Shown here: in pieces, positions 1 to 64,000 of the stretch
How positions within the stretch are numbered: the first letter of the stretch is position 1
How the letters are laid out: each line of letters begins with the position of its first letter
IMG/VR virus record: IMGVR_UViG_3300047160_005790
Coordinates: 24,285 to 88,284 of that record
Reading direction: 5' to 3' (one strand)
Source: a virus
Taxonomy: Duplodnaviria; Caudoviricetes
DNA length: 64,000 nt
Position numbers and translations under genes: made by a program
The notes under the pieces: generated by a model
What the model saw: the letters and a program-made list of their open reading frames with translations, nothing else
The model's database searches: none
What the model was told of the DNA's origin: nothing

Positions 1-1
1 C

Positions 2-205
2 ATCGCCCTACTATCGACTCCGTTTCAGAATACGCTCTGGCCTGCCGGATATTTGTCGGGCGACGTGCCGACCGGCTACCTCGTCGGCGCCGCTGCGGGC
101 GGCTACATACAGCGCGCGGAACGCGGTAACGGCGCCGGGCAAACCGGCTACATCGAGCAGGCGGAGACTGGCACAATCGAGCGCGAGCTAGCAGGTGTGA
201 GCTGA
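2..205 (+). CDS. 3' end of an upstream virion-module gene (partial)
   Basis: Open frame from nt 2 to TGA 203-205, overlapping the next ATG (TGATG). Confidence 0.5.
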   Translation: MALLSTPFQNTLWPAGYLSGDVPTGYLVGAAAGGYIQRAERGNGAGQTGYIEQAETGTIERELAGVS

Positions 206-945
206 TGGCCGTCGTCCTGACATTTCGCAAGTACGTGCCGCCGCCGCGCTTCGACGGGCACCCCTGGGTGTCGGCTCGCATCGACGAGTCGGATGGCAGC
301 GCCGGGCCGTGGAATCAGATCGACTCGATCACGTTGTCGCCCGTCGATACGGATCCGGCAGATCCGATCGAGCGCGACTTTACGACCGACAATGCGACGA
401 TCGACGCTGGTTGGTATCGCATCGTCTGGATCGACGCTTCGGCTGCTGAGGCGGCGACCGATCCGTTGCAAAACGTTCAGGATACGCGCGGTTTCGCGCC
501 GAGCGTCAGCGAGGTTGCGAAGTACCTCTACTCGCGAACGCACGACACGTTCGGCAAGCGTACGGGCACGTTCAACGCGAACACGACGCCGACCGACGAC
601 GAAGTCTTGTCGCTCATACCGGACATGGTCAATCGCGTCGCCGACGTGATCGGCGACACCATTCCTCCGCAGCTGTGGGACGACGCGGCGGGGATCGTAG
701 CCTTGCGCACGGCGATGCAGATCGAGCTGGACTTCTTCCCGGACCAGGTCAACACTGGTCGCAGCATCTACCCGCAGCTCGAAAAGCTCTTCGAGATGGA
801 CATGGCTTCTCTACAGGCGGCGGTCGCTGCGACGAAGACCGCGGGCGGCGTTGACGTAGCGGGCGCGGCGCCTGCGACTATGCCGAGCTACGGCTTCCCA
901 CCGCCGGACATCGTGTTCGAGGATGCGTGGTTGCCAGATGTTTGA
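205..945 (+). CDS. Head-tail adaptor protein
   Basis: C-terminal IELDFFPDQ...YPQL motif typical of actinophage adaptors; first gene of neck/tail block. Confidence 0.65.
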   Translation: MAVVLTFRKYVPPPRFDGHPWVSARIDESDGSAGPWNQIDSITLSPVDTDPADPIERDFTTDNATIDAGWYRIVWIDASAAEAATDPLQNVQDTRGFAPSVSEVAKYLYSRTHDTFGKRTGTFNANTTPTDDEVLSLIPDMVNRVADVIGDTIPPQLWDDAAGIVALRTAMQIELDFFPDQVNTGRSIYPQLEKLFEMDMASLQAAVAATKTAGGVDVAGAAPATMPSYGFPPPDIVFEDAWLPDV

Positions 946-1393
946 GATCGAGGTCATGGGCGAGAAGACCGTCATCGGTCGCATGGAATACATGGAAGCT
1001 GCCGCGATGGACATGCAACCGGCCCTGGAAGAAATCGGCTTCCTCATCATGAACGTCATGCGCAAAATGTTCGAAAGCGGCGGTCGGCGCGGCGGCGGCA
1101 GTTGGGCGCCGGACGATCTCGGCTGGCTCGCGCGTAAGATCATGATGGGCCTCGATCCGCGCGTCGGTATTGCGACCGAAGCCTTGATGAGAGCATTCAC
1201 GCAGCCCGAGGCGCCACACCAGGAGTACGAAGTCGGCTCGCACTCGTTGCACTTGTCGAGCGATTTGTCCTACGCCGCGGCGCAGCAGACGCATCGACCG
1301 TTCGTCAAATTTACATACGGCGACCGAACGGAAATGGGCAATATAGTTCGTAGGCATCTCATCCATGCCTGGAACGCGGGCGGCGAAAAGTGA
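938..1393 (+). CDS. Virion morphogenesis / neck protein (Mu gpG-like)
   Basis: FESGGRRGGGSWAP...L...YAAAQQ...RPFV pattern; ATG 938 overlaps upstream stop. Confidence 0.7.
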   Translation: MFEIEVMGEKTVIGRMEYMEAAAMDMQPALEEIGFLIMNVMRKMFESGGRRGGGSWAPDDLGWLARKIMMGLDPRVGIATEALMRAFTQPEAPHQEYEVGSHSLHLSSDLSYAAAQQTHRPFVKFTYGDRTEMGNIVRRHLIHAWNAGGEK

Positions 1394-2022
1394 GCAGCAT
1401 TTTCGGCTCGATCAAGGTTGCGGGCGATTTGGAGCAGGCGGCAGTCGATACACTGTCCAAGTGGTTCCGCACATACTTGATTGAGTACGAACTACAAGCG
1501 GGCCTGATTGCAAGTCGGCATGATCCGCTGCATTACCAGCTGCCCCGAACGTACTCGAAGTCCAATCAAATCGACCGAACCAACGTCGATTCGCTGCCCG
1601 CGATCGTCGTCGTCAGCCCCGGTACATCACCGAACAACTTGCCAAAGCAGGTCGGCGACGGCAGCTTCCGCGTGTTCTTCGTCATAGGGATTGGTGTATT
1701 CGTAGGCGCTGGCGATCGGGCTTCGACGTTGGAGCTTGTTCGTGTCTACACAGCGATTTGCCGGGCGATCATGCTACAGAAGCAATCGCTTGGCGGTTTC
1801 GCCGACGGCTCGACATGGCTCAACGAAAGCTACAACGACGACTTTACCTTCACTGACAACCAGACGATCAGTGCCGGGCAAGTCGTGTTCGAAATCGAAG
1901 TCGCCAACATAGTCAGTCGGTTCGGCGGCCCAGATCAGCCAGATGACGACGATCTTCCGGGTGATTGGCCGCTCGTGGAGGAGGTCATCGTCACAATCGT
2001 GCCCGAGGGGGTGAGTGACTAG
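1390..2022 (+). CDS. Tail terminator/completion protein
   Basis: Position between neck and sheath; LPAIVVV motif; GTGA overlap. Confidence 0.55.
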   Translation: MSSIFGSIKVAGDLEQAAVDTLSKWFRTYLIEYELQAGLIASRHDPLHYQLPRTYSKSNQIDRTNVDSLPAIVVVSPGTSPNNLPKQVGDGSFRVFFVIGIGVFVGAGDRASTLELVRVYTAICRAIMLQKQSLGGFADGSTWLNESYNDDFTFTDNQTISAGQVVFEIEVANIVSRFGGPDQPDDDDLPGDWPLVEEVIVTIVPEGVSD

Positions 2023-2222
2023 TGGCAAAGGGAACTGGTTACAAGTGGGTCGGTACGGTTCCGCAGGACATGCCCGGTGGCCGGATGGTCGAGCCGGGAG
2101 AGTCTGTGGAGATCAGTGCAGACGCCCTGAAGGACCCGTACGTCCAGGAGCTGATCGAAGCAGAGCTGCTCATCCCCGATGGTGGGGGATCGTCCACGAC
2201 CAGTAAGGAAGGAGGGGGCTGA
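2022..2222 (+). CDS. Small pre-sheath tail protein
   Basis: 66 aa gene coupled directly to the sheath, as in Mu-like tails. Confidence 0.5.
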   Translation: MAKGTGYKWVGTVPQDMPGGRMVEPGESVEISADALKDPYVQELIEAELLIPDGGGSSTTSKEGGG

Positions 2223-3661
2223 TGGCCCGGCCAGGAGTGCAGATTCTGACGCAAACGACGCCGCCGCCGCGTAACGCACCGAGCGACACCGGCGTGGCGT
2301 TCATGGTCGGGCTCTGTGACCAGGGGGACCTTACACCCATCTTCGTCCAGAGCATCGACGACTTCACGCAGAAGTGCGGCGTGCGCGTGACGTACAGCTT
2401 GTTGTACGACGCGGTAGACATCTTCTTCCGGGAAGGTGGCTCGTCTGCCTACATCAGTCGCGTCGTCGGCCCGGCAGCGGTCGTCGCTAGCAAGAACCTG
2501 AACGACGCGAGCGCCGCGGTGTCGCTAGTCGCGAAGGCTCGCGGCCCCGGCGCCTGGGGCAACAACATCTCGATCGCGGTACTCGCCGGTATCGTCTCCG
2601 GCTACCGCATTCAGGTCGTGTACAGCGGCGTCATCGTCGAGACCTCTCTCGATCTGACGACGCAAGTAGATGCGATCAACTGGGCGTCTGGCAACAGCAG
2701 GTACATCAGGCTGACGCTCGGTGCCAGTTCGCTCGTTCCGGCCGTCGCAGCCGCGGCGGCGTTGGCGAGCGGCGCAGACGATCGCACCAACATCACCGAT
2801 GCGCAGTGGCAGACGGCGCTCGACCTGTTCTCGAAGGAACTTGGGCCGGGGCAAGTTCTTGCGCCGGGTCGAACGACCGACACCGGTCATCAGCAGCTGT
2901 GCGATCACGCCGCCTCGCACAATCGCTGCGCATTGCTCGACCTGCCGGACTCGGGCACGAAGAGCACGCTCGAAAGCTCGGCGACGAACGCCAAGACGAC
3001 GGGCAACGGTCAGTACGCCATCGCTCTGACGCCGTGGATCTTGAACCCCGGCGTGCCGGCCGGTGTCATTCGAACGGTGCCGCCGAGTGCGTCGGTCGCA
3101 GGCGTCATTTCACGAGTAGACGGCAGCGACAACCCGAACACACCGGCGGCGGGCGTGCTCGGGGAGCTGCGGTACGCGATCGGGCTCAGTCAAGGCGCCT
3201 TCAGTGACAACGACCGGCAAGAGCTCAACAGCTACGGCATCGCCGTCGTCCGGTCGGTGTACGGCACGTTCTGGAACTACGGCTACCGATCGCTGGCCGA
3301 TCCGATTAACAACCCGAACTGGGTGGACTTCAGTAACGTCCGCTACCTCATGTGGCTCGCGTCGCGTTGCGATCTGGCCGGAGAGCAGTTCGTGTTCCGG
3401 CCAATCGACGGTCAGCTCCATACCATCTCGGACTACGGCGCCGTCTTGTCGGCGATCTGTCAGGCCGATTACAACGCGGGGATCATCTACGGTGCGGTGG
3501 CTTCGGATGCGTTCAACGTGGACGTCGGTCCGTCAGTCAACACGCCATCGACGATCGCCGACAACCAGCTGCGCGCGGTCGTTGCGGTTCGTCCGTCGCC
3601 GTTCGGGGAGCTGGTGACCATCACCATCGTCAACGTTCCCATCACCCAGCCCGTTTCCTAG
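2222..3661 (+). CDS. Contractile tail sheath protein
   Basis: MARPGV N-terminus, FFREGG, PPSASVAGV, PAAG, RAVVAVRPSPFGE C-terminus. Confidence 0.92.
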   Translation: MARPGVQILTQTTPPPRNAPSDTGVAFMVGLCDQGDLTPIFVQSIDDFTQKCGVRVTYSLLYDAVDIFFREGGSSAYISRVVGPAAVVASKNLNDASAAVSLVAKARGPGAWGNNISIAVLAGIVSGYRIQVVYSGVIVETSLDLTTQVDAINWASGNSRYIRLTLGASSLVPAVAAAAALASGADDRTNITDAQWQTALDLFSKELGPGQVLAPGRTTDTGHQQLCDHAASHNRCALLDLPDSGTKSTLESSATNAKTTGNGQYAIALTPWILNPGVPAGVIRTVPPSASVAGVISRVDGSDNPNTPAAGVLGELRYAIGLSQGAFSDNDRQELNSYGIAVVRSVYGTFWNYGYRSLADPINNPNWVDFSNVRYLMWLASRCDLAGEQFVFRPIDGQLHTISDYGAVLSAICQADYNAGIIYGAVASDAFNVDVGPSVNTPSTIADNQLRAVVAVRPSPFGELVTITIVNVPITQPVS

Positions 3662-3673
3662 GAGGTGAGCTGA

Positions 3674-4123
3674 ATGGCTGGCGGACCAACCAGGCAAGAC
3701 ACCCACCGAATCACCGTTCAGATCGAGGATCCGTCCAATCCCGGAACGATGGTCGATTTTCAGGTCTGGGACAAGATGACCGGTGGAGACGTCGATTCCG
3801 ACGACAACAAGTATTACCCCGGCGGCATGGTGCCGCCTATCTCGATCGGCGGTCGTCGTACAGTTGCGAACGTCACCGTCTCGCGGCTGTACATGCTGGA
3901 GCGGGATCACGCCCGTATGCCGATGCTCATCGCGGCGGCGGGGCGCTCTGCCGTGCAGCTCTCGCGGCAGCCGCTACAGATCGACGGCAAGGGCGACTAC
4001 AAGCCGATCGTCTACAACGGCAAGCTCAAGCGCGTAGTGCCGCCTGACCTCGACTCCGAGGCGTCGGGGGCGGCACTGATTCAGCTGGAAATCGTGGTCG
4101 ATGGATTCCCGACTGCGCACTAA
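3674..4123 (+). CDS. Tail tube protein (gp19-like)
   Basis: WDKMTGGDVDSDDNKYYPGGM...NVTVSR; follows sheath; GGAGG SD. Confidence 0.85.
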   Translation: MAGGPTRQDTHRITVQIEDPSNPGTMVDFQVWDKMTGGDVDSDDNKYYPGGMVPPISIGGRRTVANVTVSRLYMLERDHARMPMLIAAAGRSAVQLSRQPLQIDGKGDYKPIVYNGKLKRVVPPDLDSEASGAALIQLEIVVDGFPTAH

Positions 4124-4139
4124 CTAACAGGAGGCAGAC

Positions 4140-4730
4140 GTGTCCACTATGGACGAACCGGATCCTAACACTTTCGAGGCAATAGCGGCTGAACCGAGTA
4201 GGCCGTCTGGTCAAGACGACGGCCTGCTCACCGCCCTTCGGCAGCAGCGCGACGCACTCGCTTCGACGCGCGACACCTATGTGCCGATTCAGGGCTACGG
4301 GGAGAACACCGGCATCTCGCTCTGGGCGCATTACCGGCTGCTCGATGCGATTGAGTTAGACGCGATCGGTCGCAAAGTCGCTCAAGAGTTTCGCTCAAAC
4401 CGGCAGCAGCGCGAGCGCATCTTGTGGGCGGGCGTCGATGCAATGATCGAGGCTTGCGACGGCATCTTCTACCAGATTCAGGGTGAGAGCGAGAAGCATA
4501 TCATGACGATCGACGGCGTGCCGATCAACGGCTTCAACGTCGGTATCGCTCGGGCGCTTGGTTTCGAAGACAAGATCGCCCCTCATTCACCGGAACGTTC
4601 GATCGTGCTCGGCGTGTTCGGGAACAACGTGTCTTCTGTTCAAATTCATACGATGCTTCTGGGTCGTTGGATGGCCAACACGACGATCGACGTGACCGAA
4701 GAGTTCTTGGAGGCCGGGGGAAACCTCTAG
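4140..4730 (+). CDS. Tail assembly chaperone
   Basis: Between tube and tape measure; ends at a slippery heptamer. Confidence 0.75.
   Translation: MSTMDEPDPNTFEAIAAEPSRPSGQDDGLLTALRQQRDALASTRDTYVPIQGYGENTGISLWAHYRLLDAIELDAIGRKVAQEFRSNRQQRERILWAGVDAMIEACDGIFYQIQGESEKHIMTIDGVPINGFNVGIARALGFEDKIAPHSPERSIVLGVFGNNVSSVQIHTMLLGRWMANTTIDVTEEFLEAGGNL
4718..4724 (+). other. -1 ribosomal frameshift site G GGA AAC
   Basis: X XXY YYZ heptamer in frame just before TAG 4728; the -1 frame stays open to 4939. Confidence 0.8.
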
Positions 4731-4939
4731 CGAGCGAGATGATTGAGGCAGCCGCACACGTCTCGCTCGCTGGCCTCAGTGCAGACAAATACCTTCGTAC
4801 CAAGGACGTCCTCGAACGGCTGTTGATGCAACGCGTCACAAACCGGCAGCACGAACTTGAGAACGAACGCGACCAATATCGTGCGCAGTTGATTGCGAAC
4901 GAAATCGGCAAAATGCTCAACTCGGGGTTCAAGAAATAA
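4721..4939 (+). CDS. Frameshift extension of tail assembly chaperone (G-T type)
   Basis: -1 frame ORF ending TAA 4939, overlapping the tape measure ATG. Confidence 0.7.
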   Translation, partial: KPLASEMIEAAAHVSLAGLSADKYLRTKDVLERLLMQRVTNRQHELENERDQYRAQLIANEIGKMLNSGFKK

Positions 4940-7203
4940 TGGCTGTACCTGGCGAAGTCATCATCAATACTCGCTTGATGGGTTGGCGAGAAGTCGTCGC
5001 CGGGTTGCAGGCTGAGGCCGAGTCTCTGATCGAACTCGGCGCGGCTTCGATGACAGCTGGCCGCGCGATGAAGGAAACGAACGAGCGCAGCTTCGTCCTG
5101 AATCAAGGTGTCTTCACGGCCCGGCGTGTTTTGTACGCCGGGTCGCTCGCTTTCTTGGCTATGGGCGCCGCGGCCCTCAAGATGGGCTGGGACTTCAACA
5201 GTGCGATGCAGACCTCGATGGTCGCGTTGAAGCCCGTGCTCGGCAGCGTACGGGCAACTCGGAACGAGCTGAACTACTTGTTCCGACAATCGGCGTTTAC
5301 GCCGTTCCAGTTCAAGGACATCACGATCGCCTTCCGGCAGATGCTCGCGGGGTTCAAGGGCACAGGGTTGTCCGTGAAGGAAACGAACCAAGCCTTGTTT
5401 GCTATGATCGACGCTCTGTCCTACGCCGGTCGTACGTCGCCGGGCGCTCTCAACCGCGTGTCTGTTGCTCTACAGCACATGATGAATCTCGGGCACATCA
5501 CTGGACAGACGATCAATCAGCTTTCCCGCGACGGCATTCAGATCAGCCAGGCTTTGCGAAAGGAGCTCGGACTAAGCCAGGATCAGATTCACAACATCGG
5601 TCGCATGAACATCGACAGTGCGACGGCCATGCGTGCGATTGTGAAGTACATCGAGACGACGCCGGGTTTCATGCGCGCTGCTTTTCGTCAGGCGACCCAA
5701 ACGCTACAGGGTGCATTTACGACGTTCAAAGACCTTCTCTCACAAGCAGTTGGCAACGCACAGAGCGGCTTGTTCGGCGGCGTCACCAAGTTCTTCCAGA
5801 GCGTCGATTTGGCCCTCAAGCCTGTGTACAGCCGAAAGAATCAGCCCGTTACCCTTTTTGACATGGCCAAGGCGATTGACCAGGTTGTATCGCCGAAGTC
5901 ACATGCGATGATGAATTTGTTCCACGATATAGGAACGGCCCTTCAATCGCTCGGGCAAATATTCCACAGCCTCTTTCAAACGTTCAAAGAATCGCGGGCG
6001 ATTTGGACCGGAGTTGCTGTTGCGTTTGGTGTTCTGAATATTGCCCTCCAGACATTCAATTGGTTGCTCGGACAGGGGTTGGGGCCAGTTCTGGGTGGCG
6101 TTGTCGGTTACATGATCATTTTCGAGACAGCTTCTCTCGTCATCATAGGTGTCACGCGCACCTGGCGGGCACTTTTGATAGGCGTGAAAGTTGCCTTAAT
6201 TGCGTGGAAGATTGCTGAAATTGGCGCACTTGTCGTGCAGTATTTGCTCATCCGTGCCCAGATCTGGTGGAACGCCGTGACGGCAGAAGGCACTGTCGTC
6301 AGGGAAGCTTCTCGACTAGAACTGGTGTTCTGGAATGCCGTTGTCAAGACTGGCACGGCGCTTATGTGGTTGCTCAGCTTAGCGACGAGCGCGGACGCAC
6401 GAGCGCAGCTTTGGGCCAACATTCAGTTTGCGATTGCGCGCGCGAGGGTCGTCGCAGCAGCTATCGCAACGGCGCTTTACACGGTAGCCATGAATCTTTT
6501 GACTGGTTCGACGATTGACCTTGCGATTACGACCGGCGTATTGACCGACGCCCTTTCGGCACTAGGGGTGGCGATCATGGCCGTTCCGGTGATCGGCTGG
6601 GTCATAGCCTTGATCACCCTGCTCGTGGTGCTGTACTTCCGGTGGGGTGCGTTTCATCGTTTGGTCAATCGAATCTTCGATTGGATCAAGGATCACTGGA
6701 AGCTGCTCGCCCTGATCCTCGTCAGTCCGTTCGCCGTATTGGGGTATGAGGTCGTCAAGCACTTCGACTGGATCAAGAACAAGATCAACAGCTTCTGGAA
6801 CTGGCTCAAGAACATCTTCCACGAAGTGCTCACAGTCAAAGTTCGATTCAGCTTCCCGGGCAGCGGCATCTTGAACAAGATTCTCACGGTTGAGAAGTAC
6901 ACCAATCCTGTGACGGCGCCGTTCTTTATTGGCAAGAAACTGTTCGACTGGTCAGGACTCGCAGGCGGCGGCACGGCCCTGTCGCCTGGCTACGCCATGG
7001 TGGGCGAGCATGGGCCAGAAGTCGTTCACTTGCCGATGGGGGCGAGCGTCGTACCGCTTAACCGTTCGACGGCGTACAATGAAGGTTGGGGAAGCGGCAT
7101 GAGTTTGCAGATTGAAGTCTACCCTCAACAGATTATGTTAGACGGACGAGTGCTAGCCGAGTCGATCGCACAAGTCAAGACGAACTTGGAGGCGCGGCGA
7201 TGA
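4939..7203 (+). CDS. Tape measure protein
   Basis: TPFQFKDI...A...L tape-measure N-domain, hydrophobic Trp-rich repeats, GGTAL...MVGEHGPEVV C-terminus. Confidence 0.87.
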   Translation: MAVPGEVIINTRLMGWREVVAGLQAEAESLIELGAASMTAGRAMKETNERSFVLNQGVFTARRVLYAGSLAFLAMGAAALKMGWDFNSAMQTSMVALKPVLGSVRATRNELNYLFRQSAFTPFQFKDITIAFRQMLAGFKGTGLSVKETNQALFAMIDALSYAGRTSPGALNRVSVALQHMMNLGHITGQTINQLSRDGIQISQALRKELGLSQDQIHNIGRMNIDSATAMRAIVKYIETTPGFMRAAFRQATQTLQGAFTTFKDLLSQAVGNAQSGLFGGVTKFFQSVDLALKPVYSRKNQPVTLFDMAKAIDQVVSPKSHAMMNLFHDIGTALQSLGQIFHSLFQTFKESRAIWTGVAVAFGVLNIALQTFNWLLGQGLGPVLGGVVGYMIIFETASLVIIGVTRTWRALLIGVKVALIAWKIAEIGALVVQYLLIRAQIWWNAVTAEGTVVREASRLELVFWNAVVKTGTALMWLLSLATSADARAQLWANIQFAIARARVVAAAIATALYTVAMNLLTGSTIDLAITTGVLTDALSALGVAIMAVPVIGWVIALITLLVVLYFRWGAFHRLVNRIFDWIKDHWKLLALILVSPFAVLGYEVVKHFDWIKNKINSFWNWLKNIFHEVLTVKVRFSFPGSGILNKILTVEKYTNPVTAPFFIGKKLFDWSGLAGGGTALSPGYAMVGEHGPEVVHLPMGASVVPLNRSTAYNEGWGSGMSLQIEVYPQQIMLDGRVLAESIAQVKTNLEARR

Positions 7204-7892
7204 GTACACCGGGCACGTCGCTCTTAGCTCCTCGCTATTACGTCATCCTTACGTCGAGCTTGCCTTCATTACTCGTCTTGCTTCTGTGGCAGAACTCTGC
7301 CAAGATGACGGATGGCTACGGTGGTTGGGAAGTGATCGAGCGGCCGCGGCGCGTCGGCCTCGTCAACTACAAAGGCTTGAGCCCGTTGCGCATGGACATT
7401 CAGGTCGTGTTCGAAGGGCTCGCCAACGAAGAGGGCCAGGAAGCGAACATCGCAATCCTTGAAGCTATGGCGATGCCCGCCGGTGACAATCTGCCGCCGC
7501 CGACTGTGAACATCATTGGCCCGATGCCGCACACGGACGTGCTGTGGGTGATCGAGAGTATTGACTGGGACGAGACAACGGCGATATGGGATGTACAGGG
7601 TAACTCGCCCGTCCGGCTTCGGCAGGTTGCGACGATTCATCTGCTTCAAATGGTCAACGTTGACATCCTCGTTACGTCGGTGACGCCTGCGGTGAGAGCG
7701 AACGGGAATTCGGGCGGCGGCAAGTCAGTGGTCTCGAAAGGCACGACGGCGAAGGACATCGCCAAGGATCAATATGGGGATCAGAATCTTTGGTCGGTGA
7801 TCGCGGGCGCCAATCCTTGGATTCAGGACCCGCGCGTCGTCATACCGGCAGGGCAGCCGATCATCATTCCGCCGAAGGCGAAGGCTAACTGA
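7200..7892 (+). CDS. Tail-tube initiator-like protein with C-terminal LysM-like domain
   Basis: KGTTAKDIAKDQYGDQNLWSVIAGANPWI...IPAGQPIIIP. Confidence 0.72.
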   Translation: MSTPGTSLLAPRYYVILTSSLPSLLVLLLWQNSAKMTDGYGGWEVIERPRRVGLVNYKGLSPLRMDIQVVFEGLANEEGQEANIAILEAMAMPAGDNLPPPTVNIIGPMPHTDVLWVIESIDWDETTAIWDVQGNSPVRLRQVATIHLLQMVNVDILVTSVTPAVRANGNSGGGKSVVSKGTTAKDIAKDQYGDQNLWSVIAGANPWIQDPRVVIPAGQPIIIPPKAKAN

Positions 7893-10027
7893 TGCCAGAA
7901 ACTGTCGGCCACGTCGTACGCGATTCTCTCCAGCAGAGCAACCTCGTCCCGCAGTCACAAATGGAGCTGCTTCAGGGCGACGTTGATCTCAACGGTTTCT
8001 TCCTCGAAATGCGAAACAAGGCCGGGGTGCAGCTCGTCGATTCGATCACAGACGCGACGATCGAGCGCACCGTCGAGGGCGCGAGTACGTTGACCGTTCA
8101 GGTTCAAGACAGCGACCTGAAACTTTTGAATAGCGGGAGCCTCGGCCGGCATGTCGATGTAAACGTCGATGGTCTGTGGTTTACGCTCGTCGCCGTTAGC
8201 AAAAGCGGACGTCAGTTAACGTTGACGTTCGAGGAGCGCGAGGTCAACGTCCTTCGCTACTACAAAAAGTTCCTGCGCGCCAAGCGAACGCCGACGATGA
8301 CTCGGGCGCGCTTCGTGCTGCGCATGATTCAGGAAGTCAAAGAGCTGCCGCTACGTTGGTTCATTCCGGACCTCAAAACTGTCATGGGCATCAGCGATAT
8401 TCAGCCGGGTCAGTCGATCGTCGGTCCGGATGGCAATCCGTTGCCCAATGTGTTCATTGACCCCGTATCGCAACAAATCGTGAGCGACTCAGGTACGGGG
8501 GCGGCGGTCGGGCACAATCAGGGCGGCATCTCGGGGACGCAAAAGACGAGCTTGACAGTCAAGGGCTCTCCGATCGACGCTGAGCAGATCAACAACACGA
8601 ACGCGATTCTTGCTATGGGCATGAGCATGAAGGTGCCTCGCAAGTTGCTCGTCGTTGCGATCATGGTCGCGATTCAGGAGAACTCGATCACCGGTGACAC
8701 TGGACAGTATGTCTCTTCGCCGACGCCGCATAAAATCAACGTCGGCACCTTCCAGCAGGACAGCCGCTACTGGCCAGCGACGAACGACGCCGGTACCGAT
8801 GCGGCAGGGTTCTTCAAGGCGGCGATCATCGCTAACATTGCGAATCCGACACTGAGCTATAACGATCTTGGCCAGAAGGTGCAGGGCAGCGCCTACCCGT
8901 ACGCCTACGGCCCACATCAAGCAGAAGCCGAAGCGATCGTCAACGCCTACGGCGTCAGCGGCGGCGACACGACGACCGGCCTGCCGGCGACGAAGGCGGC
9001 GACGAGCAGTCAGGATCACACCGCGAACGTTCAGCAACCGCCCGTTACACAATACTCGACGGCGGCGGCCGTCTACGAGTATACGCGCGGCACGATCAGC
9101 CACAACAACAATCAAGGCCCGTACATCTTGACGCCGGAAGATAGCTGGACGGCTATGCAGCGACTCGCGGGCGAAGTCAATTGGTGGTGTTTCGTCGTCA
9201 GCGGCGTCATCTACTTCATAAGCAGCGTCAACTTGTTCCAGGGCAAGTCGCTCATGACGATCGACGAGGACACCGAAGGCGTCGATACCATCGACTTCGA
9301 CTACGACGAGGGCAAGCGCGTCGCGACAGTGACGGTTAACTGCCACATGTCTCGCTGGACGGCGCCGCCCGGCGGCATCGTCACCCTCGGTCGGCAGATG
9401 GGAATCGTGCAGGGACGCTGGCTCGTGACAACGGTGCGCCGCAGCCTCTACAACACGCAGGGCACGATCACCCTCAAGAAGCCGCTGCCCGTACTGCCGG
9501 AGCCTAGCTCGAACGTCGCCGGTCAAAGCACGCAGCAGCAGAATGTCTTGCCGCCTGTCAGCGACATCACTCCCGGCAACGTTCCGTATCCGGGTGGCGG
9601 ACGCAACGCGCCGGAGAACCCTGCGCTGCCGGGTACGAAGGCGTACCAGGTGATCGAGTACGTCAAGCGGCAGATCGGTGTACCGTACGTTTGGGGCGCC
9701 GAAATCGAGGGCAAGGCGTTCGACTGCTCTGGGCTGACTCAAGCGGCGTACGCGACGGTCGGTGTCGTCATACCTCACAACGCTCAGGCGCAGTACGACT
9801 TGGGTCCACAAGTTTCTGCCGCACAAAACCTTCAGCCTGGCGATCTCGTGTATTTTGACGAAGACCCTCCGGGGCACGATCCTACGCGAATCGGCCATGT
9901 TGGAGTATACATCGGCGGCGGCCAGTTCATTCATGCTCCGCACACTGGTGATGTGGTGAAGGTATCGAGCTTGAATGACACTTGGTACGCAGAGCACTAC
10001 GCAGGGGCGTCTAGGCCGGGCGGCTGA
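7892..10027 (+). CDS. Baseplate hub with lysozyme-like insert and C-terminal NlpC/P60 peptidase
   Basis: PYVWG...FDCSGL...HVGVYIGGGQFIHAP; central AIQENS...GTFQQ...VQGSAYP; late-control D-like flanks. Confidence 0.85.
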   Translation: MPETVGHVVRDSLQQSNLVPQSQMELLQGDVDLNGFFLEMRNKAGVQLVDSITDATIERTVEGASTLTVQVQDSDLKLLNSGSLGRHVDVNVDGLWFTLVAVSKSGRQLTLTFEEREVNVLRYYKKFLRAKRTPTMTRARFVLRMIQEVKELPLRWFIPDLKTVMGISDIQPGQSIVGPDGNPLPNVFIDPVSQQIVSDSGTGAAVGHNQGGISGTQKTSLTVKGSPIDAEQINNTNAILAMGMSMKVPRKLLVVAIMVAIQENSITGDTGQYVSSPTPHKINVGTFQQDSRYWPATNDAGTDAAGFFKAAIIANIANPTLSYNDLGQKVQGSAYPYAYGPHQAEAEAIVNAYGVSGGDTTTGLPATKAATSSQDHTANVQQPPVTQYSTAAAVYEYTRGTISHNNNQGPYILTPEDSWTAMQRLAGEVNWWCFVVSGVIYFISSVNLFQGKSLMTIDEDTEGVDTIDFDYDEGKRVATVTVNCHMSRWTAPPGGIVTLGRQMGIVQGRWLVTTVRRSLYNTQGTITLKKPLPVLPEPSSNVAGQSTQQQNVLPPVSDITPGNVPYPGGGRNAPENPALPGTKAYQVIEYVKRQIGVPYVWGAEIEGKAFDCSGLTQAAYATVGVVIPHNAQAQYDLGPQVSAAQNLQPGDLVYFDEDPPGHDPTRIGHVGVYIGGGQFIHAPHTGDVVKVSSLNDTWYAEHYAGASRPGG

Positions 10028-10028
10028 C

Positions 10029-10367
10029 ATGGCAGATATAAGGGACTTGATGGACGTTCAGGTGCGCGAGCACCAAACCGGCTACACCGGCGTCTGGTAT
10101 TCGCAGTTCTCGCGCAACATAGTCGATGATCGGTCGCTAGCGTATGTTCACATACCAGACATCGATCCCGTCGAGGAATACGGGCCGTTGAACTGGGAGC
10201 CGCACTACCGAGTCGCGCGCAGCCCCAGCACAGGTATGCCGACTATCGACTCGACGACGGGCTTTCCGGTGATCGTACAAATTCTGCCGGTCAAGGGCGA
10301 CGCGGCTTTGCTCTTGTTCGACAATCGAGCCTTCTGGCGTTTGATTACTTGGTGGCCGGGAGCGTGA
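10029..10367 (+). CDS. Putative baseplate spike/assembly protein
   Basis: Between hub and gp25-like gene; LPVKGD motif. Confidence 0.5.
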   Translation: MADIRDLMDVQVREHQTGYTGVWYSQFSRNIVDDRSLAYVHIPDIDPVEEYGPLNWEPHYRVARSPSTGMPTIDSTTGFPVIVQILPVKGDAALLLFDNRAFWRLITWWPGA

Positions 10368-10377
10368 AAGGAGCGTA

Positions 10378-10698
10378 ATGCCGGTACAGATACCGCACTT
10401 CGATATGCCGTTCCGGTTCGCCCCCGGCGGCTCGGTAGTTACGGTCGAACAGAACAGCCAGGAAGACATCGACAACTGTGTCGAGGCGATCGTGCGAACG
10501 CCGCTCGGGTTTCGAGCCTACGTCCCGCGCTTCGGCATTTTTGATCCGGCGTTCGAGATTCAGCCGATCAACACCGATGTCATCAATGCTCAAATCTCTC
10601 TCAACGAGCCGCGCGCGCAAGCTCAGATTCGGCAGGATCCGGACGCTTTCGACGAGCTGATCGTGCACGTCAAGGTCGGTGTGACGGAATATGTCTAG
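10378..10698 (+). CDS. Baseplate wedge protein (gp25/W-like)
   Basis: TPLGFRAYVPRFG...NEPRA. Confidence 0.8.
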   Translation: MPVQIPHFDMPFRFAPGGSVVTVEQNSQEDIDNCVEAIVRTPLGFRAYVPRFGIFDPAFEIQPINTDVINAQISLNEPRAQAQIRQDPDAFDELIVHVKVGVTEYV

Positions 10699-11881
10699 TC
10701 GATTCGTCACGCTACCGTTCACGACTGATCCTCGGGACTTGATGGCCAAGGCGTTCGCCTACCTCCAAGGCAGGATTCCTGGCTGGCAGCCTGCCGAGGG
10801 CAACCTCGACACGTGGATCGTCGAGGCGGTTGCTCAGGAGGCGAGCGACATCGCGACGCTCGCGACGCAAGTGCCGAAGGCGATCTTCCGATACCTCGGG
10901 GAGTCGTTGTACGGCTTCCCGCCGATCGCGGCGAGCGCCGCCAGCGTCGGCACGACGTGGTTCGCGAACGACAACGCTGGACACTTCATTCCAGCTGGTG
11001 CACAAGTTGGCATCTCTGATGCGGGTGGCACTATCTGGCCATTCTCAGTTCTCGCTGATGTCCTTTTGCCGACGGGGCAGACACAAACGCAAGCTGGGCA
11101 GGTTGTGTTGGTGGCGCAGCAGAATGGCTCGTTCGCCTCGGGTCTCGGAGCAAATGGTCAGATCGCTCAGTTGCTCGACACGATGCCCTGGGTGGATCAT
11201 ATCGTTCAGGTTGCGCCGACGGGCGGTGGCGTCGATGCAGAAACGGATGATGACTATCTTGATCGTCTAGCGGCCGAACTTCGACTTATGTCGCCGCGGC
11301 CGATACTGCCGCAAGACTTTGCCGTGCTTGCTCGTAACGTCGCGGGTGTTCAACGTGCTGTAGCGATCGACGGCTACAACCCGGCCGACGGCACGTTTTT
11401 CAACGAGCGCATGGTTTGTATCGTCGCGCTCGACGCCAGCGGTGCGGCAGTAAGCGGCGCAATCAAAACTGCGATCACGAACTACCTCGAACCGCTGCGC
11501 GAGGTCAACTTCGCTGTCACTACGACCGACGCGACGCTCTCAGAGATCGACGTAACAGTTCAAGCGGCGCGCTCGCTTGGTTACAGTTCGAGCGATGTGG
11601 CCGATCGTATCGGGCTTACGATCATGAACTACTTGAATCCGACGATCTGGGGCATCACGATGTCTGACAATCCGAACGACCCGAAGACGTGGAACAATCT
11701 GACGGCCATTCGCTATATCGACTTGGGAGCTGCCGTTCGTGATACGCCAGGCGTCGAGTACGTTGCGGGTTTGACGATCGGCCTTCATGGACAAACACAA
11801 TCATCTGATGACCTTGATCTCAACGGAATCGCCCCTCTGCCGTTTACTCAACTTACAGACTTGACGATTCAGGTCGCATAG
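10691..11881 (+). CDS. Baseplate J-like protein
   Basis: W...EGNLD, GGVDAETDDDYLDR, DFAVLA...GVQRA. Confidence 0.87.
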   Translation: MSSRFVTLPFTTDPRDLMAKAFAYLQGRIPGWQPAEGNLDTWIVEAVAQEASDIATLATQVPKAIFRYLGESLYGFPPIAASAASVGTTWFANDNAGHFIPAGAQVGISDAGGTIWPFSVLADVLLPTGQTQTQAGQVVLVAQQNGSFASGLGANGQIAQLLDTMPWVDHIVQVAPTGGGVDAETDDDYLDRLAAELRLMSPRPILPQDFAVLARNVAGVQRAVAIDGYNPADGTFFNERMVCIVALDASGAAVSGAIKTAITNYLEPLREVNFAVTTTDATLSEIDVTVQAARSLGYSSSDVADRIGLTIMNYLNPTIWGITMSDNPNDPKTWNNLTAIRYIDLGAAVRDTPGVEYVAGLTIGLHGQTQSSDDLDLNGIAPLPFTQLTDLTIQVA

Positions 11882-11889
11882 GAGACGCC

Positions 11890-12300
11890 ATGGCTGACTT
11901 CGTCTATGACAAGGCGTTGGAGGACATCGGCGCCGCTCTGATCAATCTTGTCACCGACACGATCAAGGTTGTCGCTGCCAAGTCCACATACTCTGCCGTC
12001 AAAACGGCGACGAATCCGACGCTCAACGACATCGCGAGCGGCGACCGTGTGGTGATCGGCACGCTTGCGAACAAGACGGAAGTTGGCGGCGTGTTCAGCG
12101 CTGACCCGACTACGTTGCCGGCAACACCTAACGGTGTTGCTGCTTCGCAGTTGATCGTCTACAAAGACACCGGGTCGCCGACGACTTCGCGGCTGATTTT
12201 GCACATCGACTCGGCGACCGGCTTGCCGTTTACGGGCAACGGTCTCGACGCGACGATCAACTGGCCGACGAGCGACCCCAACAAGATCTTCAAGATCTGA
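11890..12300 (+). CDS. Small virion structural protein, paralogue of the C-terminal domain of 12302..14758
   Basis: Shared IK(V/I)VA, GVF(S/T)A, (L/F)(I/V)(V/I)YKDTG..TSRLI, GLP...NG, IF(K/A) motifs. Confidence 0.65.
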   Translation: MADFVYDKALEDIGAALINLVTDTIKVVAAKSTYSAVKTATNPTLNDIASGDRVVIGTLANKTEVGGVFSADPTTLPATPNGVAASQLIVYKDTGSPTTSRLILHIDSATGLPFTGNGLDATINWPTSDPNKIFKI

Positions 12301-12301
12301 C

Positions 12302-14758
12302 ATGACGATCATCAGCACGAGTCACTATAACGATCAGAACTACCCGAATCCCGGGAACGGCTGGCCGAATGGTTGGACCTATGATGCAAACTACGGTCCT
12401 ACGAATCAGCTTACGATCATCAATGATCCGCATGGCTCTGTCAACTACGTCGGTAGGTGGCATGCGACGCAGGGAGCAAGTCAACAGGGTTGGGGCGAGG
12501 GAATGGAGGCGTATAACGGAATCGCTGACAACATTCACTTTCCGACCGGGGGTGGAATGTTCGAGGGTGCGGACGAGTGGTATTCGATGGCGTACAAAAC
12601 TGATGCAGGTTTCTCTGATCCGCTCGGCTGGTTGGCCGTTACCCAGTGGTATTGTAACGATTATAACGCAACAGCCCCTAACGGTTGGAACTTTTTCCTC
12701 GGTTCGCCCCCGATGATCATCTCGATCGGCAGGAACGGCATCTGGGCTAGTCACAACGCCGGTTACGCCACAATAAAGGGGCCGGGCCTTGCCTCTAGTT
12801 ACGAGACGACGGGTTACTACAGCCCGATTATGCCGCAGGCGCAGATGGTTTATGGGGTGTGGATCGATGTTCTTCTGCACGTCGTCTGGTCGAAGGGCGC
12901 CCCCGGATACAAAGCGACCGGCAACGGCTTCTTCGAGTCCTGGTATCGCCGGGCTGGCATCGACGCCGATTGGGTTCAGACGAACAGCGTATCGAACCCG
13001 ACGCTTCGCTGGAACGAACAATACAACGGCGGCGTCTCGCCGGGTATCGGAATGATGAAGCAGGGCATCTACCGCGGAAGCGGTTGTCGAACTTCGGCTG
13101 GTACGGGGCCGCAATGGTCAACAGGCGGCAACATAGGTCACTGGCAAAGTGGTGCTGATCATTGTCAGTATGGCACTATGACGGCGCAGGCAGACACAGT
13201 GGTTTATACGGCAGGTATACGACGTACTACGACTCGCGCCGAAGCTGAAGCATTCGTCGGGGCTAGTGGCTCGTCACCCCCGCCATCTCCTCCTCCATCT
13301 CCTCCACCTCCTCCATCTCCTCCACCTCCTCCTCCTCCGCCGACAAATCCGGCGCCGCCCGCGGTCGCCAGCGGGCATACGCGCATCGGCTCGGTCGATG
13401 GTTCGTATACGACGCTTTCGACGCCCGACCGCACTCGCGTCAACAGTCTGGTCGCGATACCGGCCGGTGCGCAGATTGACCACATCTATCACTGGGTCGG
13501 CAACGCACAGGGCGGGGCGGCGACGCTTATCTACGTTTTGTACGCCGACGTATCCGGCAGCCCCGCGGGCGGCGCGCTCATAGGATCTTCGTCGCCGGTA
13601 ACGATCGCGCTCGGACAGGCGATGGGTTGGGTATCTGTTGCGCTAAGCACGCCTTGGGCGGCGCCGTCGGCTTGCTGGCTCGGCTACATTCAGGGCGGCA
13701 ACAACGTCGATGTCGGATACTCGGCCCTTGCGTCGAGCGAAGCGCTCACTTCGGACTTGTACAGCGACGGCCCCGCCAACCCGTTCCCGGCGTCGCCGAC
13801 AATCACAGGTGTTCTGTTTGCGCTCGTTGCGGACTACTCGATCGTCGGCGGCGGCGCCTTGCCCGCGGCGGCGAGCGGCCGTACCCGCGTCGGTAGCTCG
13901 ACGGCGGGCACGCCGACGACGCTGGTGCCAAACCTCAAGCGCGTCAACAAGCTCGCAGCGCTGCCGGCAGGAGCGGTCGTCGATCAGATCTACGCCAACA
14001 TAGGCAACGCCGTAACGTCACCGGCGCGTATCACGTTCGTGTTGTACGACGATCCCGGCAGCGGGCCGGTTGCGCTACTCAGTCAGAGCCCCGAGATACT
14101 CATCGCCGTGGGGCAGGCGCAGGGCTGGGTGGGAGTCACGATGACTACACCGATGGTCGCTTCGCAAAACTGCTGGCTCGGCTACATTCAAGGCGATGCG
14201 AACTGTGACGTCGGCACAACGTCGGTGACGGGCGCTATGTTGTACAGCCTCGACACATACAGCGACGGCCCGAGCAACCCATTCGGTTCTGGGTCTGTGG
14301 CCAATCTACAGATGGCGATGGTCGCCGACTACTACATTTCCCTGCCGTCGCTCGTGTTGGGTGACTATGTGTGGACCATTACGCGCGAAGAAATCGGTAA
14401 AGCGGCGCACGACCTTCTGCATGCGAGCATCAAGATTGTCGCCTTGACGCGAGCGTACAACCCGAATCAAGCTGGTGCCAACCCGACGCTCGTTGACGTT
14501 CCGAGTGCGGCGCGCGTCGCAACGGCGACACTCACCGGCCGCTCTTTGACGGCTGGTGTCTTCACTGCCGCCGATCCGACGTTCCCGACGCCGACGGCTG
14601 GACAGGCGATTGAGCAATTCGTGATCTATAAGGACACCGGTACAGAATCGACTTCGCGGCTGATCGCTCGTTTGACGAGCTACAATGGCTTGCCGCTCGT
14701 AACGAACGGTGCGCCATTCATATTGAGGTTCCCACCCGCTAACATCTTCGCCCTGTGA
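12302..14758 (+). CDS. Tail fibre/receptor-binding protein: polysaccharide-lyase-like domain, Pro linker, 2 beta-sandwich repeats, anchor domain
   Basis: WIDVLLHVVWS...GFFESW...PTL...MKQGIYR signature; internal repeats at about 13367-13836 and 13870-14332. Confidence 0.68.
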   Translation: MTIISTSHYNDQNYPNPGNGWPNGWTYDANYGPTNQLTIINDPHGSVNYVGRWHATQGASQQGWGEGMEAYNGIADNIHFPTGGGMFEGADEWYSMAYKTDAGFSDPLGWLAVTQWYCNDYNATAPNGWNFFLGSPPMIISIGRNGIWASHNAGYATIKGPGLASSYETTGYYSPIMPQAQMVYGVWIDVLLHVVWSKGAPGYKATGNGFFESWYRRAGIDADWVQTNSVSNPTLRWNEQYNGGVSPGIGMMKQGIYRGSGCRTSAGTGPQWSTGGNIGHWQSGADHCQYGTMTAQADTVVYTAGIRRTTTRAEAEAFVGASGSSPPPSPPPSPPPPPSPPPPPPPPTNPAPPAVASGHTRIGSVDGSYTTLSTPDRTRVNSLVAIPAGAQIDHIYHWVGNAQGGAATLIYVLYADVSGSPAGGALIGSSSPVTIALGQAMGWVSVALSTPWAAPSACWLGYIQGGNNVDVGYSALASSEALTSDLYSDGPANPFPASPTITGVLFALVADYSIVGGGALPAAASGRTRVGSSTAGTPTTLVPNLKRVNKLAALPAGAVVDQIYANIGNAVTSPARITFVLYDDPGSGPVALLSQSPEILIAVGQAQGWVGVTMTTPMVASQNCWLGYIQGDANCDVGTTSVTGAMLYSLDTYSDGPSNPFGSGSVANLQMAMVADYYISLPSLVLGDYVWTITREEIGKAAHDLLHASIKIVALTRAYNPNQAGANPTLVDVPSAARVATATLTGRSLTAGVFTAADPTFPTPTAGQAIEQFVIYKDTGTESTSRLIARLTSYNGLPLVTNGAPFILRFPPANIFAL
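13274..13342 (+). repeat. Low-complexity CCT/CCA tract encoding a SPPP/PPPP linker
   Basis: SPPPSPPPSPPPPPSPPPPPPPP. Confidence 0.9.
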
Positions 14759-14765
14759 GCAGGTA

Positions 14766-16202
14766 ATGGCTACATTCGGCAAAACAACCGCGGGCGTTCC
14801 CGGCGTATTCTTAACAGCCCGAGAGTTTGCTATGCCGTTCGCCTTGTCGGCTGCCGGCACAGCAACGGCGATTAACTTGAAGGTGGCCGGTGACAACCCC
14901 GGCGGCTCGGGCAACCAACAGGTCATCTGCTGCATTTACGCCGACAGCAGCGGCTCGCCAGGCGCGTTGCTCGCGACGAGTGCCGCTTTTACGGTGACGC
15001 CTGGCCTGGCAGCCGCCTATCAGGCGATGACCATTTCTGGCGGTGTTCATCTAGCGGCAGGTACGTATTGGCTCGGGTTCTATCAGCAGTCAGCAGCGAA
15101 CCCGGTTATTCGGGTGTACTACGACAACGTCACGAACGCCTCGAAGTCAATCATTGGCCCGACGTTCCCGGCTCTCAACAATCCGTTCGGATCAAGTGGC
15201 ATCGTCAACGAGACGTACGAGTTCTGTATCAATGCGACGTACACTCCGGACGCGACGCCGATCGTTCTAAATATGACGACCGGCATCCCGAGCCAGGTCG
15301 CCGTGGGGACTGGCTCTTCGATCGTGCTTCAGGCCGTCGGCGTCGGCGCACCGTCGTCGCAAGCTCAGATAGGCGTTGGAACGAACGTCGTTTTGACGCC
15401 GCCACCGCCCGGCCCTCCGGCAGATGTTCCGCCGCCGCCGATACCGCCGCCGCCCGCTGGCGGTGTGCCGCTGCCGTTTCCTGTTCAAGATAATGTGAGT
15501 TTCGGCGACGCCGTGTATAAGTTGCTGGCGCCGATCGCTTACGCCGATCCGATCAACAACTACAATTTGCTAACTTTCGTGCGCGGGCTCGGCGAGATGT
15601 TCCAGGAACTCGACGAGCTGGCACACGTCGATACGACGATCAACGACTCACCTTGGTCATCCTTGCTCGATATCAACCGATCGAAGGACGAGTACCTGAG
15701 TTGGCTCGGGCAGTTTGTTGGCGTCGAAATCGATCTTGGCCTATCGCTCGATGATCAGCGGCAGCAGTTGCGTAGCCACGAAGGCTGGAATCGCGGCACG
15801 GTCGCAGCGCTCAAGAAGTCGATTCAGAAGTATCTGACTGACGGACAAGTTGTCGTCGTCATCGAGCGCTATCCGGACGCCTACAGCCTCGTCGTCAGCA
15901 CGTACGCCAGCGAGACGCCGCCGAGCCAAATCTACCAGGACCTTTACAACACGTATACGACGTACGGCAACTTCTTCGGGTCGTGGGGCAGTTACTGGAT
16001 ATTCTGGATGTCGATCATCCCGAACTTGATCGAGTACGTCTTGCAACAAACGAAGCCTGCGGGCCTCGTCCTGAGCTACCAAATTCTGCCCGGGACGCCA
16101 GGTACTTACTCAGCGTACTCGGTGATTTTCGTTGAGTTTGCTTCTTACAGAGAACTTTGGAACGCTGAACAAACGTACCAGGACGTCTACATTCAATTCT
16201 GA
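14766..16202 (+). CDS. Tail protein: beta-sandwich domain, Pro linker, P2 gpI-like baseplate domain
   Basis: IYADSSGSPGALL...YWLG repeat homologous to the fibre repeats; YLSWLGQFVGV...RGTVAALK gpI-like. Confidence 0.65.
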   Translation: MATFGKTTAGVPGVFLTAREFAMPFALSAAGTATAINLKVAGDNPGGSGNQQVICCIYADSSGSPGALLATSAAFTVTPGLAAAYQAMTISGGVHLAAGTYWLGFYQQSAANPVIRVYYDNVTNASKSIIGPTFPALNNPFGSSGIVNETYEFCINATYTPDATPIVLNMTTGIPSQVAVGTGSSIVLQAVGVGAPSSQAQIGVGTNVVLTPPPPGPPADVPPPPIPPPPAGGVPLPFPVQDNVSFGDAVYKLLAPIAYADPINNYNLLTFVRGLGEMFQELDELAHVDTTINDSPWSSLLDINRSKDEYLSWLGQFVGVEIDLGLSLDDQRQQLRSHEGWNRGTVAALKKSIQKYLTDGQVVVVIERYPDAYSLVVSTYASETPPSQIYQDLYNTYTTYGNFFGSWGSYWIFWMSIIPNLIEYVLQQTKPAGLVLSYQILPGTPGTYSAYSVIFVEFASYRELWNAEQTYQDVYIQF

Positions 16203-16213
16203 GGGAGGGGGCT

Positions 16214-16960
16214 ATGCTCTCAAGTACCCGACGCGGCATTCAGTTTCCGAATCCGGATCGCAGCGATCGGCCGGACATTCCGCGTCACATCAAGTACCTG
16301 ATCGACGCACTCGAAGTCGATGCCGTTTACATCGAGAACACCGACGCAAATCGCCTAGCGACTACGCACATGGCAGGCGTGTTCTGGTGGACGACGGACA
16401 CGCAGTTGATGTGGTTCGACGACGGCACGGCCTGGCACCTGATTTCCGGATCACAGTCCGGTACGAGCTTCCCAGTTTCGCCGACCAACGATCAGGAGTT
16501 CGTGTACGTCGCCGATGCCACGACGCCGATTTACTGGCGCTTCAAGTACAACGCCTCGATGTCCATGTGGATCTTCGTCGGCGGCGACGAGTTGTTCTCG
16601 GAAGTCACGACTGCCGAGGCGACCAACTCTGCGACCTACGCGAACCTCACGACTGTCGGCCCTAGCGTCACTGTGCCGCGCGCCGGAGACTACCTCATCG
16701 AAGTCGGCAGCGAAATCGCGCTTTCTGCTGGTGCACAAACTGCCTGGGTGAGCTTCGACATCGCCGGGGCGGGCGCGGTTGACGCCGACGGCTTTCGCGC
16801 CTCGGGCACGTCCTCCCTTGTCGCACAAGGTTCTCGTATGCGCAAGAAGACATCCGTGGCGGTCTTCTCGACTGTCATCGCGAAGTACAAGTCGGACGGC
16901 ACCAACAACGCGACGTACGGGCGGCGGTGGATGCGCGTCAAGCCGATTCGGGTAAGCTAG
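16214..16960 (+). CDS. Minor tail / fibre protein
   Basis: TRRGIQFP..SDRPDIP...LIDALEVD N-terminus typical of actinophage minor tail proteins. Confidence 0.6.
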   Translation: MLSSTRRGIQFPNPDRSDRPDIPRHIKYLIDALEVDAVYIENTDANRLATTHMAGVFWWTTDTQLMWFDDGTAWHLISGSQSGTSFPVSPTNDQEFVYVADATTPIYWRFKYNASMSMWIFVGGDELFSEVTTAEATNSATYANLTTVGPSVTVPRAGDYLIEVGSEIALSAGAQTAWVSFDIAGAGAVDADGFRASGTSSLVAQGSRMRKKTSVAVFSTVIAKYKSDGTNNATYGRRWMRVKPIRVS

Positions 16961-16969
16961 GGGGAGGAC

Positions 16970-17191
16970 ATGACGCTAGACGATACGATCACCAAGTTGC
17001 GAGGATGGAACTACTCGGTCGAGCCCGCTCAGCCGAGTACGGACGAGGAGTCGGCGCTCACCTACCTCGTCAGCGGCTTCGGGTTGTCGGTGTACGTTGA
17101 CAAGGATGACACCGAGTTTTGGGACAGCCTCGCAGACGACAACGCGCAAGCCGAGCGAGCACAACAAGATCAGGACGCTTCTGCCGTCTAA
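16970..17191 (+). CDS. Small acidic protein, possible fibre chaperone
   Basis: GGGGGAGG SD; follows fibre gene. Confidence 0.5.
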   Translation: MTLDDTITKLRGWNYSVEPAQPSTDEESALTYLVSGFGLSVYVDKDDTEFWDSLADDNAQAERAQQDQDASAV

Positions 17192-17415
17192 TGACTAACG
17201 GACAGGCACAAAAGGGTCAGGGCTCGCCGCGCTGGGCGATCGTCCGCGACATGCTCCTGTTCCTGGGCGGCTTGTTCGGCGTTCTTCACCAGGAGTTCGT
17301 CGCCAGCGACCCGAAGCCCGCCTTGCTCGTATTCTACGGCGCGATGATGGGGCTCCCGGCCTACCTCAACTTTCCGCTGAGGCGGAGCAATGGGAATTCA
17401 ACGGCTAACTCGTGA
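17191..17415 (+). CDS. Holin-like membrane protein
   Basis: Two hydrophobic segments; end of late operon; TAATG overlap. Confidence 0.5.
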   Translation: MTNGQAQKGQGSPRWAIVRDMLLFLGGLFGVLHQEFVASDPKPALLVFYGAMMGLPAYLNFPLRRSNGNSTANS

Positions 17416-17716
17416 CGACTATCGCTGGCTGATCGGCGGCTTCTGGGGCCATCTCCTCGCTTACGTGATATTCGTCGTGGTCGCCGTCGTCGGCCTCGCG
17501 CAGTACTCGAACCGGCAAGACGACAAGGTCGCCCGCAACACGGCCGCGACCTGCCTGATCGTCAGCAACGAGGTCAAGATCACAGAGGCCGTCGTGTTGA
17601 ACTCGCGGGCGATCGAGGAGATCGAGCGGACGGTGCCGACGGACGTCGCCCCGGCGTCGGTGGCGTCGCTGGAGGCGATCATCAACGAGCTGGAGACGCT
17701 CGACAAGAAATGTTAG
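17390..17716 (+). CDS. Single-pass membrane protein (lysis-associated?)
   Basis: N-terminal TM segment then coiled coil. Confidence 0.5.
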   Translation: MGIQRLTRDDYRWLIGGFWGHLLAYVIFVVVAVVGLAQYSNRQDDKVARNTAATCLIVSNEVKITEAVVLNSRAIEEIERTVPTDVAPASVASLEAIINELETLDKKC

Positions 17717-17721
17717 TCGAG

Positions 17722-18375
17722 CTAGCGAAAGTGACTTTTGTGCTCGCCTTCCGGGGCCGTCGCTCCGCCGGGCGAGCTGCCGCGTTTGTAGTCTAGGTCG
17801 CGGCGACGCGCGCTGATCGTCTCGTTGCGCAAGTTTGACCAGGCGGTATACTGCTCAAGTAGTTCGAGTTCGCCCGCGAGCGGTCGCTGTTCCAGGCTGA
17901 GGCCATCTGGCAGGTCGAAGATTTTGGCCGGGATGATCTGACAGAACGTCTCGCCCGCTTCCCAGCTTACGATGCCGGGGCGCGTATGCTTCCAATTCAT
18001 CGTAAAGGTTGCTACTGCCCAACTCGTCTCGACGATACCCGTGAGCGCGAATATGCCGTCCTTCGGCTCGTTGAGCGGACCGCCGACGATCAGCTGAACG
18101 CCGGGCTCCGTTCGGAACAGGCAGTTGACGTGAAAGGTAACGATGCCCTGTCCGAAGTGACTCGTCGCCGGAGGCGTCGTTTTCAAGCTAGCGATTCCTG
18201 GCCCGCCCTCCCAGGCTGATTCGACCGGCGCCGCGAGCTTCAAGTCGAAGCCGACTTCGTTGGCAATCACGAGTGGCTGGCAGAGGTAGGCGAAGCGGCC
18301 AGGAGACTCGTCCATCCAAACCCTGCGCTTGCTGCTCGGAGCAATGTCGATCGGCTTCAGGAAGTAGGCGATCAT
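17722..18375 (-). CDS. DUF6065-family protein
   Basis: R.WMD....FAY.C.PL.IAN..G, SHFG.GI.TFH...LFRT, GP.N.PKDGI..L.G.VET.W...FTMNW; ATG 18375. Confidence 0.75.
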   Translation of the reverse strand: MIAYFLKPIDIAPSSKRRVWMDESPGRFAYLCQPLVIANEVGFDLKLAAPVESAWEGGPGIASLKTTPPATSHFGQGIVTFHVNCLFRTEPGVQLIVGGPLNEPKDGIFALTGIVETSWAVATFTMNWKHTRPGIVSWEAGETFCQIIPAKIFDLPDGLSLEQRPLAGELELLEQYTAWSNLRNETISARRRDLDYKRGSSPGGATAPEGEHKSHFR

Positions 18376-18836
18376 GCGACTGCGCGAGCCACCCAGCCGC
18401 GCTCGTTCGTGAGCTTGACGAGCGCCGACTTGCCGAAGCGTTCGTGCGAGGTAGCGAGCGCCCAGCTGGCGACGTAGGTTATGCGCTCGATAACGGCCAA
18501 GTCGTACGCTTCGTACCAGCGCGCCCATTCGAGCCGAAGGGCGGCGCGTTGTACGTCGTCGTTGCTCGGGTAGTCGCCAGGTCGCTCGCCCCAGGCGACG
18601 AGGCTTTGCGCCAGGGCATGTTCGACGCGCCGACCGCGGCGGCGCTCGGCGGCAGTGCGGTCGGGCAGCGCGAGGTAGTACGCGACTGTCGCGACGCCGC
18701 TGCTCAGCCGGGCGGCCTCGATGATCGACAAACGTTCCGGCGTAAGGGTTTCGTCGGTCATCAGGCCCGAAACCGCGTAGCGGTCGAGGTAGCGGCCGTT
18801 AGGGGCGTTCCAGACGATGTCAGCCTCCGTTTGCAA
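18372..18836 (-). CDS. Hypothetical protein (start uncertain)
   Basis: ORF coupled to the next gene by ATGA; TTG 18836 has a G-rich SD. Confidence 0.5.
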   Translation of the reverse strand: MQTEADIVWNAPNGRYLDRYAVSGLMTDETLTPERLSIIEAARLSSGVATVAYYLALPDRTAAERRRGRRVEHALAQSLVAWGERPGDYPSNDDVQRAALRLEWARWYEAYDLAVIERITYVASWALATSHERFGKSALVKLTNERGWVARAVA

Positions 18837-18919
18837 CCCGAAACCCCCCGAACCGGCCTCGGGGCCGCCCCGACGCCTAAATTCCTGCTGCACGGAGCCT
18901 GACAATTTGCAGGGAGGCC

Positions 18920-19204
18920 CTAGCTCGGAGCCGAGGTTTCGGCCGCGCCGGTCGCCGTAGGGCTGCTCGGGGAGGCTGCAACGCCCGGCGTGGGGCCGGG
19001 CGGGCCGGTATCGGGCCACGTCGGTACGCTCGTGAAGCCGCCCGCGGGCGGCAGGACGAACAGCTTCTTGTTCCCCAGCACGTCGATCGCGTTCACCGTA
19101 ATGTTGCCGAGGTTGTTCTGATCGACGATCTCGTAACCGACTTCCACGCCGAGCCTCATGGCGAGGCTGCCGAACGCGAGCATCTGTGGACGGGTGAGCT
19201 TCAT
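18920..19204 (-). CDS. Hypothetical protein
   Basis: GAGGAG SD. Confidence 0.55.
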   Translation of the reverse strand: MKLTRPQMLAFGSLAMRLGVEVGYEIVDQNNLGNITVNAIDVLGNKKLFVLPPAGGFTSVPTWPDTGPPGPTPGVAASPSSPTATGAAETSAPS

Positions 19205-19205
19205 A

Positions 19206-19427
19206 TCACTCCTCGAAGTATTGGCTAGGCGGGGGCTTCGGCGCTTTGCGTCGCTTATTTGGCTTGTTGATGTTTCCGATCAGCAATACGGCCTCTTCGA
19301 CTTCGCGCTTCAGGGCTGCCTTCTCTTCACGCAACCGACGGATCGTACGCTTGGCGTTATCGAGTTCTCGTCGTAGTTGCTCATTTTTGAGGAGGGCTTC
19401 CCAAAGCGCATCGTCTTCTGGCATCAC
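19206..19427 (-). CDS. Coiled-coil hypothetical protein
   Basis: Heptad pattern; GTGA overlap. Confidence 0.55.
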   Translation of the reverse strand: MMPEDDALWEALLKNEQLRRELDNAKRTIRRLREEKAALKREVEEAVLLIGNINKPNKRRKAPKPPPSQYFEE

Positions 19428-19825
19428 TTCGACTTGCGGCTGATGACCGCCTTCCCTGTCTTAGACTTGAGGAACGCGGCCTGTGCCTCGGGCTTCGTGC
19501 CGGGGCGCAACTTGTACACCGCGCCGGTCGGCGCTGCCTTGAGGCGGATGCTCGCCTTCACGGGCGGGCTGTCGCTTTCGGCGATTTCTGTCTCGCCGCC
19601 GAACTTGGTACGCTCTTGGCCCTTGCGCCAGCGCTCGCCCTTCTTCTGCGGGGGCTTGTAGGCGTACTTGATCGAGACGATGCCGGGAACGGTGAAGTCC
19701 TCGCCCGCTTCGATCTCTTCTGCCGCGATCTCGGCGAGCGCCCGCAAGACATGCTTGGTGAGGTTCTGGCCGACGCCAGTCATGTCCTCGATGTCGGCAG
19801 CGATCTCACTCATGTTGAGTGCCAT
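19424..19825 (-). CDS. HU/IHF-like histone-like DNA-binding protein
   Basis: Helix-helix then GEDFTVPGIVSI, extended arm, K-rich tail. Confidence 0.75.
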   Translation of the reverse strand: MALNMSEIAADIEDMTGVGQNLTKHVLRALAEIAAEEIEAGEDFTVPGIVSIKYAYKPPQKKGERWRKGQERTKFGGETEIAESDSPPVKASIRLKAAPTGAVYKLRPGTKPEAQAAFLKSKTGKAVISRKSK

Positions 19826-19838
19826 AGTACTCCTTCTG

Positions 19839-20081
19839 TTACTCGATTGCGAGCGAGGCCGTGTCCTCGCCCGAGTGTGACCCTCGCACGGTTACGTTGA
19901 TCGAACCGGCGAAGTTGTTGGGGAAGAACAGGTCGCCTTCGCCGTTGTTCTTGATGGTGCGCTTTTCCTCGCCGTCCACTTCCAGCGTCGCCTCGGAACC
20001 CTTGATGACTTCGTCGCCGTCGCCTTCGGTGGTCCAGCCGACTACGACGACCTTGCGAGTGTTCAAGATGCTTAGCGTCAC
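19839..20081 (-). CDS. Hypothetical protein (Ig-like?)
   Basis: GAGGAGG SD; beta-rich. Confidence 0.55.
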   Translation of the reverse strand: MTLSILNTRKVVVVGWTTEGDGDEVIKGSEATLEVDGEEKRTIKNNGEGDLFFPNNFAGSINVTVRGSHSGEDTASLAIE

Positions 20082-20091
20082 GCGATCCTCC

Positions 20092-20625
20092 TCAGATCAG
20101 GCCGCAGTAGCGAGCCGTATTCGGCCAGGGTCCGAACCCGAGGCCGCTGTCGTAGGCGGCTTCTGCCACCCAGATCTGTTCGAGCGGCGTCCAGTGATCG
20201 GCAGTGCCCTTCGTTGCGAGTAGGCGAGAGCCGTGTGCCTGCTGGAACGCGATGTCCATCTGAAGGCCGCCGTAGTACGGGCCGTTGGGATCGTTCCAGG
20301 CCCCTTCGTAGTGATGAATGCACATCCACGCTGCGTAGTGCGGCGGGTGCGTGAACGCTCGCCGTACTTTCGCAGCCCTGCCCTTCCACAGCCGGTAGAT
20401 CCAGCGATCGAAACCGCAGGCATGCGGTCGCTCGGCGCGAGCGCTGTACGTGAGTCGGGCACCCATGACCCGCTGCATGTACCAGACGTGCTGCCTGTAG
20501 GTTTGAATTGCTGTGATCGTTCCTGTACACGCTTCCCTCTTCTTCTCAGCTTGGGCTGTTTGTCCCGTCGCGCCCCCTAGCGCGACCAAGAGGACGACAA
20601 CGGTTAGTGACAGCTTGCGCTTCAA
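20092..20625 (-). CDS. rpf: Secreted resuscitation-promoting-factor (Rpf)-like transglycosylase
   Basis: Signal peptide MKRKLSLTVVVLLVALG..AQA; W.CI..YEG.W....PYYGGLQM...EQI.VAE...G.GPWP. Confidence 0.85.
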   Translation of the reverse strand: MKRKLSLTVVVLLVALGGATGQTAQAEKKREACTGTITAIQTYRQHVWYMQRVMGARLTYSARAERPHACGFDRWIYRLWKGRAAKVRRAFTHPPHYAAWMCIHHYEGAWNDPNGPYYGGLQMDIAFQQAHGSRLLATKGTADHWTPLEQIWVAEAAYDSGLGFGPWPNTARYCGLI

Positions 20626-20740
20626 TGGTATCCCCTCTTCTGTCGCTTACGAGTCCTCCGCTCATATTGAGAGCGGGCACGCTCGTGTGTCTTCAGCTAT
20701 CACCCTCTTTCCTGAATCGTTTTGTGATCTGTCCAAAGCA

Positions 20741-20986
20741 TTACATGTTTGTCGCCTCGTTGACGGCCCGCTCAAGCTCCGCGAGCGCAAAGTGCATTTT
20801 CTCGGCCGTTCCGAAAGCGGCAGATAGGCCAGCCTCGTGCTCGTCATCGACAAGACGGGCCGCTTCCGCGACGGCGACGAGCGGCTCCCACAGCTGATCC
20901 CGAACACGTGGGTCGAGCGAAGAATCGATGAGACGTTCCATGCGCGGAGTGAGTTCGCGGAGCCGGTCGAACACAGACTCGGTCAC
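20741..20986 (-). CDS. Hypothetical protein
   Basis: GTG start inside the junction repeat. Confidence 0.5.
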   Translation of the reverse strand: MTESVFDRLRELTPRMERLIDSSLDPRVRDQLWEPLVAVAEAARLVDDEHEAGLSAAFGTAEKMHFALAELERAVNEATNM

Positions 20987-21165
20987 GCTTCCGCCTCCGC
21001 GACGGGCGGCCCCTTCCGCCAGACGGTGAACTTGTCGCAGCCGGGGCAGCGCTCCAGATGGTGCGTCCGGATCATCTTCTCGGCCCACTCTTGCCAGGCA
21101 ACATAGCCGGACGGCTCGCGGCGGTAGAAGCGGCCCTTGCGGCCACAGTGAGGACAGGCGTTCAC
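20983..21165 (-). CDS. Small Cys-containing hypothetical protein
   Basis: CPHC...CPGC; GTGA overlaps. Confidence 0.55.
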   Translation of the reverse strand: MNACPHCGRKGRFYRREPSGYVAWQEWAEKMIRTHHLERCPGCDKFTVWRKGPPVAEAEA

Positions 21166-21193
21166 GCTTCCGCCTCCGCGAGAGCAGCAGGGG

Positions 21194-21436
21194 TCACGAG
21201 ACGGCCTCGATCAGTGCTTCGATGTCGAACCCGAACGTGTGCCACTCGACCTGTACACCACCATCCCCACAAGGGACGAGCGCAGGCACCGGCCAGCCAG
21301 CGGCGACGAGGATCGACGCAAGCTCCTCAGCCTTGGCGAGCGCGACGGGATTCGGCGGAACGCCGCCGTAGCTGTCCCAGCCGTCTTCAAGGTTTCGCAG
21401 GTGCTCGACCTGAACGGCGATGGTGCTCCTGTCCAT
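21194..21436 (-). CDS. Conserved hypothetical protein
   Basis: LRNLEDGWDSYGG.PP...P...PCGDGGVQVEWH motif. Confidence 0.65.
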   Translation of the reverse strand: MDRSTIAVQVEHLRNLEDGWDSYGGVPPNPVALAKAEELASILVAAGWPVPALVPCGDGGVQVEWHTFGFDIEALIEAVS

Positions 21437-21580
21437 CACGCCGCCCACCGCCCTTCCATCCATCCGTATTGAAGTAGCTGCTGATAGGCGGGGGTCACGC
21501 TTCCTCCCCCGCGAGAGCAGCGCGAGCCTTCATACGGGCCTCAGCGCCCTCGATGGGCATGATCCTCACGTACTCGCCAT

Positions 21581-21781
21581 TCACATCGTCCTCGCACCGA
21601 TTGTGAAAGCGATTCTGTGAACTACAAAGCATCCTTGCCCTGACACCTTTATCCAGCCGTACCCGGCATCAAATGTTTTGCCAGGCCAGAGAAGGCAACG
21701 ATCGGTGCGCTCGATCTTCCCGCCGATAGCGAGCAAGAAAGTGGCGCGAGCTTCTCTAGTAATCGGCTTGAAGTTTGGCAT
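21581..21781 (-). pseudogene. Truncated HNH homing endonuclease (N-terminal part only)
   Basis: CLLWPG...GYGWI...VHRIAF, then stop before the HNH motif; A/T-richer. Confidence 0.65.
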
Positions 21782-24700
21782 TAATCTGCAAATGGGTCAA
21801 TTATCCAAAGATCAGACACATCTATTTGTCGCGTCGCTGTGTAGCCTTTTTTAACTCCTCGACAAAGCATGAGATCGTGACCGAGTCGCATGCTCCAAAG
21901 TGCTTCTCGGAACTTGGGATAGCGATACCTGTCGATCCTGAGGCTTAGCTGGTCAGTTTCGTCATCGCCGATACAAACGAGCCATTTGCTGAGGTGCGGG
22001 TCTTTCACTTCCTCCGGCTTCAGCTCGATGCCGGTCTTCGCGCGGTTGAACTCGAACAGGTCGCGTTCGTTCCGCATCTGAATAGCGCCGAGCCAGATAA
22101 CCGGGATGTCTTTGCTGCGGTGATACGGCAGGTCGATTGAAACGGTGACGGGCCGCGGCACATCCTTACCGAGCTTCTTCTCTCTGATCTCCTGCTTGAC
22201 GTGAGCGATAGCCTTGTCGAGCCACAGCGCGTGAAACGGATCGTCGCTTTCGCCGAAGGCTACGATGTTTTTGATCGTCTTGTGGCCGATACCCTTCACT
22301 TCGATCAGGCGGTTCCAGTCCACGTGATGTAGCTTCGGGTTGTGCTCGCCCTCGGCCTTGCGCCATTCGATGATCGAGGTGGCCGTCACTTCGCCTATGC
22401 CCGGTACCTGCGTGAACCCGGCGTACACCTTGCCGACGCCCCGGCGCCAGGTTCGTCCGCTACGGCGGACGTTCGGCGGCACGACATCGACGGACGGCCG
22501 GTCGCAAAGCGGGTTGCCGCGAACGGCGTCGCGGATCAGCATCGCGAGCTTGTCGCCCTTGCCCTGCTCGGCGGCGCGCGTACGGTGAGCGACTGAGGCG
22601 CGACCGCCGCGGATCTTGAACATCTCGGTGTAGAAAAGCTCCGGGTGATGCTGCTTGAACCACATTGTGTGAAAGCCGATCATCGTGTAGGAGTAGGCGT
22701 GAGCAGCGTTGTTGTGATGAACGACGCCGTTCGCGACGAAGTTGTGTTCGTGATCGAGCATCTCTAGCTCGTACACCCATTCAGTTTCGAGCCGCGCCGA
22801 AACGTTGACGACGGAGCTGATCGTTGTCGGCCTGCCCTTCGAGTCGCGCCTACGGCGTATCCCCATACCGTAGTCGAACTTCTTGTGATGGTGATTACAC
22901 AGGTACATCATGTTACTCGGCTTGTGGTAACGGGCGTAATCGCCATTGAAGTCGTCAAGCGTCAGGATATGAGCGTATTCCTCGCGACCGTGACAGGCGC
23001 CGTTCGTACCGGCATGTTCACAAACGCCCTTCGCTCGTTCGAGCACGGCAGCCTTCGCGACGCTCGCCAACTCAGTTCGTCCGTCGATCCAGCTGATATT
23101 GCCTTCGCCCGACTGAAAGCCCTGACCTTCGTACGTCGTGCGCATCGGCTGTTCGCGCTTCGCCGATGGCTGCGAATAACGATACGTCGGGTCTTGACAG
23201 ATGACTTCGTCGCCCGGCTGAAGTTCGCCGAGTTCTTTGTAGCCTCGATCCGTCAAGACGCGGTGTGGCAGCGTACCGGCGAACGTCATGCCGTTTTCAA
23301 GCGTCACGTCGTACACGATTTGCGGAACGTCGGAGCGCTTGATCGAAAGGAACTCGGCGGGCCGTATCCGGCAGTCTTCTGCCGACAACGACTGAATTTT
23401 GATGCGCTTACCGTTCTGGCCGTAGCGGAGCTTCGCGCCGAGCGATGTGTCGCTGTTGTATGCCTCCCAAAGCTCTTTGAGTGTGTAGCGTCCGTCGTGG
23501 TGTCGATTTGCCCCGCCGGTTTGTATAACGGCGTCGCCGGTTAGGCAGAATGCGTAAGAGCCCGCTGTGATGCACATGCCCCAGATTTTCGCGGCTAGCT
23601 CGTCGCCCATGTCGGGGTGTAGCTCGCGGGCGCCTTCGAGCGCGAGTTCCCACTTGCGGTTGAACGCCTGCTCACCGATCTTACGGCTGATGATGCGTCG
23701 GACTTCGGCGCGGTGCGTCCAGTCGAAGTTGAAGATCTCGCCGAGAATGCGAAGGATCTGCTCCTGGTACACGATCTGGTACTGTGTGTTCGCCGTGATC
23801 TTTTCGAGCGACGGGTGAATCAAGTCGGGCTTCTTGTTGCCGGCTTTGATGTCGATGTACTCGTTCGCGGCGCCGTTGTGAAGCGGGCCGGGGCGCGCGA
23901 GTGCGTTTACGTCGGCGCACTCTTTGAAGCTCGTCGGCACGAGTGCGCCGCAGATATATCGCATCGCGCGGCCTTCGAACTGGAAGACGCCGAGGCAGTC
24001 GTTGACTCGGAACCCGGCGAGCGTGCGCTCGTCGTCGAGCGGGATGTTGTACAAATCGTCGAGCTTCCAGCCCATCTCTAGGCGGCAGTTGTTCAGCATC
24101 GTCATGTTCGACAGGGCGAGAAAGTCGAGCTTCAAAAGACCCTGCTTCTCGGCGTCGTACTTGTCCATCGACACGACTTGCTGTACGCCTTCGTCAGTCT
24201 TGCGCTCGTAGACGGCGCACACGTCGGTGATCGGGCCGGTCGAGACGACGATGCCCGCGGCGTGTACGCCGAAGCCGCGATAGTTGCCTTCTAGCTCCAT
24301 GGCGATGCCGAGGTTCGGATGTCGCTCGAATACGCCGCGCGCCGTATCGAACGTCAGCACAGTGTCCTCGATCGTCGCCGAAGCGCGCAGGTCGCCGCTC
24401 GACCGCTCGATCAGCACATTCTTGACCTGGTCTACCTCGAACTTCGGGATCTTGTACACGCGAGCCACGTCGTCCAGCGAGTTCTTGGCCTTGTAGCCGG
24501 TGAACGTTCCGATGTTCGATACGCACTCGTCGCCGTAGATACCGGCGAGGTACTCGCGCACCTGGTAACGAGTTTCGCTGTCGAAGTCGATGTCGATGTC
24601 GGGCAAGTCCTGTCGGCTCGGGTCGATAAACCGCTCGAACACCAAGTCCTCGTACAGCATCGGGTTGACCTCGGTAATGCGAAGTAGCCAGCAGGCGAGT

Positions 24701-26022
24701 GAACCGGCGCTACTGCCGCGCGCGGGGCCGACGGCGATACCGCGACCTTTGTCGCCGTGGTCCTTCGCCCAGCGTATCGCGTCGCCGACCACCAGAAAAT
24801 AGTCCACGAAGTCTTTGTCCTCGATGACCTCGCACTCGCGTTCAAGTCGCTCGCGGTACCGGCGCTGCTCACCCCGAGGTAGGCGGTCGCAACGCCGGTA
24901 TCGCCAGCCCTCTTCGAGCAAGTGTCGCCAGTATTCGACCGGCGTGGAGAACTTATCCGGCAACGGGAAGCGAACCATAGGCAGGATCGGCAGTTCGACG
25001 TTGCAGCGGTCGTAGATTTCTTCGGTCGAGAGTACGGCCTGTACGGCTTGCTTCTTCGTGAGGCCGGTCGCTTGTAGCTTGCGCACCACCGAGGCGTCGT
25101 TCATCGGCGGGCAGAGGTTCGCCGCGTAGCCCCAGTCTCGCGCTTGCTCTTCTACGGTGTGCTTTCCGGATCGGACTGCGTGAAGTACCTGCTGTAGCTC
25201 TTTCTCGGTAGGCATTGTGTAGTGGCAGTCGAATGTTGCGACAAGAGGAATGTGTAGTTCCTCGCTAAGGTCCGCAATAAGCGCATTTGCTCGACGGGTC
25301 TCAGCAAGCTCCGGAAATGCCTGTACTTCCAAGTAGTAGTTACCGTTGAAATTTGCCTTAAAGCGACGAGCAAGAGCCTTCCCTCGTTCGTAGCTCGCAT
25401 CCTTGGGGGCCACAAGCTTGCCTCCCACCAAGGATGTGAAGAGCGCTGAACCTTGACAACCGGATAGCACCACCAGGCCGTCGCGGTGATCGCGCAGCAT
25501 GCTCCAATCCGCCGTAGGTTCATAGTAGTAGCCCTCCGCGTAGGTTCGGGACACGAGGCGTAACAGGTTGTTGTAGCCGCGAGGCGTCGAAGCGAGCACC
25601 GTGAGGTGGTTCTTACGTTGCGTAGCTTCCTCGCCGATTTTGCCTGTGTACAGCTCGACGCCGAAGATCGGCTTGACCCCCGCCTTCTGAGCAGCCTTCT
25701 CTAGACGTACGTGCGACGAGACGTTGCCATGTTCGGTCATTGCGAGCCCGCGCATGCCTAGCTCAGTCGCTCGGCGAACGTGAGCTTCCGGCAGCTGGTA
25801 GCCGTCGAGGTACGAGAAGGTACTGTGATGGTGAAGCGACACGAAGGTCATCTCACGTGAGCGGTTCGGCAGGCGCCGCGTCGCACGGTCTTTGCGAATC
25901 CACGGATACTGTTCGTGCTCGCACTCGCCGTCGCGATGAACTTCGATACGAGTCTTGAGGCTGTCGAGGCTGTCATCGTGCGTAAGCGTGCGTGTGCGAC
26001 GCGGTGACGTATCAGTCGCCAA
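21781..26022 (-). CDS. dnaE: DNA polymerase III alpha subunit (C family) with intein
   Basis: PHP SLHHHS, GPARGSSAGSL, PDIDIDF, GVHAAG, KLDFL, GVFQFEG, IVYQEQI, HhH and OB domains. Confidence 0.96.
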   Translation of the reverse strand: MATDTSPRRTRTLTHDDSLDSLKTRIEVHRDGECEHEQYPWIRKDRATRRLPNRSREMTFVSLHHHSTFSYLDGYQLPEAHVRRATELGMRGLAMTEHGNVSSHVRLEKAAQKAGVKPIFGVELYTGKIGEEATQRKNHLTVLASTPRGYNNLLRLVSRTYAEGYYYEPTADWSMLRDHRDGLVVLSGCQGSALFTSLVGGKLVAPKDASYERGKALARRFKANFNGNYYLEVQAFPELAETRRANALIADLSEELHIPLVATFDCHYTMPTEKELQQVLHAVRSGKHTVEEQARDWGYAANLCPPMNDASVVRKLQATGLTKKQAVQAVLSTEEIYDRCNVELPILPMVRFPLPDKFSTPVEYWRHLLEEGWRYRRCDRLPRGEQRRYRERLERECEVIEDKDFVDYFLVVGDAIRWAKDHGDKGRGIAVGPARGSSAGSLACWLLRITEVNPMLYEDLVFERFIDPSRQDLPDIDIDFDSETRYQVREYLAGIYGDECVSNIGTFTGYKAKNSLDDVARVYKIPKFEVDQVKNVLIERSSGDLRASATIEDTVLTFDTARGVFERHPNLGIAMELEGNYRGFGVHAAGIVVSTGPITDVCAVYERKTDEGVQQVVSMDKYDAEKQGLLKLDFLALSNMTMLNNCRLEMGWKLDDLYNIPLDDERTLAGFRVNDCLGVFQFEGRAMRYICGALVPTSFKECADVNALARPGPLHNGAANEYIDIKAGNKKPDLIHPSLEKITANTQYQIVYQEQILRILGEIFNFDWTHRAEVRRIISRKIGEQAFNRKWELALEGARELHPDMGDELAAKIWGMCITAGSYAFCLTGDAVIQTGGANRHHDGRYTLKELWEAYNSDTSLGAKLRYGQNGKRIKIQSLSAEDCRIRPAEFLSIKRSDVPQIVYDVTLENGMTFAGTLPHRVLTDRGYKELGELQPGDEVICQDPTYRYSQPSAKREQPMRTTYEGQGFQSGEGNISWIDGRTELASVAKAAVLERAKGVCEHAGTNGACHGREEYAHILTLDDFNGDYARYHKPSNMMYLCNHHHKKFDYGMGIRRRRDSKGRPTTISSVVNVSARLETEWVYELEMLDHEHNFVANGVVHHNNAAHAYSYTMIGFHTMWFKQHHPELFYTEMFKIRGGRASVAHRTRAAEQGKGDKLAMLIRDAVRGNPLCDRPSVDVVPPNVRRSGRTWRRGVGKVYAGFTQVPGIGEVTATSIIEWRKAEGEHNPKLHHVDWNRLIEVKGIGHKTIKNIVAFGESDDPFHALWLDKAIAHVKQEIREKKLGKDVPRPVTVSIDLPYHRSKDIPVIWLGAIQMRNERDLFEFNRAKTGIELKPEEVKDPHLSKWLVCIGDDETDQLSLRIDRYRYPKFREALWSMRLGHDLMLCRGVKKGYTATRQIDVSDLWIIDPFAD
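22711..23547 (-). mobile_element. Intein (279 aa) with HNH endonuclease, inserted at GSYAF/NAAH
   Basis: Starts CLTGD; T..H block B (GTLPHRVLT); ends VYEL...HNFVANGVVHHN; internal C..HI...N..LC.HH. Confidence 0.9.
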
Positions 26023-26030
26023 ATGTCCCC

Positions 26031-26207
26031 CTAGAACCAGCTGATGATTTCGTCGTTTTCGTCAACACCTTCATGTAGCCCTTCGTGGAACAACCCCTTC
26101 GCACATTCGACAATTTCTCCGTCCCGGTCGAGCGCTATATCGCACGGCCCGTACCCTAACGGGTCTTCCCGGTTGTCGCCGAAGCGGCCGTAGGTCACAT
26201 TACTCAC
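26031..26207 (-). CDS. Small acidic hypothetical protein (58 aa)
   Basis: GTGA overlap with thyX stop; not in the ORF track. Confidence 0.5.
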   Translation of the reverse strand: MSNVTYGRFGDNREDPLGYGPCDIALDRDGEIVECAKGLFHEGLHEGVDENDEIISWF

Positions 26208-26824
26208 AGTTCGAGTGCCTCTGCAATAACTGGTAAGTTGTCTTGAAAGATGGTTCTAACCATAACTGCGAGCGAGCGATGCTCTGTTTGTGTGTCTTCC
26301 GTCGTTCGCAAGGCGAGGTAGTGAATCCACGATCGGATCGTTCCGTTCATGTACAGCTTCGTTTGCGTCGATAACGGCAGCAAAAAACGAGCGCTCTCGC
26401 GAGCTATGCCGCGCTTTAGGGCTTCCCGGTATATCAAGAAGCTGCGCTGTATCACGACTTCCTGTGCGTCAATGAACCACTGTTGTTCATTGTCGGCTAA
26501 GTTGTCGATCGAGCTTTGTCGGTTGGAATCTGCCTGCCGGCGACCGAGGTAGCGAATGGCATCTTTCGGCGAGGCGTAACGCTGACTGAATTCCTGAAAT
26601 TTGAAACTGCCGTGCCGCAGAAACTGTGTGGCAATTGCTCGCGACGTTTCGATCTCTACGCACATATTCGCCATGTCGAACGGCGACCAGTGTTTCTGCC
26701 GAACGAGGAACTTGATGAGGTTTGTGTCTGTGTTTTCTTGATCACTCGATACGCGGGCGATGTACAGGATAACGGCTTCGGCGTCTGGCGTGATCCAGAC
26801 GAGGCGTGCGTTGCTTTGCTTCAC
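26204..26824 (-). CDS. thyX: Flavin-dependent thymidylate synthase (canonical type)
   Basis: IARVS, HWSPF, RHGSFKFQEFSQRY, E.ARFLLP, RSWIHY, TQ.EHR; GTG 26824. Confidence 0.92.
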   Translation of the reverse strand: MKQSNARLVWITPDAEAVILYIARVSSDQENTDTNLIKFLVRQKHWSPFDMANMCVEIETSRAIATQFLRHGSFKFQEFSQRYASPKDAIRYLGRRQADSNRQSSIDNLADNEQQWFIDAQEVVIQRSFLIYREALKRGIARESARFLLPLSTQTKLYMNGTIRSWIHYLALRTTEDTQTEHRSLAVMVRTIFQDNLPVIAEALEL

Positions 26825-27837
26825 TGCGGCCTCGGCTGTTCCTTGGTCGTTACGCCCGCCGTCGGGCTCGCCAACCATTCGGCCGGATCGATACCGCGGT
26901 ACGTCGGACCCTTCACACCTAGATGTGCCGGCCCGACAGTCGCCTCCCGGTCTAGGTGCCACTCGTCCGACGAGATGCCCAGGCGCGCGAATTCTTGAAC
27001 ACGGTCACGAATCGAGCAGCCGCGGTCGAGTTCCGACATGAAGGCGCAGCGCCCGAGCCGGTAGCAGATCGGCGTAAAGCTACGGACGCCCGGCGACGCA
27101 ATCAATTCCCACTGCCAGAAATCGACGAGGCTGTCCGGTGCAGGGTGGCCGATCGTTCGATACTTCTGTATTGCCTTCATCATGCCGAGGAAGACGGCTC
27201 GCCACTCGAACTGCGCCTGCGTACAGAGTCGGTTGCCCGCGGCCTCGAACAGCGCTCGCAGGTTCGTCGTGTAGATAATGCGAGTCGTCGTCGCGTGCGG
27301 CAGTAGGTAGCGCGCGTCCTCGGCCGGGATGCCCGCGTCGATCAGGGCGTTGTACGCCTTCTCGGCGGCTCGGATCGCGTCGGTGTAGATGACGAAGGCC
27401 GGTTCGTCGGCAGCGGGGCCGGGGATAATGCTCGGCGGTAGCGCCGCTTCCTTCGCCAAACCACGCTTAACGGCGAAGCGCAGTGACTCCTGAACGTAAT
27501 ATGCGCCCAAACGTTGTCTGACCATCTGATGGGTGAAGGAGCGCGTAACGCACTCGATCATGAACTTGACTTGTACGCCTTCGAGCGGCGTGTTGAGATG
27601 CGTCTTCATCAGCTCTTCCCACGCCCAGCGCCGCTCGTCGTTCGTGATCTCGGTAAGGCTATAGACAGGATCTCCGCGATACATCCTCATATCTGCGGCG
27701 AGGTTGCCGAGCGGGTCGGGCGTACCGCTCAACATGAAGACCTGCGGCACAATCTGCCGTGAGCCTTCCGCGCGTCGCATCGCTTGTGCTTCGTACATTG
27801 CATCGTCAGACCAACGAAGGATGTCCTTGCCGGTCAC
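26821..27837 (-). CDS. Divergent ThyX-like flavoenzyme
   Basis: TPLE, VTRSFTHQMVRQRLGAYYVQESLRF, EDARYLLP, NLRAL, RLC.QAQ.EWR. Confidence 0.8.
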   Translation of the reverse strand: MTGKDILRWSDDAMYEAQAMRRAEGSRQIVPQVFMLSGTPDPLGNLAADMRMYRGDPVYSLTEITNDERRWAWEELMKTHLNTPLEGVQVKFMIECVTRSFTHQMVRQRLGAYYVQESLRFAVKRGLAKEAALPPSIIPGPAADEPAFVIYTDAIRAAEKAYNALIDAGIPAEDARYLLPHATTTRIIYTTNLRALFEAAGNRLCTQAQFEWRAVFLGMMKAIQKYRTIGHPAPDSLVDFWQWELIASPGVRSFTPICYRLGRCAFMSELDRGCSIRDRVQEFARLGISSDEWHLDREATVGPAHLGVKGPTYRGIDPAEWLASPTAGVTTKEQPRPQ

Positions 27838-28160
27838 GTGACGTTTCCTCGCACGAGCCGCTTGCCGAACACGGAATAGTTGATGATGTCGTCGAACTCA
27901 CTGTTGATCTCGGCGACCATCGGTGGCTCCGGCTCGCCGCGTTCGAGCGCACTGATGACGCGGTCGATTTTGAATCGGATTGTGCGCGCTTGGTCGAGCG
28001 TCGAGTATTGCTTCCACAGGCCGCGTCGTATTCGCTCGCGTTCGACGTAGACCTTGAATGCGTCTTCGAGCGCTGCCGCATACTCGCCCAGGTCTTCGTC
28101 CGATATGTGAGCAGTATCTGGGTACTGAATGTCACCCTCGTTGTTGAACACGATGCTCAA
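27834..28160 (-). CDS. Nucleotide-modification-associated domain 1 (Nmad1/DUF1599-like)
   Basis: R...W......I..KIDR.......D.INYS helical pattern. Confidence 0.65.
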   Translation of the reverse strand: MSIVFNNEGDIQYPDTAHISDEDLGEYAAALEDAFKVYVERERIRRGLWKQYSTLDQARTIRFKIDRVISALERGEPEPPMVAEINSEFDDIINYSVFGKRLVRGNVT

Positions 28161-28984
28161 CCTAGTACCTCCCGGCTTACGTTGTATGCAACGTCAAAGG
28201 CATCGTTCAGCAAAACGCCGTGACGCCACTCCGCCCAGCGACCGGCGTGTACGAGCCCTCGCCAGCATGTACACGTGTTGCCGATCGCCTTTACGCCTTC
28301 GATGACGCCGTCGCCCTCGAAGCCGTAAGTGCTTTCGACGCTGCAACGGTCGCCGAGGATCGAGTAGCGATACCACACGTCCTCCGGCCGACCGTTGTAG
28401 ATGATTACCTCGCGCCCCGCTTCGCCGTCCGGCAGGGCGAGCGATTTGATCCAGTACGGCACAGACTTGAACGTATGCTCGTCGTCGGCGCAGAGGAAAC
28501 GTCGCGGCAGCGTATTGATAACGACTCGGAACAGCTTGAGAAAGTCCTCGATCATGCCCGGCTCGATCAGCAAGTGATGAATGTTTCGCTCGTAGCGTTT
28601 CCACAATTGATCGTACGCCCAAATCGCGTTCCAGCTCGGATAGCTCTGGCTGTAGTTCTCCCAGCCGGTCGCGTGCGAGGAGTCGCCGTACACCTTGCGA
28701 GCGTAGCCCTCCGGCGTGCCCATACGAACGACGTTCACGAGGTTGTCGGCGTAGCTCGGCGTCAGCTCTGGCACCGCGCGTCGTAGGTGTAGCGAGCCGG
28801 GGATCTCGGACTTCTCTTTGATGCTGTAGACGAGCGGTTCGCCGCCCGCGAGTCGTACGGCGTGCGCCGCGAGCAACCCTGCCGGGCCGCAGCCGAGTAT
28901 CGCGATGTCGTTCTTTCGCGACGTTCCTGGTTTGGGCCGGGCGATCGGCGGCAGCGTCGCTTCCCAGAGCCTCGTCTGACTCAT
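28157..28984 (-). CDS. FAD-dependent protein resembling UDP-galactopyranose mutase (Glf)
   Basis: IAILGCGPAGLLAA Rossmann motif; IIYN...WYR; C-terminal AGRWAEWR like Glf GRLAEY. Confidence 0.6.
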   Translation of the reverse strand: MSQTRLWEATLPPIARPKPGTSRKNDIAILGCGPAGLLAAHAVRLAGGEPLVYSIKEKSEIPGSLHLRRAVPELTPSYADNLVNVVRMGTPEGYARKVYGDSSHATGWENYSQSYPSWNAIWAYDQLWKRYERNIHHLLIEPGMIEDFLKLFRVVINTLPRRFLCADDEHTFKSVPYWIKSLALPDGEAGREVIIYNGRPEDVWYRYSILGDRCSVESTYGFEGDGVIEGVKAIGNTCTCWRGLVHAGRWAEWRHGVLLNDAFDVAYNVSREVLG

Positions 28985-29259
28985 TGCAACGGGCTCCCTT
29001 CGTAGCGCCCGCACACCAAGCCGAGCAGGAACATGTGGAATAGCATCGAGCCGATCGCCGGTTCGAGTTGCGGGTCCATGGCTCGCCAGGCTTGGTTGTA
29101 GCGCTTGCGTAGTACGTCGATCAGGTGGTGCTGAACGTTCGCGTACGCTTCCTCGCTGACCTTTAGCTGCGCCATTTGCCGAGGAACGCTGCCCGGCGCG
29201 AGGCCGTAGATCAGGCGGAGCGTACGCTCGCCGCGTTCCATCGCTTCGGCGTCGATCAT
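28981..29259 (-). CDS. Hypothetical protein
   Basis: Coupled ORF. Confidence 0.55.
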   Translation of the reverse strand: MIDAEAMERGERTLRLIYGLAPGSVPRQMAQLKVSEEAYANVQHHLIDVLRKRYNQAWRAMDPQLEPAIGSMLFHMFLLGLVCGRYEGSPLQ

Positions 29260-29263
29260 TCGA

Positions 29264-29506
29264 TCACCCCCTCTTGCTCAGCATTCTCTTCACGTTCGCC
29301 TTCCTGCCGCGCATGGCCCGCAAGCGTGCACGCTTCTGCGAACTGAGGCGCTTACGGACGGTGACCGGCGCGCGAGTTTGTTGTCGCTGCTCGGGCTTCG
29401 GCGGCTCGGGCAACGGATCGAGATTGCGCAGGAAGACATTTTCGTCGATCTTCTTCGGCTTCTCTGATTTGTTGCGTCGAAGAATGCCGATGGTCCGCTT
29501 CTTCAT
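29264..29506 (-). CDS. Highly basic hypothetical protein
   Basis: ATGA overlap with primase stop; R/K-rich. Confidence 0.55.
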   Translation of the reverse strand: MKKRTIGILRRNKSEKPKKIDENVFLRNLDPLPEPPKPEQRQQTRAPVTVRKRLSSQKRARLRAMRGRKANVKRMLSKRG

Positions 29507-32334
29507 AGGTCTTCCTCCCGCAACAGGGCGTGTAGGGTCGGAGAAATGCGAATGTCGCCGCTGATCTTCGTGACCATTTTGAGCGCCCACAGATGGTTGA
29601 TCGTGGCGTTCGCTTCCTCGCGGGCATAGTTCAACATTTCCTCGACGTCCTGCCGTCGGAAGTGACCTTGGTCTCGTAGGAACGTTGCGAGCCCAGGGCG
29701 CCCCTGTAGGAAGTCGATCGTCGCCTCGCGGTTGTCGAGCGCGGTTTGTATGTCGCCGCGCAGCTGCTTCGAGCGTTCGGCGTAGCCGAACGTCGGCATG
29801 TTGTACAGGTGATCCATGAAGCGAACGGCGTCACGAACGTGCGCCGGGGTGATGAGCAGTAACTCGTTCGACTTGTCGCTGCTGAAGGTGCGGGCCGCGA
29901 GCGCCGCCGAGACGCGGGCGATTTTGACCCGAATGTCGGCAGCTTGTACGAGCGGCGGGTCCTCGACGTAGCGCCTGCCCATATCGTTCGCCGCGGCCAG
30001 CACCGCTTCCTCGGCGCCGTCCGTCCAAATCACCTGGTCAGCTTGTCTCGTCCACGCCCACATCAGTAGGTTGTGACAGGCTTCGCTCGTGTAGGTCGCC
30101 GTACCGCTCGGCCGCGCCCGGTTGATGTCCTCGGGGTTGACGTCACCGATCGCGAGCGCCACCACCAGGTCGAAGCGGGCGATGTCCTCAGGGTTGCCGA
30201 TCAGCGGGCCGAGCGCTTGTACGCCGTAGGTGAAGTCGGCCATCTTCGCGTTACGCGGGTTGCTCATCCAGATCAGCCGCGTTCGAGCGTACGTCACTTC
30301 TTGTTGAATCTTCGTCAGACGGGCGACGCCTGCCGTTCGCACGTCGCTCATGCGAGAGATCTCTTCGGGCGAGAGGCCGCTCGCCTCGTCAAGTATCACG
30401 AGGCGGCGATCGTTGATGGGGATGGCGCCCCACGTCACCGTCCAATCGCGACCGCCTATTTGTTGCAGGCCGCCGACGATACCGGCGAAGCTCGCACTTT
30501 CACCACCAACGATCTCGCCAGCCCCGAGATGTCTGACGAGTTGAGTCGCCGCCTCGCTCTTGCCGGTTCGCGTGTCCCCGAGGATGAGGCTTTCGAGCCA
30601 CGCCTTCCGAATCATCTGCCCCGCAAACTTAAAGGAGAGTACGCTGTGAAACGTCAGGTCCATGACCGCATGCATTTCGACGCGCCCGATGATCTTCGTT
30701 ACCTGCGCCGCTAGCTCGCGGTTGATCTCGACTAGCTTCCTGAGCGGCCCTCGGCTGTCCGATCGGAAGCGGCTCATGAGCTTTACGCGCTCGGGCGTCA
30801 CTTCGAATCGGTCAACGCTCGTTTCGAGGCGCTCTAGTTCCCAGGCCAGGAACTCGTTGACCTGCGTATTCGGGTTCGCGAACAACGCGCCGGTGACATC
30901 GACAGTGTTGTTCGGCAGCGTGTCGTGGTGCCCGACGTTCGTGATCTTGATGTTCTTATAGTCCTGGGCCTTCGTGCCGTCGCTCTGGTCGATACTCGGT
31001 CGGCCGAACAACTGCTCGACTGCCTGATGTTCTGTAACGACGATGGAGAGTTTCTTACAACTCGGGGCGCCGTACTCCTGCCGCACGAGGTCTATGACGT
31101 TCTTCGTCGGCGTGTCGAGCATAGCGAGTATCGTTGGACTTTCCTTCGGTATCTCGATGACCGCGTCGCCGCTGGCCATTAACGGGCAAGTGTCGCAAGC
31201 CTTACCGGCGTCTCGCGAACACGTTAGGCGCGCGACTTTCGGCAGCGAGTAGCCGGGCTCCTTGCGACCCTTGATCGTGACCTGAATGTGAAGCGGCTTG
31301 CCGAGGTTGCGGGCGTCGAAGCTCTCTAGCACCGTCGCCGATATGACACCGACACCGTTCGTGTTTTGCTCGGTCTGCTTGTCCCAGGGCTCTGCCGTCG
31401 CGAGCAAGCGCTCGAAGTCGTTGCGGTCGTACTCGCGCCAGAAGTCGCTGAGGTCTTGGCCGTGCTTCGGTACGCGCGGGTACGGCAGGGCGATTACGCG
31501 AACGTCGGCGTTCTTGCCGAGGATGTGGCCGAGCTTGTTGTTCGCTTTGAAGCCTTTGTCGTCGCAGTCGTGCGCGAGGTAGACGACCATGTCCGAGAAC
31601 AACTCGGTCCACTTGCCGTTCCAGGAGTCGGCGGCGCCGGTGCGCGTGATCGCCGGGTAGCCGTTCATGATCGTGAGGATGATGTCCCACTCGCCCTCGC
31701 CGATGATGATGAACTCCGGCTTCGGCTTGATCTGTTGCATCGGGAACAGCGTCGGGCGGTTGTGCCCGGTAAGTCCCCAGATCTTGCGCCGGTTCGGGCC
31801 GGGGCGCGGGTTGTAGCGACGTACGTTGATCAGCTCGCCGTCGAAGTCGCGTACCGGGATCGTGTAAATGCCTTTGCTGCGATCCCAGCCGATCTCGAAC
31901 CTGATGATGCCGTCGGTCGTTATGCCGCGTTCGGCAATAAGCGCCTCGCGCTCGGCGTCGCTATTCATCAACACCGAGTGCCAAGCGCTTACTCGCGCCT
32001 CGCTCGGTTCTTCGGGCGGCTTGTCGCTGGTGCGATGCACGCCGCCGTTCGAGGAGACGGCGCCGATCGGCGGCCGCAACCATTCTTCCTGCCTCGCGAT
32101 CAGGCTGCGAACCGAGCCGCCCCCGCAACCAGCGTTGCAGTAGTAAACGCCCTTGTCAACGTTGAGCGTTGCCGATCGAACTACGTCCGCGATACCTTTG
32201 TCGCCGTGTAGCGGGCAATGTAGGTTGATCTCGCGCGTCGGCGGATCATCATACGTGTTGAGGTAGGAAGCATGGTCGCCGCCACCTTCGAGGTAGGGCC
32301 GCAACAGATCAAGTTGTCGTTTAGTTATCGGCAT
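29503..32334 (-). CDS. Primase-helicase fusion: Zn finger, Toprim and MCM-like AAA+ helicase
   Basis: CPLHGD...C..GC; IGEGEWD, HDCDDKG; GDTRTGKS, LVILDE, ARFDL. Confidence 0.85.
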   Translation of the reverse strand: MPITKRQLDLLRPYLEGGGDHASYLNTYDDPPTREINLHCPLHGDKGIADVVRSATLNVDKGVYYCNAGCGGGSVRSLIARQEEWLRPPIGAVSSNGGVHRTSDKPPEEPSEARVSAWHSVLMNSDAEREALIAERGITTDGIIRFEIGWDRSKGIYTIPVRDFDGELINVRRYNPRPGPNRRKIWGLTGHNRPTLFPMQQIKPKPEFIIIGEGEWDIILTIMNGYPAITRTGAADSWNGKWTELFSDMVVYLAHDCDDKGFKANNKLGHILGKNADVRVIALPYPRVPKHGQDLSDFWREYDRNDFERLLATAEPWDKQTEQNTNGVGVISATVLESFDARNLGKPLHIQVTIKGRKEPGYSLPKVARLTCSRDAGKACDTCPLMASGDAVIEIPKESPTILAMLDTPTKNVIDLVRQEYGAPSCKKLSIVVTEHQAVEQLFGRPSIDQSDGTKAQDYKNIKITNVGHHDTLPNNTVDVTGALFANPNTQVNEFLAWELERLETSVDRFEVTPERVKLMSRFRSDSRGPLRKLVEINRELAAQVTKIIGRVEMHAVMDLTFHSVLSFKFAGQMIRKAWLESLILGDTRTGKSEAATQLVRHLGAGEIVGGESASFAGIVGGLQQIGGRDWTVTWGAIPINDRRLVILDEASGLSPEEISRMSDVRTAGVARLTKIQQEVTYARTRLIWMSNPRNAKMADFTYGVQALGPLIGNPEDIARFDLVVALAIGDVNPEDINRARPSGTATYTSEACHNLLMWAWTRQADQVIWTDGAEEAVLAAANDMGRRYVEDPPLVQAADIRVKIARVSAALAARTFSSDKSNELLLITPAHVRDAVRFMDHLYNMPTFGYAERSKQLRGDIQTALDNREATIDFLQGRPGLATFLRDQGHFRRQDVEEMLNYAREEANATINHLWALKMVTKISGDIRISPTLHALLREEDL

Positions 32335-32342
32335 AGCTGAGA

Positions 32343-32374
32343 GGAGGGGGCCGGGATGGAGACCGACCCCCTCC
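32343..32374 (-). promoter_or_regulatory. 12-bp hairpin sequestering GGAGG just before the primase ATG
   Basis: GGAGGGGGTCGG/CCGGCCCCCTCC with one G-U pair in mRNA sense. Confidence 0.6.
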
Positions 32375-32378
32375 GCCG

Positions 32379-32654
32379 TCAGCCGGACCGTTTCGTCAAC
32401 CTACTCGCTCTGATTCCGAGCTTGCTGTACATCGCCTTGCGGACTTTGTAGAGCTCTTGTGCGAACGCACGAGGCTCAACGCGATACCGCCTCGCGTCGT
32501 ACTCGCGGACGATTTCCTCGAACAGTTCATCGGTCGAGTCGTCCGCGACGTCCCAGGCGACGGTCGTAGGGTTGACCAGATTCATAGTGAGCTGGTACCC
32601 GTTGAGGGAGAGCACGCTCGCCAGTGCGAGATCAGTTGTCGAGTAGCCCGACAC
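32379..32654 (-). CDS. DUF5659-like protein
   Basis: TTDLALAS.L...GY...VEP..F..EL..V. Confidence 0.55.
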   Translation of the reverse strand: MSGYSTTDLALASVLSLNGYQLTMNLVNPTTVAWDVADDSTDELFEEIVREYDARRYRVEPRAFAQELYKVRKAMYSKLGIRASRLTKRSG

Positions 32655-32669
32655 CGTTGCTTGGTCGTA

Positions 32670-33563
32670 CTACTCGTCGCCTTCAAACGGGTTGGAGCCG
32701 TCGTCCTCGCGCAAAACGGCGACCAGCTTGTCCTTCGAGAGTCGGCCGCTCGGCATGTCGAGCTTGCGGTCAGCGATCTCGTCCTTCAGCTCCTTGACTT
32801 CCCACTCGTCGTAGTCGTCCTCTGGAGCCGCTGCCCCGGCGCCGTCGCCGCCGCCCGACTCGTCGCTTTCGGTAAGGGCGTCGATGTACTTCTGCGTCGT
32901 CTTGCGGCCGCTGATTTCGAGGCCGCGCTCCTCGGCTTCCGCCTTCAGCTCATCGAGCGACCACGCCGAGTAGTCCTCCGGCTCGCCGCCGTCGGCGGCA
33001 GCGCCGTCGCTGCTCTGCGCCTCGTCGTCCTCGACAAGAATGCCGATCAACTTCGCACTCGTAGCGCGGCCGGTGATCTCGAGCCCGCGCTCCCCGATCT
33101 CTGCCTTCAAATCGTCGAGGGACCATTCCTCGTAGTTCTCCGGCCCCTCGCCGCCATCGTCGCCGTCGGCAGGCTCGTCGCCGTTGTCGCCGCCGCGCAA
33201 CGGCAGGAGGGTGCCAGCGCGGGCGACGTAGTTGCCTTCGTACGAGTCGCCGACGACCTTGACGCGCATCTTCTTGCCGACGATCTTGTCGGTGTCGATC
33301 TCGCCCTTGTCGCGTAGGCCAAGTGCCTTCACGAATTCCTTGAGCTTCCAGTCGCTGCGCTGGCTGAGGCCGATGTACGTGTGAACAGGCACATAGTCCT
33401 CGTCCACGAACTCCAGCGTCAGATGAATATCGTTCGCCGGGTCGCCGTTGGTCTTCTCGGTGCGCTGCTCAGCGTCGCGAATCGCCACCGTGTAGGTGCC
33501 GACCTTTGCGTGATCGCCGCTTCGTGACTCTACGTCAGAAACATCATACTTTATGCGTGCCAT
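32670..33563 (-). CDS. DUF669-like ssDNA-binding protein with three SAP/HeH-like repeats
   Basis: WKLKEF..ALG...IVGK.M.V; three copies of Y..W....LK.E...R.L. Confidence 0.7.
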   Translation of the reverse strand: MARIKYDVSDVESRSGDHAKVGTYTVAIRDAEQRTEKTNGDPANDIHLTLEFVDEDYVPVHTYIGLSQRSDWKLKEFVKALGLRDKGEIDTDKIVGKKMRVKVVGDSYEGNYVARAGTLLPLRGGDNGDEPADGDDGGEGPENYEEWSLDDLKAEIGERGLEITGRATSAKLIGILVEDDEAQSSDGAAADGGEPEDYSAWSLDELKAEAEERGLEISGRKTTQKYIDALTESDESGGGDGAGAAAPEDDYDEWEVKELKDEIADRKLDMPSGRLSKDKLVAVLREDDGSNPFEGDE

Positions 33564-34402
33564 CAGCTACTTCGCTCCCTTCTCGTAGTACGAGTCGATG
33601 TTCGACGTGCCGCCGGTCGTTGTGTTGGTCGGCGCCCCTCCCTTCGTTGCGGCGCGGCCGCTTGTCGCGCCTCTTCGATACCAGCCATGAACTTCTCCAT
33701 CGTCGGATCGACGATGTTGCCGTTCGGCGGGAAGGCGTTGTACTGATTCTTGGCGTAGACGTATTCAGTCTTCTGGGTACGCAAGATACGCTGGGTGATC
33801 TGCTTACCGCCGCGTTCCCGCTCGGCTACTTCGAGGTAGCCGACGACGTTCATGTAGCCGCAGACCTTCGAGATCATGCCCTTGCCCTGAATCCACGGTA
33901 GGCGCTTGATGCCACCGTTGTCCGACATCGGATCGGGCAGGTCTTCCGAGTGTGCCGTGATACCGAAGTTGAACATGTCGGGGCCGACCATGTAGCGCAC
34001 CCATTCGCCGATGCGCTCCATATTGATGCCGTACTCCAGCTTGTCGCGGCCGTACTCGCGTCGCTTCGGATTGCGGTCGAGCGTCTGCTCCCAGATGTCA
34101 TCGAGTCCGACATCTTGCCAGAGCGAGATCGAATCGAGCCACACCCAGTCCCAGTCGGCGCCGTCATGTCGGCAGTATTCGAGCGCCTCCCAGGCGTCTG
34201 TCCAGTTCTGTACGACCCATTCTTCGCAACCGCTGCCGCGAATCGGCTGAACTTGGTCGAGCGGCGGCCGGATGATGAGGATCTTGTAGCTGCGTCCGCC
34301 GGTGCCGATGAAGGAGGTCTTCCCGGCCGAGGGGTCACCGTGTATCAGGGCGCAGATGTGCTCGCGAGTCGAGACGGGCTTGATCGAGGGATGCTTCGCC
34401 AT
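33563..34402 (-). CDS. Sak4-like AAA recombinase
   Basis: IHGDPSAGKTSF, WVWLDSIS, TAH, YAKN. Confidence 0.82.
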   Translation of the reverse strand: MAKHPSIKPVSTREHICALIHGDPSAGKTSFIGTGGRSYKILIIRPPLDQVQPIRGSGCEEWVVQNWTDAWEALEYCRHDGADWDWVWLDSISLWQDVGLDDIWEQTLDRNPKRREYGRDKLEYGINMERIGEWVRYMVGPDMFNFGITAHSEDLPDPMSDNGGIKRLPWIQGKGMISKVCGYMNVVGYLEVAERERGGKQITQRILRTQKTEYVYAKNQYNAFPPNGNIVDPTMEKFMAGIEEARQAAAPQRREGRRPTQRPAARRTSTRTTRRERSS

Positions 34403-34641
34403 CAGGGTAGTTCACAAAGCAACGTCACGTAGGTGACGCCGCTGCCGCCGAGGGTCGTTTCCGGGTGGTCGTTGTAGAAGAACGTGCGCTCCTTCACCTT
34501 CAACGCGAAGTCGATGCCGCTTTCGTCCCGGTAGCCGATGATCTCGTCGGGCAACGGGATCGGTACGCTCTCGGCGCCTTCGATCACGTACTCGAATTCC
34601 TTCATTTCTGTTTCATGTTTGATGTGAAGCTCGACTCTCAT
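34402..34641 (-). CDS. Hypothetical protein
   Basis: Coupled ORF. Confidence 0.55.
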   Translation of the reverse strand: MRVELHIKHETEMKEFEYVIEGAESVPIPLPDEIIGYRDESGIDFALKVKERTFFYNDHPETTLGGSGVTYVTLLCELP

Positions 34642-35012
34642 GATTCCTCGATTTCCTCGGCTTCGGCGTCAACCTCGTTCGCCGGGTCCAGAGCCTCGAA
34701 GTGATCGTGAATGGCACTGCCCGTTAGCGCCGACGGCGCCGTGCGTGGTTGGTTGACGCGGCCGGTCTTGATCTGCCCGGCTACGTCGAAGCTGATCACG
34801 AGATCGTGGTCGAACTCCATCGTGACCAAGTGCCCTTCGTTCCTCATGCGCGTCAGGGTGCGACCGACGAGCGCGTTTTGCCCGAAGATATCACCTGAGA
34901 TGCGCCCCGCTAGCGCCTCGGTCGCGACAGCTTCCTGATCGCCTTCGAACGTCACCTTGGTCGTTTTTGGCCCGAATTGTTGGGCGGGCCGTACGTCGTC
35001 TTGTTCGCTCAC
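34638..35012 (-). CDS. Hypothetical protein
   Basis: AAGGAGG SD; coupled. Confidence 0.6.
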   Translation of the reverse strand: MSEQDDVRPAQQFGPKTTKVTFEGDQEAVATEALAGRISGDIFGQNALVGRTLTRMRNEGHLVTMEFDHDLVISFDVAGQIKTGRVNQPRTAPSALTGSAIHDHFEALDPANEVDAEAEEIEES

Positions 35013-35163
35013 GTTGTCGCCCCCTCCTTGTAGGGTGGAGCGCTCGGTTGGGTAGGGTCGCCCCGGTCACAGGGCGGGGGTAGGACCGAGCGCTCCGTCG
35101 AGGCGGCACTGCGCGCGGCTCCCCTCAGCAAGCAGAGCAGCACCGCCTCGGCGCAACGTTCGA

Positions 35164-36015
35164 TCATCGGAAGAACTCCGTCGCCATCACGACGTCCTTC
35201 ATTTCGAACACCCAGGCCTCCTTTACAGCGCGGTACGCCGCCTCGCCGATCCAATCTCCGAACATGAGTCGCCACTTACAAGCGAAGCGCTTGCTCGGGT
35301 GACTGACGTACTTCGGCCAAAGCTCGTATGCGATCTCGTGGCAGCGCTGTTCGAGCGTCGCTCGCTGATCGACACCGCCTGCGAAGCCGGTAATGCCGCC
35401 GGGGTCCTTCGGCTTGTTGACGGACTTGATGTGAAGGCTGGTCGAGACGTACCACATATGACCGGCGCGTACGATGCGACGGCCGATCTCCGACGTATCG
35501 TGGTACACCGTCAGCCGCGGCTCGAAGTTGCCCGCCAGCAAAGCGATCCGTACGCTGATGGCCATTGCCTTGTCCTTCGGAGCGCCGGTCGCGAGGCAGA
35601 GGCCGGGTTCCTTCGCTAGCTCGTTGCCGTTCGGGTACCAGAGGCCGTAGGGCGGCATCCAGCCGCCGCACACGCCGCCGCGCCCGGCCGCGACGAATTC
35701 AAGCAGCGGCCGAACGTCGCCGCCGGTCGGGCGCGTATCGTCGTCCGCCTGTATGAAAGCATCCCAGCCTAAGCGGTTCGCGAGCAACACACTACTGGCG
35801 CGGGCGTAGCCGACGCCGCGGTTGCTACGCTGATGATGATAGATTCGAACGTTGCGCCCGAGCCCCAAGTGCCGCACTTCCAGGTCGTAGTCGAACACTT
35901 GCTTGCGTTCGGTCAGTATGAGGATCGGAACGTCTTGTTCGACCCAGAACGGTAGCGTCTGCGGCAGGATGTCGTGAGCGCGGTCGCGGCTGAGGATGAT
36001 GACGCCGCCCTTCAC
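35164..36015 (-). CDS. GT-A glycosyltransferase of the TET-associated (TAGT/GREB1-like) type
   Basis: IILSRDR...T, GVGYAR, IQADDD, PGG...R......WP.YV. Confidence 0.7.
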   Translation of the reverse strand: MKGGVIILSRDRAHDILPQTLPFWVEQDVPILILTERKQVFDYDLEVRHLGLGRNVRIYHHQRSNRGVGYARASSVLLANRLGWDAFIQADDDTRPTGGDVRPLLEFVAAGRGGVCGGWMPPYGLWYPNGNELAKEPGLCLATGAPKDKAMAISVRIALLAGNFEPRLTVYHDTSEIGRRIVRAGHMWYVSTSLHIKSVNKPKDPGGITGFAGGVDQRATLEQRCHEIAYELWPKYVSHPSKRFACKWRLMFGDWIGEAAYRAVKEAWVFEMKDVVMATEFFR

Positions 36016-36305
36016 GTTGACGACACCTTGCGCAACGCCTGATCTACGCCGCGGCGGGCTTCGTGTAGCCAGCGTTCGACTTCGCTACGGCGCCCGCGCA
36101 ACGTGAAGTGATGGCTCGACGCCTCGGCCGCGTAGATGAACTGAACGGCCGCGTACGGCAGCGGCACCTTGACCACGTAGTCGTACTCGGGCGGCAACGG
36201 AGTATCTCGTCGCCTCAAAGCGTTACCTTCGCTGCGAATACCATCGTCGCGAAGCCGAACAAGAGCACTGCCGTCGCTAAGGTACGTCGGAACCACACTC
36301 GCCAT
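36012..36305 (-). CDS. Hypothetical protein
   Basis: AGGAGG SD after a 10-bp hairpin. Confidence 0.55.
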   Translation of the reverse strand: MASVVPTYLSDGSALVRLRDDGIRSEGNALRRRDTPLPPEYDYVVKVPLPYAAVQFIYAAEASSHHFTLRGRRSEVERWLHEARRGVDQALRKVSST

Positions 36306-36390
36306 CGCCTCCTGAGGAAATTGTATGTAGTGGGCCGCGTCGTCCGTCGGGGAGAGGCGGTGGAGTTAGTGCCACGGCGCGGCCCACTGC

Positions 36391-37521
36391 TCATCGACGC
36401 TCTCCCTCGATCTCGTACGTTGTGTACGGATCGTAGTGAACGAGGGTTCCGTCGATAAGTTCTTGGTAGTCGTTGCCCGTCTCGTGTAGCTCGCAGATAT
36501 CGAGCAGGTGACAGAACGGGCAGTTCATCTGACTCGGTGACTTGTCGGGAACTTCTTCGCCGTTGCGCATGCGCTGCATCCGGTAGAACTCTCGGAGCGC
36601 GCGGCTGCGCACCTGGCCCTTTTCAAATTCGTCGCGATACACCGGGTGACGAACGAAGTAGGGCGGCGGCTGCTTCTTGCTAATGCCGCCGTCTTTGTTG
36701 AGGCTCTGCCCTTTCTCGTTCTTCGGCCGATCGTCCGGCATCGCCTTGCGAAGGAAGTTGAAGATCATTCCGGCGAGCTGCTGCCGGGGCCGGAGGATTC
36801 GGTTGTCGTATAGCCAATCGACACCCCACGTCCAGTACGCGCTGGCTTGCTCATCAAGGCGTAGATAGCGCGTGTCGATTCGGCTCTTGTTCGTCGTTTT
36901 GTGATCCGGCAGCCACAACTTGCGGGTCGAGCGATTCTTCCACAAGCCGTCGAGCGTGCCGACGTAGATGAACAGCGGCTTGCCGTCCGGATCGCTGACG
37001 ATCTGATAGAAGGGCTGCTCGGTCGCGAGCACCTCCCATTCGTCATCGGCGCCGAACGTATCGACGTAGTTGTTGAGTATTGCGACGCCTAGCTCGCCCG
37101 CGTCGTGCCACACCGTCTCGTCGGCTTCGTCGATGTACTCTCGTATGTCGAAGCCGCCGACCGCCTCCCGCTCGGCAGTGTACAGTTGTTCGAACACCCC
37201 TGCCGGGTGCGGGCCGCGTTTGATGCCGGGCTTGTAGTAGGCGGCGAGCGCTTGATGTATCAGGGTGCCGAAGCGCAGCGCCGGGCGATCGGTGCGCGCC
37301 CGCCTTTGCTCGACGTAGCTCCAGTACCATTGCCACTCGCAACGCTTGAACGAGCTTCGCTCGCTCGTGCGCAGCATCGGGAGGGCCGCAGCCCGAGGAC
37401 CGCGGGATGAGGGTACCGCGTCGGCGCGACGGCGGCCCTCCCCATGTTGCTCAGCGTTTCGAGTTTCAGCTGTAGCTGCCTGTCGAGCCGCTCGCGTACG
37501 GTGACGAACCGTAGTAGACAT
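36391..37521 (-). CDS. PD-(D/E)XK RecB/Cas4-like exonuclease
   Basis: F.RC..QW, FGTLIH, GTLDG...DHKT, Q...Y, C..C...C. Confidence 0.85.
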   Translation of the reverse strand: MSTTVRHRTRAARQAATAETRNAEQHGEGRRRADAVPSSRGPRAAALPMLRTSERSSFKRCEWQWYWSYVEQRRARTDRPALRFGTLIHQALAAYYKPGIKRGPHPAGVFEQLYTAEREAVGGFDIREYIDEADETVWHDAGELGVAILNNYVDTFGADDEWEVLATEQPFYQIVSDPDGKPLFIYVGTLDGLWKNRSTRKLWLPDHKTTNKSRIDTRYLRLDEQASAYWTWGVDWLYDNRILRPRQQLAGMIFNFLRKAMPDDRPKNEKGQSLNKDGGISKKQPPPYFVRHPVYRDEFEKGQVRSRALREFYRMQRMRNGEEVPDKSPSQMNCPFCHLLDICELHETGNDYQELIDGTLVHYDPYTTYEIEGERR

Positions 37522-37624
37522 ATCCCCTCATCTTTTTCTCCTCTCCGGCCCGGACATCCCGGCCGACGAAGCCGGTACCTTACTCGATCTCCGGCCCGGA
37601 GTAAAGAGATCCAAAAGTTGTTGA

Positions 37625-37921
37625 TTAGCAGGGCTTTCTTCCTTCTTCCGCGGAATTGATATGTAAAATCTCCGTCGCCAATTCTTTTGCCAATTTCCGC
37701 GTTCGGGCCGTTCCAACCCGTATGCGCCTCTTTCCTGCAAAGCGCCCAAATTCCCAACTATCATTGCTGAGCACGATGTACACGAGCGCGCCCGCGGGGC
37801 CGTAGCCCGAGTACCCGCCGCCCGTTAACTCATCGACCTTTCGCCAGGTCACTTTCACCCGAGCGCGCCGCTCAGCTTCACGGCGCGCTCGAAACTCGTT
37901 GAACTCGTCGGTGTGACTCAC
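37625..37921 (-). CDS. Hypothetical protein
   Basis: GTGA overlap. Confidence 0.55.
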   Translation of the reverse strand: MSHTDEFNEFRARREAERRARVKVTWRKVDELTGGGYSGYGPAGALVYIVLSNDSWEFGRFAGKRRIRVGTARTRKLAKELATEILHINSAEEGRKPC

Positions 37922-38115
37922 ACGACTTCCAGAGTCGCATGAATCGTGTCGCCCTCGGGGCCGCCCTCGAAGTGAACATCGATCAGCTGCGCCGACATCA
38001 GATTTGTGCCCATATCTCCAGTTCGAACATGCCACACGATGTGCGCAGTCGGGTGTTCGCCGATCTGCATGTCGAGTTCCTCTTCCCACGAGTTGTCTGT
38101 CAGTTCTTCGCCCAT
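37918..38115 (-). CDS. Small acidic hypothetical protein
   Basis: Coupled to an 8-codon mini-ORF (TGATG). Confidence 0.55.
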   Translation of the reverse strand: MGEELTDNSWEEELDMQIGEHPTAHIVWHVRTGDMGTNLMSAQLIDVHFEGGPEGDTIHATLEVV

Positions 38116-38143
38116 CAACTTCCCCCTTTCATTTTGGCCATTC

Positions 38144-38221
38144 GGTACCTCCTATAGTATGGCTTTCGAAGCTCCGGTTGGAACTTCCGCCCGCTCGGGG
38201 TGCGAAGCCGAGCGAGCGGCA
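38144..38221 (-). promoter_or_regulatory. Double-hairpin leader 1
   Basis: CCGCTCGCTCGG/CCGAGCGGGCGG + GAAGTTCC/GGAGCTTC + GAAAGCCA + AGGAGGTACC. Confidence 0.85.
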
Positions 38222-38306
38222 GGCCCAACCAGCCTGCGGGCTCACCGTGCCCAACGGCGAGCCCTTGCGAGCGCGACAGGGGGTCTCCGTTCGCGCTCAC
38301 ATTTGA

Positions 38307-38474
38307 CTACGGGTGAGTCTTAGTCGAGAACAGCGACCCCTTGTTGTCGAACACCGTGCCCTGACCGTTGTGGACGCTCGTCGATGCCCACGCCCAGAAC
38401 GCCAGATAGATGAATACGAGTACGAGCCCGGCGAGCAGAATTCGCCCACCGTTAGTTGAAGGTAGCGCTACCAC
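38307..38474 (-). CDS. Small membrane protein (55 aa)
   Basis: GAGAGGA SD plus GTG; one TM segment. Confidence 0.45.
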   Translation of the reverse strand: MVALPSTNGGRILLAGLVLVFIYLAFWAWASTSVHNGQGTVFDNKGSLFSTKTHP

Positions 38475-39348
38475 TGTACGTTCCTCTCGTTGCGTTGATG
38501 TCGAAGTGATCGGTGACGGTGACGGTGTTGCAGGACACGCTGATCTTGGCTCCGAGCGGACAGGCGTGGAAGCTGAACACCGCTTGCAGGAACGGTCGCG
38601 GCGACGGCAACAATCCCCACGACCAGACCGGGTTGTTGTCGTACGTCCAGACCCAGCGAACAGCCGCTCCGATGCTCGGGTTGACGGACTGGCCGCCGAT
38701 TCGAGTCACCTGCCCGTTAACGACGCAGACCTGCGCCGACACGATCGCGTGCCAGTATTCGTAGCCGGTGATGCGATCGTTGTAACGTACGCCGTCATGG
38801 AGATTGCCGAGCCGTCCTCCGGCCCCACAAGTTGACAGCGCAGTCGCCGCCAGGGCGGCCGAGAAGTCGATCGAGCCGTTGGGATCGTCCACGGTCAGGA
38901 CCTGATTGTTCGGGCCGCCGCTGTTATTGTCGCCGTTCGGCGTCGGGTCGCAGGCGTTGCCGATCCCGTCGCCGTCGGTGTCCCACTGCTTGCCGTTGGG
39001 GAGGCCGGGCTGGCCGGCATTCCAGACCGTCGGACAGTTGTCCACGTTGTCGTGCCAACTGTCCCGGTCTTGATCGGACTGCGTCGGCGTGCAGGCGGTG
39101 TTGGTCATGATGTAATGCCCGCCCTGATCGAACTCCATGCACGTCGTCGCGTCGTAGGCGTTGACGCCCGGATATGTTGGCCAGTATTGGCCGCTGCCGA
39201 CGACTTCGAACGGCATGAGCAACGGAACCTGCCCTCCACAGTCGCGCTGACAGTCCGACGCCTTCGCAGACGCCGAGGTTGCCACCGAACCAGCGAAGAC
39301 GACTGTCAACGCTGACGCGATGGCGAAGAAAGCAATCAGCTTTCTCAT
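38452..39348 (-). CDS. Secreted protein with thrombospondin type-3-like Ca-binding repeats
   Basis: Signal peptide; DQDRDSWHDNVDNCP...DTDGDGIGNACD. Confidence 0.78.
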   Translation of the reverse strand: MRKLIAFFAIASALTVVFAGSVATSASAKASDCQRDCGGQVPLLMPFEVVGSGQYWPTYPGVNAYDATTCMEFDQGGHYIMTNTACTPTQSDQDRDSWHDNVDNCPTVWNAGQPGLPNGKQWDTDGDGIGNACDPTPNGDNNSGGPNNQVLTVDDPNGSIDFSAALAATALSTCGAGGRLGNLHDGVRYNDRITGYEYWHAIVSAQVCVVNGQVTRIGGQSVNPSIGAAVRWVWTYDNNPVWSWGLLPSPRPFLQAVFSFHACPLGAKISVSCNTVTVTDHFDINATRGTYSGSATFN

Positions 39349-39350
39349 TT

Positions 39351-39422
39351 GTACACCCTCCTATTGTATGCGGAACGTCATCGTGACGCTCCCGCCGCCT
39401 CAGTTGCACCGAGGCAGCGGCA
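39351..39422 (-). promoter_or_regulatory. Double-hairpin leader 2
   Basis: CCGCTGCCTCGG/CTGAGGCGGCGG + GGAGCGTC/GACGTTCC + AGGAGGG. Confidence 0.8.
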
Positions 39423-39426
39423 CCGT

Positions 39427-39621
39427 CTACATGCCTACTTGATACCCATTGTGATACCGATTGTGCCACCAGATGGCGAACTTGGTCGGGCCGTGTTCTC
39501 TCGACCAGATCGTCCACCTGAAGACGATGTTCCAGATCCACTTCGGCGCCGGTTCGAGCACCTTATCGACCCAGGTATCGTGCGAGTGGCACCAGCCACA
39601 CTTTGACTTGAACAAAAACAT
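39427..39621 (-). CDS. Small Trp-rich hypothetical protein
   Basis: AGAAAGG SD. Confidence 0.5.
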   Translation of the reverse strand: MFLFKSKCGWCHSHDTWVDKVLEPAPKWIWNIVFRWTIWSREHGPTKFAIWWHNRYHNGYQVGM

Positions 39622-39691
39622 GTTGCCTTTCTAGGGTTCGCGAGTCTTCACGAACCGATCGTATAGGACGACGCTGGTTGTCGCCGCGAGG

Positions 39692-40060
39692 TTAGTCTTC
39701 CTCTGGGAAATCGGCTAGCATCAGCAAGTCAGGAGCACCTGCCGATTCTCCGGTCGGAACGAGTGGGCCGCCGCAATTGTCGCAGCGACGCTCCTCGACT
39801 GGCGTAAACGCCGGCACTGCCAGGTAGCCGTTGCACCAGTGACAGTCGTGCGAACGGATGATCAGGCCCGACTCGCGGTGTTTGACGTAGCCGCGAGCGT
39901 AGCGGCACTTCCATCCCTGACTCGGGATGTGAATCGAATTGTGTGGGAGGCCACACATAACTTCGACCTTCGCCTGCTTCAGAACCGTCTTTGTCAAGTC
40001 GAGTTCCGTCAGCGTCGGTTCGTGTCGTTCGGCGTCCCACTCCCATACTTTTGCTTTCAT
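39692..40060 (-). CDS. Zn-ribbon-containing hypothetical protein
   Basis: CHWC, CDNC; ATG 40060 with SD. Confidence 0.6.
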   Translation of the reverse strand: MKAKVWEWDAERHEPTLTELDLTKTVLKQAKVEVMCGLPHNSIHIPSQGWKCRYARGYVKHRESGLIIRSHDCHWCNGYLAVPAFTPVEERRCDNCGGPLVPTGESAGAPDLLMLADFPEED

Positions 40061-40307
40061 CCTATGGCTCCCTCTCATCGCGTCGCGCGCGGGCGCGATC
40101 TTCATCGCGTACGCGCGAGACAACTTTTTACTACTAGGGTGGGTCTAGGGTGGGTCGGAAAAAGTGCAAGTAAGTCCTTTTTTCTTGTGTCGCGCGTACG
40201 CGATGAGAACGTACGTACGCGGTACGCGCGCGCGCGAGATTTCGGCACCCTTTCGGCAGTCCACACCCGGAATCGCCCACAGATTTCGTGGGCGAAACCG
40301 GCTGGAA

Positions 40308-40541
40308 CTATTTGAACATCCCGTCCAGTTCGTCCAGCTCGTCTTGCGTCAGCGGCTCGTAGTGGTAGTTCGTCTTGCTGTTCACTGGCTGACGACGCAT
40401 GGGATAGACGTTCGTCTTCTGCTTTCCGTCTCGCTTCGTCGTCAGTCGCTGCTTCGGCTGTTCTTTCAAGCTTGCGGAAAGACGATTGATTACGAGCACG
40501 ACTAGGACGATGATCCAGAACACTTCCCAGAACATCGTCAT
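40308..40541 (-). CDS. Small membrane protein
   Basis: N-terminal TM segment; ATGA overlap. Confidence 0.55.
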   Translation of the reverse strand: MTMFWEVFWIIVLVVLVINRLSASLKEQPKQRLTTKRDGKQKTNVYPMRRQPVNSKTNYHYEPLTQDELDELDGMFK

Positions 40542-42430
40542 ACCGCCTTCGCCTCCTCACGGATCGTGGCCCGGAAGCCGTGCCGTCGCAGGTCGAGGAT
40601 GTCGCGATTCGTCATCGCCTTGTCGATGTTGACTTCCTGGATGTACTCCTCGATCGTGGCGTGCATCCGGTAGAAGAACGCAGTGATCTGGTGAATACGA
40701 GTCGTGTTCACCAGCCGGTCGATCACTTGCTGCTGATCGTCCGGATCCCACGTCTCGTCGAGCACATGGATCTCGCTCGCCCGGTTCAGCTCGATGCCGT
40801 AGCCGCCCGTCTGCGTCGTCATGACGAGGACGCGTGGACCTTCGCCCGCTTGGAACGCCCGCCGGATTCGCAAGCGATCCTTGTCGGGCGTGTCGCCGGT
40901 CATCTTCTCGGCCGGGATCCCGATGTCGTTCAGCCAGCCGTGAACCATGTCGGCGATTTCCTTGAACTGACTGGCGATCACGACCTGCGTGTCGCCCGTC
41001 GGTTCCTCGGCGTCGATGCCCGCTTCGTTCAGGCGCGTCAGCAACGGTTCGAGCTTGCCGCTGTCGCGACTCGGGATCGGGTGTAGAACGACCCACTCGC
41101 CCGAGCCTTGACAGCGAACGCACTCTCGATCATCGAGCCAGCCCGTGCCTTCGCACTTGTGACACGGAAAAACCGACTCGGTGATCTTGTCGCAGTAAGC
41201 GCCTGCGAACACCTTGAGCCGAGCGTACTCGGCGAGGATGCTCGCTGCCGTCAAGCGACGTTCCTCGATGCGAATTTCGGCGTCGATCGCGAACTTGCGA
41301 TACTGCTCGCGCTGCGCCTTGGTCATTTCGCACCACACGTCGATGATCTGTGCACTCGGCAGTTCCGGCAGAACTTCCTCTCGCTTGCGACGGATCATGT
41401 GAGGCGCGAGGCTCGCATAGAATGCGTCCTCGTAGCCCGGCTTGATGCCGCCTACGTCACGAGCCGTCCGGCCACGGCCGATATGCACTTGCGTAACGAC
41501 GAGCCACTGATCGACCCATCGCCACTTCGACGTGAACTTCTGTGGCTCTAGCCACTGAAGTACGGGGAATAGGTTCACGATACGGCCGCCCATCGGCGTG
41601 CCGCTCAGGGCGTACTTCCGTTTGGTCCGCAGATGCATCATCTTCTTATGCAGCTGCGACTTCATGTTGTTAAGGCCGAGCTTGCGGAACTCGTCAATTG
41701 TGACGCTGTTCCACTCGAAGTCGTCCTTCTCCAACATCGACCAGTCGAGTTCTCCGTTCCGGAGCATGTGCGGCGTTGTAACGAACCAGTAACCACCGGC
41801 CGTCTCCGTCGCTTCCATGATCCATTCCGAAATGCCTGCCCGAAGCTCGTTCGGCGTCTCGCCCGACAGCGTAAAGACGGGCAGCTCTTGATGGAATTCG
41901 AGCTCCTTGCGCCAAGGATCTTCGAGCAGCGTTTTCGGGGCGATCACGAGATGCGGGCCGATTCCCAGGCCAGCTTCGTGCACCGCCGCGATGACTTCGA
42001 CTGTCTTCCCGAGGCGCGGTTCGTTGCCGTTGAGCTTGTTCGAGGCCGCGAGACTCGCGGCGTCCGCGCGCTGGTACGGGCGTAGGTACTTGGCGAGCTT
42101 CTTCATGGTCTTGTCGATCTTCAGACCATTCTTCGGCACGTCGTCCTCTGCCGCCAGCGAACGGAGCGTCCGCTCCTTCGCAACCTCTTCCTTCCCCCAA
42201 GACCTCAGCCCGTTGCCGATCGTCAGGTCAGGAAACGCCTGATGAATCGCGCGAGCCGTTACGAGATCGAGCGGGAACGACCAAGCCGGGCCACCCTTGT
42301 CGGCCGGCACAAATGCCCGGCCGGGGATCGCCTTCGCGGCGTTCTTGCGCCCCTCGGTGTAGCGGAAGTGCAACCATATGCGATCGCCAGCCTCGTTCAA
42401 CTCAGCGAACACTTCTGGTTGTCGGTTCAT
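40538..42430 (-). CDS. SNF2-family helicase
   Basis: LRPYQ, EPRLGKT, IDEF, LSGTP, GG.GIEL, Q...R.. Confidence 0.88.
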   Translation of the reverse strand: MNRQPEVFAELNEAGDRIWLHFRYTEGRKNAAKAIPGRAFVPADKGGPAWSFPLDLVTARAIHQAFPDLTIGNGLRSWGKEEVAKERTLRSLAAEDDVPKNGLKIDKTMKKLAKYLRPYQRADAASLAASNKLNGNEPRLGKTVEVIAAVHEAGLGIGPHLVIAPKTLLEDPWRKELEFHQELPVFTLSGETPNELRAGISEWIMEATETAGGYWFVTTPHMLRNGELDWSMLEKDDFEWNSVTIDEFRKLGLNNMKSQLHKKMMHLRTKRKYALSGTPMGGRIVNLFPVLQWLEPQKFTSKWRWVDQWLVVTQVHIGRGRTARDVGGIKPGYEDAFYASLAPHMIRRKREEVLPELPSAQIIDVWCEMTKAQREQYRKFAIDAEIRIEERRLTAASILAEYARLKVFAGAYCDKITESVFPCHKCEGTGWLDDRECVRCQGSGEWVVLHPIPSRDSGKLEPLLTRLNEAGIDAEEPTGDTQVVIASQFKEIADMVHGWLNDIGIPAEKMTGDTPDKDRLRIRRAFQAGEGPRVLVMTTQTGGYGIELNRASEIHVLDETWDPDDQQQVIDRLVNTTRIHQITAFFYRMHATIEEYIQEVNIDKAMTNRDILDLRRHGFRATIREEAKAV

Positions 42431-42436
42431 AGTAGC

Positions 42437-42504
42437 GGTACCCTCCTCTGTCTGAAGCGCCGTTCGACGCTTCCGCACTACGGGGTTCCGCCCGTAGCGC
42501 GGCA
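42437..42504 (-). promoter_or_regulatory. Double-hairpin leader 3
   Basis: CCGCGCTACGGG/CCCGTAGTGCGG + GAAGCG/CGCTTC + AGGAGGGTACC. Confidence 0.85.
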
Positions 42505-42587
42505 GGGTCGTCCGATCCTACTCGAAACGGCCTCTCCAGGCGATGCCAACCTCTTGCACAGCCTGTGCGAGCGGTCGAGGCAGCTAG

Positions 42588-42785
42588 TTAGCCGATTAGG
42601 TCCTCGTCCGGCTGCGGCGGCCCGACGTTACGCGGGCCTTCGGGGTTGTCTGCCTTGAACTCCTCGTGAACGTCGTTCACGACTCGTTGAACCTCCTCGA
42701 ACAGCTCGCCCGCATCGAGCAAGTCGTACACGACGTTCTCAAGGTTGCGATACAACTGACTCATATGCCCTTCGTCCCTCTTCAT
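42588..42785 (-). CDS. Hypothetical protein
   Basis: TGATG overlap. Confidence 0.5.
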   Translation of the reverse strand: MKRDEGHMSQLYRNLENVVYDLLDAGELFEEVQRVVNDVHEEFKADNPEGPRNVGPPQPDEDLIG

Positions 42786-43033
42786 CAAGACCCCCTCGAA
42801 ACGGCATGACAGTACGGGCAGACGCGACCGCGAACGATCACGCCCAGGGTCGATCGCCGCTGCCGACGCCAGAGGCGCCGGTTGACGACGAACGCTTCGT
42901 GCGGTGTGAAGCTCGGACAGCTTTCGCGAGGACACCAGACGAGCAGCCAGCCGGGGTAGTCGTCGCTCGCCTTCACTTCGAACTTCGGCAGTAAGCTGTC
43001 CCAGACTTCTGTGTTGTTAGTAGGCCGGGGCAT
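42785..43033 (-). CDS. Small Zn-binding hypothetical protein
   Basis: CP..SC, CPYC. Confidence 0.5.
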   Translation of the reverse strand: MPRPTNNTEVWDSLLPKFEVKASDDYPGWLLVWCPRESCPSFTPHEAFVVNRRLWRRQRRSTLGVIVRGRVCPYCHAVSRGS

Positions 43034-43238
43034 GGCCGTTGCTGCCAGCGTACGAGCTGCGCACTTCGATTGTGCCGTACCGGAACACCATCAGCAAATC
43101 GCAGTTACAGCACGCGAACGCTTCGACCATGAACAACTCGCCATTGAAGTCAATGGCCTCGGGGAACGGCGCGCGCCGAAAGCCCGGCGGTTCCGCGCCC
43201 GATTGCCCACACTTCGGACAGGTGACGGGATCCCTCAT
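43017..43238 (-). CDS. Zn-ribbon hypothetical protein
   Basis: CPKC...CCNC; preceded by leader. Confidence 0.6.
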   Translation of the reverse strand: MRDPVTCPKCGQSGAEPPGFRRAPFPEAIDFNGELFMVEAFACCNCDLLMVFRYGTIEVRSSYAGSNGHAPAY

Positions 43239-43241
43239 TTA

Positions 43242-43311
43242 GCACCCCCTATTGTAACGAGCCGAACGGCTCCGGCGCCCCGCCGAATGAGTCAGCGAGG
43301 CACCGGCGCAG
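43242..43311 (-). promoter_or_regulatory. Double-hairpin leader 4
   Basis: CGGTGCC../..GGCGCCG + GAGCC/GGCTC + AGGGGGTGC. Confidence 0.75.
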
Positions 43312-43312
43312 T

Positions 43313-43561
43313 TCATTTTGTATCGACGGACACGATGTCCTTGACGCGAACGGTACGCATCCCACCGGGATCGGTGAGAAACTCTACGCAATCGAACGGC
43401 CAGATCCTGCCGTCCGGCGTCGTGCCGGCCGGTATGTAGTCCAGGAACTTGCGCACCCGACACTTGTCGGTGATTGCTGAACGGAAGATGATGTTGCCTA
43501 GCTCGTGCACTTCGATCTCGACAACCTTCCCTTCCAGGATCTGGCGGTAGTCCTCATTCGT
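43313..43561 (-). CDS. Small beta-barrel-like protein, no canonical start (ACG?)
   Basis: Protein-like sequence ending RTVRVKDIVSV; AGGGG SD 6 nt before ACG. Confidence 0.4.
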   Translation of the reverse strand, partial: TNEDYRQILEGKVVEIEVHELGNIIFRSAITDKCRVRKFLDYIPAGTTPDGRIWPFDCVEFLTDPGGMRTVRVKDIVSVDTK

Positions 43562-43569
43562 TCGCGCCC

Positions 43570-44115
43570 CTAGGAAGGGCTCCGGCTGCCGCTCGCGGCT
43601 TGCCGATCGGCCCGCGTGCGGTTGCTCGGTCGGCCGCGACGCCGCGGCTGCTCTTCCTCTTCCTTGCCCTTGCCGTCGCTGGCGTTGCGAGCCGCCCGCT
43701 CCGCGTTGGTGGGGCGACCGCGACGCCGCGTACTGGCGCTGCCGCTCGCGCCGTTGCCGTCGCCGTTCTTCTCGGCGGCCTTGCGGCCCGGCTTCGTGGT
43801 CTTCTTCTCCGGGTCGCCGCCCGCGTCCTTCATGAGCTCCTTGAGCTCCGGGATCGGCCGGTCGGCGTAGATCCGGATGCGCTCCCAACGAACGCCGTTC
43901 TCGCGAAGGGCGATGATCTGCTTGCCCATCGCCTTCGGCGTGCCGTTGACCTCCAGGTCGGGGTCGTTGTTGACTTCCGCCTCGTACACGGCGTCGGCGA
44001 CCTGCCCGACGGTGACGCCAAGCTCCCGGGCGATACCAGCGACGGTAAGCCCTTGAGCCTGAAGCTTGTCCACCCTCTTCTGGTCGATGTTGGGCGTGTT
44101 CCTGGGACGGGCCAT
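43570..44115 (-). CDS. HTH DNA-binding protein with two AT-hook (RRGRP) motifs
   Basis: GLTVAGIARELGV HTH; RRRGRP twice. Confidence 0.7.
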   Translation of the reverse strand: MARPRNTPNIDQKRVDKLQAQGLTVAGIARELGVTVGQVADAVYEAEVNNDPDLEVNGTPKAMGKQIIALRENGVRWERIRIYADRPIPELKELMKDAGGDPEKKTTKPGRKAAEKNGDGNGASGSASTRRRGRPTNAERAARNASDGKGKEEEEQPRRRGRPSNRTRADRQAASGSRSPS

Positions 44116-44133
44116 AACTCCCTCCTTGGCTAG

Positions 44134-44142
44134 ATTATAGCA
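44134..44142 (-). promoter_or_regulatory. Extended -10 promoter TGcTATAAT
   Basis: Perfect TGnTATAAT just upstream of the AAGGAGG SD of 43570..44115. Confidence 0.7.
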
Positions 44143-44195
44143 TGGCCTTACAGGGAACTATACGTGATCCTGCTCGTTGTCGCTAGTCCCTGCGA

Positions 44196-44266
44196 GGAAC
44201 GCTTTTCGGGCGTTCCGAGAAGTGCCGAATTCGGCTTGTACAAGCCGTTTTCGGCACAACTCGCAA
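44196..44266 (-). promoter_or_regulatory. Double-hairpin element 5 (not adjacent to an SD)
   Basis: TTGCGAG..GTGCCGAA../..TTCGGCAC..CTCG + GGAACGC/GCGTTCC. Confidence 0.8.
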
Positions 44267-44268
44267 CG

Positions 44269-44496
44269 TCAGCCAGTCGTTTCGACTGACTCGTTCGCTG
44301 CCGCGAGCTCTTGGAGGATGCCGCGCTCGGCGGCTTCCTTTAGAGCGTTGACCGCCCAAGCGGTCGCGGCGTGTTCTAGGTGGGTGCGGCCCGGATCGCC
44401 GCGGTCCCAGTGTTCGAGCCGTTGATAGAGGCGGTCGCGGCGCCGTTCGAGCGCGCCGAGATACTTCCGTTCTTTGCGGCTCAGCGTTGTTGTCAC
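44269..44496 (-). CDS. Hypothetical protein
   Basis: GTGA overlap. Confidence 0.55.
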   Translation of the reverse strand: MTTTLSRKERKYLGALERRRDRLYQRLEHWDRGDPGRTHLEHAATAWAVNALKEAAERGILQELAAANESVETTG

Positions 44497-44759
44497 CCAG
44501 CCGCCTCCTTTTTCATTGCCACTTCGACGTTGAAGCCCTGCTGTCGGCAGAACGTCTGTGCGACCACCCAGGGCAACTCCGAGACGTTCTGTTCCTTCCA
44601 CTCGTCCGTCGGTTCTTCGCGCGTTCGGAAGTAGAGGTTGCCCAGAGACATAGAGCTGACGATCTGACCTTCCGGTCGCCACTCGAAGGCGACGATCCGG
44701 CTCGCCGGGTCCTCGCTCATGTACCAAGCGTAGTAGTCGGCGGATGTATCGACTGGCAT
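44493..44759 (-). CDS. Hypothetical protein
   Basis: Coupled ORF. Confidence 0.55.
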   Translation of the reverse strand: MPVDTSADYYAWYMSEDPASRIVAFEWRPEGQIVSSMSLGNLYFRTREEPTDEWKEQNVSELPWVVAQTFCRQQGFNVEVAMKKEAAG

Positions 44760-45016
44760 CAGATCGCCACCTTGCCGTCTTTCGTCTGAAAGACGTTCAA
44801 GCCCTTGGCCTTCGCCTTCTCGACGACGTCTTCAACGTCGGCTTGATGAACGACCAGGCGCCCTATGTCGATGACGATGTAGTCTGCATGACTTCGTCCC
44901 GGCAACCAAGAATCGACAAATTCGATGCCCTCGTCGGTGTCGCCGGTCACCCCGGCGACCATCAACTCGCTGTTGATGACGACAGACACGTCGATTGTAT
45001 GTGTGTCACCTTCCAT
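44759..45016 (-). CDS. Hypothetical protein
   Basis: Preceded by leader. Confidence 0.65.
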   Translation of the reverse strand: MEGDTHTIDVSVVINSELMVAGVTGDTDEGIEFVDSWLPGRSHADYIVIDIGRLVVHQADVEDVVEKAKAKGLNVFQTKDGKVAI

Positions 45017-45018
45017 TC

Positions 45019-45078
45019 GGCACCCCTTTCTTTTCGGAGCAGATGCTCCGAGCCCGCCCTCGCGGGGCGGACTCGCAA
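45019..45078 (-). promoter_or_regulatory. Double-hairpin leader 6
   Basis: TTGCGAGTCCGCCC/GGGCGGGCTCG + GGAGCA/TGCTCC + GAAAAG + AAAGGGGTGCC. Confidence 0.85.
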
Positions 45079-45411
45079 CTACAGCTCCATCTCGTTTCCG
45101 CAGTACACGCAGTGCGGCTTGTCGTTGATGAGTCGGTAGTGCTGGCAGACGTGCTGTTGCCTGCCTTTCGGCGGCGGGCCGTCGTAGTAGCGGTGCCCGC
45201 GCGTGACGAGTTCCCGCGCAAGCGCTTCGGTGGTTTCGTGAAACGACTTGTTGCCTCGGATCATCACGAGTCCCTGGTATAAGCCGACGATACGATCCGT
45301 CGGCACCATGCGCTCGATCAGGTCAGCGACTGCCAAGATCGTGCCTCGCGAAGCCGCCATGCTATCCTCCTCGTCGTGTTGAGTGATCGAGATGCGGTAG
45401 GGCATCGCCAT
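45079..45411 (-). CDS. Hypothetical protein with C-terminal Zn finger
   Basis: C.H...CVYC; TGATG overlap; alternative start at 45360. Confidence 0.55.
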   Translation of the reverse strand: MAMPYRISITQHDEEDSMAASRGTILAVADLIERMVPTDRIVGLYQGLVMIRGNKSFHETTEALARELVTRGHRYYDGPPPKGRQQHVCQHYRLINDKPHCVYCGNEMEL

Positions 45412-46064
45412 CAAATCCCCAGGATTGCCGCACACTCGTCGCCTGCTCCGCGCTTGCGACTCGCCTTCTTCGTGAGCACCCGGCCGCAACGAAAACAGCG
45501 GCCGATTTCGCGACCGAAACGCAGACCAGCTTCGAGTGGATCGACAGCGATTGCCGTCAGAATCCCGAGCTTCTTGACAGGATCCTTGATCGGATAGCGA
45601 GCGTCGCTCGCATACACATCGACGAAGATGACGCCGGGATTGTAGCCGTTCTTGATAAAGTAGAACATCAGCTCGGCGCCGGCAACGCCGTCCTTTTCGA
45701 CGGCGTAGCGACCGTTTTCGACAGCCGGATATTGCCGACTAATCGAGATGTCGTCCTTGTAGCGAGGAGCCCGAGGCAGGTTTTTGAGGGCGTCGATGAT
45801 GCGGCTCGCCTTCGGGCCGCTGAGTCGAGTCGTCTCCCAGTCCCAGAACTCGTCCGGTTGCTGGAGCTTAACGCGCTGGTTTTCGGGCAGCTGATCGAGA
45901 TCTTGCGACTCCATGAGATCGCGAATCCAGTTCAGCTGCTTGTCCGATGCATGCTTCGGCTTGCGAAAGCCGCCGCTCGCAGTCTTCTCGAATACGACAT
46001 CGTTTTCGTTGACGCCGTCTCCGAGAATGCTGGCCGGCACGGGGCTTCGTTCGTGTGTTGCCAC
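45411..46064 (-). CDS. DUF6011-like protein
   Basis: GRCFRCGRVLT..AS..RG.G.ECA C-terminus. Confidence 0.7.
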   Translation of the reverse strand: MATHERSPVPASILGDGVNENDVVFEKTASGGFRKPKHASDKQLNWIRDLMESQDLDQLPENQRVKLQQPDEFWDWETTRLSGPKASRIIDALKNLPRAPRYKDDISISRQYPAVENGRYAVEKDGVAGAELMFYFIKNGYNPGVIFVDVYASDARYPIKDPVKKLGILTAIAVDPLEAGLRFGREIGRCFRCGRVLTKKASRKRGAGDECAAILGI

Positions 46065-46065
46065 T

Positions 46066-46131
46066 GGTACCCTCCTTCTGAGGCTTTCTGGAGCGGTTGC
46101 TCCGAGCCGGGGTTCTGGCCCCGACTCGCAA
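46066..46131 (-). promoter_or_regulatory. Double-hairpin leader 7
   Basis: TTGCGAGTCGGGG/CCCCGGCTCG + GGAGC/GCTCC + AGAAAGCC + AAGGAGGGTACC. Confidence 0.88.
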
Positions 46132-46524
46132 CTACCTCTTCATGCCGCGCTGTAGCGACCTCCGCATCATGGCGGATGCTGGGTAGCTGACGGCCTGGTA
46201 GCGACTGGCGATAGCCGCGCCCAGTTCCAGGGCGCCCGCGTCGCCGATAGCGTCGATCGTGTTGAGAACGCTTTGCCGCAACCCGCCGTGCGCAACCTGA
46301 TCGCCGGCAGGCGTCAGACGCCAAAGCCCGTCGCCGTTGCGTTCGACTACGCCGAAGCGCCGCATCCAACTCATACGGGCGCCGACGTTGCGAAAGCGGT
46401 CGCGATCGACGAGGCCGATTTGATCGGAGATCTGCTCGGTCGAACTCCCTTCGTTGAACGGATCCAAGTCGATCAGGATGTTGAGCAGCTCGCGGTCGCT
46501 GTATTCCATTAGCGAGAGGCCCAT
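46132..46524 (-). CDS. Winged-helix protein resembling the Mrr N-terminal domain
   Basis: R.SW.RRFGVVE...G.WRLT..G. Confidence 0.5.
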   Translation of the reverse strand: MGLSLMEYSDRELLNILIDLDPFNEGSSTEQISDQIGLVDRDRFRNVGARMSWMRRFGVVERNGDGLWRLTPAGDQVAHGGLRQSVLNTIDAIGDAGALELGAAIASRYQAVSYPASAMMRRSLQRGMKR

Positions 46525-46525
46525 G

Positions 46526-46987
46526 TTACGACCTCATCGCCGCGTACAGCTTCGGCGCCCGGCCGTGACCACTATTGTCGACGCCCGCCGCGCGAACCTG
46601 CTCACGACGCCGCAGCTCACCGATTGCTTTGTTTACCGTCGTCACTGACAATCCGAGCTGTTCAGCGATCGTTCCTGCGGAAACCGGCTCCGACGTACTT
46701 TCGACGCACGCCAGCACCTTGTTGACCGTCTCGTCGTTCGTGAAACGAGGCCGAGGTCTCGTCGCCTTTTGCCTGCGCTTTCGCGGTTGAGCCGCTGCTT
46801 CGATACGAGTGATGATCTCGATCTGAGCATTGATCTCGGCGATTTCCGCCCGGCGAGCTTCGGCGTACTGCCGAATGTCCTCGACGATCTCTGCGCGTCG
46901 CCCGGTGAGCTTCTCCAGCTCGACGGCGAACGGGATGAGCAACGTCTCGATTTGCGACTTGAATGCGCCGCCGTTATCTCCTGGCAT
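46526..46987 (-). CDS. Coiled coil plus winged-HTH protein
   Basis: SAGTIAEQLGLSVTTVNKAIGEL. Confidence 0.65.
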   Translation of the reverse strand: MPGDNGGAFKSQIETLLIPFAVELEKLTGRRAEIVEDIRQYAEARRAEIAEINAQIEIITRIEAAAQPRKRRQKATRPRPRFTNDETVNKVLACVESTSEPVSAGTIAEQLGLSVTTVNKAIGELRRREQVRAAGVDNSGHGRAPKLYAAMRS

Positions 46988-47066
46988 AGTACCCTACCTC
47001 CTTATGGTGGTTCTTCTGGAGCGAGCCGCGCTCCGCGCCGCCCGTATCGTAACGGGCGACGTGCAA
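46988..47066 (-). promoter_or_regulatory. Double-hairpin leader 8
   Basis: GTCGCCCG/CGGGCGGC + GGAGCG/CGCTCC + AGAAG + doubled SD AAGGAGGTAGGGTACT. Confidence 0.8.
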
Positions 47067-47072
47067 TGCGGC

Positions 47073-47432
47073 CTAGCCCTTCGCTTCCTTCGCTGCTCGG
47101 CGCTCCGCGCGTTTTTCGACGGCCTTCTGCGAGTTGATGATGTTCGCCGCTCGATGATTCTCAACAGCTTCCGGGCGGTTGTGAATCTCCTTGAGTCGTG
47201 CACGCTGCTCGGGCGAGAACTGCCGAAAGCGATCCGGCCATTCTTCTTCGTTCAGCTTGTCGCGACGCCGGTTCGCGAGTATGCGATGCGATGTCGGGCC
47301 GAACACGACCTGCTTCTTCTTGTTCGGTTCGTCTAGGTCGATGACCTCGTACACGTACGGATAATACTTGCCCTTGACGCGCTTGCGACGCACCATGTAG
47401 CGATATCCCATATCCGCAAACGTCTTGCTCAT
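47073..47432 (-). CDS. Basic hypothetical protein
   Basis: ATGA overlap. Confidence 0.6.
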   Translation of the reverse strand: MSKTFADMGYRYMVRRKRVKGKYYPYVYEVIDLDEPNKKKQVVFGPTSHRILANRRRDKLNEEEWPDRFRQFSPEQRARLKEIHNRPEAVENHRAANIINSQKAVEKRAERRAAKEAKG

Positions 47433-47890
47433 CGCTTCGCTCGTTCTTCGAGGATGCGGTTCTTGACGCCGACGGGATTCGGCAGCGTATCTTCCCGCCA
47501 TTCGCCGGTGTACGGATCTCGGTTGTAGGCGCGTTGAAACCATTCGCCCATGTCGATCATGCCGGCGGCGTCGCCGTCGATGTAATCGACATACAGATCG
47601 TAGTTTACGTCGGCTTCCGGGTTGTCGCCCTTGATATCCTTCGCGACATCTTCGGCGATTTTCCGCAGCGATTCCTGAAGCTCGTCGAGATGTGCTCGCG
47701 TCGGCCGACCAGTAGAGAACACCCGTTCCGCGAGCGGCAGAATGTTCTCCATCTTGATGATCAGCTCAGCGAAACCTCGATCACCGAGTTCCGGTTGATT
47801 GCCGAGGCACGAGAGAATCTCCTCAATCTCCATACCAATATCGCTCAGAGATCGAGCAATCGTGTCGGCGTTGTAGCCACTTCTATTCAT
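47429..47890 (-). CDS. Hypothetical protein
   Basis: Preceded by leader. Confidence 0.65.
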   Translation of the reverse strand: MNRSGYNADTIARSLSDIGMEIEEILSCLGNQPELGDRGFAELIIKMENILPLAERVFSTGRPTRAHLDELQESLRKIAEDVAKDIKGDNPEADVNYDLYVDYIDGDAAGMIDMGEWFQRAYNRDPYTGEWREDTLPNPVGVKNRILEERAKR

Positions 47891-47891
47891 T

Positions 47892-47945
47892 GGTACCCTC
47901 CTGTTCGATGGCCTCTCGCCCGCGGCCCCGCGCCGCGAGCGGCAG
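47892..47945 (-). promoter_or_regulatory. Leader 9 (single-hairpin variant)
   Basis: CGCTCGCGGC/GCCGCGGGCG + AGAGGCCA + AGGAGGGTACC. Confidence 0.7.
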
Positions 47946-47954
47946 GTCACCCTG

Positions 47955-48203
47955 CTATCTTTCGGAGTCGTTTCGCAAGTAGCCGAGCACGCGCTCGGCA
48001 TCTTCTTCTGAGACAGGGTCGTCCCATTCTTCTAGCATGTCGAGCGTGAGTTCGAGCGCCGATGGCAAGCGCCTTTTGTCGCACCAGAAGAAAAGAATAC
48101 CTTCGCCCCAGATGTGTTGATCGAACTCCGCGCGCGGAATACGATCCAGGTCGAACCCGGCTTTGCGCATCTCGCGCTCGGCGGCCTTGAACGGATCGTT
48201 CAT
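47955..48203 (-). CDS. Hypothetical protein
   Basis: TGATG overlap. Confidence 0.55.
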   Translation of the reverse strand: MNDPFKAAEREMRKAGFDLDRIPRAEFDQHIWGEGILFFWCDKRRLPSALELTLDMLEEWDDPVSEEDAERVLGYLRNDSER

Positions 48204-48451
48204 CAGTTGACTTCGAAGTTCGCGATGGCGATGGCCAGTAAGTCTTCGTAGTCCTCGGTGGCGAGCATCGCCTCGCGCAGCTTCGTCGCAGCATCCGTAG
48301 CTGCTTCGCGCGAGTAGCCCTCGCGACTCATCGCTCGCTTGAGGGACTGTACGCAGACGCCGATGATCATGAAGGCATTGCCGTCGATTCCACTGAGCTG
48401 AACTTCCGGCTTGACCGGCAACTCCAAATCGAGCGAATCCTTCTCGCTCAT
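48203..48451 (-). CDS. Conserved phage protein (GxDGNAF family)
   Basis: VQLSGIDGNAF.IIG. Confidence 0.7.
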   Translation of the reverse strand: MSEKDSLDLELPVKPEVQLSGIDGNAFMIIGVCVQSLKRAMSREGYSREAATDAATKLREAMLATEDYEDLLAIAIANFEVN

Positions 48452-48453
48452 TA

Positions 48454-48523
48454 GGCACCTCCTGTTTGGCTTTCGGAGCCGAGTGGCTCCCGCCGCCCGA
48501 CATTTACTGTCGAACGGCGGCGG
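48454..48523 (-). promoter_or_regulatory. Double-hairpin leader 10
   Basis: CCGCCGC/GCGGCGG + GGAGCC/GGCTCC + GAAAGCCA + AGGAGGTGCC. Confidence 0.85.
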
Positions 48524-49126
48524 TCACCCTGCGCGTGCTGCTAGCTCGGTTGTGATCGCATCGTTCGCCGCGATGTTGAACGCCTCGACATAGGCGTCGT
48601 ACAGTTGATTGTCGAGGTATTCCTGTTCGAGGTCCATCGTCGGTTTCATGTCTGCGTCGAGCGCATCGACGTCCCGTAGCACGTCGATCCACATCGGCTC
48701 GTCTGCGAATTCGCCGCCCAGCCGCGGGCTCGGCAGTTCGTCGAGAACCTCTGGGTCGCCGTCGTTGATCTTGCGAAGCAAGTCGGCGCAGTGTTCTGGG
48801 GTCCATGCGACTTCGACCCACCAACTAGCTGCGGCTTCGCCGTCGTTGGTCGCTCGCGCAAGAACGCGAACCAACACGAGAACGTGCGACACGATCTCGC
48901 AGATCGCTTCGTGTACGGCGCCGATGTGACGGCTTTTGATCAGACCACCGGCACGGTCGTATTCCTGGTTCGCGAGTTGCATCTTCTCCCAGGAATTCAG
49001 TTCCTCGAACGTCGTCTTGTCCGCCTCGATGAGTCGGATGACGTCTTCGGCCATGTCGATGACGATCTGGTCTTTTACCAGTTTGTCTACAACCTCGTCG
49101 TACTCTTGCGACCGAATCCCGGTCAC
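48524..49126 (-). CDS. Acidic hypothetical protein
   Basis: Preceded by leader; PSPRLGGEFAD. Confidence 0.65.
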   Translation of the reverse strand: MTGIRSQEYDEVVDKLVKDQIVIDMAEDVIRLIEADKTTFEELNSWEKMQLANQEYDRAGGLIKSRHIGAVHEAICEIVSHVLVLVRVLARATNDGEAAASWWVEVAWTPEHCADLLRKINDGDPEVLDELPSPRLGGEFADEPMWIDVLRDVDALDADMKPTMDLEQEYLDNQLYDAYVEAFNIAANDAITTELAARAG

Positions 49127-49130
49127 GCTT

Positions 49131-49197
49131 GGTACCCTCCTTTCGTTGCTACGGAGCGGGTTGCTCCCTGCCGCGCCTCGTCGGGCGCGACAGGCAG
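49131..49197 (-). promoter_or_regulatory. Double-hairpin leader 11
   Basis: CCTGTCGCGCC/GGCGCGGCAGG + GGAGC/GCTCC + AAAGGAGGGTACC. Confidence 0.85.
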
Positions 49198-49239
49198 TAG
49201 CCTAGCTGCTCTTTGTCTTTGGCGATTCCTCGTCGTCTC

Positions 49240-49809
49240 TTACGATACGAGCAGGGCTTCCGGCCCGTAGCTGATGACGACTAGCGCCGCCGCTACCCAG
49301 CGAGCGCAGGCCGTCTCTTGTAGGCTGAGGATGTCGGTCGTCATCTCGACGCCGATCGCCGCTTGTTCCCAGAGCCACGAGAGACGCCTGTCTGCGGTGC
49401 CGTTCGGGAACATGTCGTCGATACCGACCGGCGCACCCGGCAACATACGCTCGAAGTGCTGAGCGACGAGCCGGTAGCGATTGGTGGTGAATTCGACGAG
49501 GTTCCAGCGAATCGCCCGCAACGCGATGAGTTGCGTCGAGGGCGACGGGCCGCCCATCGCGGTGATCTTGTCGATCGCAGAGAGGGCGGCTTCCGGATCG
49601 ACCACTTCGAAGCCTTCGCGTTCGAGCTTCAGGCTCAAAAGGCCGAGCATCGTCTTGTTGTCCTGCTCCCACGCGTCTGAGTCGGCAGGGGCGTCCACGT
49701 ACAAGCCGAACGCCGTTAGTTGTCCGATGTTGATGTACTCGACATCGCCGATCAGGATCTGCCCTTCGTCTCCGGTCTTGATCACACGAGTGATGATGTC
49801 CTTGCTCAT
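49240..49809 (-). CDS. Hypothetical protein
   Basis: Preceded by leader. Confidence 0.65.
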   Translation of the reverse strand: MSKDIITRVIKTGDEGQILIGDVEYINIGQLTAFGLYVDAPADSDAWEQDNKTMLGLLSLKLEREGFEVVDPEAALSAIDKITAMGGPSPSTQLIALRAIRWNLVEFTTNRYRLVAQHFERMLPGAPVGIDDMFPNGTADRRLSWLWEQAAIGVEMTTDILSLQETACARWVAAALVVISYGPEALLVS

Positions 49810-49813
49810 TGTT

Positions 49814-49886
49814 GGTACCCTCCTGTTCGTTGGCCTTCTGAAGTTCCATGAACTTCGAGCCGCCCGTCTTGAGCGGGCGACTCGCA
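49814..49886 (-). promoter_or_regulatory. Double-hairpin leader 12
   Basis: CGAGTCGCCCG/CGGGCGGCTCG + GAAGTTC/GAACTTC + AGAAGGCCA + AGGAGGGTACC. Confidence 0.88.
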
Positions 49887-50052
49887 GATCACTTTAGACC
49901 AAGGCCGATGTTGTCTAGCCTCGAAGTCCAGGCGCATTCTCCTAACCAGTACACGTCCGGATCGTCTTCCTGCCACGCCTCGTCAACATCGAAGATGTGC
50001 ACTTTCGTTGGCGTGAACGCGTCCCAGAGCCACCAGATGAGAGCTTTGCAGA

Positions 50053-50241
50053 TCACAGCTTGATGCCGGCTTTGCGGAACTCGTTCTGAACGATGTCGAG
50101 TGCTAGCTCGATGCCTTCGCGAACGCTTTGATCGTAGCCGTCGCTGTCCTCGGCCGTTTCGTAGTCGAATGCTTCCTTGGCGGCTCGATTGAGCTTCCTC
50201 TCGATTGCTTCGAGCAGCACCTCTGGCGGCTTCTTCAGCAT
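50053..50241 (-). CDS. Hypothetical protein
   Basis: Coupled ORF. Confidence 0.55.
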   Translation of the reverse strand: MLKKPPEVLLEAIERKLNRAAKEAFDYETAEDSDGYDQSVREGIELALDIVQNEFRKAGIKL

Positions 50242-50573
50242 GACTCTACGAAGTCGGCGCAGCTTTGACAGGCTGCGACGAGGCCGAGGCCGACATGCGG
50301 AATGAGCTTGACGGCATCGTTCGGACAGAGCGCGAACCACTCACATCTGCCGAGGGTGTCGATGCCTTGCAGGCGGTGCACAGAATTCGAGACATCCAGC
50401 AGTCTCCCGTCCGGCCGAGCCAGCGTGAACACCTTCGGCCCGTCGGGGCTGTAAAGGTGGCTGATCCAGACCTCGTGCTCTGCCAGCACGCCGGTCGCCT
50501 TGTACAAGTGCGAGACGTACAAGCCGCTGTAGTGCTCGCCGACGAAGGCGTTGATCTCCTGATAGGTCGCCAT
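50235..50573 (-). CDS. Hypothetical protein with C-terminal Cys cluster
   Basis: Preceded by leader. Confidence 0.6.
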   Translation of the reverse strand: MATYQEINAFVGEHYSGLYVSHLYKATGVLAEHEVWISHLYSPDGPKVFTLARPDGRLLDVSNSVHRLQGIDTLGRCEWFALCPNDAVKLIPHVGLGLVAACQSCADFVESC

Positions 50574-50575
50574 TC

Positions 50576-50643
50576 AGTACCCTCCTTCGGTATGGCTTTC
50601 TGGAGCAAGGGTGCTCCCGCCCGACGCGAAGCCGGGCGGCAAC
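50576..50643 (-). promoter_or_regulatory. Double-hairpin leader 13
   Basis: TTGCCGCCCGG/TCGGGCGG + GGAGCA/TGCTCC + AGAAAGCCA + AAGGAGGGTACT. Confidence 0.88.
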
Positions 50644-50652
50644 ATCCTGTTG

Positions 50653-51489
50653 CTAGCGATTCAGGCCGCGGCGATTGCCGCCGAGGCCGGGCTGGCCGAC
50701 GTCCGCGTTGCGGCCGGCAGCGTAGCCCGCGTTGGCCGAAGCTGAGCTGCCCGAGTTCTGCCGCTGGCTAACGCTCCGCAGGTGCGGATACAACCGCTTG
50801 AACTCGTCGACCAGCAGGACTTCGCGAGACTGAAGCACGAGTTCGACGCTGTGCTTCGCGATTTCCATGCTCGTCTTGCTGCGCTCCGCCGCCGCCCGCT
50901 CCGCAGCTTCGCGGCCCGCGCGGGTGGCCTCGCGCATCTTCGCGCCGACGCCGTCCCCGAACGACGAGATGAACTGTCGGCGGTCGAGGAACAGCTGCCG
51001 CTCGGCGCGCTTGGGGTCCAAGTAGGCGTACGTGTTCGCCTCCCTGTGCTCGTTCCACCAGCGAGTGCCAGCGCGAACGGCTTGAAGCTGAAGGCTCGCG
51101 CACAGCGCCCGAAAGCGGTCCATGTCCGACTTGAAGCCGGTCGCCTTCAGGATGTACGTCTGCTTGCGCTCCTTGCCGTCGATAACGCGAGGCGAGTCCT
51201 GAATGAGGACGGCCTTGATGTTGTTGTTCAACATCGCCTGCCACGTCACGTTGCCGAGCGCGACCCGGAAGCTGCCGGTGTGAACGAACTCCTCAGTGAT
51301 GAACTCGTCCTTGACAGCGTGCGAGCCGCGGGCCTCGTTCAGCATCGCCTCGGTGATCGCGTACTCCGTCATCAGCTCCTGCGCCTTCTGGAAGAGCGCC
51401 TCCGCCTCGTGAACCGAGTCGGTGCTCTCCGCCTTGCGCAGCAGCTTCGTGATCTTGTCGGCGTACTGCTCTTGCTGTTGTGTTGCCAT
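50653..51489 (-). CDS. DUF2786-domain protein
   Basis: KITKLL.KAEST...EAEA...KAQELM..YAI. Confidence 0.85.
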   Translation of the reverse strand: MATQQQEQYADKITKLLRKAESTDSVHEAEALFQKAQELMTEYAITEAMLNEARGSHAVKDEFITEEFVHTGSFRVALGNVTWQAMLNNNIKAVLIQDSPRVIDGKERKQTYILKATGFKSDMDRFRALCASLQLQAVRAGTRWWNEHREANTYAYLDPKRAERQLFLDRRQFISSFGDGVGAKMREATRAGREAAERAAAERSKTSMEIAKHSVELVLQSREVLLVDEFKRLYPHLRSVSQRQNSGSSASANAGYAAGRNADVGQPGLGGNRRGLNR

Positions 51490-51492
51490 TCC

Positions 51493-51568
51493 GGTACCCT
51501 CCTTTATGGGGTTCTTTCTGGGCTAATACGCCCGGGAAGTGCCGGTCTCCTCAACCGACACAACCCGC
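51493..51568 (-). promoter_or_regulatory. Double-hairpin leader 14
   Basis: CGGG..GTGTCGGT/ACCGGCAC..CCCG + GGGC/GCCC + AGAAAG + AAAGGAGGGTACC. Confidence 0.8.
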
Positions 51569-51571
51569 GCG

Positions 51572-52066
51572 TTAGCTCTGACCTCTCCTCCAGCGCTCGC
51601 GCAAACCGACTACGTCGGAGTAGCAGTGATCTCGGATCAGTTGCGGTTGCGATTCGTACAGCTTCGCTGCGTTCCGCGCGACGTGATCTGCCTGCTTCGG
51701 GTCGTTACGCGGCCCGAGGTTGATCCACGTCAGGTGGTTTGCCCAGCTTGCGTACGGCCAAGGGCCGGGCGTCGGCAGGAACTCGCGTCGGGCGTTGATG
51801 AAGCGGCCCTTGGCGATCATCTCGTCGAAATACCGCGTCGCCTCGTACACGATCGTATCGACTTGATAGCCGTCCAACCAGTCTCCGAGCTTCGCGAATA
51901 CGGTTTGTTCGTCGCCTTCGAACAATGTGATGAGGCTGTTCGAGAGGCAGATGCCGGCCATAAAGACCTGCCACCGCTTGGTGACGGGCCGCCGGTCGGC
52001 GTCGTACACGAACGGCTCGGGCAAATCGACCTTGCGAGTTTCGAAGTCCAGGAACGCATACGTCAT
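51572..52066 (-). CDS. Putative DEDD/RNase H-like exonuclease
   Basis: FLDFET ... YFD ... HC.SDV. Confidence 0.5.
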   Translation of the reverse strand: MTYAFLDFETRKVDLPEPFVYDADRRPVTKRWQVFMAGICLSNSLITLFEGDEQTVFAKLGDWLDGYQVDTIVYEATRYFDEMIAKGRFINARREFLPTPGPWPYASWANHLTWINLGPRNDPKQADHVARNAAKLYESQPQLIRDHCYSDVVGLRERWRRGQS

Positions 52067-52314
52067 GACGACCTGTCCTCCACGAAGGTCTGTACGAGCA
52101 ACTGTAAGTTGTTGTACAGCGTCGTCAGGTTATGCTCGACTTCCGTGTAGTTAGTCGCGACGATGTCGTTGCCAGCATGCATCGCATCGAGCGACGCATA
52201 CGCGACTTGCTCGCGACGCAACTCGATGGTGATCAGCATGTTCTGAATCAACTCGCCCGGCTCGCCGAGCCGGATGATCGCCTCGACCGTCTTCGACTGA
52301 AGTGGCCGGGCCAT
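52063..52314 (-). CDS. Hypothetical protein
   Basis: Coupled ORF. Confidence 0.55.
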   Translation of the reverse strand: MARPLQSKTVEAIIRLGEPGELIQNMLITIELRREQVAYASLDAMHAGNDIVATNYTEVEHNLTTLYNNLQLLVQTFVEDRSS

Positions 52315-52316
52315 CG

Positions 52317-52538
52317 TTATCGTTCCTTTGGCAGTTCGATTTCGACTGCCGCTTCGATGTCTTCGAGAGACATGACGCTCGTGCCGCCTTCGTCCCAGGG
52401 CCGGCAACTGAAGACGGCGTTGCCTTCTGACGTGATCTCGAGCAAATGAACGCGCCTGACGACGCGCCTCGTTCGGGCGCCAACTGGGAGGAACGTGATG
52501 TTGTATGCCTTGCCTGGCTGCATTTCTGAAGCTTTCAT
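52317..52538 (-). CDS. Hypothetical protein
   Basis: Preceded by leader. Confidence 0.65.
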   Translation of the reverse strand: MKASEMQPGKAYNITFLPVGARTRRVVRRVHLLEITSEGNAVFSCRPWDEGGTSVMSLEDIEAAVEIELPKER

Positions 52539-52543
52539 GCTTC

Positions 52544-52604
52544 GGTACCCTCCTGTTCTGGAGCCTTCATGAGCTCCCGCCCCGCCTTATGACGGGGCGG
52601 CAAC
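52544..52604 (-). promoter_or_regulatory. Double-hairpin leader 15
   Basis: TTGCCGCCCCG/CGGGGCGG + GGAGC/GCTCC + AGAAC + AGGAGGGTACC. Confidence 0.88.
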
Positions 52605-52607
52605 GCA

Positions 52608-52844
52608 CTAGGCGCGCTCGACCGTGAACTTGACGTCGGCCTCCTTCTCGCCGCCGAGCGCCTCCAGGACGATGTTCGGGTAGTAGATGTCCATGGTGAC
52701 TGGCGTCCCGTCCGGGTTCATGAGCGGCTTGCCGTCCGGGCCGACGACGGCGCCGGTGTAGCGGACGGAGTTCTTCTTGGGGTCCTTCACCTTCATCTCG
52801 GCCGTAACGGGGCCGGTGTTGTTCGTCGCGCGCTGTCGCGCCAT
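52608..52844 (-). CDS. Hypothetical protein
   Basis: Preceded by leader. Confidence 0.65.
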   Translation of the reverse strand: MARQRATNNTGPVTAEMKVKDPKKNSVRYTGAVVGPDGKPLMNPDGTPVTMDIYYPNIVLEALGGEKEADVKFTVERA

Positions 52845-52846
52845 TA

Positions 52847-52912
52847 GGTACCTCCTGTGGTTGGCCTTCTGGGCATGATGCCCCGAGGCGGCCTCGATTG
52901 GCCGCCCCGGCG
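52847..52912 (-). promoter_or_regulatory. Double-hairpin leader 16
   Basis: CCGGGGCGGCC/GGCCGCCTCGG + GGGCA/TGCCC + AGAAGGCCA + AGGAGGTACC. Confidence 0.85.
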
Positions 52913-53206
52913 CTACACCGTCCCTTGCTTGCTACGCAGGTTGCCGCCCGCGCGAAGCTCGACTGAGATGACCGGCAGACTGCCGCGAACGGGCGTGGCC
53001 ACCAGCCAGCTTTCGCTGAACTCCGATTGAGCCTTGTCCTTTCCGGACGTGAACGTGCCCTTGCGATCGTCTCGCCTGATCTTGAACTCGACGCCGTTGA
53101 GCACGACGAACTTGCGGCCGTCGGCGAACGCCTTGCGAATCAGGTCGCCTTCCGATTTGATCGGGCCGCCGGTGCCCGTCGCCGGTTGCTTTTTGGCGGG
53201 CGTCAC
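52913..53206 (-). CDS. Hypothetical protein
   Basis: ATGA-type overlap. Confidence 0.6.
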   Translation of the reverse strand: MTPAKKQPATGTGGPIKSEGDLIRKAFADGRKFVVLNGVEFKIRRDDRKGTFTSGKDKAQSEFSESWLVATPVRGSLPVISVELRAGGNLRSKQGTV

Positions 53207-53391
53207 GGCAGTTCCCTGACCGTGATTTCGTACAGCTCACGCGGCGTCGGCGATATGTCGAACTTTGCCGTATGCGAATCGACGCCTTCGGCGACGATGT
53301 CGCAGAAGACATTGGTGAACCTGCCGCCCGCGGGGGCGCGCTCGATCAGTCGTTTGATGTCCTGTGCGATCTGAAACGCGGAGTTGCTCAT
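53203..53391 (-). CDS. Hypothetical protein
   Basis: ATGA overlap. Confidence 0.55.
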   Translation of the reverse strand: MSNSAFQIAQDIKRLIERAPAGGRFTNVFCDIVAEGVDSHTAKFDISPTPRELYEITVRELP

Positions 53392-53654
53392 GTCGAGATC
53401 CGCCCTTCCTGATCGACGCCGCCCGAGATGATCCACTCGCCCTTGTCGTCCAGCAACGTGAAGCCGAGGTAGCTGGTGGACAAGCCGAACGTGCCGACGC
53501 CCGCCCGCACCGTCGCCGCCTTGTAGCGCTGAGCGATTCCGACGAGGCTCATGATCTGCTCGCCGGTGATGACGAACTCGCGGTTGGGGTCGATCACGAT
53601 GCCAATCTCGAAGAACGGCTTGCGTTCGACCTTCTCCTGTGGCTCTGTTGCCAT
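53388..53654 (-). CDS. Hypothetical protein
   Basis: Preceded by leader. Confidence 0.65.
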   Translation of the reverse strand: MATEPQEKVERKPFFEIGIVIDPNREFVITGEQIMSLVGIAQRYKAATVRAGVGTFGLSTSYLGFTLLDDKGEWIISGGVDQEGRIST

Positions 53655-53657
53655 TCT

Positions 53658-53730
53658 GGTACCCTCCTAACTTCGGTTTCGGAGGCAACTGGCCTCCCGC
53701 CCAGCCGTTGTGCCTACGGCCGGGCGGCAG
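53658..53730 (-). promoter_or_regulatory. Double-hairpin leader 17
   Basis: CCGCCCGGCCG/CGGCTGGGCGG + GGAGGC/GCCTCC + GAAACC + AGGAGGGTACC. Confidence 0.87.
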
Positions 53731-53739
53731 CGTCAGCTG

Positions 53740-54045
53740 CTATGTGCCCTCTCCCAACTTGAGCACTGCGTAGTTCGGCTTGATCTTGCGGTTGATATAC
53801 TCCCCAGTGCTGCGCGCGTACGCTGCCGCGACGGCTCGCTGCCGCGAAACGCCGAGATACACGAACGTTACCGGGTTCTCGAACTTGCCGAACTTGGTGT
53901 ACATGTTGCCGGCGTCGTCCCAACCGACGGCCGCGACGTTGCTCGACTCGATCAATCGCCAGTTGACGATCATCTCGATCTTGCCGCCGAGCGCGTCGGG
54001 AACGACGAACAATACGCCGTCGAGCTTTGCGCTCTTAAGGGGCAT
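53740..54045 (-). CDS. KTSC-domain protein
   Basis: IESSNVAAVGWD...Y.KF...Y.GV......A.S.G.YIN..IK..Y. Confidence 0.85.
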   Translation of the reverse strand: MPLKSAKLDGVLFVVPDALGGKIEMIVNWRLIESSNVAAVGWDDAGNMYTKFGKFENPVTFVYLGVSRQRAVAAAYARSTGEYINRKIKPNYAVLKLGEGT

Positions 54046-54256
54046 CGTATTGATCCTCCAGGTCATCGTCCTTGCCGACGAGGCCGACTACCAACATCCG
54101 TTGCCAGATGCCGGTGCGCCGGAACTCCCTGATGTGAGTGCGAAGGATATCGCACAATCTGCCGCCGAGCGGATCGCGCGCCAGCCGGTCTGCGAGATAC
54201 TCAGCTTCGTTGACAGACAACTCAATCTGCAAGTTGATCGGACGTTGCGTTTTCAT
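54035..54256 (-). CDS. Hypothetical protein
   Basis: Preceded by leader. Confidence 0.6.
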   Translation of the reverse strand: MKTQRPINLQIELSVNEAEYLADRLARDPLGGRLCDILRTHIREFRRTGIWQRMLVVGLVGKDDDLEDQYDAP

Positions 54257-54257
54257 G

Positions 54258-54318
54258 GGCACCCTCCTTTCCGGAACGCTTGAGCGTTCCGGGCGCCCGA
54301 GTATCGGGCACCCGCAAC
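54258..54318 (-). promoter_or_regulatory. Double-hairpin leader 18
   Basis: TTGCGGGTGCCCG/CGGGCGCCCG + GGAACGC/GCGTTCC + AAAGGAGGGTGCC. Confidence 0.87.
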
Positions 54319-54320
54319 GT

Positions 54321-54581
54321 TCAGAGATACGTCATTGCTATGTAACCTGCGATTGCTTCTCGTTGCGTCTTGAACGCGCCGTAGCTCTCGTTGCTGCCGC
54401 GAGCGGGGCGCAGGTGATACTTACCGTCGCCGTCAGCAGACTTCGGCGTGTTATCGACGACCATCTTACTGCGCGGTCCGTCGAGCGTGATGCCCCAACG
54501 AGGGGGCCAAGGCTCTTGGTCACAGTAGCTCTTACTCGTGATGCCAAGTTCCGCGAGCTTCTTGCGGTGAATAACCTTCAT
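54321..54581 (-). CDS. Hypothetical protein
   Basis: ATGA overlap. Confidence 0.6.
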   Translation of the reverse strand: MKVIHRKKLAELGITSKSYCDQEPWPPRWGITLDGPRSKMVVDNTPKSADGDGKYHLRPARGSNESYGAFKTQREAIAGYIAMTYL

Positions 54582-54856
54582 GACAGGTCCTCACATTCAC
54601 CGTCGATGATGGCTGCCTCGTAGGGCGAGACGGCTTCGACAAGCCGAGCTTGAAAGCTGAGGCGCGTCAGATCGACGCGGTTCACGTCGAGCAGCGCACC
54701 TGCCGTCAGCTCGTGCTCGCCGCCGGGGTTCGTGATGACCTCGTAGAAGTTGCCGACGGGCATCGTGTACAACACGTAGCCGTCGTTGAACGTCATGCGC
54801 TCGCCGACGAGCCAGCTCTCGCTGTGTGCGAGCCTAGCTAGCGTGATGACTAGCAT
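54578..54856 (-). CDS. Hypothetical protein
   Basis: Preceded by leader. Confidence 0.6.
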   Translation of the reverse strand: MLVITLARLAHSESWLVGERMTFNDGYVLYTMPVGNFYEVITNPGGEHELTAGALLDVNRVDLTRLSFQARLVEAVSPYEAAIIDGECEDLS

Positions 54857-54925
54857 GGCACCCTCCTTTTCTGGTACTGGCACTGCTTTGGCAGCACCGA
54901 GCGACGGGCTGTTGCCCGTCACCCG
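54857..54925 (-). promoter_or_regulatory. Double-hairpin leader 19
   Basis: CGGGTGACGGG/CCCGTCGCTCG + GGTGCTGC/GCAGTGCC + AGAAAAGGAGGGTGCC. Confidence 0.82.
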
Positions 54926-54941
54926 CTACTGCTGCTTGTTG

Positions 54942-55415
54942 CTAGGAGCTGTAGGCTGCGAGCGTTGCTTCCTGCCCGCCGAACTGGGCCATCAGAATCG
55001 GCCCGTTGACGCCGCTGAACGTGAGCCGGACGACCGTTGAGCCGTCGCCGTTCGGACAGGCGTCGCCGACGCCCAGCGTCGGTGCTCCGCTGCCGGAGTC
55101 CTGCCCCGACCGGCCTTGTAGGTTGTACGTCATGCCGTGCGACTGGGAGTTGATTCCCCACTCGACGACGCCGCCGGCATCGGCCAGCGAGTTGGACGAG
55201 CAGAGGTACTCGTTGTAGACGAACCACCACTCGACGAACGTGACGCGCCTTGCGTTGTGAGCCGTCTGCGAGTTGCTCCAGCCGAACGCCGACTGCACGT
55301 CCGAGCGATCGACCGTGCCGACCTGCGTCTGCGTGTTGAAGTTGACAGTGGCCTGTGCCGCTGCGACTCCGAGAAGCGCCGCAACGGCGACGCACACTGC
55401 GAGAAACTTCCTCAC
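54942..55415 (-). CDS. Secreted hypothetical protein
   Basis: Signal peptide MRKFLAVCVAVAALLGVAAAQA; G.VDRSDVQSAFGW. Confidence 0.7.
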   Translation of the reverse strand: MRKFLAVCVAVAALLGVAAAQATVNFNTQTQVGTVDRSDVQSAFGWSNSQTAHNARRVTFVEWWFVYNEYLCSSNSLADAGGVVEWGINSQSHGMTYNLQGRSGQDSGSGAPTLGVGDACPNGDGSTVVRLTFSGVNGPILMAQFGGQEATLAAYSS

Positions 55416-55436
55416 TTCTGCTCCCTTCGTTGGTTT

Positions 55437-55494
55437 GGTACCCCTATCGGTGCTTGGCAGCACCGAGCGACGCCTCGTTGGGCGTCACTCGCTG
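55437..55494 (-). promoter_or_regulatory. Double-hairpin leader 20
   Basis: CGAGTGACGCC/GGCGTCGCTCG + GGTGCT/AGCACC + AGGGGTACC. Confidence 0.82.
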
Positions 55495-55498
55495 TTGC

Positions 55499-55753
55499 TC
55501 ACTCAGCGACGAGCCTGGTCTGACCGTGCTCGATCTCGAAGCGGCACTTGAGCGCGATGCTAAGGGCTTCGAGCGTCGCCAGCTTCGGGTTATCCCGCAG
55601 CTGCTGCTCGATTCGTTGAACGGCAGCAGCAGAGATGACGTCGTCGGTGTTGTGCATCACGTCGCGAAGGCTGTCGCCCAGCTCTTCTCGCCGCTTGCGA
55701 ATCTGAACGCCGATCGGCGGCGGCGGCTTGCGTGCCTTCCTACGCCTGGGCAT
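55499..55753 (-). CDS. XRE/Cro-like HTH regulator
   Basis: IRKRREELG.SL...ISAAAVQRIE...NPKLATLEALS.AL. Confidence 0.85.
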   Translation of the reverse strand: MPRRRKARKPPPPIGVQIRKRREELGDSLRDVMHNTDDVISAAAVQRIEQQLRDNPKLATLEALSIALKCRFEIEHGQTRLVAE

Positions 55754-56060
55754 CGGTCACCTTCTCGATGTCGTCGAACTGGTAGACCGGCGGCTCGTAG
55801 GGGCTGCTGGCGATGTTGCTGCCGGTTGCGTAGTCTCGCTGATCCTCGCCGTCGCCGGGGTTGCACTTGATCCAGACCTTCGGCGGGATCGTGATGGTGC
55901 GCAGCGTGTCGTCGTCGATGTCAGCGTCCATCGGGGTGATTTCGTGAATCGTGCCGATGGCGTCCTCATCGACGCCGAACTTGACCTTGTCGCCGACCTG
56001 AAGCGCGGCGCCGTTCACATCGACGTATGTTTCGACGTAGACGGTATCTTCGTCGCACAT
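55740..56060 (-). CDS. Acidic hypothetical protein
   Basis: Preceded by leader. Confidence 0.65.
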   Translation of the reverse strand: MCDEDTVYVETYVDVNGAALQVGDKVKFGVDEDAIGTIHEITPMDADIDDDTLRTITIPPKVWIKCNPGDGEDQRDYATGSNIASSPYEPPVYQFDDIEKVTDAQA

Positions 56061-56062
56061 TC

Positions 56063-56137
56063 GGTACCTCCTATGGGTGGCGTTCTTTCCGAAGCTCGGA
56101 TGAGCTTCGAGCCCGCCTGGTGTTGGCGGACCCGAAG
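56063..56137 (-). promoter_or_regulatory. Double-hairpin leader 21
   Basis: CGGGTCCGCC/GGCGGGCTCG + GAAGCTC/GAGCTTC + GGAAAG + AGGAGGTACC. Confidence 0.85.
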
Positions 56138-56143
56138 ATCACC

Positions 56144-56422
56144 TCAGGCGATCCTCTCCAGCCGGTACAATGTACCGTACGCCTGCGCGTCGTTGGCCAT
56201 GCCGAGGTTCGGCAGGTGCCGGCCTTCGACGGTGTAACGCGGGTCGAGGACTGGGTTCTTGACGTTCGACTTCTTAACGGCGACGCCGAGCTGCTTCGCT
56301 GCCGCCGCAACGGCGTCGCGGTTGCCCATGAACTCGAACATCATGTGATCGTCGAAGCGCATGCGATCGGCGAGCCCTTCGATCTCGTCCTGCGAGAGCG
56401 TGATGCGGTGGTTACGAGGCAT
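56144..56422 (-). CDS. Hypothetical protein
   Basis: Coupled ORF. Confidence 0.6.
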   Translation of the reverse strand: MPRNHRITLSQDEIEGLADRMRFDDHMMFEFMGNRDAVAAAAKQLGVAVKKSNVKNPVLDPRYTVEGRHLPNLGMANDAQAYGTLYRLERIA

Positions 56423-56642
56423 CGACGTCCTCGCTGCCGAGGATGATCAGATCGCCCGTCTTGCCCGGCCCGTGGTGGCCGCCGAGTTCGAGAACGACCC
56501 TGAGCTGATCGTTGGTGAGATTCGGCTCGATCGCGATGGCCCAGTGTTCGAACTTCGGACCTTTGTGTCCGCCGGGGTAGTACGTATGGAACGAGATCCC
56601 AGCGAGACGCAATGCCTCGGCCGTCTGTTGAAACTTGGACAT
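56412..56642 (-). CDS. Hypothetical protein
   Basis: Preceded by leader. Confidence 0.65.
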   Translation of the reverse strand: MSKFQQTAEALRLAGISFHTYYPGGHKGPKFEHWAIAIEPNLTNDQLRVVLELGGHHGPGKTGDLIILGSEDVDAS

Positions 56643-56644
56643 TC

Positions 56645-56709
56645 GGTACCCTCCTGTTTCTGGAGCTCGGTTGAACTCCCGCCCGATTCTTGGTTGAATC
56701 GGGCGGCAA
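56645..56709 (-). promoter_or_regulatory. Double-hairpin leader 22
   Basis: TTGCCGCCCGATTC/GAATCGGGCGG + GGAGTTC/GAGCTCC + AGAAAC + AGGAGGGTACC. Confidence 0.88.
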
Positions 56710-57120
56710 TTACCGATTGAGCGGGTCGTACTCGACGTTGCAGTTCGGGACGCTGTTCTGCATCGTGTTCGGGTCGCATGTGATCGTCGCCTTGACGGAC
56801 AGCGGGCCGAGCGAGTCGCGGCCGTTGAGACTGCAACCGACCGAGTGAGTGTCGGGGTCCGGGACGCAGTTCGTGTCGGAGATCGAGATGTCGTTGATGC
56901 CCGTGTTCGCTTCCTTCGTCAGGAAGTCCTGCTTGACGGCCTCCTCGAACTTCGACTTGTTCTGCTCGTAGTTCGGTGGCGTTGACGGCGACGCCGTTAC
57001 CGACGCTGCTTGCGTCGTCGGATCGGCGCTGCTGTTGTTGCCGCCAGAGAAGACGTTGCCGAGCGCGATACTGACGCCGACAATGGCGACGACCACGAAG
57101 ATCGTGCGGTTCTTGTTCAC
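56710..57120 (-). CDS. Membrane-anchored extracellular protein
   Basis: N-terminal TM segment, S/T linker, Cys-containing domain. Confidence 0.7.
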   Translation of the reverse strand: MNKNRTIFVVVAIVGVSIALGNVFSGGNNSSADPTTQAASVTASPSTPPNYEQNKSKFEEAVKQDFLTKEANTGINDISISDTNCVPDPDTHSVGCSLNGRDSLGPLSVKATITCDPNTMQNSVPNCNVEYDPLNR

Positions 57121-57123
57121 TTC

Positions 57124-57212
57124 GGTACCCTCCTGTTTATGGCTTTCTGGTGTTTTCGGTGCTGCGCGCACCCGCCCTCACCCGTCGTGATATGTGGGTG
57201 AGGGCGGCTGTC
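57124..57212 (-). promoter_or_regulatory. Double-hairpin leader 23
   Basis: GACAG-CCGCCCTCACCC/GGGTGAGGGCGG + GGTGC/GCACC + GAAAA..AGAAAGCCA + AGGAGGGTACC. Confidence 0.87.
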
Positions 57213-57226
57213 GCGCGAGGTTGCGG

Positions 57227-57328
57227 CTACTTGGCGGTGGCCGCCGCGACGAGCGCCTGGCCCACCGAACCCAGCTTCAGGTTCTTGTGGCGAAGCTTGA
57301 CCTGCGTGATAACGCCCTTGTTCGTCAT
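57227..57328 (-). CDS. Small peptide (33 aa)
   Basis: Has its own leader and SD. Confidence 0.5.
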   Translation of the reverse strand: MTNKGVITQVKLRHKNLKLGSVGQALVAAATAK

Positions 57329-57331
57329 TTC

Positions 57332-57404
57332 GATACCCCTTTCTGGTACGTTCGGTCGAACGCACCCGCCCCAGCACCTTGCCTTGGTGCCGGGGCGGCT
57401 GTCG
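57332..57404 (-). promoter_or_regulatory. Double-hairpin leader 24
   Basis: GACAG-CCGCCCCGGCACC/GGTGCTGGGGCGG + GGTGCGTTCG/CGAACGTACC + AGAAAGGGG. Confidence 0.87.
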
Positions 57405-57405
57405 T

Positions 57406-57714
57406 TCAGTCGATAGTCGGGAAGTCGGGATTGAACCAGACCATCTCGATCTCGTCGTCGGCGGCCATCCACGTTTCCTCGGGGCCGTCGCCCGCGTCGG
57501 CAGCGAGTACGAGCACCGTCGGGATGTCGTCGCGTTCCGCGAGCGCCGCGCGCTCGTAGCCCTTGACGACCCAGACAGATTCCGACACGTCAGGCACGTC
57601 GCTCGACGCCATCGCTTCGAGCAGGGCCGGGTTGATGACGCGGACGATGTCGCCGCGGCGGTAGTCGGTCTGGCCGCTGATGCGGATGTTCTCGGACCAG
57701 TCGTGCTTCCTCAC
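57406..57714 (-). CDS. Hypothetical protein
   Basis: GTGA overlap. Confidence 0.6.
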   Translation of the reverse strand: MRKHDWSENIRISGQTDYRRGDIVRVINPALLEAMASSDVPDVSESVWVVKGYERAALAERDDIPTVLVLAADAGDGPEETWMAADDEIEMVWFNPDFPTID

Positions 57715-58049
57715 AGTCCACCTCCGAGGCGGTAGTCGAACAGCTCGTCGAGCACCATGACGCACTCGACCACGTCTTCGCAGAACGCGCTGAACAGCCC
57801 GCCCAGGAACGGCAACGGCGAATCGACGAAGTAGATCGGCTCGCAGGCGATGCCGAGGTCGAGGGTCACCCAGCGCGGGTTGTTCTCGTCCGCGACCGGC
57901 AGGAGCACGGCGTTGTACCACGCGCCGCGTTCGTTGGCGTCGGCTTCCTCGATCACCAGTTCTCCATAGTAGGTGTAGTCGAGCCCTTGCTCGCTGTCGT
58001 ACACCGTTCCGTGGTAGAACATCGGACGGCCGATGATACTGACTGTCAT
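57711..58049 (-). CDS. Acidic hypothetical protein
   Basis: Preceded by leader; 19 D/E vs 4 K/R. Confidence 0.65.
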   Translation of the reverse strand: MTVSIIGRPMFYHGTVYDSEQGLDYTYYGELVIEEADANERGAWYNAVLLPVADENNPRWVTLDLGIACEPIYFVDSPLPFLGGLFSAFCEDVVECVMVLDELFDYRLGGGL

Positions 58050-58052
58050 TCG

Positions 58053-58131
58053 GGTACCCTCCTTGCTACTTGGCTTTTCGGAACCGAACCGGCTGGTTCC
58101 GAGCCGCCCCTGCTTTGGGGCGACTCGCAAC
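58053..58131 (-). promoter_or_regulatory. Double-hairpin leader 25
   Basis: TTGCGAGTCGCCCC/GGGGCGGCTCG + GGAACC/GGTTCC + GAAAAGCCA + AAGGAGGGTACC. Confidence 0.88.
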
Positions 58132-58140
58132 TGCCGATCG

Positions 58141-58497
58141 CTATGCTGCTTCGCGGCGGGCGAGGATCAGCCGAGACCAGGCTTGGGTGAGCACTGCGTA
58201 CTCGGCTTCGACTCGCTCGGCAGTGGCTTCGTACAGCGAATAGCTGAGTTCGAAGCCGCACTCGACGGGATCGCGCATGCCGAAGTTGTGCATCGCCTTG
58301 ACGCCGAACTCGTACCCGCCGTACAGCTGCCCGAGGATGCAATCTTCGTCGCGGCTCAAGTCGAGCCTCGATTCGTCGATGACTGTGTCCCAGATCTCTT
58401 CCTTACCTGGGTCGAGCTTGGCTACGTCGGCGTCGAGGCGGTCGAGCAGCTCGGCGCCGTTGGCGACGCGGCGGTCTGCCTCTTCCATTGTCAACAT
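58141..58497 (-). CDS. Conserved actinophage hypothetical protein
   Basis: V.NGA.LLD...ID...L...CILGQLYG.Y. Confidence 0.65.
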   Translation of the reverse strand: MLTMEEADRRVANGAELLDRLDADVAKLDPGKEEIWDTVIDESRLDLSRDEDCILGQLYGGYEFGVKAMHNFGMRDPVECGFELSYSLYEATAERVEAEYAVLTQAWSRLILARREAA

Positions 58498-58499
58498 CT

Positions 58500-58577
58500 G
58501 GTACCCTCCTTGCTTCGTGGCTTTGTGACTTTCGGGCAATTGCCCCGAAAGCCCCCTTATGTAAGGGGGCTCCCGGC
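58500..58577 (-). promoter_or_regulatory. Double-hairpin leader 26
   Basis: CCGGGAGCCCCCTTA/TAAGGGGGCTTTCGG + GGGCA/TGCCC + GAAAG..AAAGCCA + AAGGAGGGTACC. Confidence 0.82.
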
Positions 58578-58760
58578 GCCGCTGGCCCACCAGTTCATGT
58601 GAGCGGTGAACTGTTCGGACGAGACCCAGACGACCTGCTCGCCTCGCAGCGCTGCCGAAAGCTGCGCCAGCTGGTTGTCCTTGTGAAAGGACCAGCCGAG
58701 GCTCGTTTCGGCGTTGCGGACGGCGTACCAGCCGTCCATCAGTCCTGCGCGCTTCGCCAT
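58557..58760 (-). CDS. Hypothetical protein
   Basis: Preceded by leader. Confidence 0.65.
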   Translation of the reverse strand: MAKRAGLMDGWYAVRNAETSLGWSFHKDNQLAQLSAALRGEQVVWVSSEQFTAHMNWWASGAGSPLT

Positions 58761-58762
58761 TT

Positions 58763-58829
58763 GGCACCCTCCTTGTTTCTGAAGTTCGGATGAACTTCGA
58801 GCCAGCCCTCTTGGGGGCTGACTCGAAGC
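58763..58829 (-). promoter_or_regulatory. Double-hairpin leader 27
   Basis: CGAGTCAGCCC/GGGCTGGCTCG + GAAGTTC/GAACTTC + AGAAAC + AAGGAGGGTGCC. Confidence 0.88.
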
Positions 58830-59420
58830 TCAGCTGATGTCGTCGGTTGTGATTTCCTTGCCCCGCATCGAATGCCAGTCCGGCTCTCTTGAGCCGCCGG
58901 TGTCGCCCGGCAGGAAGCGGTCGAACCAGGCTTGCGGCGGCAGGCCCTCGGGCATAACGTCGCCCCACTTCACCCACTTGTCGTCGGGCCAGCCGACGCG
59001 CCGGAGGGTGAAGTCCTCCGGGCCGTTGGGATCGACGTAGTAGCTGACCACCCAGGTCAGGCCGTCGGGATCAGTGTCGATGAAGAATGCGTTGTCCTCC
59101 TCGTTGAGGAATGGGAAGCTTTCGACATCGAGGAACTCGGCGAGCAACTCGTCGTCCGCTGCCGAGAACACGACGCTCATGTCGTCGCCCTTCAGTTGTA
59201 GGTTGAGGGCGGTCTGCTCGTCTGGGATGTCGTCGCCGCGGTCGAGTGCGATCGCATCGACGTAGCCGATGACCCTGAAGAGGCCCTCGGGATCGACGCC
59301 CATCTCCTCCGCCAGCCCTTTGTGATTTATGCTGACTTCGTCGCCGACGCGGTACAACGTCCGGACTGGCTCGCCGTTGAACTGGTCCGGCGTGCGCGAG
59401 AAGAGTTGATACTCTTCCAT
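58830..59420 (-). CDS. Strongly acidic hypothetical protein
   Basis: Preceded by leader; about 44 D/E in 196 aa. Confidence 0.68.
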   Translation of the reverse strand: MEEYQLFSRTPDQFNGEPVRTLYRVGDEVSINHKGLAEEMGVDPEGLFRVIGYVDAIALDRGDDIPDEQTALNLQLKGDDMSVVFSAADDELLAEFLDVESFPFLNEEDNAFFIDTDPDGLTWVVSYYVDPNGPEDFTLRRVGWPDDKWVKWGDVMPEGLPPQAWFDRFLPGDTGGSREPDWHSMRGKEITTDDIS

Positions 59421-59525
59421 GTACCCTCCTTTGGCTTGGGTTCTGCTGTTTTCGGTGGCTTATGCTACGCGCACCCACCCCTACCGAGCGAGCCTGTGTT
59501 GCTCGTTCGGACGGGGTGGCTGTCG
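59421..59525 (-). promoter_or_regulatory. Double-hairpin leader 28
   Basis: GACAG-CCACCCC../..GGGGTGG + GGTG../..CACC + GAAAA..AAGCCA + AAGGAGGGTAC. Confidence 0.8.
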
Positions 59526-59527
59526 CG

Positions 59528-59857
59528 CTATGCGTGGTAGTGCTGCGGGCGATACTTGAAGCAGAAGAGCAGGCGGCTCTTGAGCTGGTCCGGCCCCCAG
59601 TAGCAAGCAAATTCCGGGGGATGAATGCGACCGGGGTTGTCGGGGTCGCCGCTGTTGCACTCGACAGCGGGATCGAGGCAGTACTCGAACCCATCTGCCG
59701 CGAGCAATGGGAGAATCTGTTCTGCGTCCTCAGGCGTGTAGCCCAGCGTGTACAGCACGCCGCGAGCGCTGACCGAGTGGTAGTTGGTCTGCTCGATGTC
59801 CTCGCAGTACGAGATCATCTGGGCGACGGCCTCCTTGATCTGCTCGACCTTCAGCAT
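59528..59857 (-). CDS. Hypothetical protein
   Basis: Preceded by leader. Confidence 0.65.
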   Translation of the reverse strand: MLKVEQIKEAVAQMISYCEDIEQTNYHSVSARGVLYTLGYTPEDAEQILPLLAADGFEYCLDPAVECNSGDPDNPGRIHPPEFACYWGPDQLKSRLLFCFKYRPQHYHA

Positions 59858-59859
59858 TT

Positions 59860-59945
59860 GGTACCCTCCTTTTTCTGATGCGAGCTTTGTGCTCCGCACC
59901 CACCCCGGCCCGACACTTTTGCATGTCGGGGCGGGGTGGCTGTCG
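59860..59945 (-). promoter_or_regulatory. Double-hairpin leader 29
   Basis: GACAG-CCACCCCG../..CGGGGTGG + GGTGCG/CGCATC + AGAAAAAGGAGGGTACC. Confidence 0.85.
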
Positions 59946-59947
59946 GG

Positions 59948-60370
59948 CTAGTTCGCAGCGTTACTCTGTTGTCGTACGGCCAGCATGATCTTCTGATTCT
60001 TGGCTGCCGCTGTTCGGTCGCAGCATTCGCAGAAGACGTTGCCCTTGTTCCTCGGGTCGGAGATGCTCGTGATGTCGATACGGATGCTCGGCGCGCGGTG
60101 TTGTCTTTGCGCCTTGATCCTGATCTCTGCCGCATGCTCGTCGCAGACGAACTTGTGATCGAGGCTTGCGGCGCCGTCGCCGTCGTCGGCCTCGTTGTAC
60201 GCCCAGGCTTCCTGCGTCGCGATCGTGATGCCCTTGGGCGGCCCTGAGGTGACCGGCAGAGTCGCGAACATGTCGCGATTCTGGGGAATGGACGGCTTAG
60301 GCCTGCGATGCGGCCGCCGCGTTGCTTGGTCGTTGCTCGGTCTTCGCCGTTGCTTGCTGCTGTAGCTCAC
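59948..60370 (-). CDS. Hypothetical protein with Cys motifs
   Basis: Preceded by leader; GTG start. Confidence 0.6.
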   Translation of the reverse strand: MSYSSKQRRRPSNDQATRRPHRRPKPSIPQNRDMFATLPVTSGPPKGITIATQEAWAYNEADDGDGAASLDHKFVCDEHAAEIRIKAQRQHRAPSIRIDITSISDPRNKGNVFCECCDRTAAAKNQKIMLAVRQQSNAAN

Positions 60371-60374
60371 TTTT

Positions 60375-60476
60375 GGTACCCTCCTGGAGTTCATCCGTTG
60401 GCTATGATACTCGATGTTGCTGCTTTGCTGCTGAACTCCCGCCCGCTACCGATGCTGTCTGGTAGCGGGTGGCAGG
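60375..60476 (-). promoter_or_regulatory. Double-hairpin leader 30
   Basis: CCACCCGCTACC/GGTAGCGGGCGG + GGAGTTCA/TGAACTCC (large loop) + AGGAGGGTACC. Confidence 0.82.
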
Positions 60477-60989
60477 TCAGGCGGCCTGCTGCTGGCTGCC
60501 GCGGCGGTTGCGCCGCGTCGAGCCGGTCGTGGTCGTACCGGCCTGCTTCGAGCCGTTGCTCTGCGCGCGCCGGGTGCTGTTGCCCCGGCGGCCCTTGGCG
60601 GCCTGAAGCGTGGCCTGCTCGGCCTGCTCGGTCGAGCTGAGGCGGCCGAAGCGCTTGCCGCGCCCGTTGTACTGCGGGTTCAGCCCGGCGTCGGCCAGGA
60701 TCTTGCGGACCTGGCCCTCGCTGATGCCCGCGAACACGGCGACCGCCGGCAGGCGGTACTGCTCGTTGGCCTCGATGACGGCCTGCTCGAAGGACTTGCC
60801 GTTGCGGCCCTTCGTCGCCTTGATGGCGAGGCTGGGGTCCTCGGCGAGCTGCGCCTTGAACCAGAGCCCGGTCGGCAGGCTCGTGCGGCCGTGCTCCTTC
60901 ATGTAGCCGCCCATCGTCTTGCCGGCCTTGACGGCCGCCCGCACGACGTTGATGTCGGTCGGGTCGATCGTGTTGGTCTTGCGTGCCAT
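60477..60989 (-). CDS. HTH-like DNA-binding protein with basic tail
   Basis: LPAVAVFAGISEGQVRKIL; R-rich C-terminus; architecture like 43570..44115. Confidence 0.6.
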   Translation of the reverse strand: MARKTNTIDPTDINVVRAAVKAGKTMGGYMKEHGRTSLPTGLWFKAQLAEDPSLAIKATKGRNGKSFEQAVIEANEQYRLPAVAVFAGISEGQVRKILADAGLNPQYNGRGKRFGRLSSTEQAEQATLQAAKGRRGNSTRRAQSNGSKQAGTTTTGSTRRNRRGSQQQAA

Positions 60990-60992
60990 GGT

Positions 60993-61096
60993 GGTACCCT
61001 CCTTCTGAGCGGATCCCCGCTCGGGTTGTTGGCGAAGCAGGCTTGCTTCACCCACCCCTAGACCGAGCTGTTAGCTCGATGTAGGGGTGGCTGTAG
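60993..61096 (-). promoter_or_regulatory. Double-hairpin leader 31 (extra third hairpin)
   Basis: ACAG-CCACCCCTA/TAGGGGTGG + GGTGAAGCA/TGCTTCGCC + AAGGAGGGTACC. Confidence 0.82.
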
Positions 61097-61097
61097 C

Positions 61098-61128
61098 CTC
61101 CTTGCTCCTTGCTCCTTGCTCCTTGCTC
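61098..61128 (-). repeat. Tandem heptamer CAAGGAG x4
   Basis: + strand CTCCTTG repeated 4.4 times. Confidence 0.85.
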
Positions 61129-61129
61129 G

Positions 61130-61252
61130 TTACTGCTTCTTGCTTCGCTTACGCTGGTCGAGGATGCTGAGCAGGTTCGCGTATGCGACGATCGCGATGA
61201 AGAACAGCGCGAGGGTGCTGAGCGCGACGATGACGTATGGGTCCGTCGTCAT
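61130..61252 (-). CDS. Small membrane peptide (40 aa)
   Basis: ATGA overlap; one TM segment plus basic tail. Confidence 0.55.
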   Translation of the reverse strand: MTTDPYVIVALSTLALFFIAIVAYANLLSILDQRKRSKKQ

Positions 61253-61366
61253 TGCGGCTTGCCCTTCGGGAAGTGCTTTGCCTCCCAGGCCGCGTAGCTT
61301 TTGGGCTCGCGGTCTGCCGAGACGTTGTTCACCTTGGGTGTCGGCGTGTTGACCATTTTGTGTTGG

Positions 61367-61606
61367 CTACGGCTTGAGGATGTCAACGGCAACGTGCGGT
61401 TCGCAGCCCTTGCTGAGCAGTTCGGCGAACTCGGCTGGGTCGATCTCCTCGGCAGCGACGCCGATCGCAGACCAGTACGCGACCACGTCCGGGATGTTCG
61501 GGCAGAATTCCTTGATGGCGGCGAGACCTTGCTCTTCCCGCCACCGGAACGCCGCAGACTCGTCTGCTGTGAGGATCTTGGTTCCGATCCGAATGGGACC
61601 GATCAT
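61367..61606 (-). CDS. Hypothetical protein
   Basis: Preceded by leader. Confidence 0.65.
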   Translation of the reverse strand: MIGPIRIGTKILTADESAAFRWREEQGLAAIKEFCPNIPDVVAYWSAIGVAAEEIDPAEFAELLSKGCEPHVAVDILKP

Positions 61607-61608
61607 TT

Positions 61609-61710
61609 CGTACCCCCTACGGTTGGGTGCTGATGCTGCCTTTCAGCGCGTCTTGTGACGCACCCGCCCCAACACCGAACGTTGAAGTTCGATGTTGGGG
61701 TGGCTGTCGC
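61609..61710 (-). promoter_or_regulatory. Double-hairpin leader 32
   Basis: GACAG-CCACCCCAACATCGAAC/GTTCGGTGTTGGGGCGG + GGTGC..GCACC + AGGGGGTACG. Confidence 0.82.
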
Positions 61711-61739
61711 CCTCTTGCGCTAGCTGCTAGCTCGTTGTG

Positions 61740-62312
61740 CTAGCTCGTTGCCTCGCGTCGCGCCGTATCGGCGCGATGCGCTGCTCGCCAATCGCCGTAG
61801 TCGATGATCTTGGCTTGGAGCCCTGCTTGCCGGGCGGCCTCGATCTTGGGGAACGCGGTTGTATGCGGCTCGTAGTGCGTTGTCGAATAGCCGCCCTTAC
61901 TGATGTGCTCCCATCCGATGATCGAGATCAGATCGGTTGGGATGACCCGCGGGTTTGCCTTGAGGCTATCGGCGTAGCCTCGCCAAAAGCCCGCGCCGCT
62001 GACCTGCCCAGCGACGACGTTGCGGTAAACACGCAGCTCGTCGTCGAGCGTTTGCCCGTCGATGCCGTACGTTCGGAACGAGCGGCTGTCTTGACCGTCG
62101 CCCCATGCTTCGGCGAGGTGCTGCGCTTCGAACTGCCGAGCTGCGGCCTCGCTGTGAAGCAGCGGATAGGTCGGGTCGCCGTAATCCTTGTAGTCGGGAT
62201 TGGCGTCCCATGTGATGCCGTCGTAGGTTGTGCCGCGCGCGAACGCATCGTCGTATATGCGACGATACTTTGGCTTGGCAGCGATGAGCTGTTCGATCGT
62301 AACGATCGACAT
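61740..62312 (-). CDS. Hypothetical protein
   Basis: Preceded by leader. Confidence 0.68.
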   Translation of the reverse strand: MSIVTIEQLIAAKPKYRRIYDDAFARGTTYDGITWDANPDYKDYGDPTYPLLHSEAAARQFEAQHLAEAWGDGQDSRSFRTYGIDGQTLDDELRVYRNVVAGQVSGAGFWRGYADSLKANPRVIPTDLISIIGWEHISKGGYSTTHYEPHTTAFPKIEAARQAGLQAKIIDYGDWRAAHRADTARREATS

Positions 62313-62313
62313 G

Positions 62314-62422
62314 CGTACCCTCCTTTGGGGTGTTTGCTTTTCAGCGCGCCTTGTGACGCACCGAACCGCCCCGAACGACCCTCGTTGCTGTTGCTTGAGA
62401 GGGTCGGGTCGCCGGGGCGATC
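62314..62422 (-). promoter_or_regulatory. Double-hairpin leader 33
   Basis: CGCCCCG../..CGGGGCG + GGTG..CACC with the GTGCGTCACAAG-CGCGCTGAAA block shared with leader 32 + AAAGGAGGGTACG. Confidence 0.78.
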
Positions 62423-62426
62423 CGCT

Positions 62427-62527
62427 GCGGGCTGTTATGCCTAGGCCCAGCGCCGACCGCGCGGGCTGTTATGCCTAGGCCCAGCGCCGACCGCGCGGGC
62501 TGTTATGCCTAGGCCCAGCGCCGACCG
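62427..62527. repeat. Three tandem copies of a 34-bp unit
   Basis: GCGGGCTGTTATGCCTAGGCCCAGCGCCGACCGC at 62427, 62461 and 62495; no spacers. Confidence 0.95.
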
Positions 62528-62823
62528 TTGTGATCCGAGTCGCCGGTAAGGGCGATGTGATGCGAGCAGCGCTTGACGCGCTTGCCGTCGATCGTTTTGT
62601 TGACGAGGGCGACGTTTTGACACTTGTCGCCGACGAGGATTTTGACCATGTATTCCGAGCCGTCCTTGCGTTCGCGCTTCAGATTCTTGAAGCTGGCATC
62701 GAGCTTGGCGTCGCATTGCTCATCTTGCGCTAGCTCGATGTTGATTTGGTATATGCTTGGGTTGTTCGCCGAGGCCGATTGTCGTCGGCTTTCGGTTTGA
62801 TGCGCACGGATTGAACCGTACAT
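62509..62823 (-). CDS. Hypothetical protein
   Basis: AAAGGGGG SD after a leader variant. Confidence 0.6.
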   Translation of the reverse strand: MYGSIRAHQTESRRQSASANNPSIYQINIELAQDEQCDAKLDASFKNLKRERKDGSEYMVKILVGDKCQNVALVNKTIDGKRVKRCSHHIALTGDSDHNGRRWA

Positions 62824-62825
62824 GC

Positions 62826-62947
62826 TACCCCCTTTGGCTTGTTTGGCTTGCCTTTCGACCGGCTGGTCTGCGCGGCCCCGTAGCGGCTCGTTTGTTCTGT
62901 CATGTTCTGTAACTTCATGAACTTATCGCCGAGCGGCTACGGGGCCG
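62826..62947 (-). promoter_or_regulatory. Leader variant with an 18-bp inverted repeat
   Basis: 62873-62890 vs 62930-62947 (17/18 complementary) + GACC/GGTC + GAAAG..AAGCCA + AAAGGGGG. Confidence 0.65.
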
Positions 62948-63056
62948 CCCCTTGCGCTGCTTTGCTTGGGGCGACGCCGGATGGCAGCTTGTTACTTGTT
63001 AAGCTGCCTTCAGCCATAGGAGGGGTACCTACGTACCAAACGAAGGGGCGTCGCAT
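62937..63056 (-). CDS. Putative 39-aa leader peptide
   Basis: GAAGCCA...GAGGGAACC SD variant then ATG. Confidence 0.4.
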   Translation of the reverse strand: MRRPFVWYVGTPPMAEGSLTSNKLPSGVAPSKAAQGAAP

Positions 63057-63615
63057 CGTCTTGGTTCCCTCGCTAATTTGGCTTCCGTTGGTACTACGCG
63101 GTTGAATCGCCCAACCTCGGCCGCCTCATGCTAGTTAGCTGTAACGAATTGACGTTGTCCTTTTCGTTTGGTAACGGGGCGACTCGGCATCTCACCTTTT
63201 GCCCAAGTACCGGGCTTGCGTCGTTATAGCCCGGCTGGCTCTCAAACCCTAGGAATTGACCTTTCCGCACCTAATTGATGAAATCTCGCGCGTTCGGCTT
63301 GCTTTGACGACTCGCTTCGGGGTCGATAGGCATCACAAATCGCCGTACCCCTCGCTGTTGGCTCAGCGAGTCGCTTCACTTGCTTGGCGCGCTCGGCGCT
63401 ACCGCTAGGGCGAAGCCTACGATTGAACGGGGCCGGGGATGCGATGAATGTTAACTCGCGCCCGCGCCGGTTGGCCCCCGCCGCCGCCTCGTCGTTACGC
63501 CTTTCAACTAGGCGGTACCGACTCGGCTACGCCGAGTATAGTCGAGGTCAGCACGTTGCGGGGCGGTTGTGTCGGTTGGGCCGAATTGAGAAGTCCGTAA
63601 ATAGCGAACTTTCGT

Positions 63616-63660
63616 AAAACCCCCGCTAATCGGGCTATTCACAAGTGAGGGGGTTTTTTT
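63616..63660 (+). terminator. Terminator-like stem with T7 tail (possibly bidirectional)
   Basis: AAAACCCCC/GGGGGTTTTTTT; the 24-nt loop is atypically large. Confidence 0.4.
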
Positions 63661-64000
63661 CCGGGCCTCTAATGCGGGGGTGGGTGTTTGGTTGTGAGGA
63701 TCTCTCCGCGACCCTCCGGCGCCGAACCCGTGGCATTGCGGGCTCTCTTTGGTTGGTTGGATTCCAGCAGTCCGTTTTCGTAGGCTCTCTTTCGGTTTGA
63801 ACACATGTTTTCCACTCACTTTTTGTGAAAAACCCCTGCTAACAAGAGTTTTGACTTGAAACTCTGTTCAGTCTTGTGAAGACGGTCTGAGTTCGTTTTT
63901 TTGATGGATTTCGCACAAAAATCGACTCAAACTTGTGAAATTCTGAGGTTTCCAAACTTCGAAATTGAGCTGCTGCAGGAGTACTTTCTGAGCTGTTTTT

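What the first reader, a model, noticed from the sequence alone, without database searches (positions are those of the whole stretch)
22708..23550. HNH intein in DnaE whose +1 residue is Asn, so it lacks the C-extein nucleophile
Seen: the intein begins CLTGD after GSYAF and ends ...VYELEM...HNFVANGVVHHN, followed by NAAHAYSY (codons AAC AAC GCT). Excision restores the conserved DnaE F-N-x-x-H motif, so +1 is Asn. Block F has Glu (VYEL) where Asp is usual, and the endonuclease is HNH rather than LAGLIDADG. Known: canonical splicing needs Cys, Ser or Thr at +1; some bacterial intein-like domains ligate without it; the cyanobacterial split DnaE site is two residues upstream; some DnaE alleles have FC at this position. 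Inference: the intein splices by a non-canonical route (e.g. aminolysis by the freed alpha-amine), or only cleaves to give a two-chain polymerase, or the polymerase tolerates the insert. Since DnaE is presumably essential, any of these is unusual.
Basis: partly seen in the sequence, partly recalled or inferred. Interest (0 to 1): 0.85.

Follow-up and report, generated by a model that had tools for sequence, protein, structure and literature searches.

The report
Phage polymerase intein lacking splice nucleophile
A phage's only DNA polymerase gene carries a mobile self-splicing element (intein) that lacks the Cys/Ser/Thr every known intein uses to rejoin its host protein, and the same defect recurs across a whole lineage, including a cultured phage, so it must mature by an unusual route.

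Summary
Observation confirmed. The minus-strand DnaE-like gene (21781..26022) contains a 279-aa intein (23547..22711). It has Cys1, block B TLPH, an in-frame HNH nuclease and a terminal His-His-Asn. The next codon (22710..22708, AAC) is the Asn of the polymerase's F-N-x-x-H motif.

This is neither an error nor a dead allele:
- At least 17 divergent relatives (33-60% identical) sit at the same F|N site, and all have Asn at +1.
- A sister type, seen in three contigs, sits one residue later with Ala at +1.
- One F|N member is in Gordonia phage Wojtek, an isolated phage. Its 34 closest relatives have the empty site.
- Both the window phage and Wojtek have DnaE as their only detected polymerase.
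- The nucleophile-less inteins nest among more than 110 canonical +1-Ser inteins at neighbouring sites, and a single origin is compatible with the data.
- Cys1, the block B His, the terminal Asn and the HNH catalytic residues are invariant. The block F Asp and two other active-site positions have changed.

Most likely the intein forms the thioester and cyclises its Asn. The freed alpha-amine then joins the exteins, as in type A bacterial intein-like domains. Cleavage-only maturation is the main rival, and only experiment can decide between them. The Wojtek intein is catalogued in a 2025 preprint without comment on +1. The scan flagged one relative before, on other DNA.

The parts
21781..26022 (-). 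DnaE-like DNA polymerase III alpha gene (open frame; likely start ATG at 25851), host gene of the intein
   Evidence: 1413-aa ORF; PHP, DNA_pol3_alpha, DNA_pol3_finger, HHH domains; NCBIfam Pol III alpha 567 bits; the only PF07733 match in the 88-kb virus record
23548..25851 (-). N-extein (PHP, palm, thumb, first part of fingers), ending ...ITAGSYAF
22711..23547 (-). 279-aa intein (Hint splicing domain with in-frame HNH endonuclease)
   Evidence: Intein_splicing 42.6 bits above the 35.8 cut-off; AF2 model pLDDT 75.9, best Foldseek matches are class 1 inteins (4o1r TM 0.89)
23545..23547 (-). Cys1 (TGC), N-terminal splice nucleophile
   Evidence: invariant in 133 of 133 relatives
23263..23274 (-). 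Block B TLPH (Thr B:7, His B:10)
   Evidence: His invariant; Thr is replaced by Ser in 10 of 14 F|N inteins against 3 of 112 canonical FNx|S-site ones (3 of 118 when the Y|SFN-site rows are pooled)
22870..23022 (-). HNH endonuclease core (Cys..Cys, AH, N, CNHHHKKFDY)
   Evidence: translation; Pfam HNH_2; H193, N212, N218 and H221 invariant within the lineage
22759..22776 (-). Block F VYELEM, with Glu at position F:4 where Asp is usual
22711..22746 (-). Block G HNFVANGVVHHN: terminal Asn, penultimate His, extra His at G:5
22708..22710 (-). +1 residue Asn (AAC), the Asn of the polymerase F-N-x-x-H motif; no Cys/Ser/Thr
   Evidence: Asn in all F|N relatives
21781..22710 (-). C-extein (rest of fingers, HhH region, C-terminal part; includes the stop codon)

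Best explanation
Shown: this is a genuine, mobile class-1-type intein with an in-frame HNH homing endonuclease. It sits between Phe and Asn of the conserved F-N-x-x-H motif of a phage's only DNA polymerase. It belongs to a lineage of at least 17 F|N members plus a +1-Ala sister type. That lineage descends from canonical +1-Ser DnaE inteins and has kept the residues for thioester formation (Cys1, block B His) and for C-terminal Asn cyclisation, but it has no Cys/Ser/Thr at +1. Inferred: with no side-chain nucleophile, the transesterification step and the branched intermediate cannot occur. Most likely Cys1 forms the Phe-thioester and the terminal Asn cyclises, releasing the C-extein with a free alpha-amine on Asn+1. 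The two polymerase halves fold together and hold that amine next to the thioester, which it attacks directly to make the native Phe-Asn peptide bond. This is the route proposed for type A bacterial intein-like domains. The relaxed block F Asp, which normally couples the steps through the +1 nucleophile, and the new His at G:5, a possible general base for the amine, would be adaptations to this route.
For: The anatomy is intact: Cys1, TLPH, HNH, VYELEM...HHN then N. The predicted fold matches class 1 inteins. +1 Asn appears in every relative at the F|N site: P0002-P0008, P0052, P0069, P0074, P0088, P0091, P0096, Wojtek, L010, L023. A +1-Ala type (FN|A) occurs in three independent contigs, so no +1 side chain is required. 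Within the lineage identity is 33-60%. Even so, Cys1, His B:10, the terminal Asn and the HNH catalytic residues are among only 32 invariant positions. The lineage nests among +1-Ser inteins, and a single origin is not rejected (p-AU 0.96; the constrained tree is better by 70 lnL). Active-site changes are F:4 Asp in 4 of 14 against 111 of 112, B:7 Thr to Ser in 10 of 14 against 3 of 112, and G:5 His in 10 of 14 against 0 of 112 (one search gives the same contrast pooled over 118 canonical rows). For function in vivo, Gordonia phage Wojtek is an isolated phage with this intein. Its 34 closest relatives have the empty TTC|AAC site, with clustered flank mismatches as after homing. Wojtek and the window phage (CheckV 100% complete) each have one DnaE and no family A polymerase, and the window phage also has no family B polymerase. 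Precedent: type A BILs end in His-Asn, lack the +1 nucleophile and can splice by Asn cyclisation followed by aminolysis. Asp F:4 contacts Cys1/Cys+1 and restrains Asn cyclisation (review PMC4031507).
Against: There is no biochemical evidence for any member. In BIL domains and in +1 mutants of inteins, cleavage products predominate over ligation (PMC4031507, PMC7664689). The residues conserved here serve cleavage-only maturation equally well. The active-site changes trace to one or two evolutionary events, so their association with loss of the nucleophile is weak statistically; the Wojtek subclade keeps Asp at F:4. I could not measure the model geometry around the junction.
Confidence: 0.45

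Rival explanations
1. Cleavage only. The intein removes itself by thioester hydrolysis at its N-terminus and Asn cyclisation at its C-terminus. The polymerase then works as two non-covalently associated chains (about 770 and 309 aa).
For: The same conserved residues (Cys1, His B:10, His-Asn) are all this route needs. The literature says Hint domains without a +1 nucleophile give mainly cleaved products. Phage DnaE-like polymerases are tolerated as two genes in Arthrobacter and Microbacterium phages, though split at the PHP|palm border rather than here. Unchecked notes from this scan describe phage DnaE genes split near this very motif.
Against: Cleavage would leave charged termini inside the most conserved fingers motif, directly at the invariant Phe and Asn. 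According to those unchecked notes, the split DnaEs near this site keep intein-derived clasps, which suggests the bare halves do not hold together well. All related inteins at neighbouring sites keep a +1 Ser, so they are selected for ligation.
Confidence: 0.3
2. The intein is not removed. The polymerase tolerates a 279-aa insertion in its fingers domain.
For: No splicing has been shown. The insertion is a compact, independently folding domain whose N- and C-termini lie together.
Against: Cys1, His B:10 and the terminal Asn would then be free to drift, yet they are invariant over 33-60% identical sequences. The insertion interrupts a motif that is invariant in all DnaE homologues seen.
Confidence: 0.08
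3. The side-chain amide of Asn+1 acts as the nucleophile. It forms an imide-type branched intermediate that rearranges to the peptide bond after Asn cyclisation.
For: Asn at +1 is invariant at the F|N site. Inteins already use an Asn side-chain nitrogen as a nucleophile in step 3 (established chemistry).
Against: Asn is invariant here in intein-free polymerases as well, so its conservation is explained by the extein. The sister type has Ala at +1 in three contigs. There is no precedent.
Confidence: 0.05
4. Sequencing or assembly error, or a dead allele in a decaying element. The true or ancestral +1 codon would be AGC, ACC or TGC.
For: AAC is one substitution away from AGC or ACC.
Against: At least 17 independent relatives from different samples have Asn at +1. 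Cluster members reproduce it. The Wojtek genome is from an isolated phage. The ORF is fully open and the virus record is rated complete.
Confidence: 0.02

Closest known systems
Canonical HNH-containing DnaE inteins at the F-N-x|S-H site (metagenomic and bacterial, e.g. P0009, P0064 and more than 100 others found here)
   Same: Homologous over the full length (E down to 1e-50). They share the N-terminal CLTGD motif, block B, the HNH core, block G HNF.ANG..HN, the same host protein and the same motif.
   Different: They sit two residues downstream and have Ser at +1, Asp at F:4 (111 of 112) and Ser/Thr at G:5. The window's intein sits at F|N with Asn at +1, Glu at F:4 and His at G:5.
Gordonia phage Wojtek gp72 intein (OL455890, 53608-54405), catalogued as a class 1 HNH intein in Gosselin, Arsenault and Gogarten, bioRxiv 10.1101/2025.01.02.630785
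   Same: Same F|N site, +1 Asn, HHN end and HNH endonuclease; 34% identical.
   Different: It keeps Asp at F:4. The preprint lists it and its insertion site but does not mention the missing +1 nucleophile, and elsewhere states that Ser/Thr/Cys is required.
Type A bacterial intein-like (BIL) domains (Amitai 2003; Dassa 2004; Aranko 2013; Clostridium thermocellum BIL, PDB 2LWY)
   Same: Hint fold, Cys1, C-terminal His-Asn, no +1 nucleophile. Their proposed aminolysis route is the likeliest mechanism here.
   Different: BILs lack endonucleases and sit in variable regions of non-conserved, often secreted, bacterial proteins. This element is mobile, carries an HNH nuclease, interrupts an invariant motif of a replicative polymerase, and by tree and fold is an intein.
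Cyanobacterial split DnaE intein (Ssp/Npu DnaE)
   Same: Same polymerase motif; the Y|C(S)FN site is two residues upstream. Relatives of the window's intein also use that site, with Ser or Thr at +1.
   Different: It is split, has no endonuclease and has a canonical Cys at +1.

Membership tests
Intein (class 1) | Hint/intein splicing domain | tested here: met
   Pfam PF14890 42.6 bits against a 35.8 cut-off. AF2 model matches NpuDnaB, Mtu RecA and Ssp DnaB inteins with TM up to 0.89.
Intein (class 1) | Cys/Ser at position 1 and block B Thr-x-x-His | tested here: met
   Cys1 and TLPH; Cys1 and His invariant in 133 relatives.
Intein (class 1) | C-terminal His-Asn (block G) | tested here: met
   ...VVHHN; terminal Asn in 133 of 133.
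Intein (class 1) | Cys, Ser or Thr as first C-extein residue (+1) | tested here: not met
   +1 is Asn (AAC 22710..22708), and no nucleophile from +1 to +6. Asn in all same-site relatives.
Intein (class 1) | In-frame insertion in a conserved site, with colinear intein-free homologues | tested here: met
   Intein-free homologues read GSYAFNAAH. LuckyLeo's empty site aligns exactly with Wojtek minus 798 nt.
Intein (class 1) | Homing endonuclease and sporadic, mobile distribution | tested here: met
   HNH_2 in 11 of 14 members. 1 of 35 Lambovirus-type phages carries it, with mismatches clustered in the flanks.
Intein (class 1) | Demonstrated protein splicing | not testable with these tools
   Needs expression and mass spectrometry.
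Type A bacterial intein-like domain | Hint domain ending His-Asn and lacking a +1 nucleophile | tested here: met
Type A bacterial intein-like domain | No endonuclease; located in variable regions of non-conserved bacterial proteins | tested here: not met
   HNH is present, and the host site is the invariant F-N-x-x-H motif of DnaE.
Type A bacterial intein-like domain | Sequence or structural kinship with BIL domains rather than inteins | tested here: not met
   Nearest relatives are canonical DnaE inteins. Foldseek ranks about 40 intein entries above Cth BIL 2lwy (TM 0.79).
DNA polymerase III alpha (DnaE) | PHP, palm (DNA_pol3_alpha), fingers and HhH domains in order | tested here: met

The most novel reading that the evidence does not exclude
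These elements are a fourth mechanistic class of intein. They would be mobile, endonuclease-bearing inteins that have dispensed with the C-extein nucleophile and ligate an essential polymerase by extein-templated attack of the free alpha-amine on the Cys1 thioester. Freedom from the +1 requirement would let them occupy sites (F|N, FN|A) closed to all other inteins.
Probability: 0.4. Interest if true: 0.88.

Novelty: new variant of a known kind. Interest (0 to 1): 0.78.

Why it matters
Reviews state that every intein needs Cys, Ser or Thr at +1. The only Hint domains without it (BILs) are non-mobile and mostly just cleave. Here a mobile intein lineage in the sole replicative polymerase of phages has persisted and diversified without that residue.

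If it ligates, it is a natural, evolved traceless ligation system with no sequence requirement at +1. That would matter for protein engineering, where the +1 Cys/Ser scar is a standing limitation. It would also remove a constraint thought to restrict where inteins can insert. If it only cleaves, it shows that a replicative polymerase can be matured into two chains by a selfish element.

Either outcome can be tested directly, because one carrier (Gordonia phage Wojtek) is in culture with 34 intein-free sister phages as controls.

Tried and rejected
- **Alternative boundaries.** Shifting either junction, using the earlier block G His-Asn, or using the second Asn gives no Cys/Ser/Thr at +1 and destroys the F-N-x-x-H motif. 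The +5 position is Ser/Cys in most relatives but Ala in the window, so it is not a conserved nucleophile.
- **RNA-level removal.** There is no Rfam match at E<=1 in 22400..23900, and the insert is an in-frame Hint domain.
- **Antisense ORF 22885..23544 (+), 219 aa.** No Pfam hit; taken as a chance ORF.
- **PDB by sequence.** No hit at E<=0.01; the fold search was needed.
- **Single-sequence scan of IMG/VR.** Found nothing; the alignment-based scan found 22 loci.
- **Split DnaE genes in Arthrobacter and Microbacterium phages.** They turned out to be split at the PHP|palm border, not at the intein site, so they bear only loosely on the two-chain idea.
- **+2 residue.** Its variability (A/V/L/I/F/Y) looked linked to the intein, but intein-free LuckyLeo has the same Ile as Wojtek, so it is a lineage effect.
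- **GC content.** The intein (56-59%) is only slightly below the flanks (60-65%), which is uninformative.
- **Complex prediction.** I did not run it on the two extein halves. Halves of one known fold would pass regardless, so it would not separate ligation from cleavage.

Full report
**What is in the sequence.**
The finding lies in a minus-strand ORF, 21781..26022 (1413 aa from a TTG). Pfam finds PHP, DNA_pol3_alpha, DNA_pol3_finger and HhH domains, and NCBIfam Pol III alpha models score up to 567 bits. These alignments start at residue 57-58, so the real start is probably ATG 25851.

After ...ITAGSYAF the frame continues with CLTGD... for 279 residues and ends ...HNFVANGVVHHN, followed by NAAHAYSYT. 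In window coordinates:
- Cys1 is 23547..23545.
- Block B TLPH is 23274..23263.
- The HNH core is 23022..22870.
- Block F VYELEM is 22776..22759.
- Block G is 22746..22711.
- The +1 Asn (AAC) is 22710..22708.

The insert passes Pfam's Intein_splicing cut-off (42.6 against 35.8 bits). It has an HNH_2 match that is weak in this copy but present in 11 of 14 relatives. An AlphaFold2 model of the insert with 20-residue flanks has mean pLDDT 75.9. Its best PDB matches are class 1 inteins: NpuDnaB 4o1r at TM 0.89, Mtu RecA at 0.84-0.87 and Ssp DnaB. The Clostridium thermocellum BIL domain scores lower, at 0.79. No Rfam family matches the region.

**The +1 residue is Asn and no other boundary rescues it.**
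About 35 intein-free homologues read ...AGSYAFNAAH..., and one (P0036) has FNAAHAYSY exactly. Only excision of CLTGD...VVHHN restores this. Residues +1 to +6 are N-A-A-H-A-Y, with no Cys, Ser or Thr. Position +5 is Ser or Cys in most relatives but Ala here.

**It is a lineage, not an accident.**
A word-indexed search gave seven proteins, 43-54% identical over the region, with the same F|C...N|N.AH junctions (P0002-P0008). All but P0003 end His-His-Asn; P0003 ends Met-Lys-Asn. An exhaustive phmmer search of 1.84 billion representatives gave 405 hits at E<=0.001. I extracted junctions for all the proteins retrieved. The same HNH-intein family occupies several adjacent positions of the DnaE motif:
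- Y|SFN, with +1 Ser or Thr.
- F-N-x|S-H, with +1 Ser; 112 complete examples.
- F|N, with +1 Asn; 14 complete plus one partial.
- FN|A, with +1 Ala (P0053).

A scan of IMG/VR added two more F|N members, L010 ending ISHN|NIAH and L023 ending VSAN|NAAH. It also added further canonical sites: G|SYGFN and FNTAH|S. The +1-Ala type is present in three contigs that are 99% identical but not the same. Several carriers lie on contigs of 64-74 kb, the size of whole phage genomes. The window's own record is an 88-kb virus genome rated 100% complete.

**A cultured carrier.**
The only hit in the phage collection is Gordonia phage Wojtek (OL455890, gp72), isolated on Gordonia rubripertincta. Its junctions are ...ATYSF|CVTGD... 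and ...GFIHHN|NIAHCVSY. Of 35 phages with a near-identical polymerase gene, only Wojtek has the insert. In LuckyLeo (93% identical) the site reads AGC TTC AAC ATC GCT CAC. Wojtek minus 798 nt is colinear with it. Mismatches cluster within about 30 nt on each side while the more distant flanks are nearly identical. That pattern is what homing with co-conversion leaves behind.

Wojtek and the window phage each encode one DnaE and no family A polymerase, and the window phage has no family B polymerase either. A propagating phage thus depends on a polymerase that carries this intein.

**Where the lineage came from, and what changed.**
In a maximum-likelihood tree of 133 complete inteins, the F|N sequences form two strongly supported clades. 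One has 10 rows, including the window's intein (SH-aLRT 100). The other has 4 rows, including Wojtek (99), and is sister to the +1-Ala type (91). Both nest among +1-Ser inteins. Forcing all 15 nucleophile-less inteins into one clade gave a tree that was better by 70 log-likelihood units (p-AU 0.96), so a single origin is compatible with the data.

Within the group, pairwise identity is 33-60% (median 42%). Only 32 of 279 positions are invariant. They include Cys1, the block B His, the terminal Asn and the HNH residues H193, N212, N218 and H221. Three active-site positions differ from the canonical relatives:

| Position | F\|N inteins (14) | Canonical FNx\|S inteins (112) |
|---|---|---|
| Block F:4 | Asp in 4 (Met 6, Glu 3, Ser 1; Glu in the window) | Asp in 111 |
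| Block B:7 | Ser in 10, Thr in 4 | Thr in 109, Ser in 3 |
| G:5 (before His-Asn) | His in 10 (Asn 2, Cys 1, Met 1) | Ser/Thr in 110, His in 0 |

These changes trace to one or two events, so they are suggestive rather than statistically independent. The Wojtek subclade keeps the Asp.

**How it probably works.**
The review by Mills, Johnson and Perler (PMC4031507) names Cys/Ser/Thr at +1 as the nucleophile for steps 2 and 4 of all intein classes. It describes BILs as the Hint domains that lack it. Type A BILs end in His-Asn and can splice by thioester formation, Asn cyclisation and attack of the freed amino group on the thioester, although cleavage dominates. [quoted passage not shown] In the Pho RadA intein it restrains Asn cyclisation until the branched intermediate forms. 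Iwai's group likewise notes that BILs give mainly cleaved products (PMC7664689).

The window's intein keeps exactly the residues for steps 1 and 3, has lost the partner of step 2, and in its clade has relaxed the residue that couples the steps. I therefore favour a type-A-BIL-like route (about 0.45). Cys1 makes the Phe thioester. The terminal Asn cyclises. The alpha-amine of Asn+1 is held in place because the two polymerase halves fold into one fingers domain, and it makes the Phe-Asn bond. His at G:5 is a candidate general base for this step. The +1-Ala sister type argues that no +1 side chain is needed.

The main rival (about 0.3) is that the two cleavages occur without ligation and the polymerase works as two chains. 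Conservation cannot separate the two. Against the rival, the free termini would fall on the two invariant motif residues, and all neighbouring relatives keep a +1 Ser. Retention of the intein (about 0.08) does not fit the invariance of the catalytic residues. A role for the Asn side-chain amide (about 0.05) is disfavoured by the +1-Ala type. Sequencing error or a dead allele (about 0.02) is excluded as far as sequence data can go.

**What is already known.**
A 2025 preprint surveying actinobacteriophage inteins (bioRxiv 10.1101/2025.01.02.630785) reports DNA polymerase III alpha as a newly found intein host with in-frame HNH. Its supplement lists Wojtek 53608-54405 as a class 1 HNH intein with insertion site ...AGCTTC|AACATC.... 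The text never mentions the +1 residue of this intein and states that Ser, Thr or Cys is needed for splicing. Full-text searches for inteins without a C-extein nucleophile returned only the BIL literature.

Several unchecked notes describe phage DnaE genes split near this motif with splicing-dead intein remnants.

**Verdict.**
The element is an intein by fold, phylogeny, site and mobility, but it fails the one defining chemical requirement at +1. It works, at best guess, like a type A BIL without being one. I rate it a new variant of a known kind, of high interest to intein and phage-replication specialists. It can be tested directly in a cultured phage.

Noticed in passing
P0053, P0201, P0202 (metagenome proteins; contigs up to 32 kb): A sister intein type sits one residue later (YAFN|CVTGD...LISHN|AAHAASY) with Ala at +1. 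It appears in three 99%-identical but distinct contigs. 10 of the 12 differences between P0053 and P0201 fall at positions 923-1009, inside the intein.
   Followed up: partly
L019, L021 (IMG/VR loci); P0116, P0117, P0131, P0145: A subgroup of related inteins at the FNK|SH site appears to begin with Thr (FNK|TIG.., TVG.., TIC..) rather than Cys, and has an atypical ...PDSPPVVSHN end. L021 carries two inteins only six residues apart (..FVCHN|SYGFNK|TVGRS..).
   Followed up: no
L020, L024-L026 (IMG/VR loci): The same HNH-intein family uses further insertion points: FNTAH|S and G|SYGFN. At least six points within a nine-residue stretch of DnaE are occupied, which makes the motif a marked intein hot spot.
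   Followed up: partly
L002 (Arthrobacter phage Wollypog), L003, L004 (Microbacterium phages): DnaE-like polymerase genes are split into two ORFs at the PHP|palm border (about aa 310-345). Wollypog has a free-standing HNH endonuclease gene and a small ORF between the halves.
   Followed up: partly
window 25852..26022 (-): The long ORF begins at a TTG 57 codons upstream of the ATG where homology to DnaE starts. The Arg/Thr-rich extension is probably not translated.
   Followed up: partly
window 22885..23544 (+): A 219-aa antisense ORF lies entirely inside the intein and has no Pfam match. It is probably a chance open frame. I note it because antisense homing endonucleases are reported in some phage inteins.
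   Followed up: partly
window 22870..23022 (-): In this copy the HNH zinc-binding motifs deviate from the family consensus: CEHAG...AC instead of CEHCG, and CNHHH instead of CNSCH. The endonuclease may be weakened or may coordinate zinc differently.
   Followed up: no
window 26204..36015: The neighbouring minus-strand genes were flagged by first readers as ThyX-like paralogues and a possible DNA-modification pathway. Wojtek and the Arthrobacter phage Wollypog also place ThyX next to the DnaE-like gene; Wojtek has MazG there too.
   Followed up: no

Follow-up and report, generated by a model that had tools for sequence, protein, structure and literature searches.

The locus described here belongs to an uncultured soil phage and lies in a 64,000-nucleotide stretch of DNA, hereafter the window. 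It raises the question of what a divergent second ThyX and a small flavoprotein, encoded in one operon, would do together with a sugar transferase of the type that acts on DNA. The combination suggests that the phage makes an undescribed modified DNA base. The initial annotation had proposed a hypermodification pathway that adds a furanose sugar. The present analysis retains the nucleotide-level ThyX paralogue and the TAGT-like GT-A enzyme beside DnaE, but not the furanose step.

Organization of the Locus

All of the genes described are located on the minus strand, and their existence and positions were confirmed. In the direction of transcription, the gene of a Cas4-like PD-(D/E)XK exonuclease (36391..37521; Pfam PDDEXK_1, 46.8 bits) is followed by that of the glycosyltransferase (GT, 35164..36015). 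Recombination genes for a DUF669/SAP protein and an AAA_24 (RecA-like) ATPase (32670..34402, Pfam) are placed between the GT and the ThyX module, followed by a primase/MCM-like replicative helicase of 943 aa (29503..32334). A 92-aa ORF, orf92 (28981..29259), which has no Pfam or PHROG match, precedes the genes of the flavoprotein (28157..28984), a small Nmad1/DUF1599-like protein of 108 aa (27834..28160), ThyX2 (26821..27837) and ThyX1 (26204..26824). The DnaE gene is the last of the block.

Reading the sequence directly, we find 4-nt start/stop overlaps between orf92 and the flavoprotein gene (ATGA), the flavoprotein and Nmad1-like genes (TTGA), the Nmad1-like and ThyX2 genes (GTGA), and ThyX2 and ThyX1 (GTGA), which bears out the translational coupling previously claimed for the ThyX-like, Nmad1-like and FAD protein genes. 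The GT had been assigned to the same operon. It lies about 6 kb upstream of the ThyX2/Nmad1-like/flavoprotein set on the same strand, and no terminator-like sites are found on the minus strand from 38500 to 26400, so a single operon is plausible but not proven.

The phage also has its own DnaE, as stated in the initial annotation, but the gene sits outside the span 26821-36015 where it had been placed. It is a DnaE-type DNA polymerase III alpha with an intein (21781..26022; Pfam DNA_pol3_alpha 227 bits, with PHP, finger and Intein_splicing domains). The large gene inside that span (29503-32334) is not DnaE but a primase/MCM-like helicase, on the basis of a weak Pfam MCM match and the annotations of its orthologues (Zn_ribbon_DnaG/MCM and "DNA primase/helicase"); it is 40% identical to a 922-aa orthologue in contig G011. 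The ThyX paralogue and the GT share a co-directional replication block adjoining DnaE.

No ThyA-family gene was found in the genome, and no TET/JBP gene was detected by a search run without a positive control, so that a hydroxylated base has no visible origin other than ThyX2. A phage dNMP kinase was likewise not found, which counts against a modified base.

The Two ThyX Proteins

ThyX2 is a divergent ThyX paralogue of 338 aa (Pfam Thy1 120.5 bits, cut-off 24.8) with the motif RQR...ESLRF in place of RHR...SxRY, confirming the earlier description of a divergent ThyX-like gene. According to the alignment to T. maritima ThyX and the family alignment, the change of RHR to RQR, a one-residue insertion and the replacement of Tyr by Phe are family-wide. 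The dUMP-binding Arg/Ser/Arg residues and the Arg of ARxxLP are retained in the alignment to T. maritima ThyX, and a C-terminal extension bears four Cys. In actinophage annotation, the protein is called "ThyX-like thymidylate synthase".

ThyX2 is followed by a second, canonical ThyX that the initial annotation had overlooked. ThyX1 is a flavin-dependent thymidylate synthase of the PBCV-1 type (Thy1 141 bits; E 2e-53 to PBCV-1 ThyX, PDB 2cfa/4fzb), with RHR changed to RHG. Its G+C content of 52% and GC3 of 63% are lower than those of its neighbors (about 61% and 75-80%, respectively), and it was therefore probably acquired recently. Such a later addition argues against ThyX2 being a simple dTMP supplier.

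The Flavoprotein and Its Neighbor

The flavoprotein is a minimal FAD-type protein of ~250-275 aa (phrog_8720, E 6e-39) from a virus-specific family (phrog_8720) with 164 homologues, labeled "oxidoreductase" in actinophage records. It carries the motifs GCGPAG and AGRWAEWR, the latter at the place of GGRLAEYK in E. coli Glf, and the Glf-like ends noted earlier are therefore real. In the AF2 model (pLDDT 92.9), the nearest fold is UDP-galactopyranose mutase (UGM), with Z 15.5 in VIA-align, where UGMs take all of the first 17 places (Z 14.1-15.5; rmsd 3.5-3.9 over 250-256 of the 275 residues). Foldseek also places UGM on top (3mj4, E 1e-8), but in VIA-align the lead over aromatic hydroxylases and monooxygenases is less than 1.5 Z. 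The PhzS-type hydroxylases reach Z 14.1, D-amino-acid oxidase and TetX Z 13; matches at Z 11.8-13 include D-amino-acid oxidase and N-methyltryptophan oxidase.

The protein between the flavoprotein and ThyX2 has DUF1599/Nmad1 as its best Pfam match, at 17.5 bits against a cut-off of 25. The Nmad1/DUF1599 assignment thus falls below threshold for the protein itself, but DUF1599 is the best match for all five family members (best E 2e-4). In the closest relatives (L042, L048 and L049) this gene is kept in synteny, with the flavoprotein on one side and ThyX2 or DnaE on the other, and a HAD phosphatase replaces it between the flavoprotein and ThyX2 in most relatives. Module neighbors in relatives include a HAD phosphatase, an SDR or a Nudix hydrolase, the Nudix gene coming after ThyX2 in L042. 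The slot beside the flavoprotein always holds a nucleotide phosphohydrolase-type gene (HAD or Nmad1-like).

The Glycosyltransferase

The GT is predicted with high confidence to have a GT-A fold (AF2 pLDDT 95), and its SRDR, DDD, PGG and WP motifs fall on invariant family columns (R12, D91-93, G206-207 and W233). The TAGT-like motifs noted initially are thus upheld, and 52 of 58 homologues match Pfam TAGT. Its own TAGT score is 15.1 bits, below the cut-off of 27.5, and of the 205 profile positions the family aligns to no more than the N-terminal 90. Among viral folds, TAGT proteins match it best, and HMC-glucosyltransferase-type proteins are also among the nearest. A dCMP deaminase gene adjoins the GT in relatives. 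The GT-A fold by itself does not name the acceptor. JGT-like GT-A proteins are experimentally established DNA base glycosyltransferases that are found alongside dCMP deaminase and homologues of thymidylate synthase (bioRxiv 10.1101/2023.12.21.572611).

Distribution of the Module and the Glycosyltransferase

The core of the system is a two-gene unit of ThyX2 and the ~250-aa flavoprotein, with a small nucleotide-associated protein between them, and this unit is conserved beside DnaE replication genes across a large group of actinobacteriophages. By tblastn, the flavoprotein occurs in 126 of 50,697 phage records (Gordonia 46, Microbacterium 36, Mycobacterium 32, Streptomyces 9, Arthrobacter 2 and Nocardia 1), and the ThyX2-specific C-terminal segment in 111 cultured actinophage records (Gordonia 46, Microbacterium 36, Mycobacterium 28 and Nocardia 1), so that in 111-126 cultured actinophages the two are found together in a nearly one-to-one relation. 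In Streptomyces phage Gibson, the example examined, a gene is annotated as ThyX-like.

The GT is distributed differently. No homologue was found by tblastn in any cultured phage, including the 126 flavoprotein carriers, nor by the family profile in loci sampled from Haunter, Onyinye, PBI1, Gibson and Wojtek, and in the closest relative (L048) the module is present and the GT is absent at the syntenic Cas4-AAA_24 site. The viral contigs that carry the GT and are long enough to judge have the flavoprotein in 9 of 9 cases, ThyX2 in 8 of 9 and ThyX1 in none of the nine; these contigs come from related phages, and the co-occurrences are not independent events. The Cas4-like exonuclease is the syntenic anchor upstream of the GT, with orthologues in 11 of 11 GT-bearing contigs, and in G011 the GT directly adjoins the flavoprotein gene. 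The GT clade was found only in phages bearing the module, while the module also occurs without the GT, an asymmetric dependence to be expected of a GT that acts on the product of the module. On this reading, the GT would be an optional downstream step.

Gene identities, folds, and translational and phyletic coupling are direct observations. We attach decisive weight to the phyletic pattern in taking the flavoprotein to be a partner of ThyX2, a putative reductase, oxidase or hydroxylase, and not a sugar mutase.

Proposed Pathway and Alternatives

The explanation that we favor, tentatively, is a pathway that makes C5-hydroxy(methyl)-dUMP before replication, with glycosylation of the DNA afterwards; we infer its substrate and chemistry, DNA as the target of the GT, and the existence of any modified base. 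ThyX2 with the flavoprotein would convert dUMP into a C5-oxygenated nucleotide before replication. The candidate product is 5-hydroxymethyl-dUMP, formed if the exocyclic methylene intermediate that ThyX chemistry generates captures water, or alternatively 5-hydroxy-dUMP, formed through flavin hydroperoxide chemistry. The phage DnaE would incorporate the modified nucleotide, and in the present phage and a minority of its relatives the GT would glycosylate the hydroxyl on DNA with a host NDP-sugar, ordinary dTMP coming from ThyX1. For the cultured carriers, e.g., the cluster D mycobacteriophages, we know of no published modified base.

It is less likely, but quite conceivable, that the genes serve plain dTMP supply next to an unrelated GT. 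ThyX2 may simply make dTMP as the ordinary, if divergent, synthase of actinophages, with the flavoprotein as its dedicated NAD(P)H-dependent flavin/folate redox helper and the GT having as its acceptor virion proteins, a polymer of the host envelope or some other site on DNA. Most residues that bind dUMP are preserved in ThyX2, and most carriers have no other thymidylate synthase (Haunter, the examined loci of Onyinye and PBI1, and all eight GT-bearing contigs with such a synthase), which counts against a modified base. The GT-less modules in the examined loci or genome arm of five cultured phages and in the closest relative point the same way, as do the failure of tblastn to find the GT in cultured phages and a distant TAGT homologue in a 12-kb contig with no ThyX gene. 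Actinophage glycosyltransferases are moreover reported to glycosylate virion proteins, which weakens the case for a DNA target. Against plain dTMP supply stands the acquisition of ThyX1 by the present phage. ThyX enzymes normally oxidize NADPH unaided and need no separate flavoprotein, and dTMP synthesis has no need of the phosphohydrolase-type gene always found beside it. The nearest viral folds of the GT and the restriction of its clade to module-bearing phages also speak against it.

The proposal that a Glf-like mutase converts an NDP-sugar from pyranose to furanose, so that the GT places galactofuranose or arabinofuranose on the base, appears improbable. It draws on the UGM fold matches, the C-terminal GRWAEWR (Glf GRLAEYK), the 167-173 features shared with viral GLF clusters in a protein atlas search, and the adjacency in G011. 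Furanose sugars on phage DNA are documented, which gives the idea a precedent, and Rhizobium phage RL38J1 has a true UGM beside DNA glycosylation genes (PMC13326640). We nevertheless rejected the mutase assignment, and the furanose step is left unsupported. The fold margin is thin, the Pfam GLF profile has no match in the genome even at E<=10 with working controls, and hhalign against E. coli Glf gives a probability of 1.2%, aligning the Rossmann motif alone. The flavoprotein is ~110 residues shorter than bacterial UGMs (Glf, 367 aa), too short to accommodate the helical UDP-binding domain, and the positions of Glf Tyr346 and Asp348 (our count on the E. coli sequence) are occupied by His and Val and show no conservation across the family. 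A sugar-nucleotide mutase would be pointless without a transferase, and 126 cultured phages keep the flavoprotein with no GT homologue found. Still more improbable is a route in which an amine captures the methylene intermediate of ThyX2, as in MnmEG chemistry, and the flavoprotein, as an FAD-dependent C-N oxidase like MnmC1 or PaMx11 gp47, cuts the adduct back to an aminomethyl-type base; the GT would then be unrelated or act elsewhere. The amino-acid oxidase fold matches agree with it, and thymidine hypermodification involves FAD-dependent lyases with the D-amino-acid-oxidase fold (PMC8989533). However, we noticed neither a 5-hmdU DNA kinase nor an aGPT-Pplase-like gene among those of the block, tblastn with the flavoprotein gave only actinophage proteins and no close relative in, e.g., PaMx11, and the restriction of the GT to module-bearing phages would be unexplained.

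Comparison with Known Systems

In pathways of the T-even and SPO1 type, a ThyA-family enzyme hydroxymethylates dCMP or dUMP, and in T-even phages DNA glucosyltransferases then act. The pathway proposed here from genes would share the thymidylate-synthase paralogue at the nucleotide level, the incorporation by polymerase and the transferase acting on DNA, and the relatives have accessory nucleotide hydrolases and dCMP deaminase. It differs in that the paralogue comes from the unrelated flavin-dependent ThyX family, with an obligate-looking flavoprotein partner and a TAGT-like GT-A.

A precedent is the 5-hydroxy-dCMP synthase of RB69 and DLP3, a ThyA homologue that binds flavin and whose product is glycosylated afterwards, these phages having arabinofuranosyl transferases (PMC13326640). 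Flavin chemistry at pyrimidine C5 followed by glycosylation would be common to these systems and ours, but theirs employ ThyA homologues and full-length UGM or arabinose-nucleotide enzymes. The RL38J1 UGM scores about 50 against solved UGMs (table in PMC13326640), compared to Z 15.5 and no GLF match here. With Glf itself, the flavoprotein shares its nearest solved fold, covering the FAD and beta-sheet domains, as well as the N-terminal GxGxxG and the C-terminal GR-x-A-E-aromatic-basic motif; it differs in its shorter length, the loss of the C-terminal substrate-binding Tyr/Asp and its presence in phages with no detectable GT homologue.

TAGT/JGT-like GT-A DNA glycosyltransferases are associated with TET/5mYOX or thymidylate synthase (Pfam PF20691; PMC8256090; bioRxiv 10.1101/2023.12.21.572611). 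The present GT resembles them in the GT-A fold, the R...DDD motif, the nearest viral folds and transitive sequence homology, and its pairing with dCMP deaminase in relatives is as reported for ThyS-linked GT-A pathways. In contrast, it lies below the Pfam cut-off, matches in the N-terminal half alone and has D-T-S-E as its "ED" motif, with no TET/JBP gene detected and with a ThyX-family partner, which is not mentioned in PMC8256090 or bioRxiv 10.1101/2023.12.21.572611.

Further counterparts are cultured actinophages (e.g., Mycobacterium phages PBI1, PLot and Onyinye, Microbacterium phage Krampus, Gordonia phage Wojtek and Streptomyces phage Gibson). They have a HAD phosphatase in place of the Nmad1-like protein and lack a detectable GT homologue and a second canonical ThyX, but their "oxidoreductase" and "ThyX-like thymidylate synthase" are homologous to the flavoprotein (28-34% identity) and ThyX2 and occupy the same DnaE/Cas4/RecA-like replication module.

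Organization of the gene block

The record of 88,284 bp, of which the window covers bases 24285–88284, is judged complete. From about position 42500 down to 21781, every long ORF lies on the minus strand in close packing, and a scan of this block found no minus-strand terminator-like site interrupting it. In the direction of transcription, the first half comprises an SNF2 helicase, a Cas4-like nuclease (36391–37521), a 97-aa ORF (orf97, 36012–36305), a TAGT-like GT-A glycosyltransferase (GT, 35164–36015), three small ORFs, and an AAA_24 ATPase. The second half continues with a DUF669/SAP protein (32670–33563), a 943-aa primase/MCM-like helicase (29503–32334), two small ORFs, a flavoprotein (28157–28984), a 108-aa Nmad1-like protein (27834–28160), a divergent ThyX paralogue (ThyX2, 26821–27837), a canonical PBCV-1-type ThyX (ThyX1, 26204–26824), a 58-aa ORF, and DnaE (21781–26022). 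The initial annotation had combined a ThyX-like protein, Nmad1, a Glf-like mutase, a TAGT glycosyltransferase, and DnaE into a furanose-adding DNA pathway spanning 26821–36015. All of these elements are indeed present; DnaE, however, falls outside that span, the 943-aa gene inside it is the primase/helicase, and ThyX1, which belongs to the same block, was absent from the list. A nucleotide search with the 10-kb block gave no match among cultured phages.

The translational coupling proposed for this region is borne out by direct reading of the sequence, in which the start and stop codons from the 92-aa ORF at 28981–29259 through ThyX1 overlap successively as ATGA, TTGA, GTGA, and GTGA. Judged by the coordinates, the start codon of GT likewise overlaps the stop codon of orf97, directly upstream, in the same NTGA style, and GT is therefore probably translationally coupled to this small protein.

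Some further features of the block can be mentioned here. The 124-aa ORF just downstream of GT (34638–35012, minus strand) has a weak match (17 bits, E 0.007, under the cut-off) to the formamidopyrimidine-DNA glycosylase N-terminal domain, which, if real, would place a DNA-base-handling protein next to GT. The single-strand-binding-like DUF669 protein is unusual in being fused to a SAP DNA-binding motif (residues 197–222), and DnaE is split by an intein that includes an HNH-like segment (37.7 bits against Pfam Intein_splicing).

The flavoprotein and UDP-galactopyranose mutase

The flavoprotein falls in phrog_8720, a virus-specific family (164 homologues) whose members have about 250 aa and whose atlas clusters are 95–100% viral. 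In the AF2 model (pLDDT 92.9), the fold resembles that of UDP-galactopyranose mutase (UGM, or Glf), which leads the Foldseek results (E 1e-8) and accounts for all of the best 17 entries found by VIA-align (Z 14.1–15.5, 250–256 residues aligned), the top one having Z 15.5 and an rmsd of 3.6 over 252 aligned residues. Other flavoprotein folds follow closely: Z is 14.1 for PhzS and about 13 for D-amino-acid oxidase, TetX, and others, such that hydroxylases are within 1.4 Z of UGM.

The earlier description of this protein as Glf-like thus holds for the fold and for the two ends of the chain, GCGPAG at the N-terminus and AGRWAEWR at the C-terminus (GGRLAEYK in E. coli Glf), but membership of the UGM family fails: the GLF profile has no match, bacterial UGM is longer by about 110 residues, and the substrate-binding Tyr and Asp are lost. 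Specifically, a GLF (PF03275) search that picked up its controls finds nothing in the genome at E ≤ 10; the flavoprotein has no Pfam family at E ≤ 0.01; and hhalign against E. coli Glf gives a probability of 1.2%, with the Rossmann motif alone aligned. The C-terminal Glf motif GGRLxxYxYxDM is replaced by a sequence with His and Val at the Tyr and Asp positions, and in the family as a whole G-R-x-A/G-x-W is conserved while these two positions vary. With 250–275 aa against 367 aa for Glf, the helical UDP-binding domain, to which the mobile-loop Arg of the three-domain UGM fold belongs, cannot be complete. As a UGM-like core that lacks the UDP domain, the family would constitute a new enzyme class whichever reading of its role proves right.

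The two ThyX proteins

ThyX2 scores 120.5 bits against Pfam Thy1 (PF02511; curated cut-off 24.8) and matches the T. maritima ThyX structures with E 4e-7. The canonical RHRxxSxxxxSxRY motif is altered to RQR-LGAYYVQE-S-L-R-F, with His changed to Gln, one extra residue, and Tyr changed to Phe, and the family alignment shows these changes to be family-wide (VRQRTA..QESMRFAVK). The protein retains both Arg residues, Ser-x-Arg, and the Arg of ARxxLP; the dUMP-binding Arg, Ser, and Arg are kept. ThyX1 matches the PBCV-1-type structure 2cfa with E 2e-53; relative to 2cfa, a single Arg-to-Gly change turns its RHR motif into RHG. Since its G+C content of 52% (GC3 63%) is well below that of its neighbors (about 61%), ThyX1 is probably a recent acquisition.

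ThyX2 has four conserved Cys residues in a C-terminal extension, and a Cys-x4-His...Cys-x-Cys set (Cys3His) is conserved in the flavoprotein. We have also considered a redox or Fe–S relay shared by the two sites, comparing the flavoprotein and ThyX2 of the window with those of four viral loci (L002, L038, L039, and L041) and contig G010. The Cys3His site is missing in G010 and in the cultured phages Onyinye, PBI1, and Wojtek, and the Cys4 site is missing in Haunter. Since the sites are lost whole and independently of each other, the relay was rejected, and this pattern suggests instead that the two sets are probably separate structural metal sites.

Accessory genes of the module

For the Nmad1-like protein, DUF1599 (PF07659) gives 17.5 bits, below the curated cut-off of 25; it is the best Pfam match for all five members of the family (best E 2e-4), and no solved structure is matched. 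This protein occupies the slot directly after the flavoprotein in the closest relatives (L042, L048, and L049), and in other lineages the slot is taken by a HAD phosphatase (L027:17772–18494) that has the motif DxDGT. The c42 ORF of relatives was considered as a homologue of the Nmad1-like protein and rejected as not homologous. Other genes found with the flavoprotein and ThyX2 (referred to jointly as the module) are a Nudix hydrolase after ThyX2 (L042:9423–9779) and, in some relatives, a classical SDR beside ThyX2 (L027:15880–16575) and a dCMP deaminase beside GT (L028:6223–6717). The HAD phosphatase shows weak similarity to NT5C, and neither NCBIfam nor the PDB yielded a specific substrate for it. 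Because these accessory genes encode nucleotide-pool enzymes, they suggest chemistry on dNMPs or dNTPs. The phage genome itself lacks the HAD phosphatase, the SDR, and the dCMP deaminase and has the probably acquired ThyX1 in their place; searches of the genome gave no thymidylate kinase and no ThyA-family gene.

The glycosyltransferase

The sequence of GT itself matches neither a Pfam family nor a solved structure in the PDB, and its score against TAGT (PF20691), 15.1 bits, is below the curated cut-off of 27.5. A word-index search for homologues returned two matches, and an exhaustive search 109 relatives. Pfam TAGT is matched at E ≤ 0.01 by 52 of the 58 full-length relatives, and of the ten relatives sampled, five score above the cut-off, the match in each case covering only the N-terminal part of the profile (positions 1–90 of 205). 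The AF2 model (pLDDT 95) has a GT-A fold, whose best viral matches are TAGT-domain proteins (E 3e-11) and beta-glucosyl-HMC alpha-glucosyltransferase. The motifs pointed out by the initial annotation are confirmed, SRDR, DDD, PGG, and WP falling on invariant columns of the family, R12 and D91–D93 among them. In the TAGT active-site pattern R...DDD...ED(Y/F), the ED position reads D-T-S-E in the GT clade. On the basis of the TAGT matches of its relatives, its own sub-threshold score, and the predicted fold with its TAGT matches, GT is classified as a peripheral, TAGT-like GT-A enzyme. A distant relative occurs as two tandem TAGT genes (L045:2487–4275), adjoining a DUF732 protein, a glutaredoxin, and a Prim-Pol/D5_N primase, in a 12-kb contig with no ThyX gene.

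JGT-like GT-A enzymes glycosylate hydroxymethyl bases in DNA, and their partners are TET-type dioxygenases or thymidylate-synthase homologues with a dCMP deaminase (bioRxiv 10.1101/2023.12.21.572611). No TET/JBP gene was detected here: the Tet_JBP (5mYOX) profile has no match in the genome or in 11 GT-bearing contigs, in a search of unproven sensitivity, as the control genomes are without the family. A ThyX-family gene is present in its place. A hydroxylated base in DNA is a candidate acceptor of GT.

Distribution of the module and of GT

By tblastn, the flavoprotein is found in 126 cultured actinophages, where it is annotated as "oxidoreductase". The ThyX2-specific C-terminal segment occurs in 111 records, and its counts in Gordonia, Microbacterium, and Nocardia agree with those of the flavoprotein. 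In Haunter, Onyinye, PBI1, and Gibson, the flavoprotein and ThyX2 genes lie beside DnaE, either side by side or a short distance apart; for Wojtek, the flavoprotein is again beside DnaE and ThyX2 lies beyond the stretch examined.

The GT family profile has no match in L048, the closest metagenomic relative, whose syntenic Cas4–AAA_24 interval holds an 86-aa ORF only, and the same is true of the Haunter right arm and of the loci examined from Onyinye, PBI1, Gibson, and Wojtek. Pfam TAGT has no match in the whole Haunter and Onyinye genomes, and tblastn of GT and of the distant TAGT homologue P0199 gave no match among cultured phages. Homologues of GT are carried by 11 viral contigs, found by a locus search with 10 close GT sequences; of those reaching far enough, all nine have the flavoprotein, eight have a ThyX2-type gene, and none has ThyX1, and in G011 GT directly adjoins the flavoprotein. 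The module thus occurs without GT, and the GT clade was seen only together with the module.

Mechanistic implications

This asymmetry bears on both genes. A UGM would be expected to co-occur with a furanosyl- or glycosyltransferase, and tblastn finds no homologue of this GT in the flavoprotein-bearing cultured phages, unrelated GT families not being excluded in all genomes. Since a sugar mutase would need a transferase, the asymmetry argues against that function for the flavoprotein. The same pattern fits a GT that acts on the product of the module. The main rival explanation is that ThyX2 is simply the phage dTMP synthase and that the target of GT is a different one. In actinophages, glycosyltransferases are known to modify virions, and such enzymes exist in cluster F and O mycobacteriophages.

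ThyX chemistry proceeds via an exocyclic methylene on dUMP, and acid quenching is known to yield 5-hydroxymethyl-dUMP. In the mechanism we propose, ThyX2 and the flavoprotein would convert dUMP to its C5-hydroxymethyl or C5-hydroxy derivative, DnaE would incorporate the C5-modified nucleotide, and GT would add a host-derived sugar to the modified base. A tentative reading, which we regard as more doubtful than probable, is that a ThyX paralogue and a minimal UGM-fold flavoprotein of a new class make a non-canonical pyrimidine nucleotide, that more than 100 cultured actinophages carry an unrecognized modified base, and that the TAGT-like enzyme glycosylates it in the present phage and some of its relatives. 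The number of phages concerned follows from the distribution of the module, which includes cluster D mycobacteriophages. If true, this reading would account for a pair of genes, "oxidoreductase" and "ThyX-like", for which the more than 100 sequenced actinophages that have it offer no explanation so far. Phage-therapy candidates are among the carriers of this pair, and DNA modification has consequences for restriction, CRISPR targeting, and sequencing.

To our knowledge, every pre-replicative pathway of pyrimidine hypermodification described so far begins with a ThyA-family paralogue. The present one, if true, would be the first DNA hypermodification pathway built on ThyX, a second and independent invention by way of covalent flavin chemistry. 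Pathways combining a thymidylate-synthase homologue with a glycosyltransferase are known, furanosylated phage DNA has been published, and ThyA homologues that bind flavin use O2 to hydroxylate dCMP (PMC13326640). The literature searches gave neither a ThyX-based hydroxymethylase with a glycosyltransferase nor a ThyX version with this flavoprotein partner.

Follow-up and report, generated by a model that had tools for sequence, protein, structure and literature searches.

Repeated hairpins between the early genes

In the genome of an uncultured soil phage (IMG/VR record, 88 kb), of which a stretch of 64 kb (hereafter the window) was analysed, folded elements recur on one strand between small early genes, and the question arises what such an element does at so many gene junctions. 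A covariance model (R1) built from 18 copies gave 33 matches at E<=0.15, all on the coding (minus) strand of the early region between 38139 and 62427, in line with the about 33 copies counted in the first-pass annotation. Just two weak matches appeared on the plus strand (E 0.28 and 0.56), and the other 24 kb of the 88-kb genome contained no convincing match. The copies are as follows, with the R1 score in bits and any further evidence in brackets.

62315..62427, minus: element copy, subfamily CAGC...GGTGCG, long branched hairpin 1 (16.6; fold)
61604..61706, minus: element copy, subfamily CAGCCACCCC (14.7; fold)
60988..61100, minus: element copy, three hairpins (13.4 on the 3' part; fold)
60370..60475, minus: element copy, large loop in hairpin 2 (25)
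59855..59942, minus: element copy (35.6)
59415..59513, minus: element copy, degenerate hairpin 2 (15.3)
58758..58828, minus: element copy, TGA pairing with TCA of hairpin 2 (57.4)
58495..58579, minus: element copy, stop codon within the hairpin 1 loop (23.9; sequence read)
58048..58130, minus: element copy (50.8)
57327..57401, minus: element copy, weak SD, AAGGGGTATC (20.3)
57119..57210, minus: element copy (39.1)
56640..56709, minus: element copy, best model match (63.5)
56058..56137, minus: element copy (48.5)
55432..55494, minus: element copy, weak SD, GATAGGGGTACC (23.6)
54852..54928, minus: element copy (34.8)
54253..54317, minus: element copy (36.7)
53653..53730, minus: element copy (46.9)
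52842..52913, minus: element copy (41.6)
52539..52603, minus: element copy, precedes the small ORF 52317-52538 (51.9)
51488..51561, minus: element copy (36.7)
50571..50642, minus: element copy (56.7)
49809..49887, minus: element copy (58.4)
49126..49197, minus: element copy (59.6)
48449..48520, minus: element copy (47.7)
47887..47945, minus: element copy without hairpin 2 (29.7; alignment)
46995..47066, minus: element copy, absent from the junction list of the first-pass annotation (26.2)
46061..46131, minus: element copy (59.9)
45014..45078, minus: element copy (55.2)
44113..44271, minus: expanded copy, branched hairpin 1 and hairpin 2 GGAACGC/GCGTTCC (folds; not among the R1 matches)
43236..43303, minus: element copy (34.1)
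42432..42505, minus: element copy, precedes the SNF2 helicase gene, in which helicase domains were found (43.6)
40239..40310, minus: degenerate element copy (12.6, E 0.15; fold)
39347..39423, minus: element copy (30.3)
38139..38222, minus: leftmost element copy (43.7)

The order described in the first-pass annotation, namely stop codon, hairpin 1, hairpin 2, (A)GAAA(G)CCA, Shine-Dalgarno sequence (SD) and start codon, is found at about 28 of the 33 junctions. Hairpin 1 has a GC-rich stem of usually 10-11 bp that varies freely in sequence; hairpin 2 (5-8 bp, often GGAGC/GCTCC) directly adjoins it, with a spacing of 0 nt in 30 of 32 parsed copies, and is followed by an A-rich unpaired stretch, a near-invariant extended SD block (consensus AAGGAGGGTACC) and the start codon. 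Neither the loops nor most of the stems are conserved in sequence. At its ends the element keeps YTGC and GGAGC or AGAAA, and the bases conserved beyond pairing or 16S complementarity are YTGC before hairpin 1, a G.G mismatch, AGAAA, and GTACC after the SD. With up to two mismatches, AGGAGGGTACC occurs 31 times compared with 9.1 expected; the minus strand from 42437 to 62324 accounts for 23 of these occurrences, 15 of them exact, and the motif precedes many early genes. Some copies deviate, with hairpin 1 alone (47887-47945), a degenerate structure (40239-40310) or a weak SD (55432-55494). The expanded copy carries about 70 extra nt after hairpin 2, which contain TATAAT. At element-free junctions, genes overlap by -1 to -26 nt (4 nt in six cases) or are separated by gaps of a few nt, which agrees with the proposed coupling of leaderless genes by overlap.

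Searching related IMG/VR phages with R1 yielded 96 further copies in 32 loci, all on the gene strand, and AGGAGGGTACC is present in about 11 copies on a single strand of each related genome. Multi-copy carriage was found in no bacterial genome. A scan of the 64 kb against Rfam returned zero matches at the gathering threshold and two irrelevant sub-threshold matches at E<=1, so that no existing family was matched. Subfamilies do cluster by position, as had been noted.

Selection on the folded sense strand

Among 71 distinct copies, 90.1% of the pairing cells were paired compared with 61.5% in shuffles, 236 cells had changed on both sides (75 expected), and the covariation score was 0.659 versus 0.203, with slid controls reaching at most 0.144. 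Orthologous copies contain compensatory G-C to A-T changes. When stems were detected in a strand-neutral manner, G.T outnumbered A.C by 84 to 36 (p=1.4e-5), and among the model's own pairs by 80 to 12. Since G.U pairs are thus in excess, it is the sense (mRNA) strand that folds and is under selection, as the first-pass annotation had concluded; its wording that mismatches are G-U only was too strong, however, as A.C does occur. The element represents a real RNA family, which is undescribed in its exact form.

Two competing folds that include the upstream stop codon

Fold prediction and complementarity specific to each element both show that the 5' arm of hairpin 2 has two competing partners, its own 3' arm and the flank that carries the stop codon. 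The RNA therefore has two mutually exclusive folds, one long hairpin or the tandem pair. As such, the tandem double hairpin described earlier is present, but it is only one of two competing folds, and the part of the stop codon had been overlooked.

Several results show the long fold to be real. The total stem of the long hairpin is most often 20-24 bp, and it has a conserved G.G mismatch, where 58 of 67 cells are unpaired; in one relative, the site is occupied by a single long hairpin that contains an internal loop. At flank positions 5-8, 62% of cells pair compared with 42% for permuted flanks, and the matched flank contributes 8.9 kcal/mol versus 6.0 when permuted (p=4e-8). The bases of the stop codon pair with the arm or loop of hairpin 2 at 2.04 of 3 positions, compared with 1.21 in permutations, of which the highest of 500 gave 1.63; the partners match the codon, TGA with TCA and TAG with CTA. 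The flank covariation may in part reflect inheritance within subfamilies, the pair types at columns 2-60 being UA 43, AU 7 and CG 4. The tandem fold has both stop codon and SD emerging from one junction. The predicted cost of opening the SD is low in both folds (~3 kcal/mol), and masking the 5' flank leaves it unchanged (3.2 vs 3.0 kcal/mol, p=0.23).

In 28 of 62 copies, 7-8 nt separate the upstream stop codon from the hairpin 1 core that follows it; in 46 of 62 the distance is no more than 12 nt. Since the element starts at this codon and pairs with it, the term leader is a partial misnomer: a standard ribosome-binding site (RBS) does precede the downstream gene, but the element is tied to the upstream gene as well, which is a new observation.

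Transcription signals and protein candidates

No sigma-70-like promoters were found within the elements. Only two promoter-like sites occur in 20 kb (3.3 expected), both within 47137-47185 upstream of the copy at 46995-47066, and the 25 U-tract terminators found are at chance level (21.4 expected) and nearly all on the opposite strand. The absence of a U-tract and of -10/-35 motifs reported earlier is therefore confirmed, and expression of the downstream genes requires transcription to pass through the hairpins. Among 52 early proteins scanned, only a few HTH domains but no RNA-binding, nuclease or integrase-type domain was detected.

Comparison with known systems

Like the RNase III sites of phage T7, the elements are repeated, related hairpins between the cistrons of one long early transcript, located between a stop codon and the next RBS, and the long fold (20-24 bp, conserved G.G) corresponds to the stem of about two helical turns, broken by an internal mismatch or loop, that is found there. 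In T7 the hairpin stays on the upstream RNA, as it would by analogy here. Sequence similarity is lacking; moreover, about 33 copies contrast with about 10 in T7, and the elements additionally have a second, competing hairpin and a fixed SD block. Like HK022 put, the element comprises two stem-loops side by side, with hardly any spacer, in an early phage transcript. Put, however, consists of two promoter-proximal copies of conserved sequence, whereas the copies here number about 33, every one linked to a stop codon and an RBS, and hairpin 2 is optional in some of them. At such a copy number per genome, the put-like antiterminator considered in the first-pass annotation is unlikely.

The SAS/ESAS motifs of cluster K and EF actinophages (PMC3203893, PMC7302621) also comprise a motif of ~11-13 nt that holds the RBS and is conserved well past it, located upstream of many non-structural genes at a few (3-9) nt from their start codons, with an inverted repeat just upstream and in Actinobacteria-type hosts. 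Such an RBS-containing motif before a subset of genes is what AGGAGGGTACC represents here, but the SAS consensus (GGGATAGGAGCCC in K, GGGAAAGGACCCC in EF) does not match it or the block AAGGAGGGTACC. ESAS has sequence-conserved arms in a 17-bp imperfect inverted repeat with SigA-like -35 and -10 hexamers, and is now read as a SigA-type promoter plus an inverted repeat. Unlike this, the stems here vary freely with compensatory changes and the elements lack promoter-like hexamers, which rules out an ESAS-type repeat, and two competing folds include the upstream stop codon. The promoter-early stem-loop (PeSL) cassettes of T4-type phages (PMC2839356) are likewise repeated regulatory units between small non-essential early genes, with a stem-loop beside a standard start region; gene content changes at PeSL units, as it may at the elements here. 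A PeSL unit carries a strong sigma-70-type promoter and a working terminator, however, whereas RNA structure and SD are the conserved part here; with promoter-like sites below expectation, a PeSL-type promoter per unit is ruled out. The earlier statement that no described family has this form consequently holds for the exact form but not for the kind, since repeated hairpin and RBS modules between small phage early genes are already known as T7 RNase III sites, SAS/ESAS (PMC3203893, PMC7302621) and PeSL (PMC2839356).

What the element may do

From our point of view, the best explanation, which we favour tentatively, is that the element is an intercistronic RNA punctuation, namely a site for processing and 3'-end protection to which a standard, open ribosome-binding site is attached. 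In T7 early mRNA, RNase III cuts at hairpins that recur between cistrons, and the upstream 3' ends are afterwards protected by these hairpins. The long form here resembles such a site and may be processed likewise, and the A-rich stretch could be attacked by a single-strand nuclease. Since RNase III determinants in Actinobacteria are poorly defined, looking like a substrate is weak evidence. Processing alone also leaves the strong covariation of hairpin 2, the fixed stop-to-hairpin spacing and the conserved GTACC after the SD unexplained, and the strong SD could act without any processing.

The main rival, which we regard as unlikely, is a translation-sensing switch or coupling device whose folds report upstream translation. 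A ribosome at the stop codon would melt the lower stem and so bring the hairpin 1 core to the mRNA entry site, while the freed 5' arm would snap into hairpin 2; this could gate nuclease attack, or let ribosomes that have terminated cross the folded spacer and reach the nearby SD in a shunt-like re-initiation. Counted from the first P-site base, the helicase site of the ribosome is about 11-13 nt further 3', which the stop-to-hairpin spacing fits, and the stop-codon pairing, the support for both helices and the shared junction of stop codon and SD agree with a switch. However, because masking the 5' flank does not alter the SD opening energy, coupling via SD sequestration is unsupported; the very strong SD of the downstream genes should recruit ribosomes unaided, and the flank covariation is perhaps partly subfamily inheritance. 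The hairpins might otherwise be tail-less intrinsic terminators or attenuators, PeSL-like minus the promoter, that stop a fraction of polymerases at each junction and create an early expression gradient. GC-rich hairpins directly 3' of stop codons suit this idea, as do the terminators without poly-U reportedly present in the early region of actinophage phiC31. We nevertheless consider it improbable, as about 33 in series without internal promoters would silence distal genes including the helicase, and the idea does not account for hairpin 2, for the A-rich stretch or for why the SD is linked to the element. PeSL stem-loops do function as terminators (PMC2839356), but here hairpin 1 is followed by hairpin 2 and AGAAA instead of a U-tract, and minus-strand U-tract sites are at chance, which excludes a classical intrinsic (Rho-independent) terminator.

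Slightly less credible still is a set of binding sites for a phage or host regulator, such as a RegA-like translational repressor, an antiterminator or a nuclease recognising the hairpin junction or SD block, that would switch all early genes together. The bases conserved beyond pairing or 16S complementarity, an SD block identical among phages whose helicases share only 45-48% identity, and the regulatory role likewise suspected for the comparable SAS motifs (PMC3203893, PMC11373665) would be in keeping with it, but loops and most stem sequences are not conserved, and no RNA-binding or nuclease domain was seen among the 52 early proteins. Least probable of all appear recombination joints or mobile palindromes acting as DNA (attC-, MITE- or PeSL-like) that move cassettes, with RNA folding being incidental. 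Homology between relatives, which are too distant for precise breakpoints, stops at the element in 15 of the 17 pairs that are informative (seven are conserved upstream only and eight downstream only, the other two on both sides), stretches of 11-30 nt are shared at the conserved ends, and the stop codon is supplied by or contained in the element. Against this stand the G.T to A.C asymmetry, which indicates one folded strand, the SD block at a functional distance from start codons, and the lack of multiple copies in any bacterial genome; phage mosaic boundaries lie between genes anyway. An attC-like reading fails in that inverse core sites (RYYYAAC/GTTRRRY) are lacking, the conserved ends being YTGC and GGAGC or AGAAA, and in that neither a linked IntI-type recombinase nor any integrase family was found among the 52 early proteins, to which the scan was confined.

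Overall, the element probably punctuates a long early transcript. As RNA punctuation acting in cis on the leftward transcript, it would divide a run of small genes of about 23 kb that is without recognisable internal promoters. After processing, a stable hairpin would cap each upstream cistron, and all downstream cistrons would begin with an identical leader, short and open, that bears a strong ribosome-binding site. With the RNA tightly folded between stop codon and SD, Rho and nucleases would also find few bare stretches. In a secondary role, the shared ends may act as joints in gene exchange.

The early region and its intercistronic elements

The window covers the right 64 kb of its source record (88,284 bp, 61% G+C, rated complete by CheckV). 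Right of about 18 kb, genes are directed leftward up to the end of the window. The element region, i.e., the rightmost 25 kb, holds about 50 small genes, nearly all without an assigned function, and the domains found there are few (HTH, DUF2786, DUF6011 and an SNF2 helicase). Helicases of cultured actinophages reach no more than about 31% identity to this one, and the phage hence represents an uncultured lineage. DNA nearly identical to the window is present in many soil metagenomes, and no RNA run was found among the public runs that contain it; contigs from four soil DNA runs gave short, nearly identical pieces, in which neither usable variants nor breakpoints were found. No RNA-binding or nuclease partner was recognised among the 52 early proteins. 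An early protein of 170 aa (60477-60989, minus strand) has a third-position G+C of 0.98 and a basic, low-complexity C-terminal tail, and the related locus L004 appears to encode a protein with a similar tail at about 7820-8490, as read from the DNA and not aligned.

The first-pass annotation had reported about 33 copies of a double hairpin at the early gene junctions, and this observation was confirmed: the covariance model R1, built from 18 element copies and run over the window with filters off, gave 33 matches on the minus strand (38139-62427) and only two weak ones on the plus strand. When every junction was folded, the order on the gene strand was stop codon, a long GC-rich hairpin (hairpin 1), a short hairpin 2 without spacer, (A)GAAA(G)CCA, a Shine-Dalgarno (SD) block and the start codon. 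The 11-mer AGGAGGGTACC, with at most two mismatches, occurs at 31 sites against 9.1 expected, 23 of them on the minus strand (42437-62324). Junctions free of the element are mostly gene overlaps, and R1 found no convincing match in the remaining 24 kb of the 88-kb genome. Rfam returned no relevant family for the window, either at the gathering threshold or at E ≤ 1. The reported lack of promoters and U-tracts also held, as no sigma-70-type promoter was found in the elements and U-tract terminators occurred only at chance level. Particular features in and around the array are as follows.

40061-40307: 247-nt gap interrupting the array; contains CTAGGGTGGGT as a direct repeat and a long GC-rich palindrome whose core is A/T-rich
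44113-44271: expanded element copy, additional to the 33 R1 matches
~44134-44139, minus strand: perfect TATAAT about 10 nt before the SD, in the expanded junction that precedes gene 43570-44115
61098-61128, minus strand: CAAGGAG, 4.4 tandem units, SD-like, between a stop codon, which they follow directly, and an element
62422-62527: 34-nt tandem repeat (3.1 copies, 98% identity) spanning the stop codon of gene 62509-62823 and extending into the first element
63012-63029: GGTACCCCTCCT in the leftward transcript before the first early gene, the complement of the SD block with a single base added; on the plus strand it is not followed by a start codon

The gap at 40061-40307 may be a middle promoter or operator region, and the TATAAT may be an internal promoter, which the consensus scan did not flag.

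Occurrence in related phages

A search with a two-sequence helicase alignment retrieved 36 loci, whose helicases are 34-48% identical to that of the window and which, together with the window, cluster into about 14 groups. In the 32 newly fetched loci (L005-L036), R1 gave 96 matches at E ≤ 0.1, all on the helicase strand and nearly all upstream of the helicase. The blocks YTGC, GGAGC/GCTCC and AGAAA plus AAGGAGGGTACC are common to many relatives. In five related records, three of which are complete 60-kb genomes, full SD blocks occur 9-11 times per record on a single strand and an antisense copy is absent; the antisense copy at the operon head of the window (63012-63029), considered as a candidate conserved regulator, may be due to chance or lineage-specific.

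The relative represented by loci L001-L004 has other sequences in the same place, namely either one long hairpin containing an internal loop or two hairpins in tandem, followed by an A/C-rich spacer and ACAGGGAGG. In L004 (865-7369; likewise in L001-L003), with a helicase 46% identical to that of the window, there are two own leader families that both end in this way: one consists of CGCTACCCAGAGC, a variable hairpin and GCTGGGGGTAGC, and the other is of the tandem-hairpin type. In several relatives, GGAGGGTACC further occurs once in antisense, some 360-530 nt before the helicase start and probably within a conserved gene.

Antisense GGAGGGTACC in related loci
L016: 9626-9635
L021: 9470-9479
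L023: 9634-9643
L025: 9613-9622
L033: 9628-9637
L024: 5637-5646
L019: 433-442

An exact-pattern scan of IMG/VR yielded 9 stretches only, and blastn with one element as the query returned nothing relevant from 50,697 phage records. The same type of scan over 185,579 bacterial and archaeal genomes gave single, scattered matches at about chance level; a host REP-like family or prophage copies were rejected on this basis, and the family is accordingly confined to the present phage lineage.

Folding of the sense strand

On the question of RNA or DNA, the evidence favours a folded sense strand, as had been proposed from the sequence alone. Across 13 modelled pairs in 71 distinct copies, 90.1% of cells are paired compared to 61.5% after shuffling, and double-sided changes amount to 236 cells with 75 expected. 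This strong covariation signal (0.659 vs 0.203) falls to ≤0.144 when the partner is slid by 1-3 columns; the alignment was fitted to R1 and hence favours the modelled structure somewhat. Independent of this alignment, copies that are likely orthologous, as judged by a homologous flanking gene, show compensatory changes, namely G-C to A-T between L023:6514 and L016:6746 and two C-G to A-T between L024:5227 and L033:8253. A hairpin finder that makes no distinction between G.T and A.C gave 84 G.T and 36 A.C (p=1.4e-5), and the pairs of R1 itself 80 and 12. This excess of G.T argues that it is the sense strand that folds; the earlier statement that mismatches are exclusively G-U was overstated, as A.C is also present.

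Pairing with the upstream stop codon

The initial description had overlooked a link between the element and the upstream gene. In 28 of 62 copies, 7-8 nt separate the stop codon of the upstream ORF from the hairpin 1 core, and in 46 the distance is at most 12 nt. The flank that holds this codon, 5' of hairpin 1, shows complementarity to hairpin 2, namely to its 5' arm and loop. A conserved G.G mismatch interrupts the pairing of the conserved YTGC with GGAG, and columns 2-60 covary (UA 43, AU 7, CG 4). At flank positions 5-8, where the sequence differs between copies, 62% are paired compared to 42% with swapped flanks (p<0.0005). The stop-codon bases themselves are paired at 2.04 of 3 positions, with 1.21 in permutations, TGA pairing with TCA and TAG with CTA. 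Matched flanks stabilise the fold by 8.9 kcal/mol and swapped ones by 6.0 (p=4e-8).

For naked RNA, the predicted ground state is usually one long hairpin, commonly of 20-24 bp, and the hairpin 1 core has a narrow length of 10-11 bp. Hairpin 2 is the best-paired helix of the family (94.3% of cells). As the pairing between flank and arm is likewise supported, both of these mutually exclusive predicted folds, the long hairpin and the tandem pair, bear marks of selection.

Discussion

From our point of view, the best reading, albeit a tentative one, is that the elements act as RNA punctuation of the early transcript, by analogy with the early RNase III sites of T7. A stable structure that begins at the stop codon could shield the upstream cistron, probably after endonucleolytic processing, and the next gene would receive a short, open, A-rich leader with a uniform and strong ribosome-binding site (RBS). 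The main rival is a ribosome-operated switch, in which termination would open the lower stem so that hairpin 2 can form; we regard this as rather unlikely. Judging from the spacing of the element and established ribosome geometry, the hairpin 1 core would lie at the mRNA entry site when the stop codon occupies the A site. In a bistable form of the switch, the stop codon would be part of the lower stem, at a constant distance of 4-5 nt from hairpin 1, and each terminating ribosome would therefore flip the long hairpin into the tandem fold. The fate of the junction, which could be a nuclease cut or a shunt-like transfer of the ribosome to the spatially adjacent SD, would then depend on upstream translation. 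This form likewise seems rather unlikely to us, and we know of no comparable intercistronic device described in phages. Coupling by SD sequestration was rejected, as SD opening is predicted to cost about 3 kcal/mol with or without the 5' flank masked (p=0.23), and so was stop-codon read-through or gene fusion, as the in-frame class is not enriched among intergenic lengths (modulo 3: 5, 13, 11).

It is unlikely that the hairpins are terminators, since they have no U-tract and a series of about 33, with no promoter in between, would shut off the distal genes. The element may also bind a regulator, in view of the conservation of GTACC, YTGC and the G.G mismatch, for which no pairing role is evident. 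A role in recombination at the DNA level is likewise possible because in 15 of 17 informative pairs of relatives the homology stops at the element; co-travel of the hairpin core with one neighbour gave no signal, with identities of 0.58 where only the upstream and 0.60 where only the downstream gene is conserved and a background of 0.56. The interpretation in the first-pass annotation is thus supported in part.

Among known phage start-region modules, the SAS of cluster K and EF actinophages resembles the SD block in its behaviour but not in its consensus. The ESAS, in contrast to the present element, is a sequence-conserved inverted repeat, now interpreted as a promoter (PMC3203893, PMC7302621). 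PeSL cassettes contain a promoter and a working terminator (PMC2839356), neither of which was found in the elements here. The exact form, the stop-codon pairing and the bistability are new, in that we did not find them described in the literature.

Overall, the element represents a new structured RNA family with about 130 copies in at least 10 species-level groups of uncultured soil phages and unusually clear covariation. The family may bear on a question dating from 2011, the role of the RBS-associated SAS in actinophages. The embedded stop codon and the competing folds offer a testable link between translation and RNA fate at gene junctions in high-GC hosts, and the element could serve in Actinobacteria as a ready-made intercistronic insulator and RBS. 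About 50 small early genes appear to be expressed from one long transcript in which no internal promoters are visible, and the element provides an entry point to how this is achieved.
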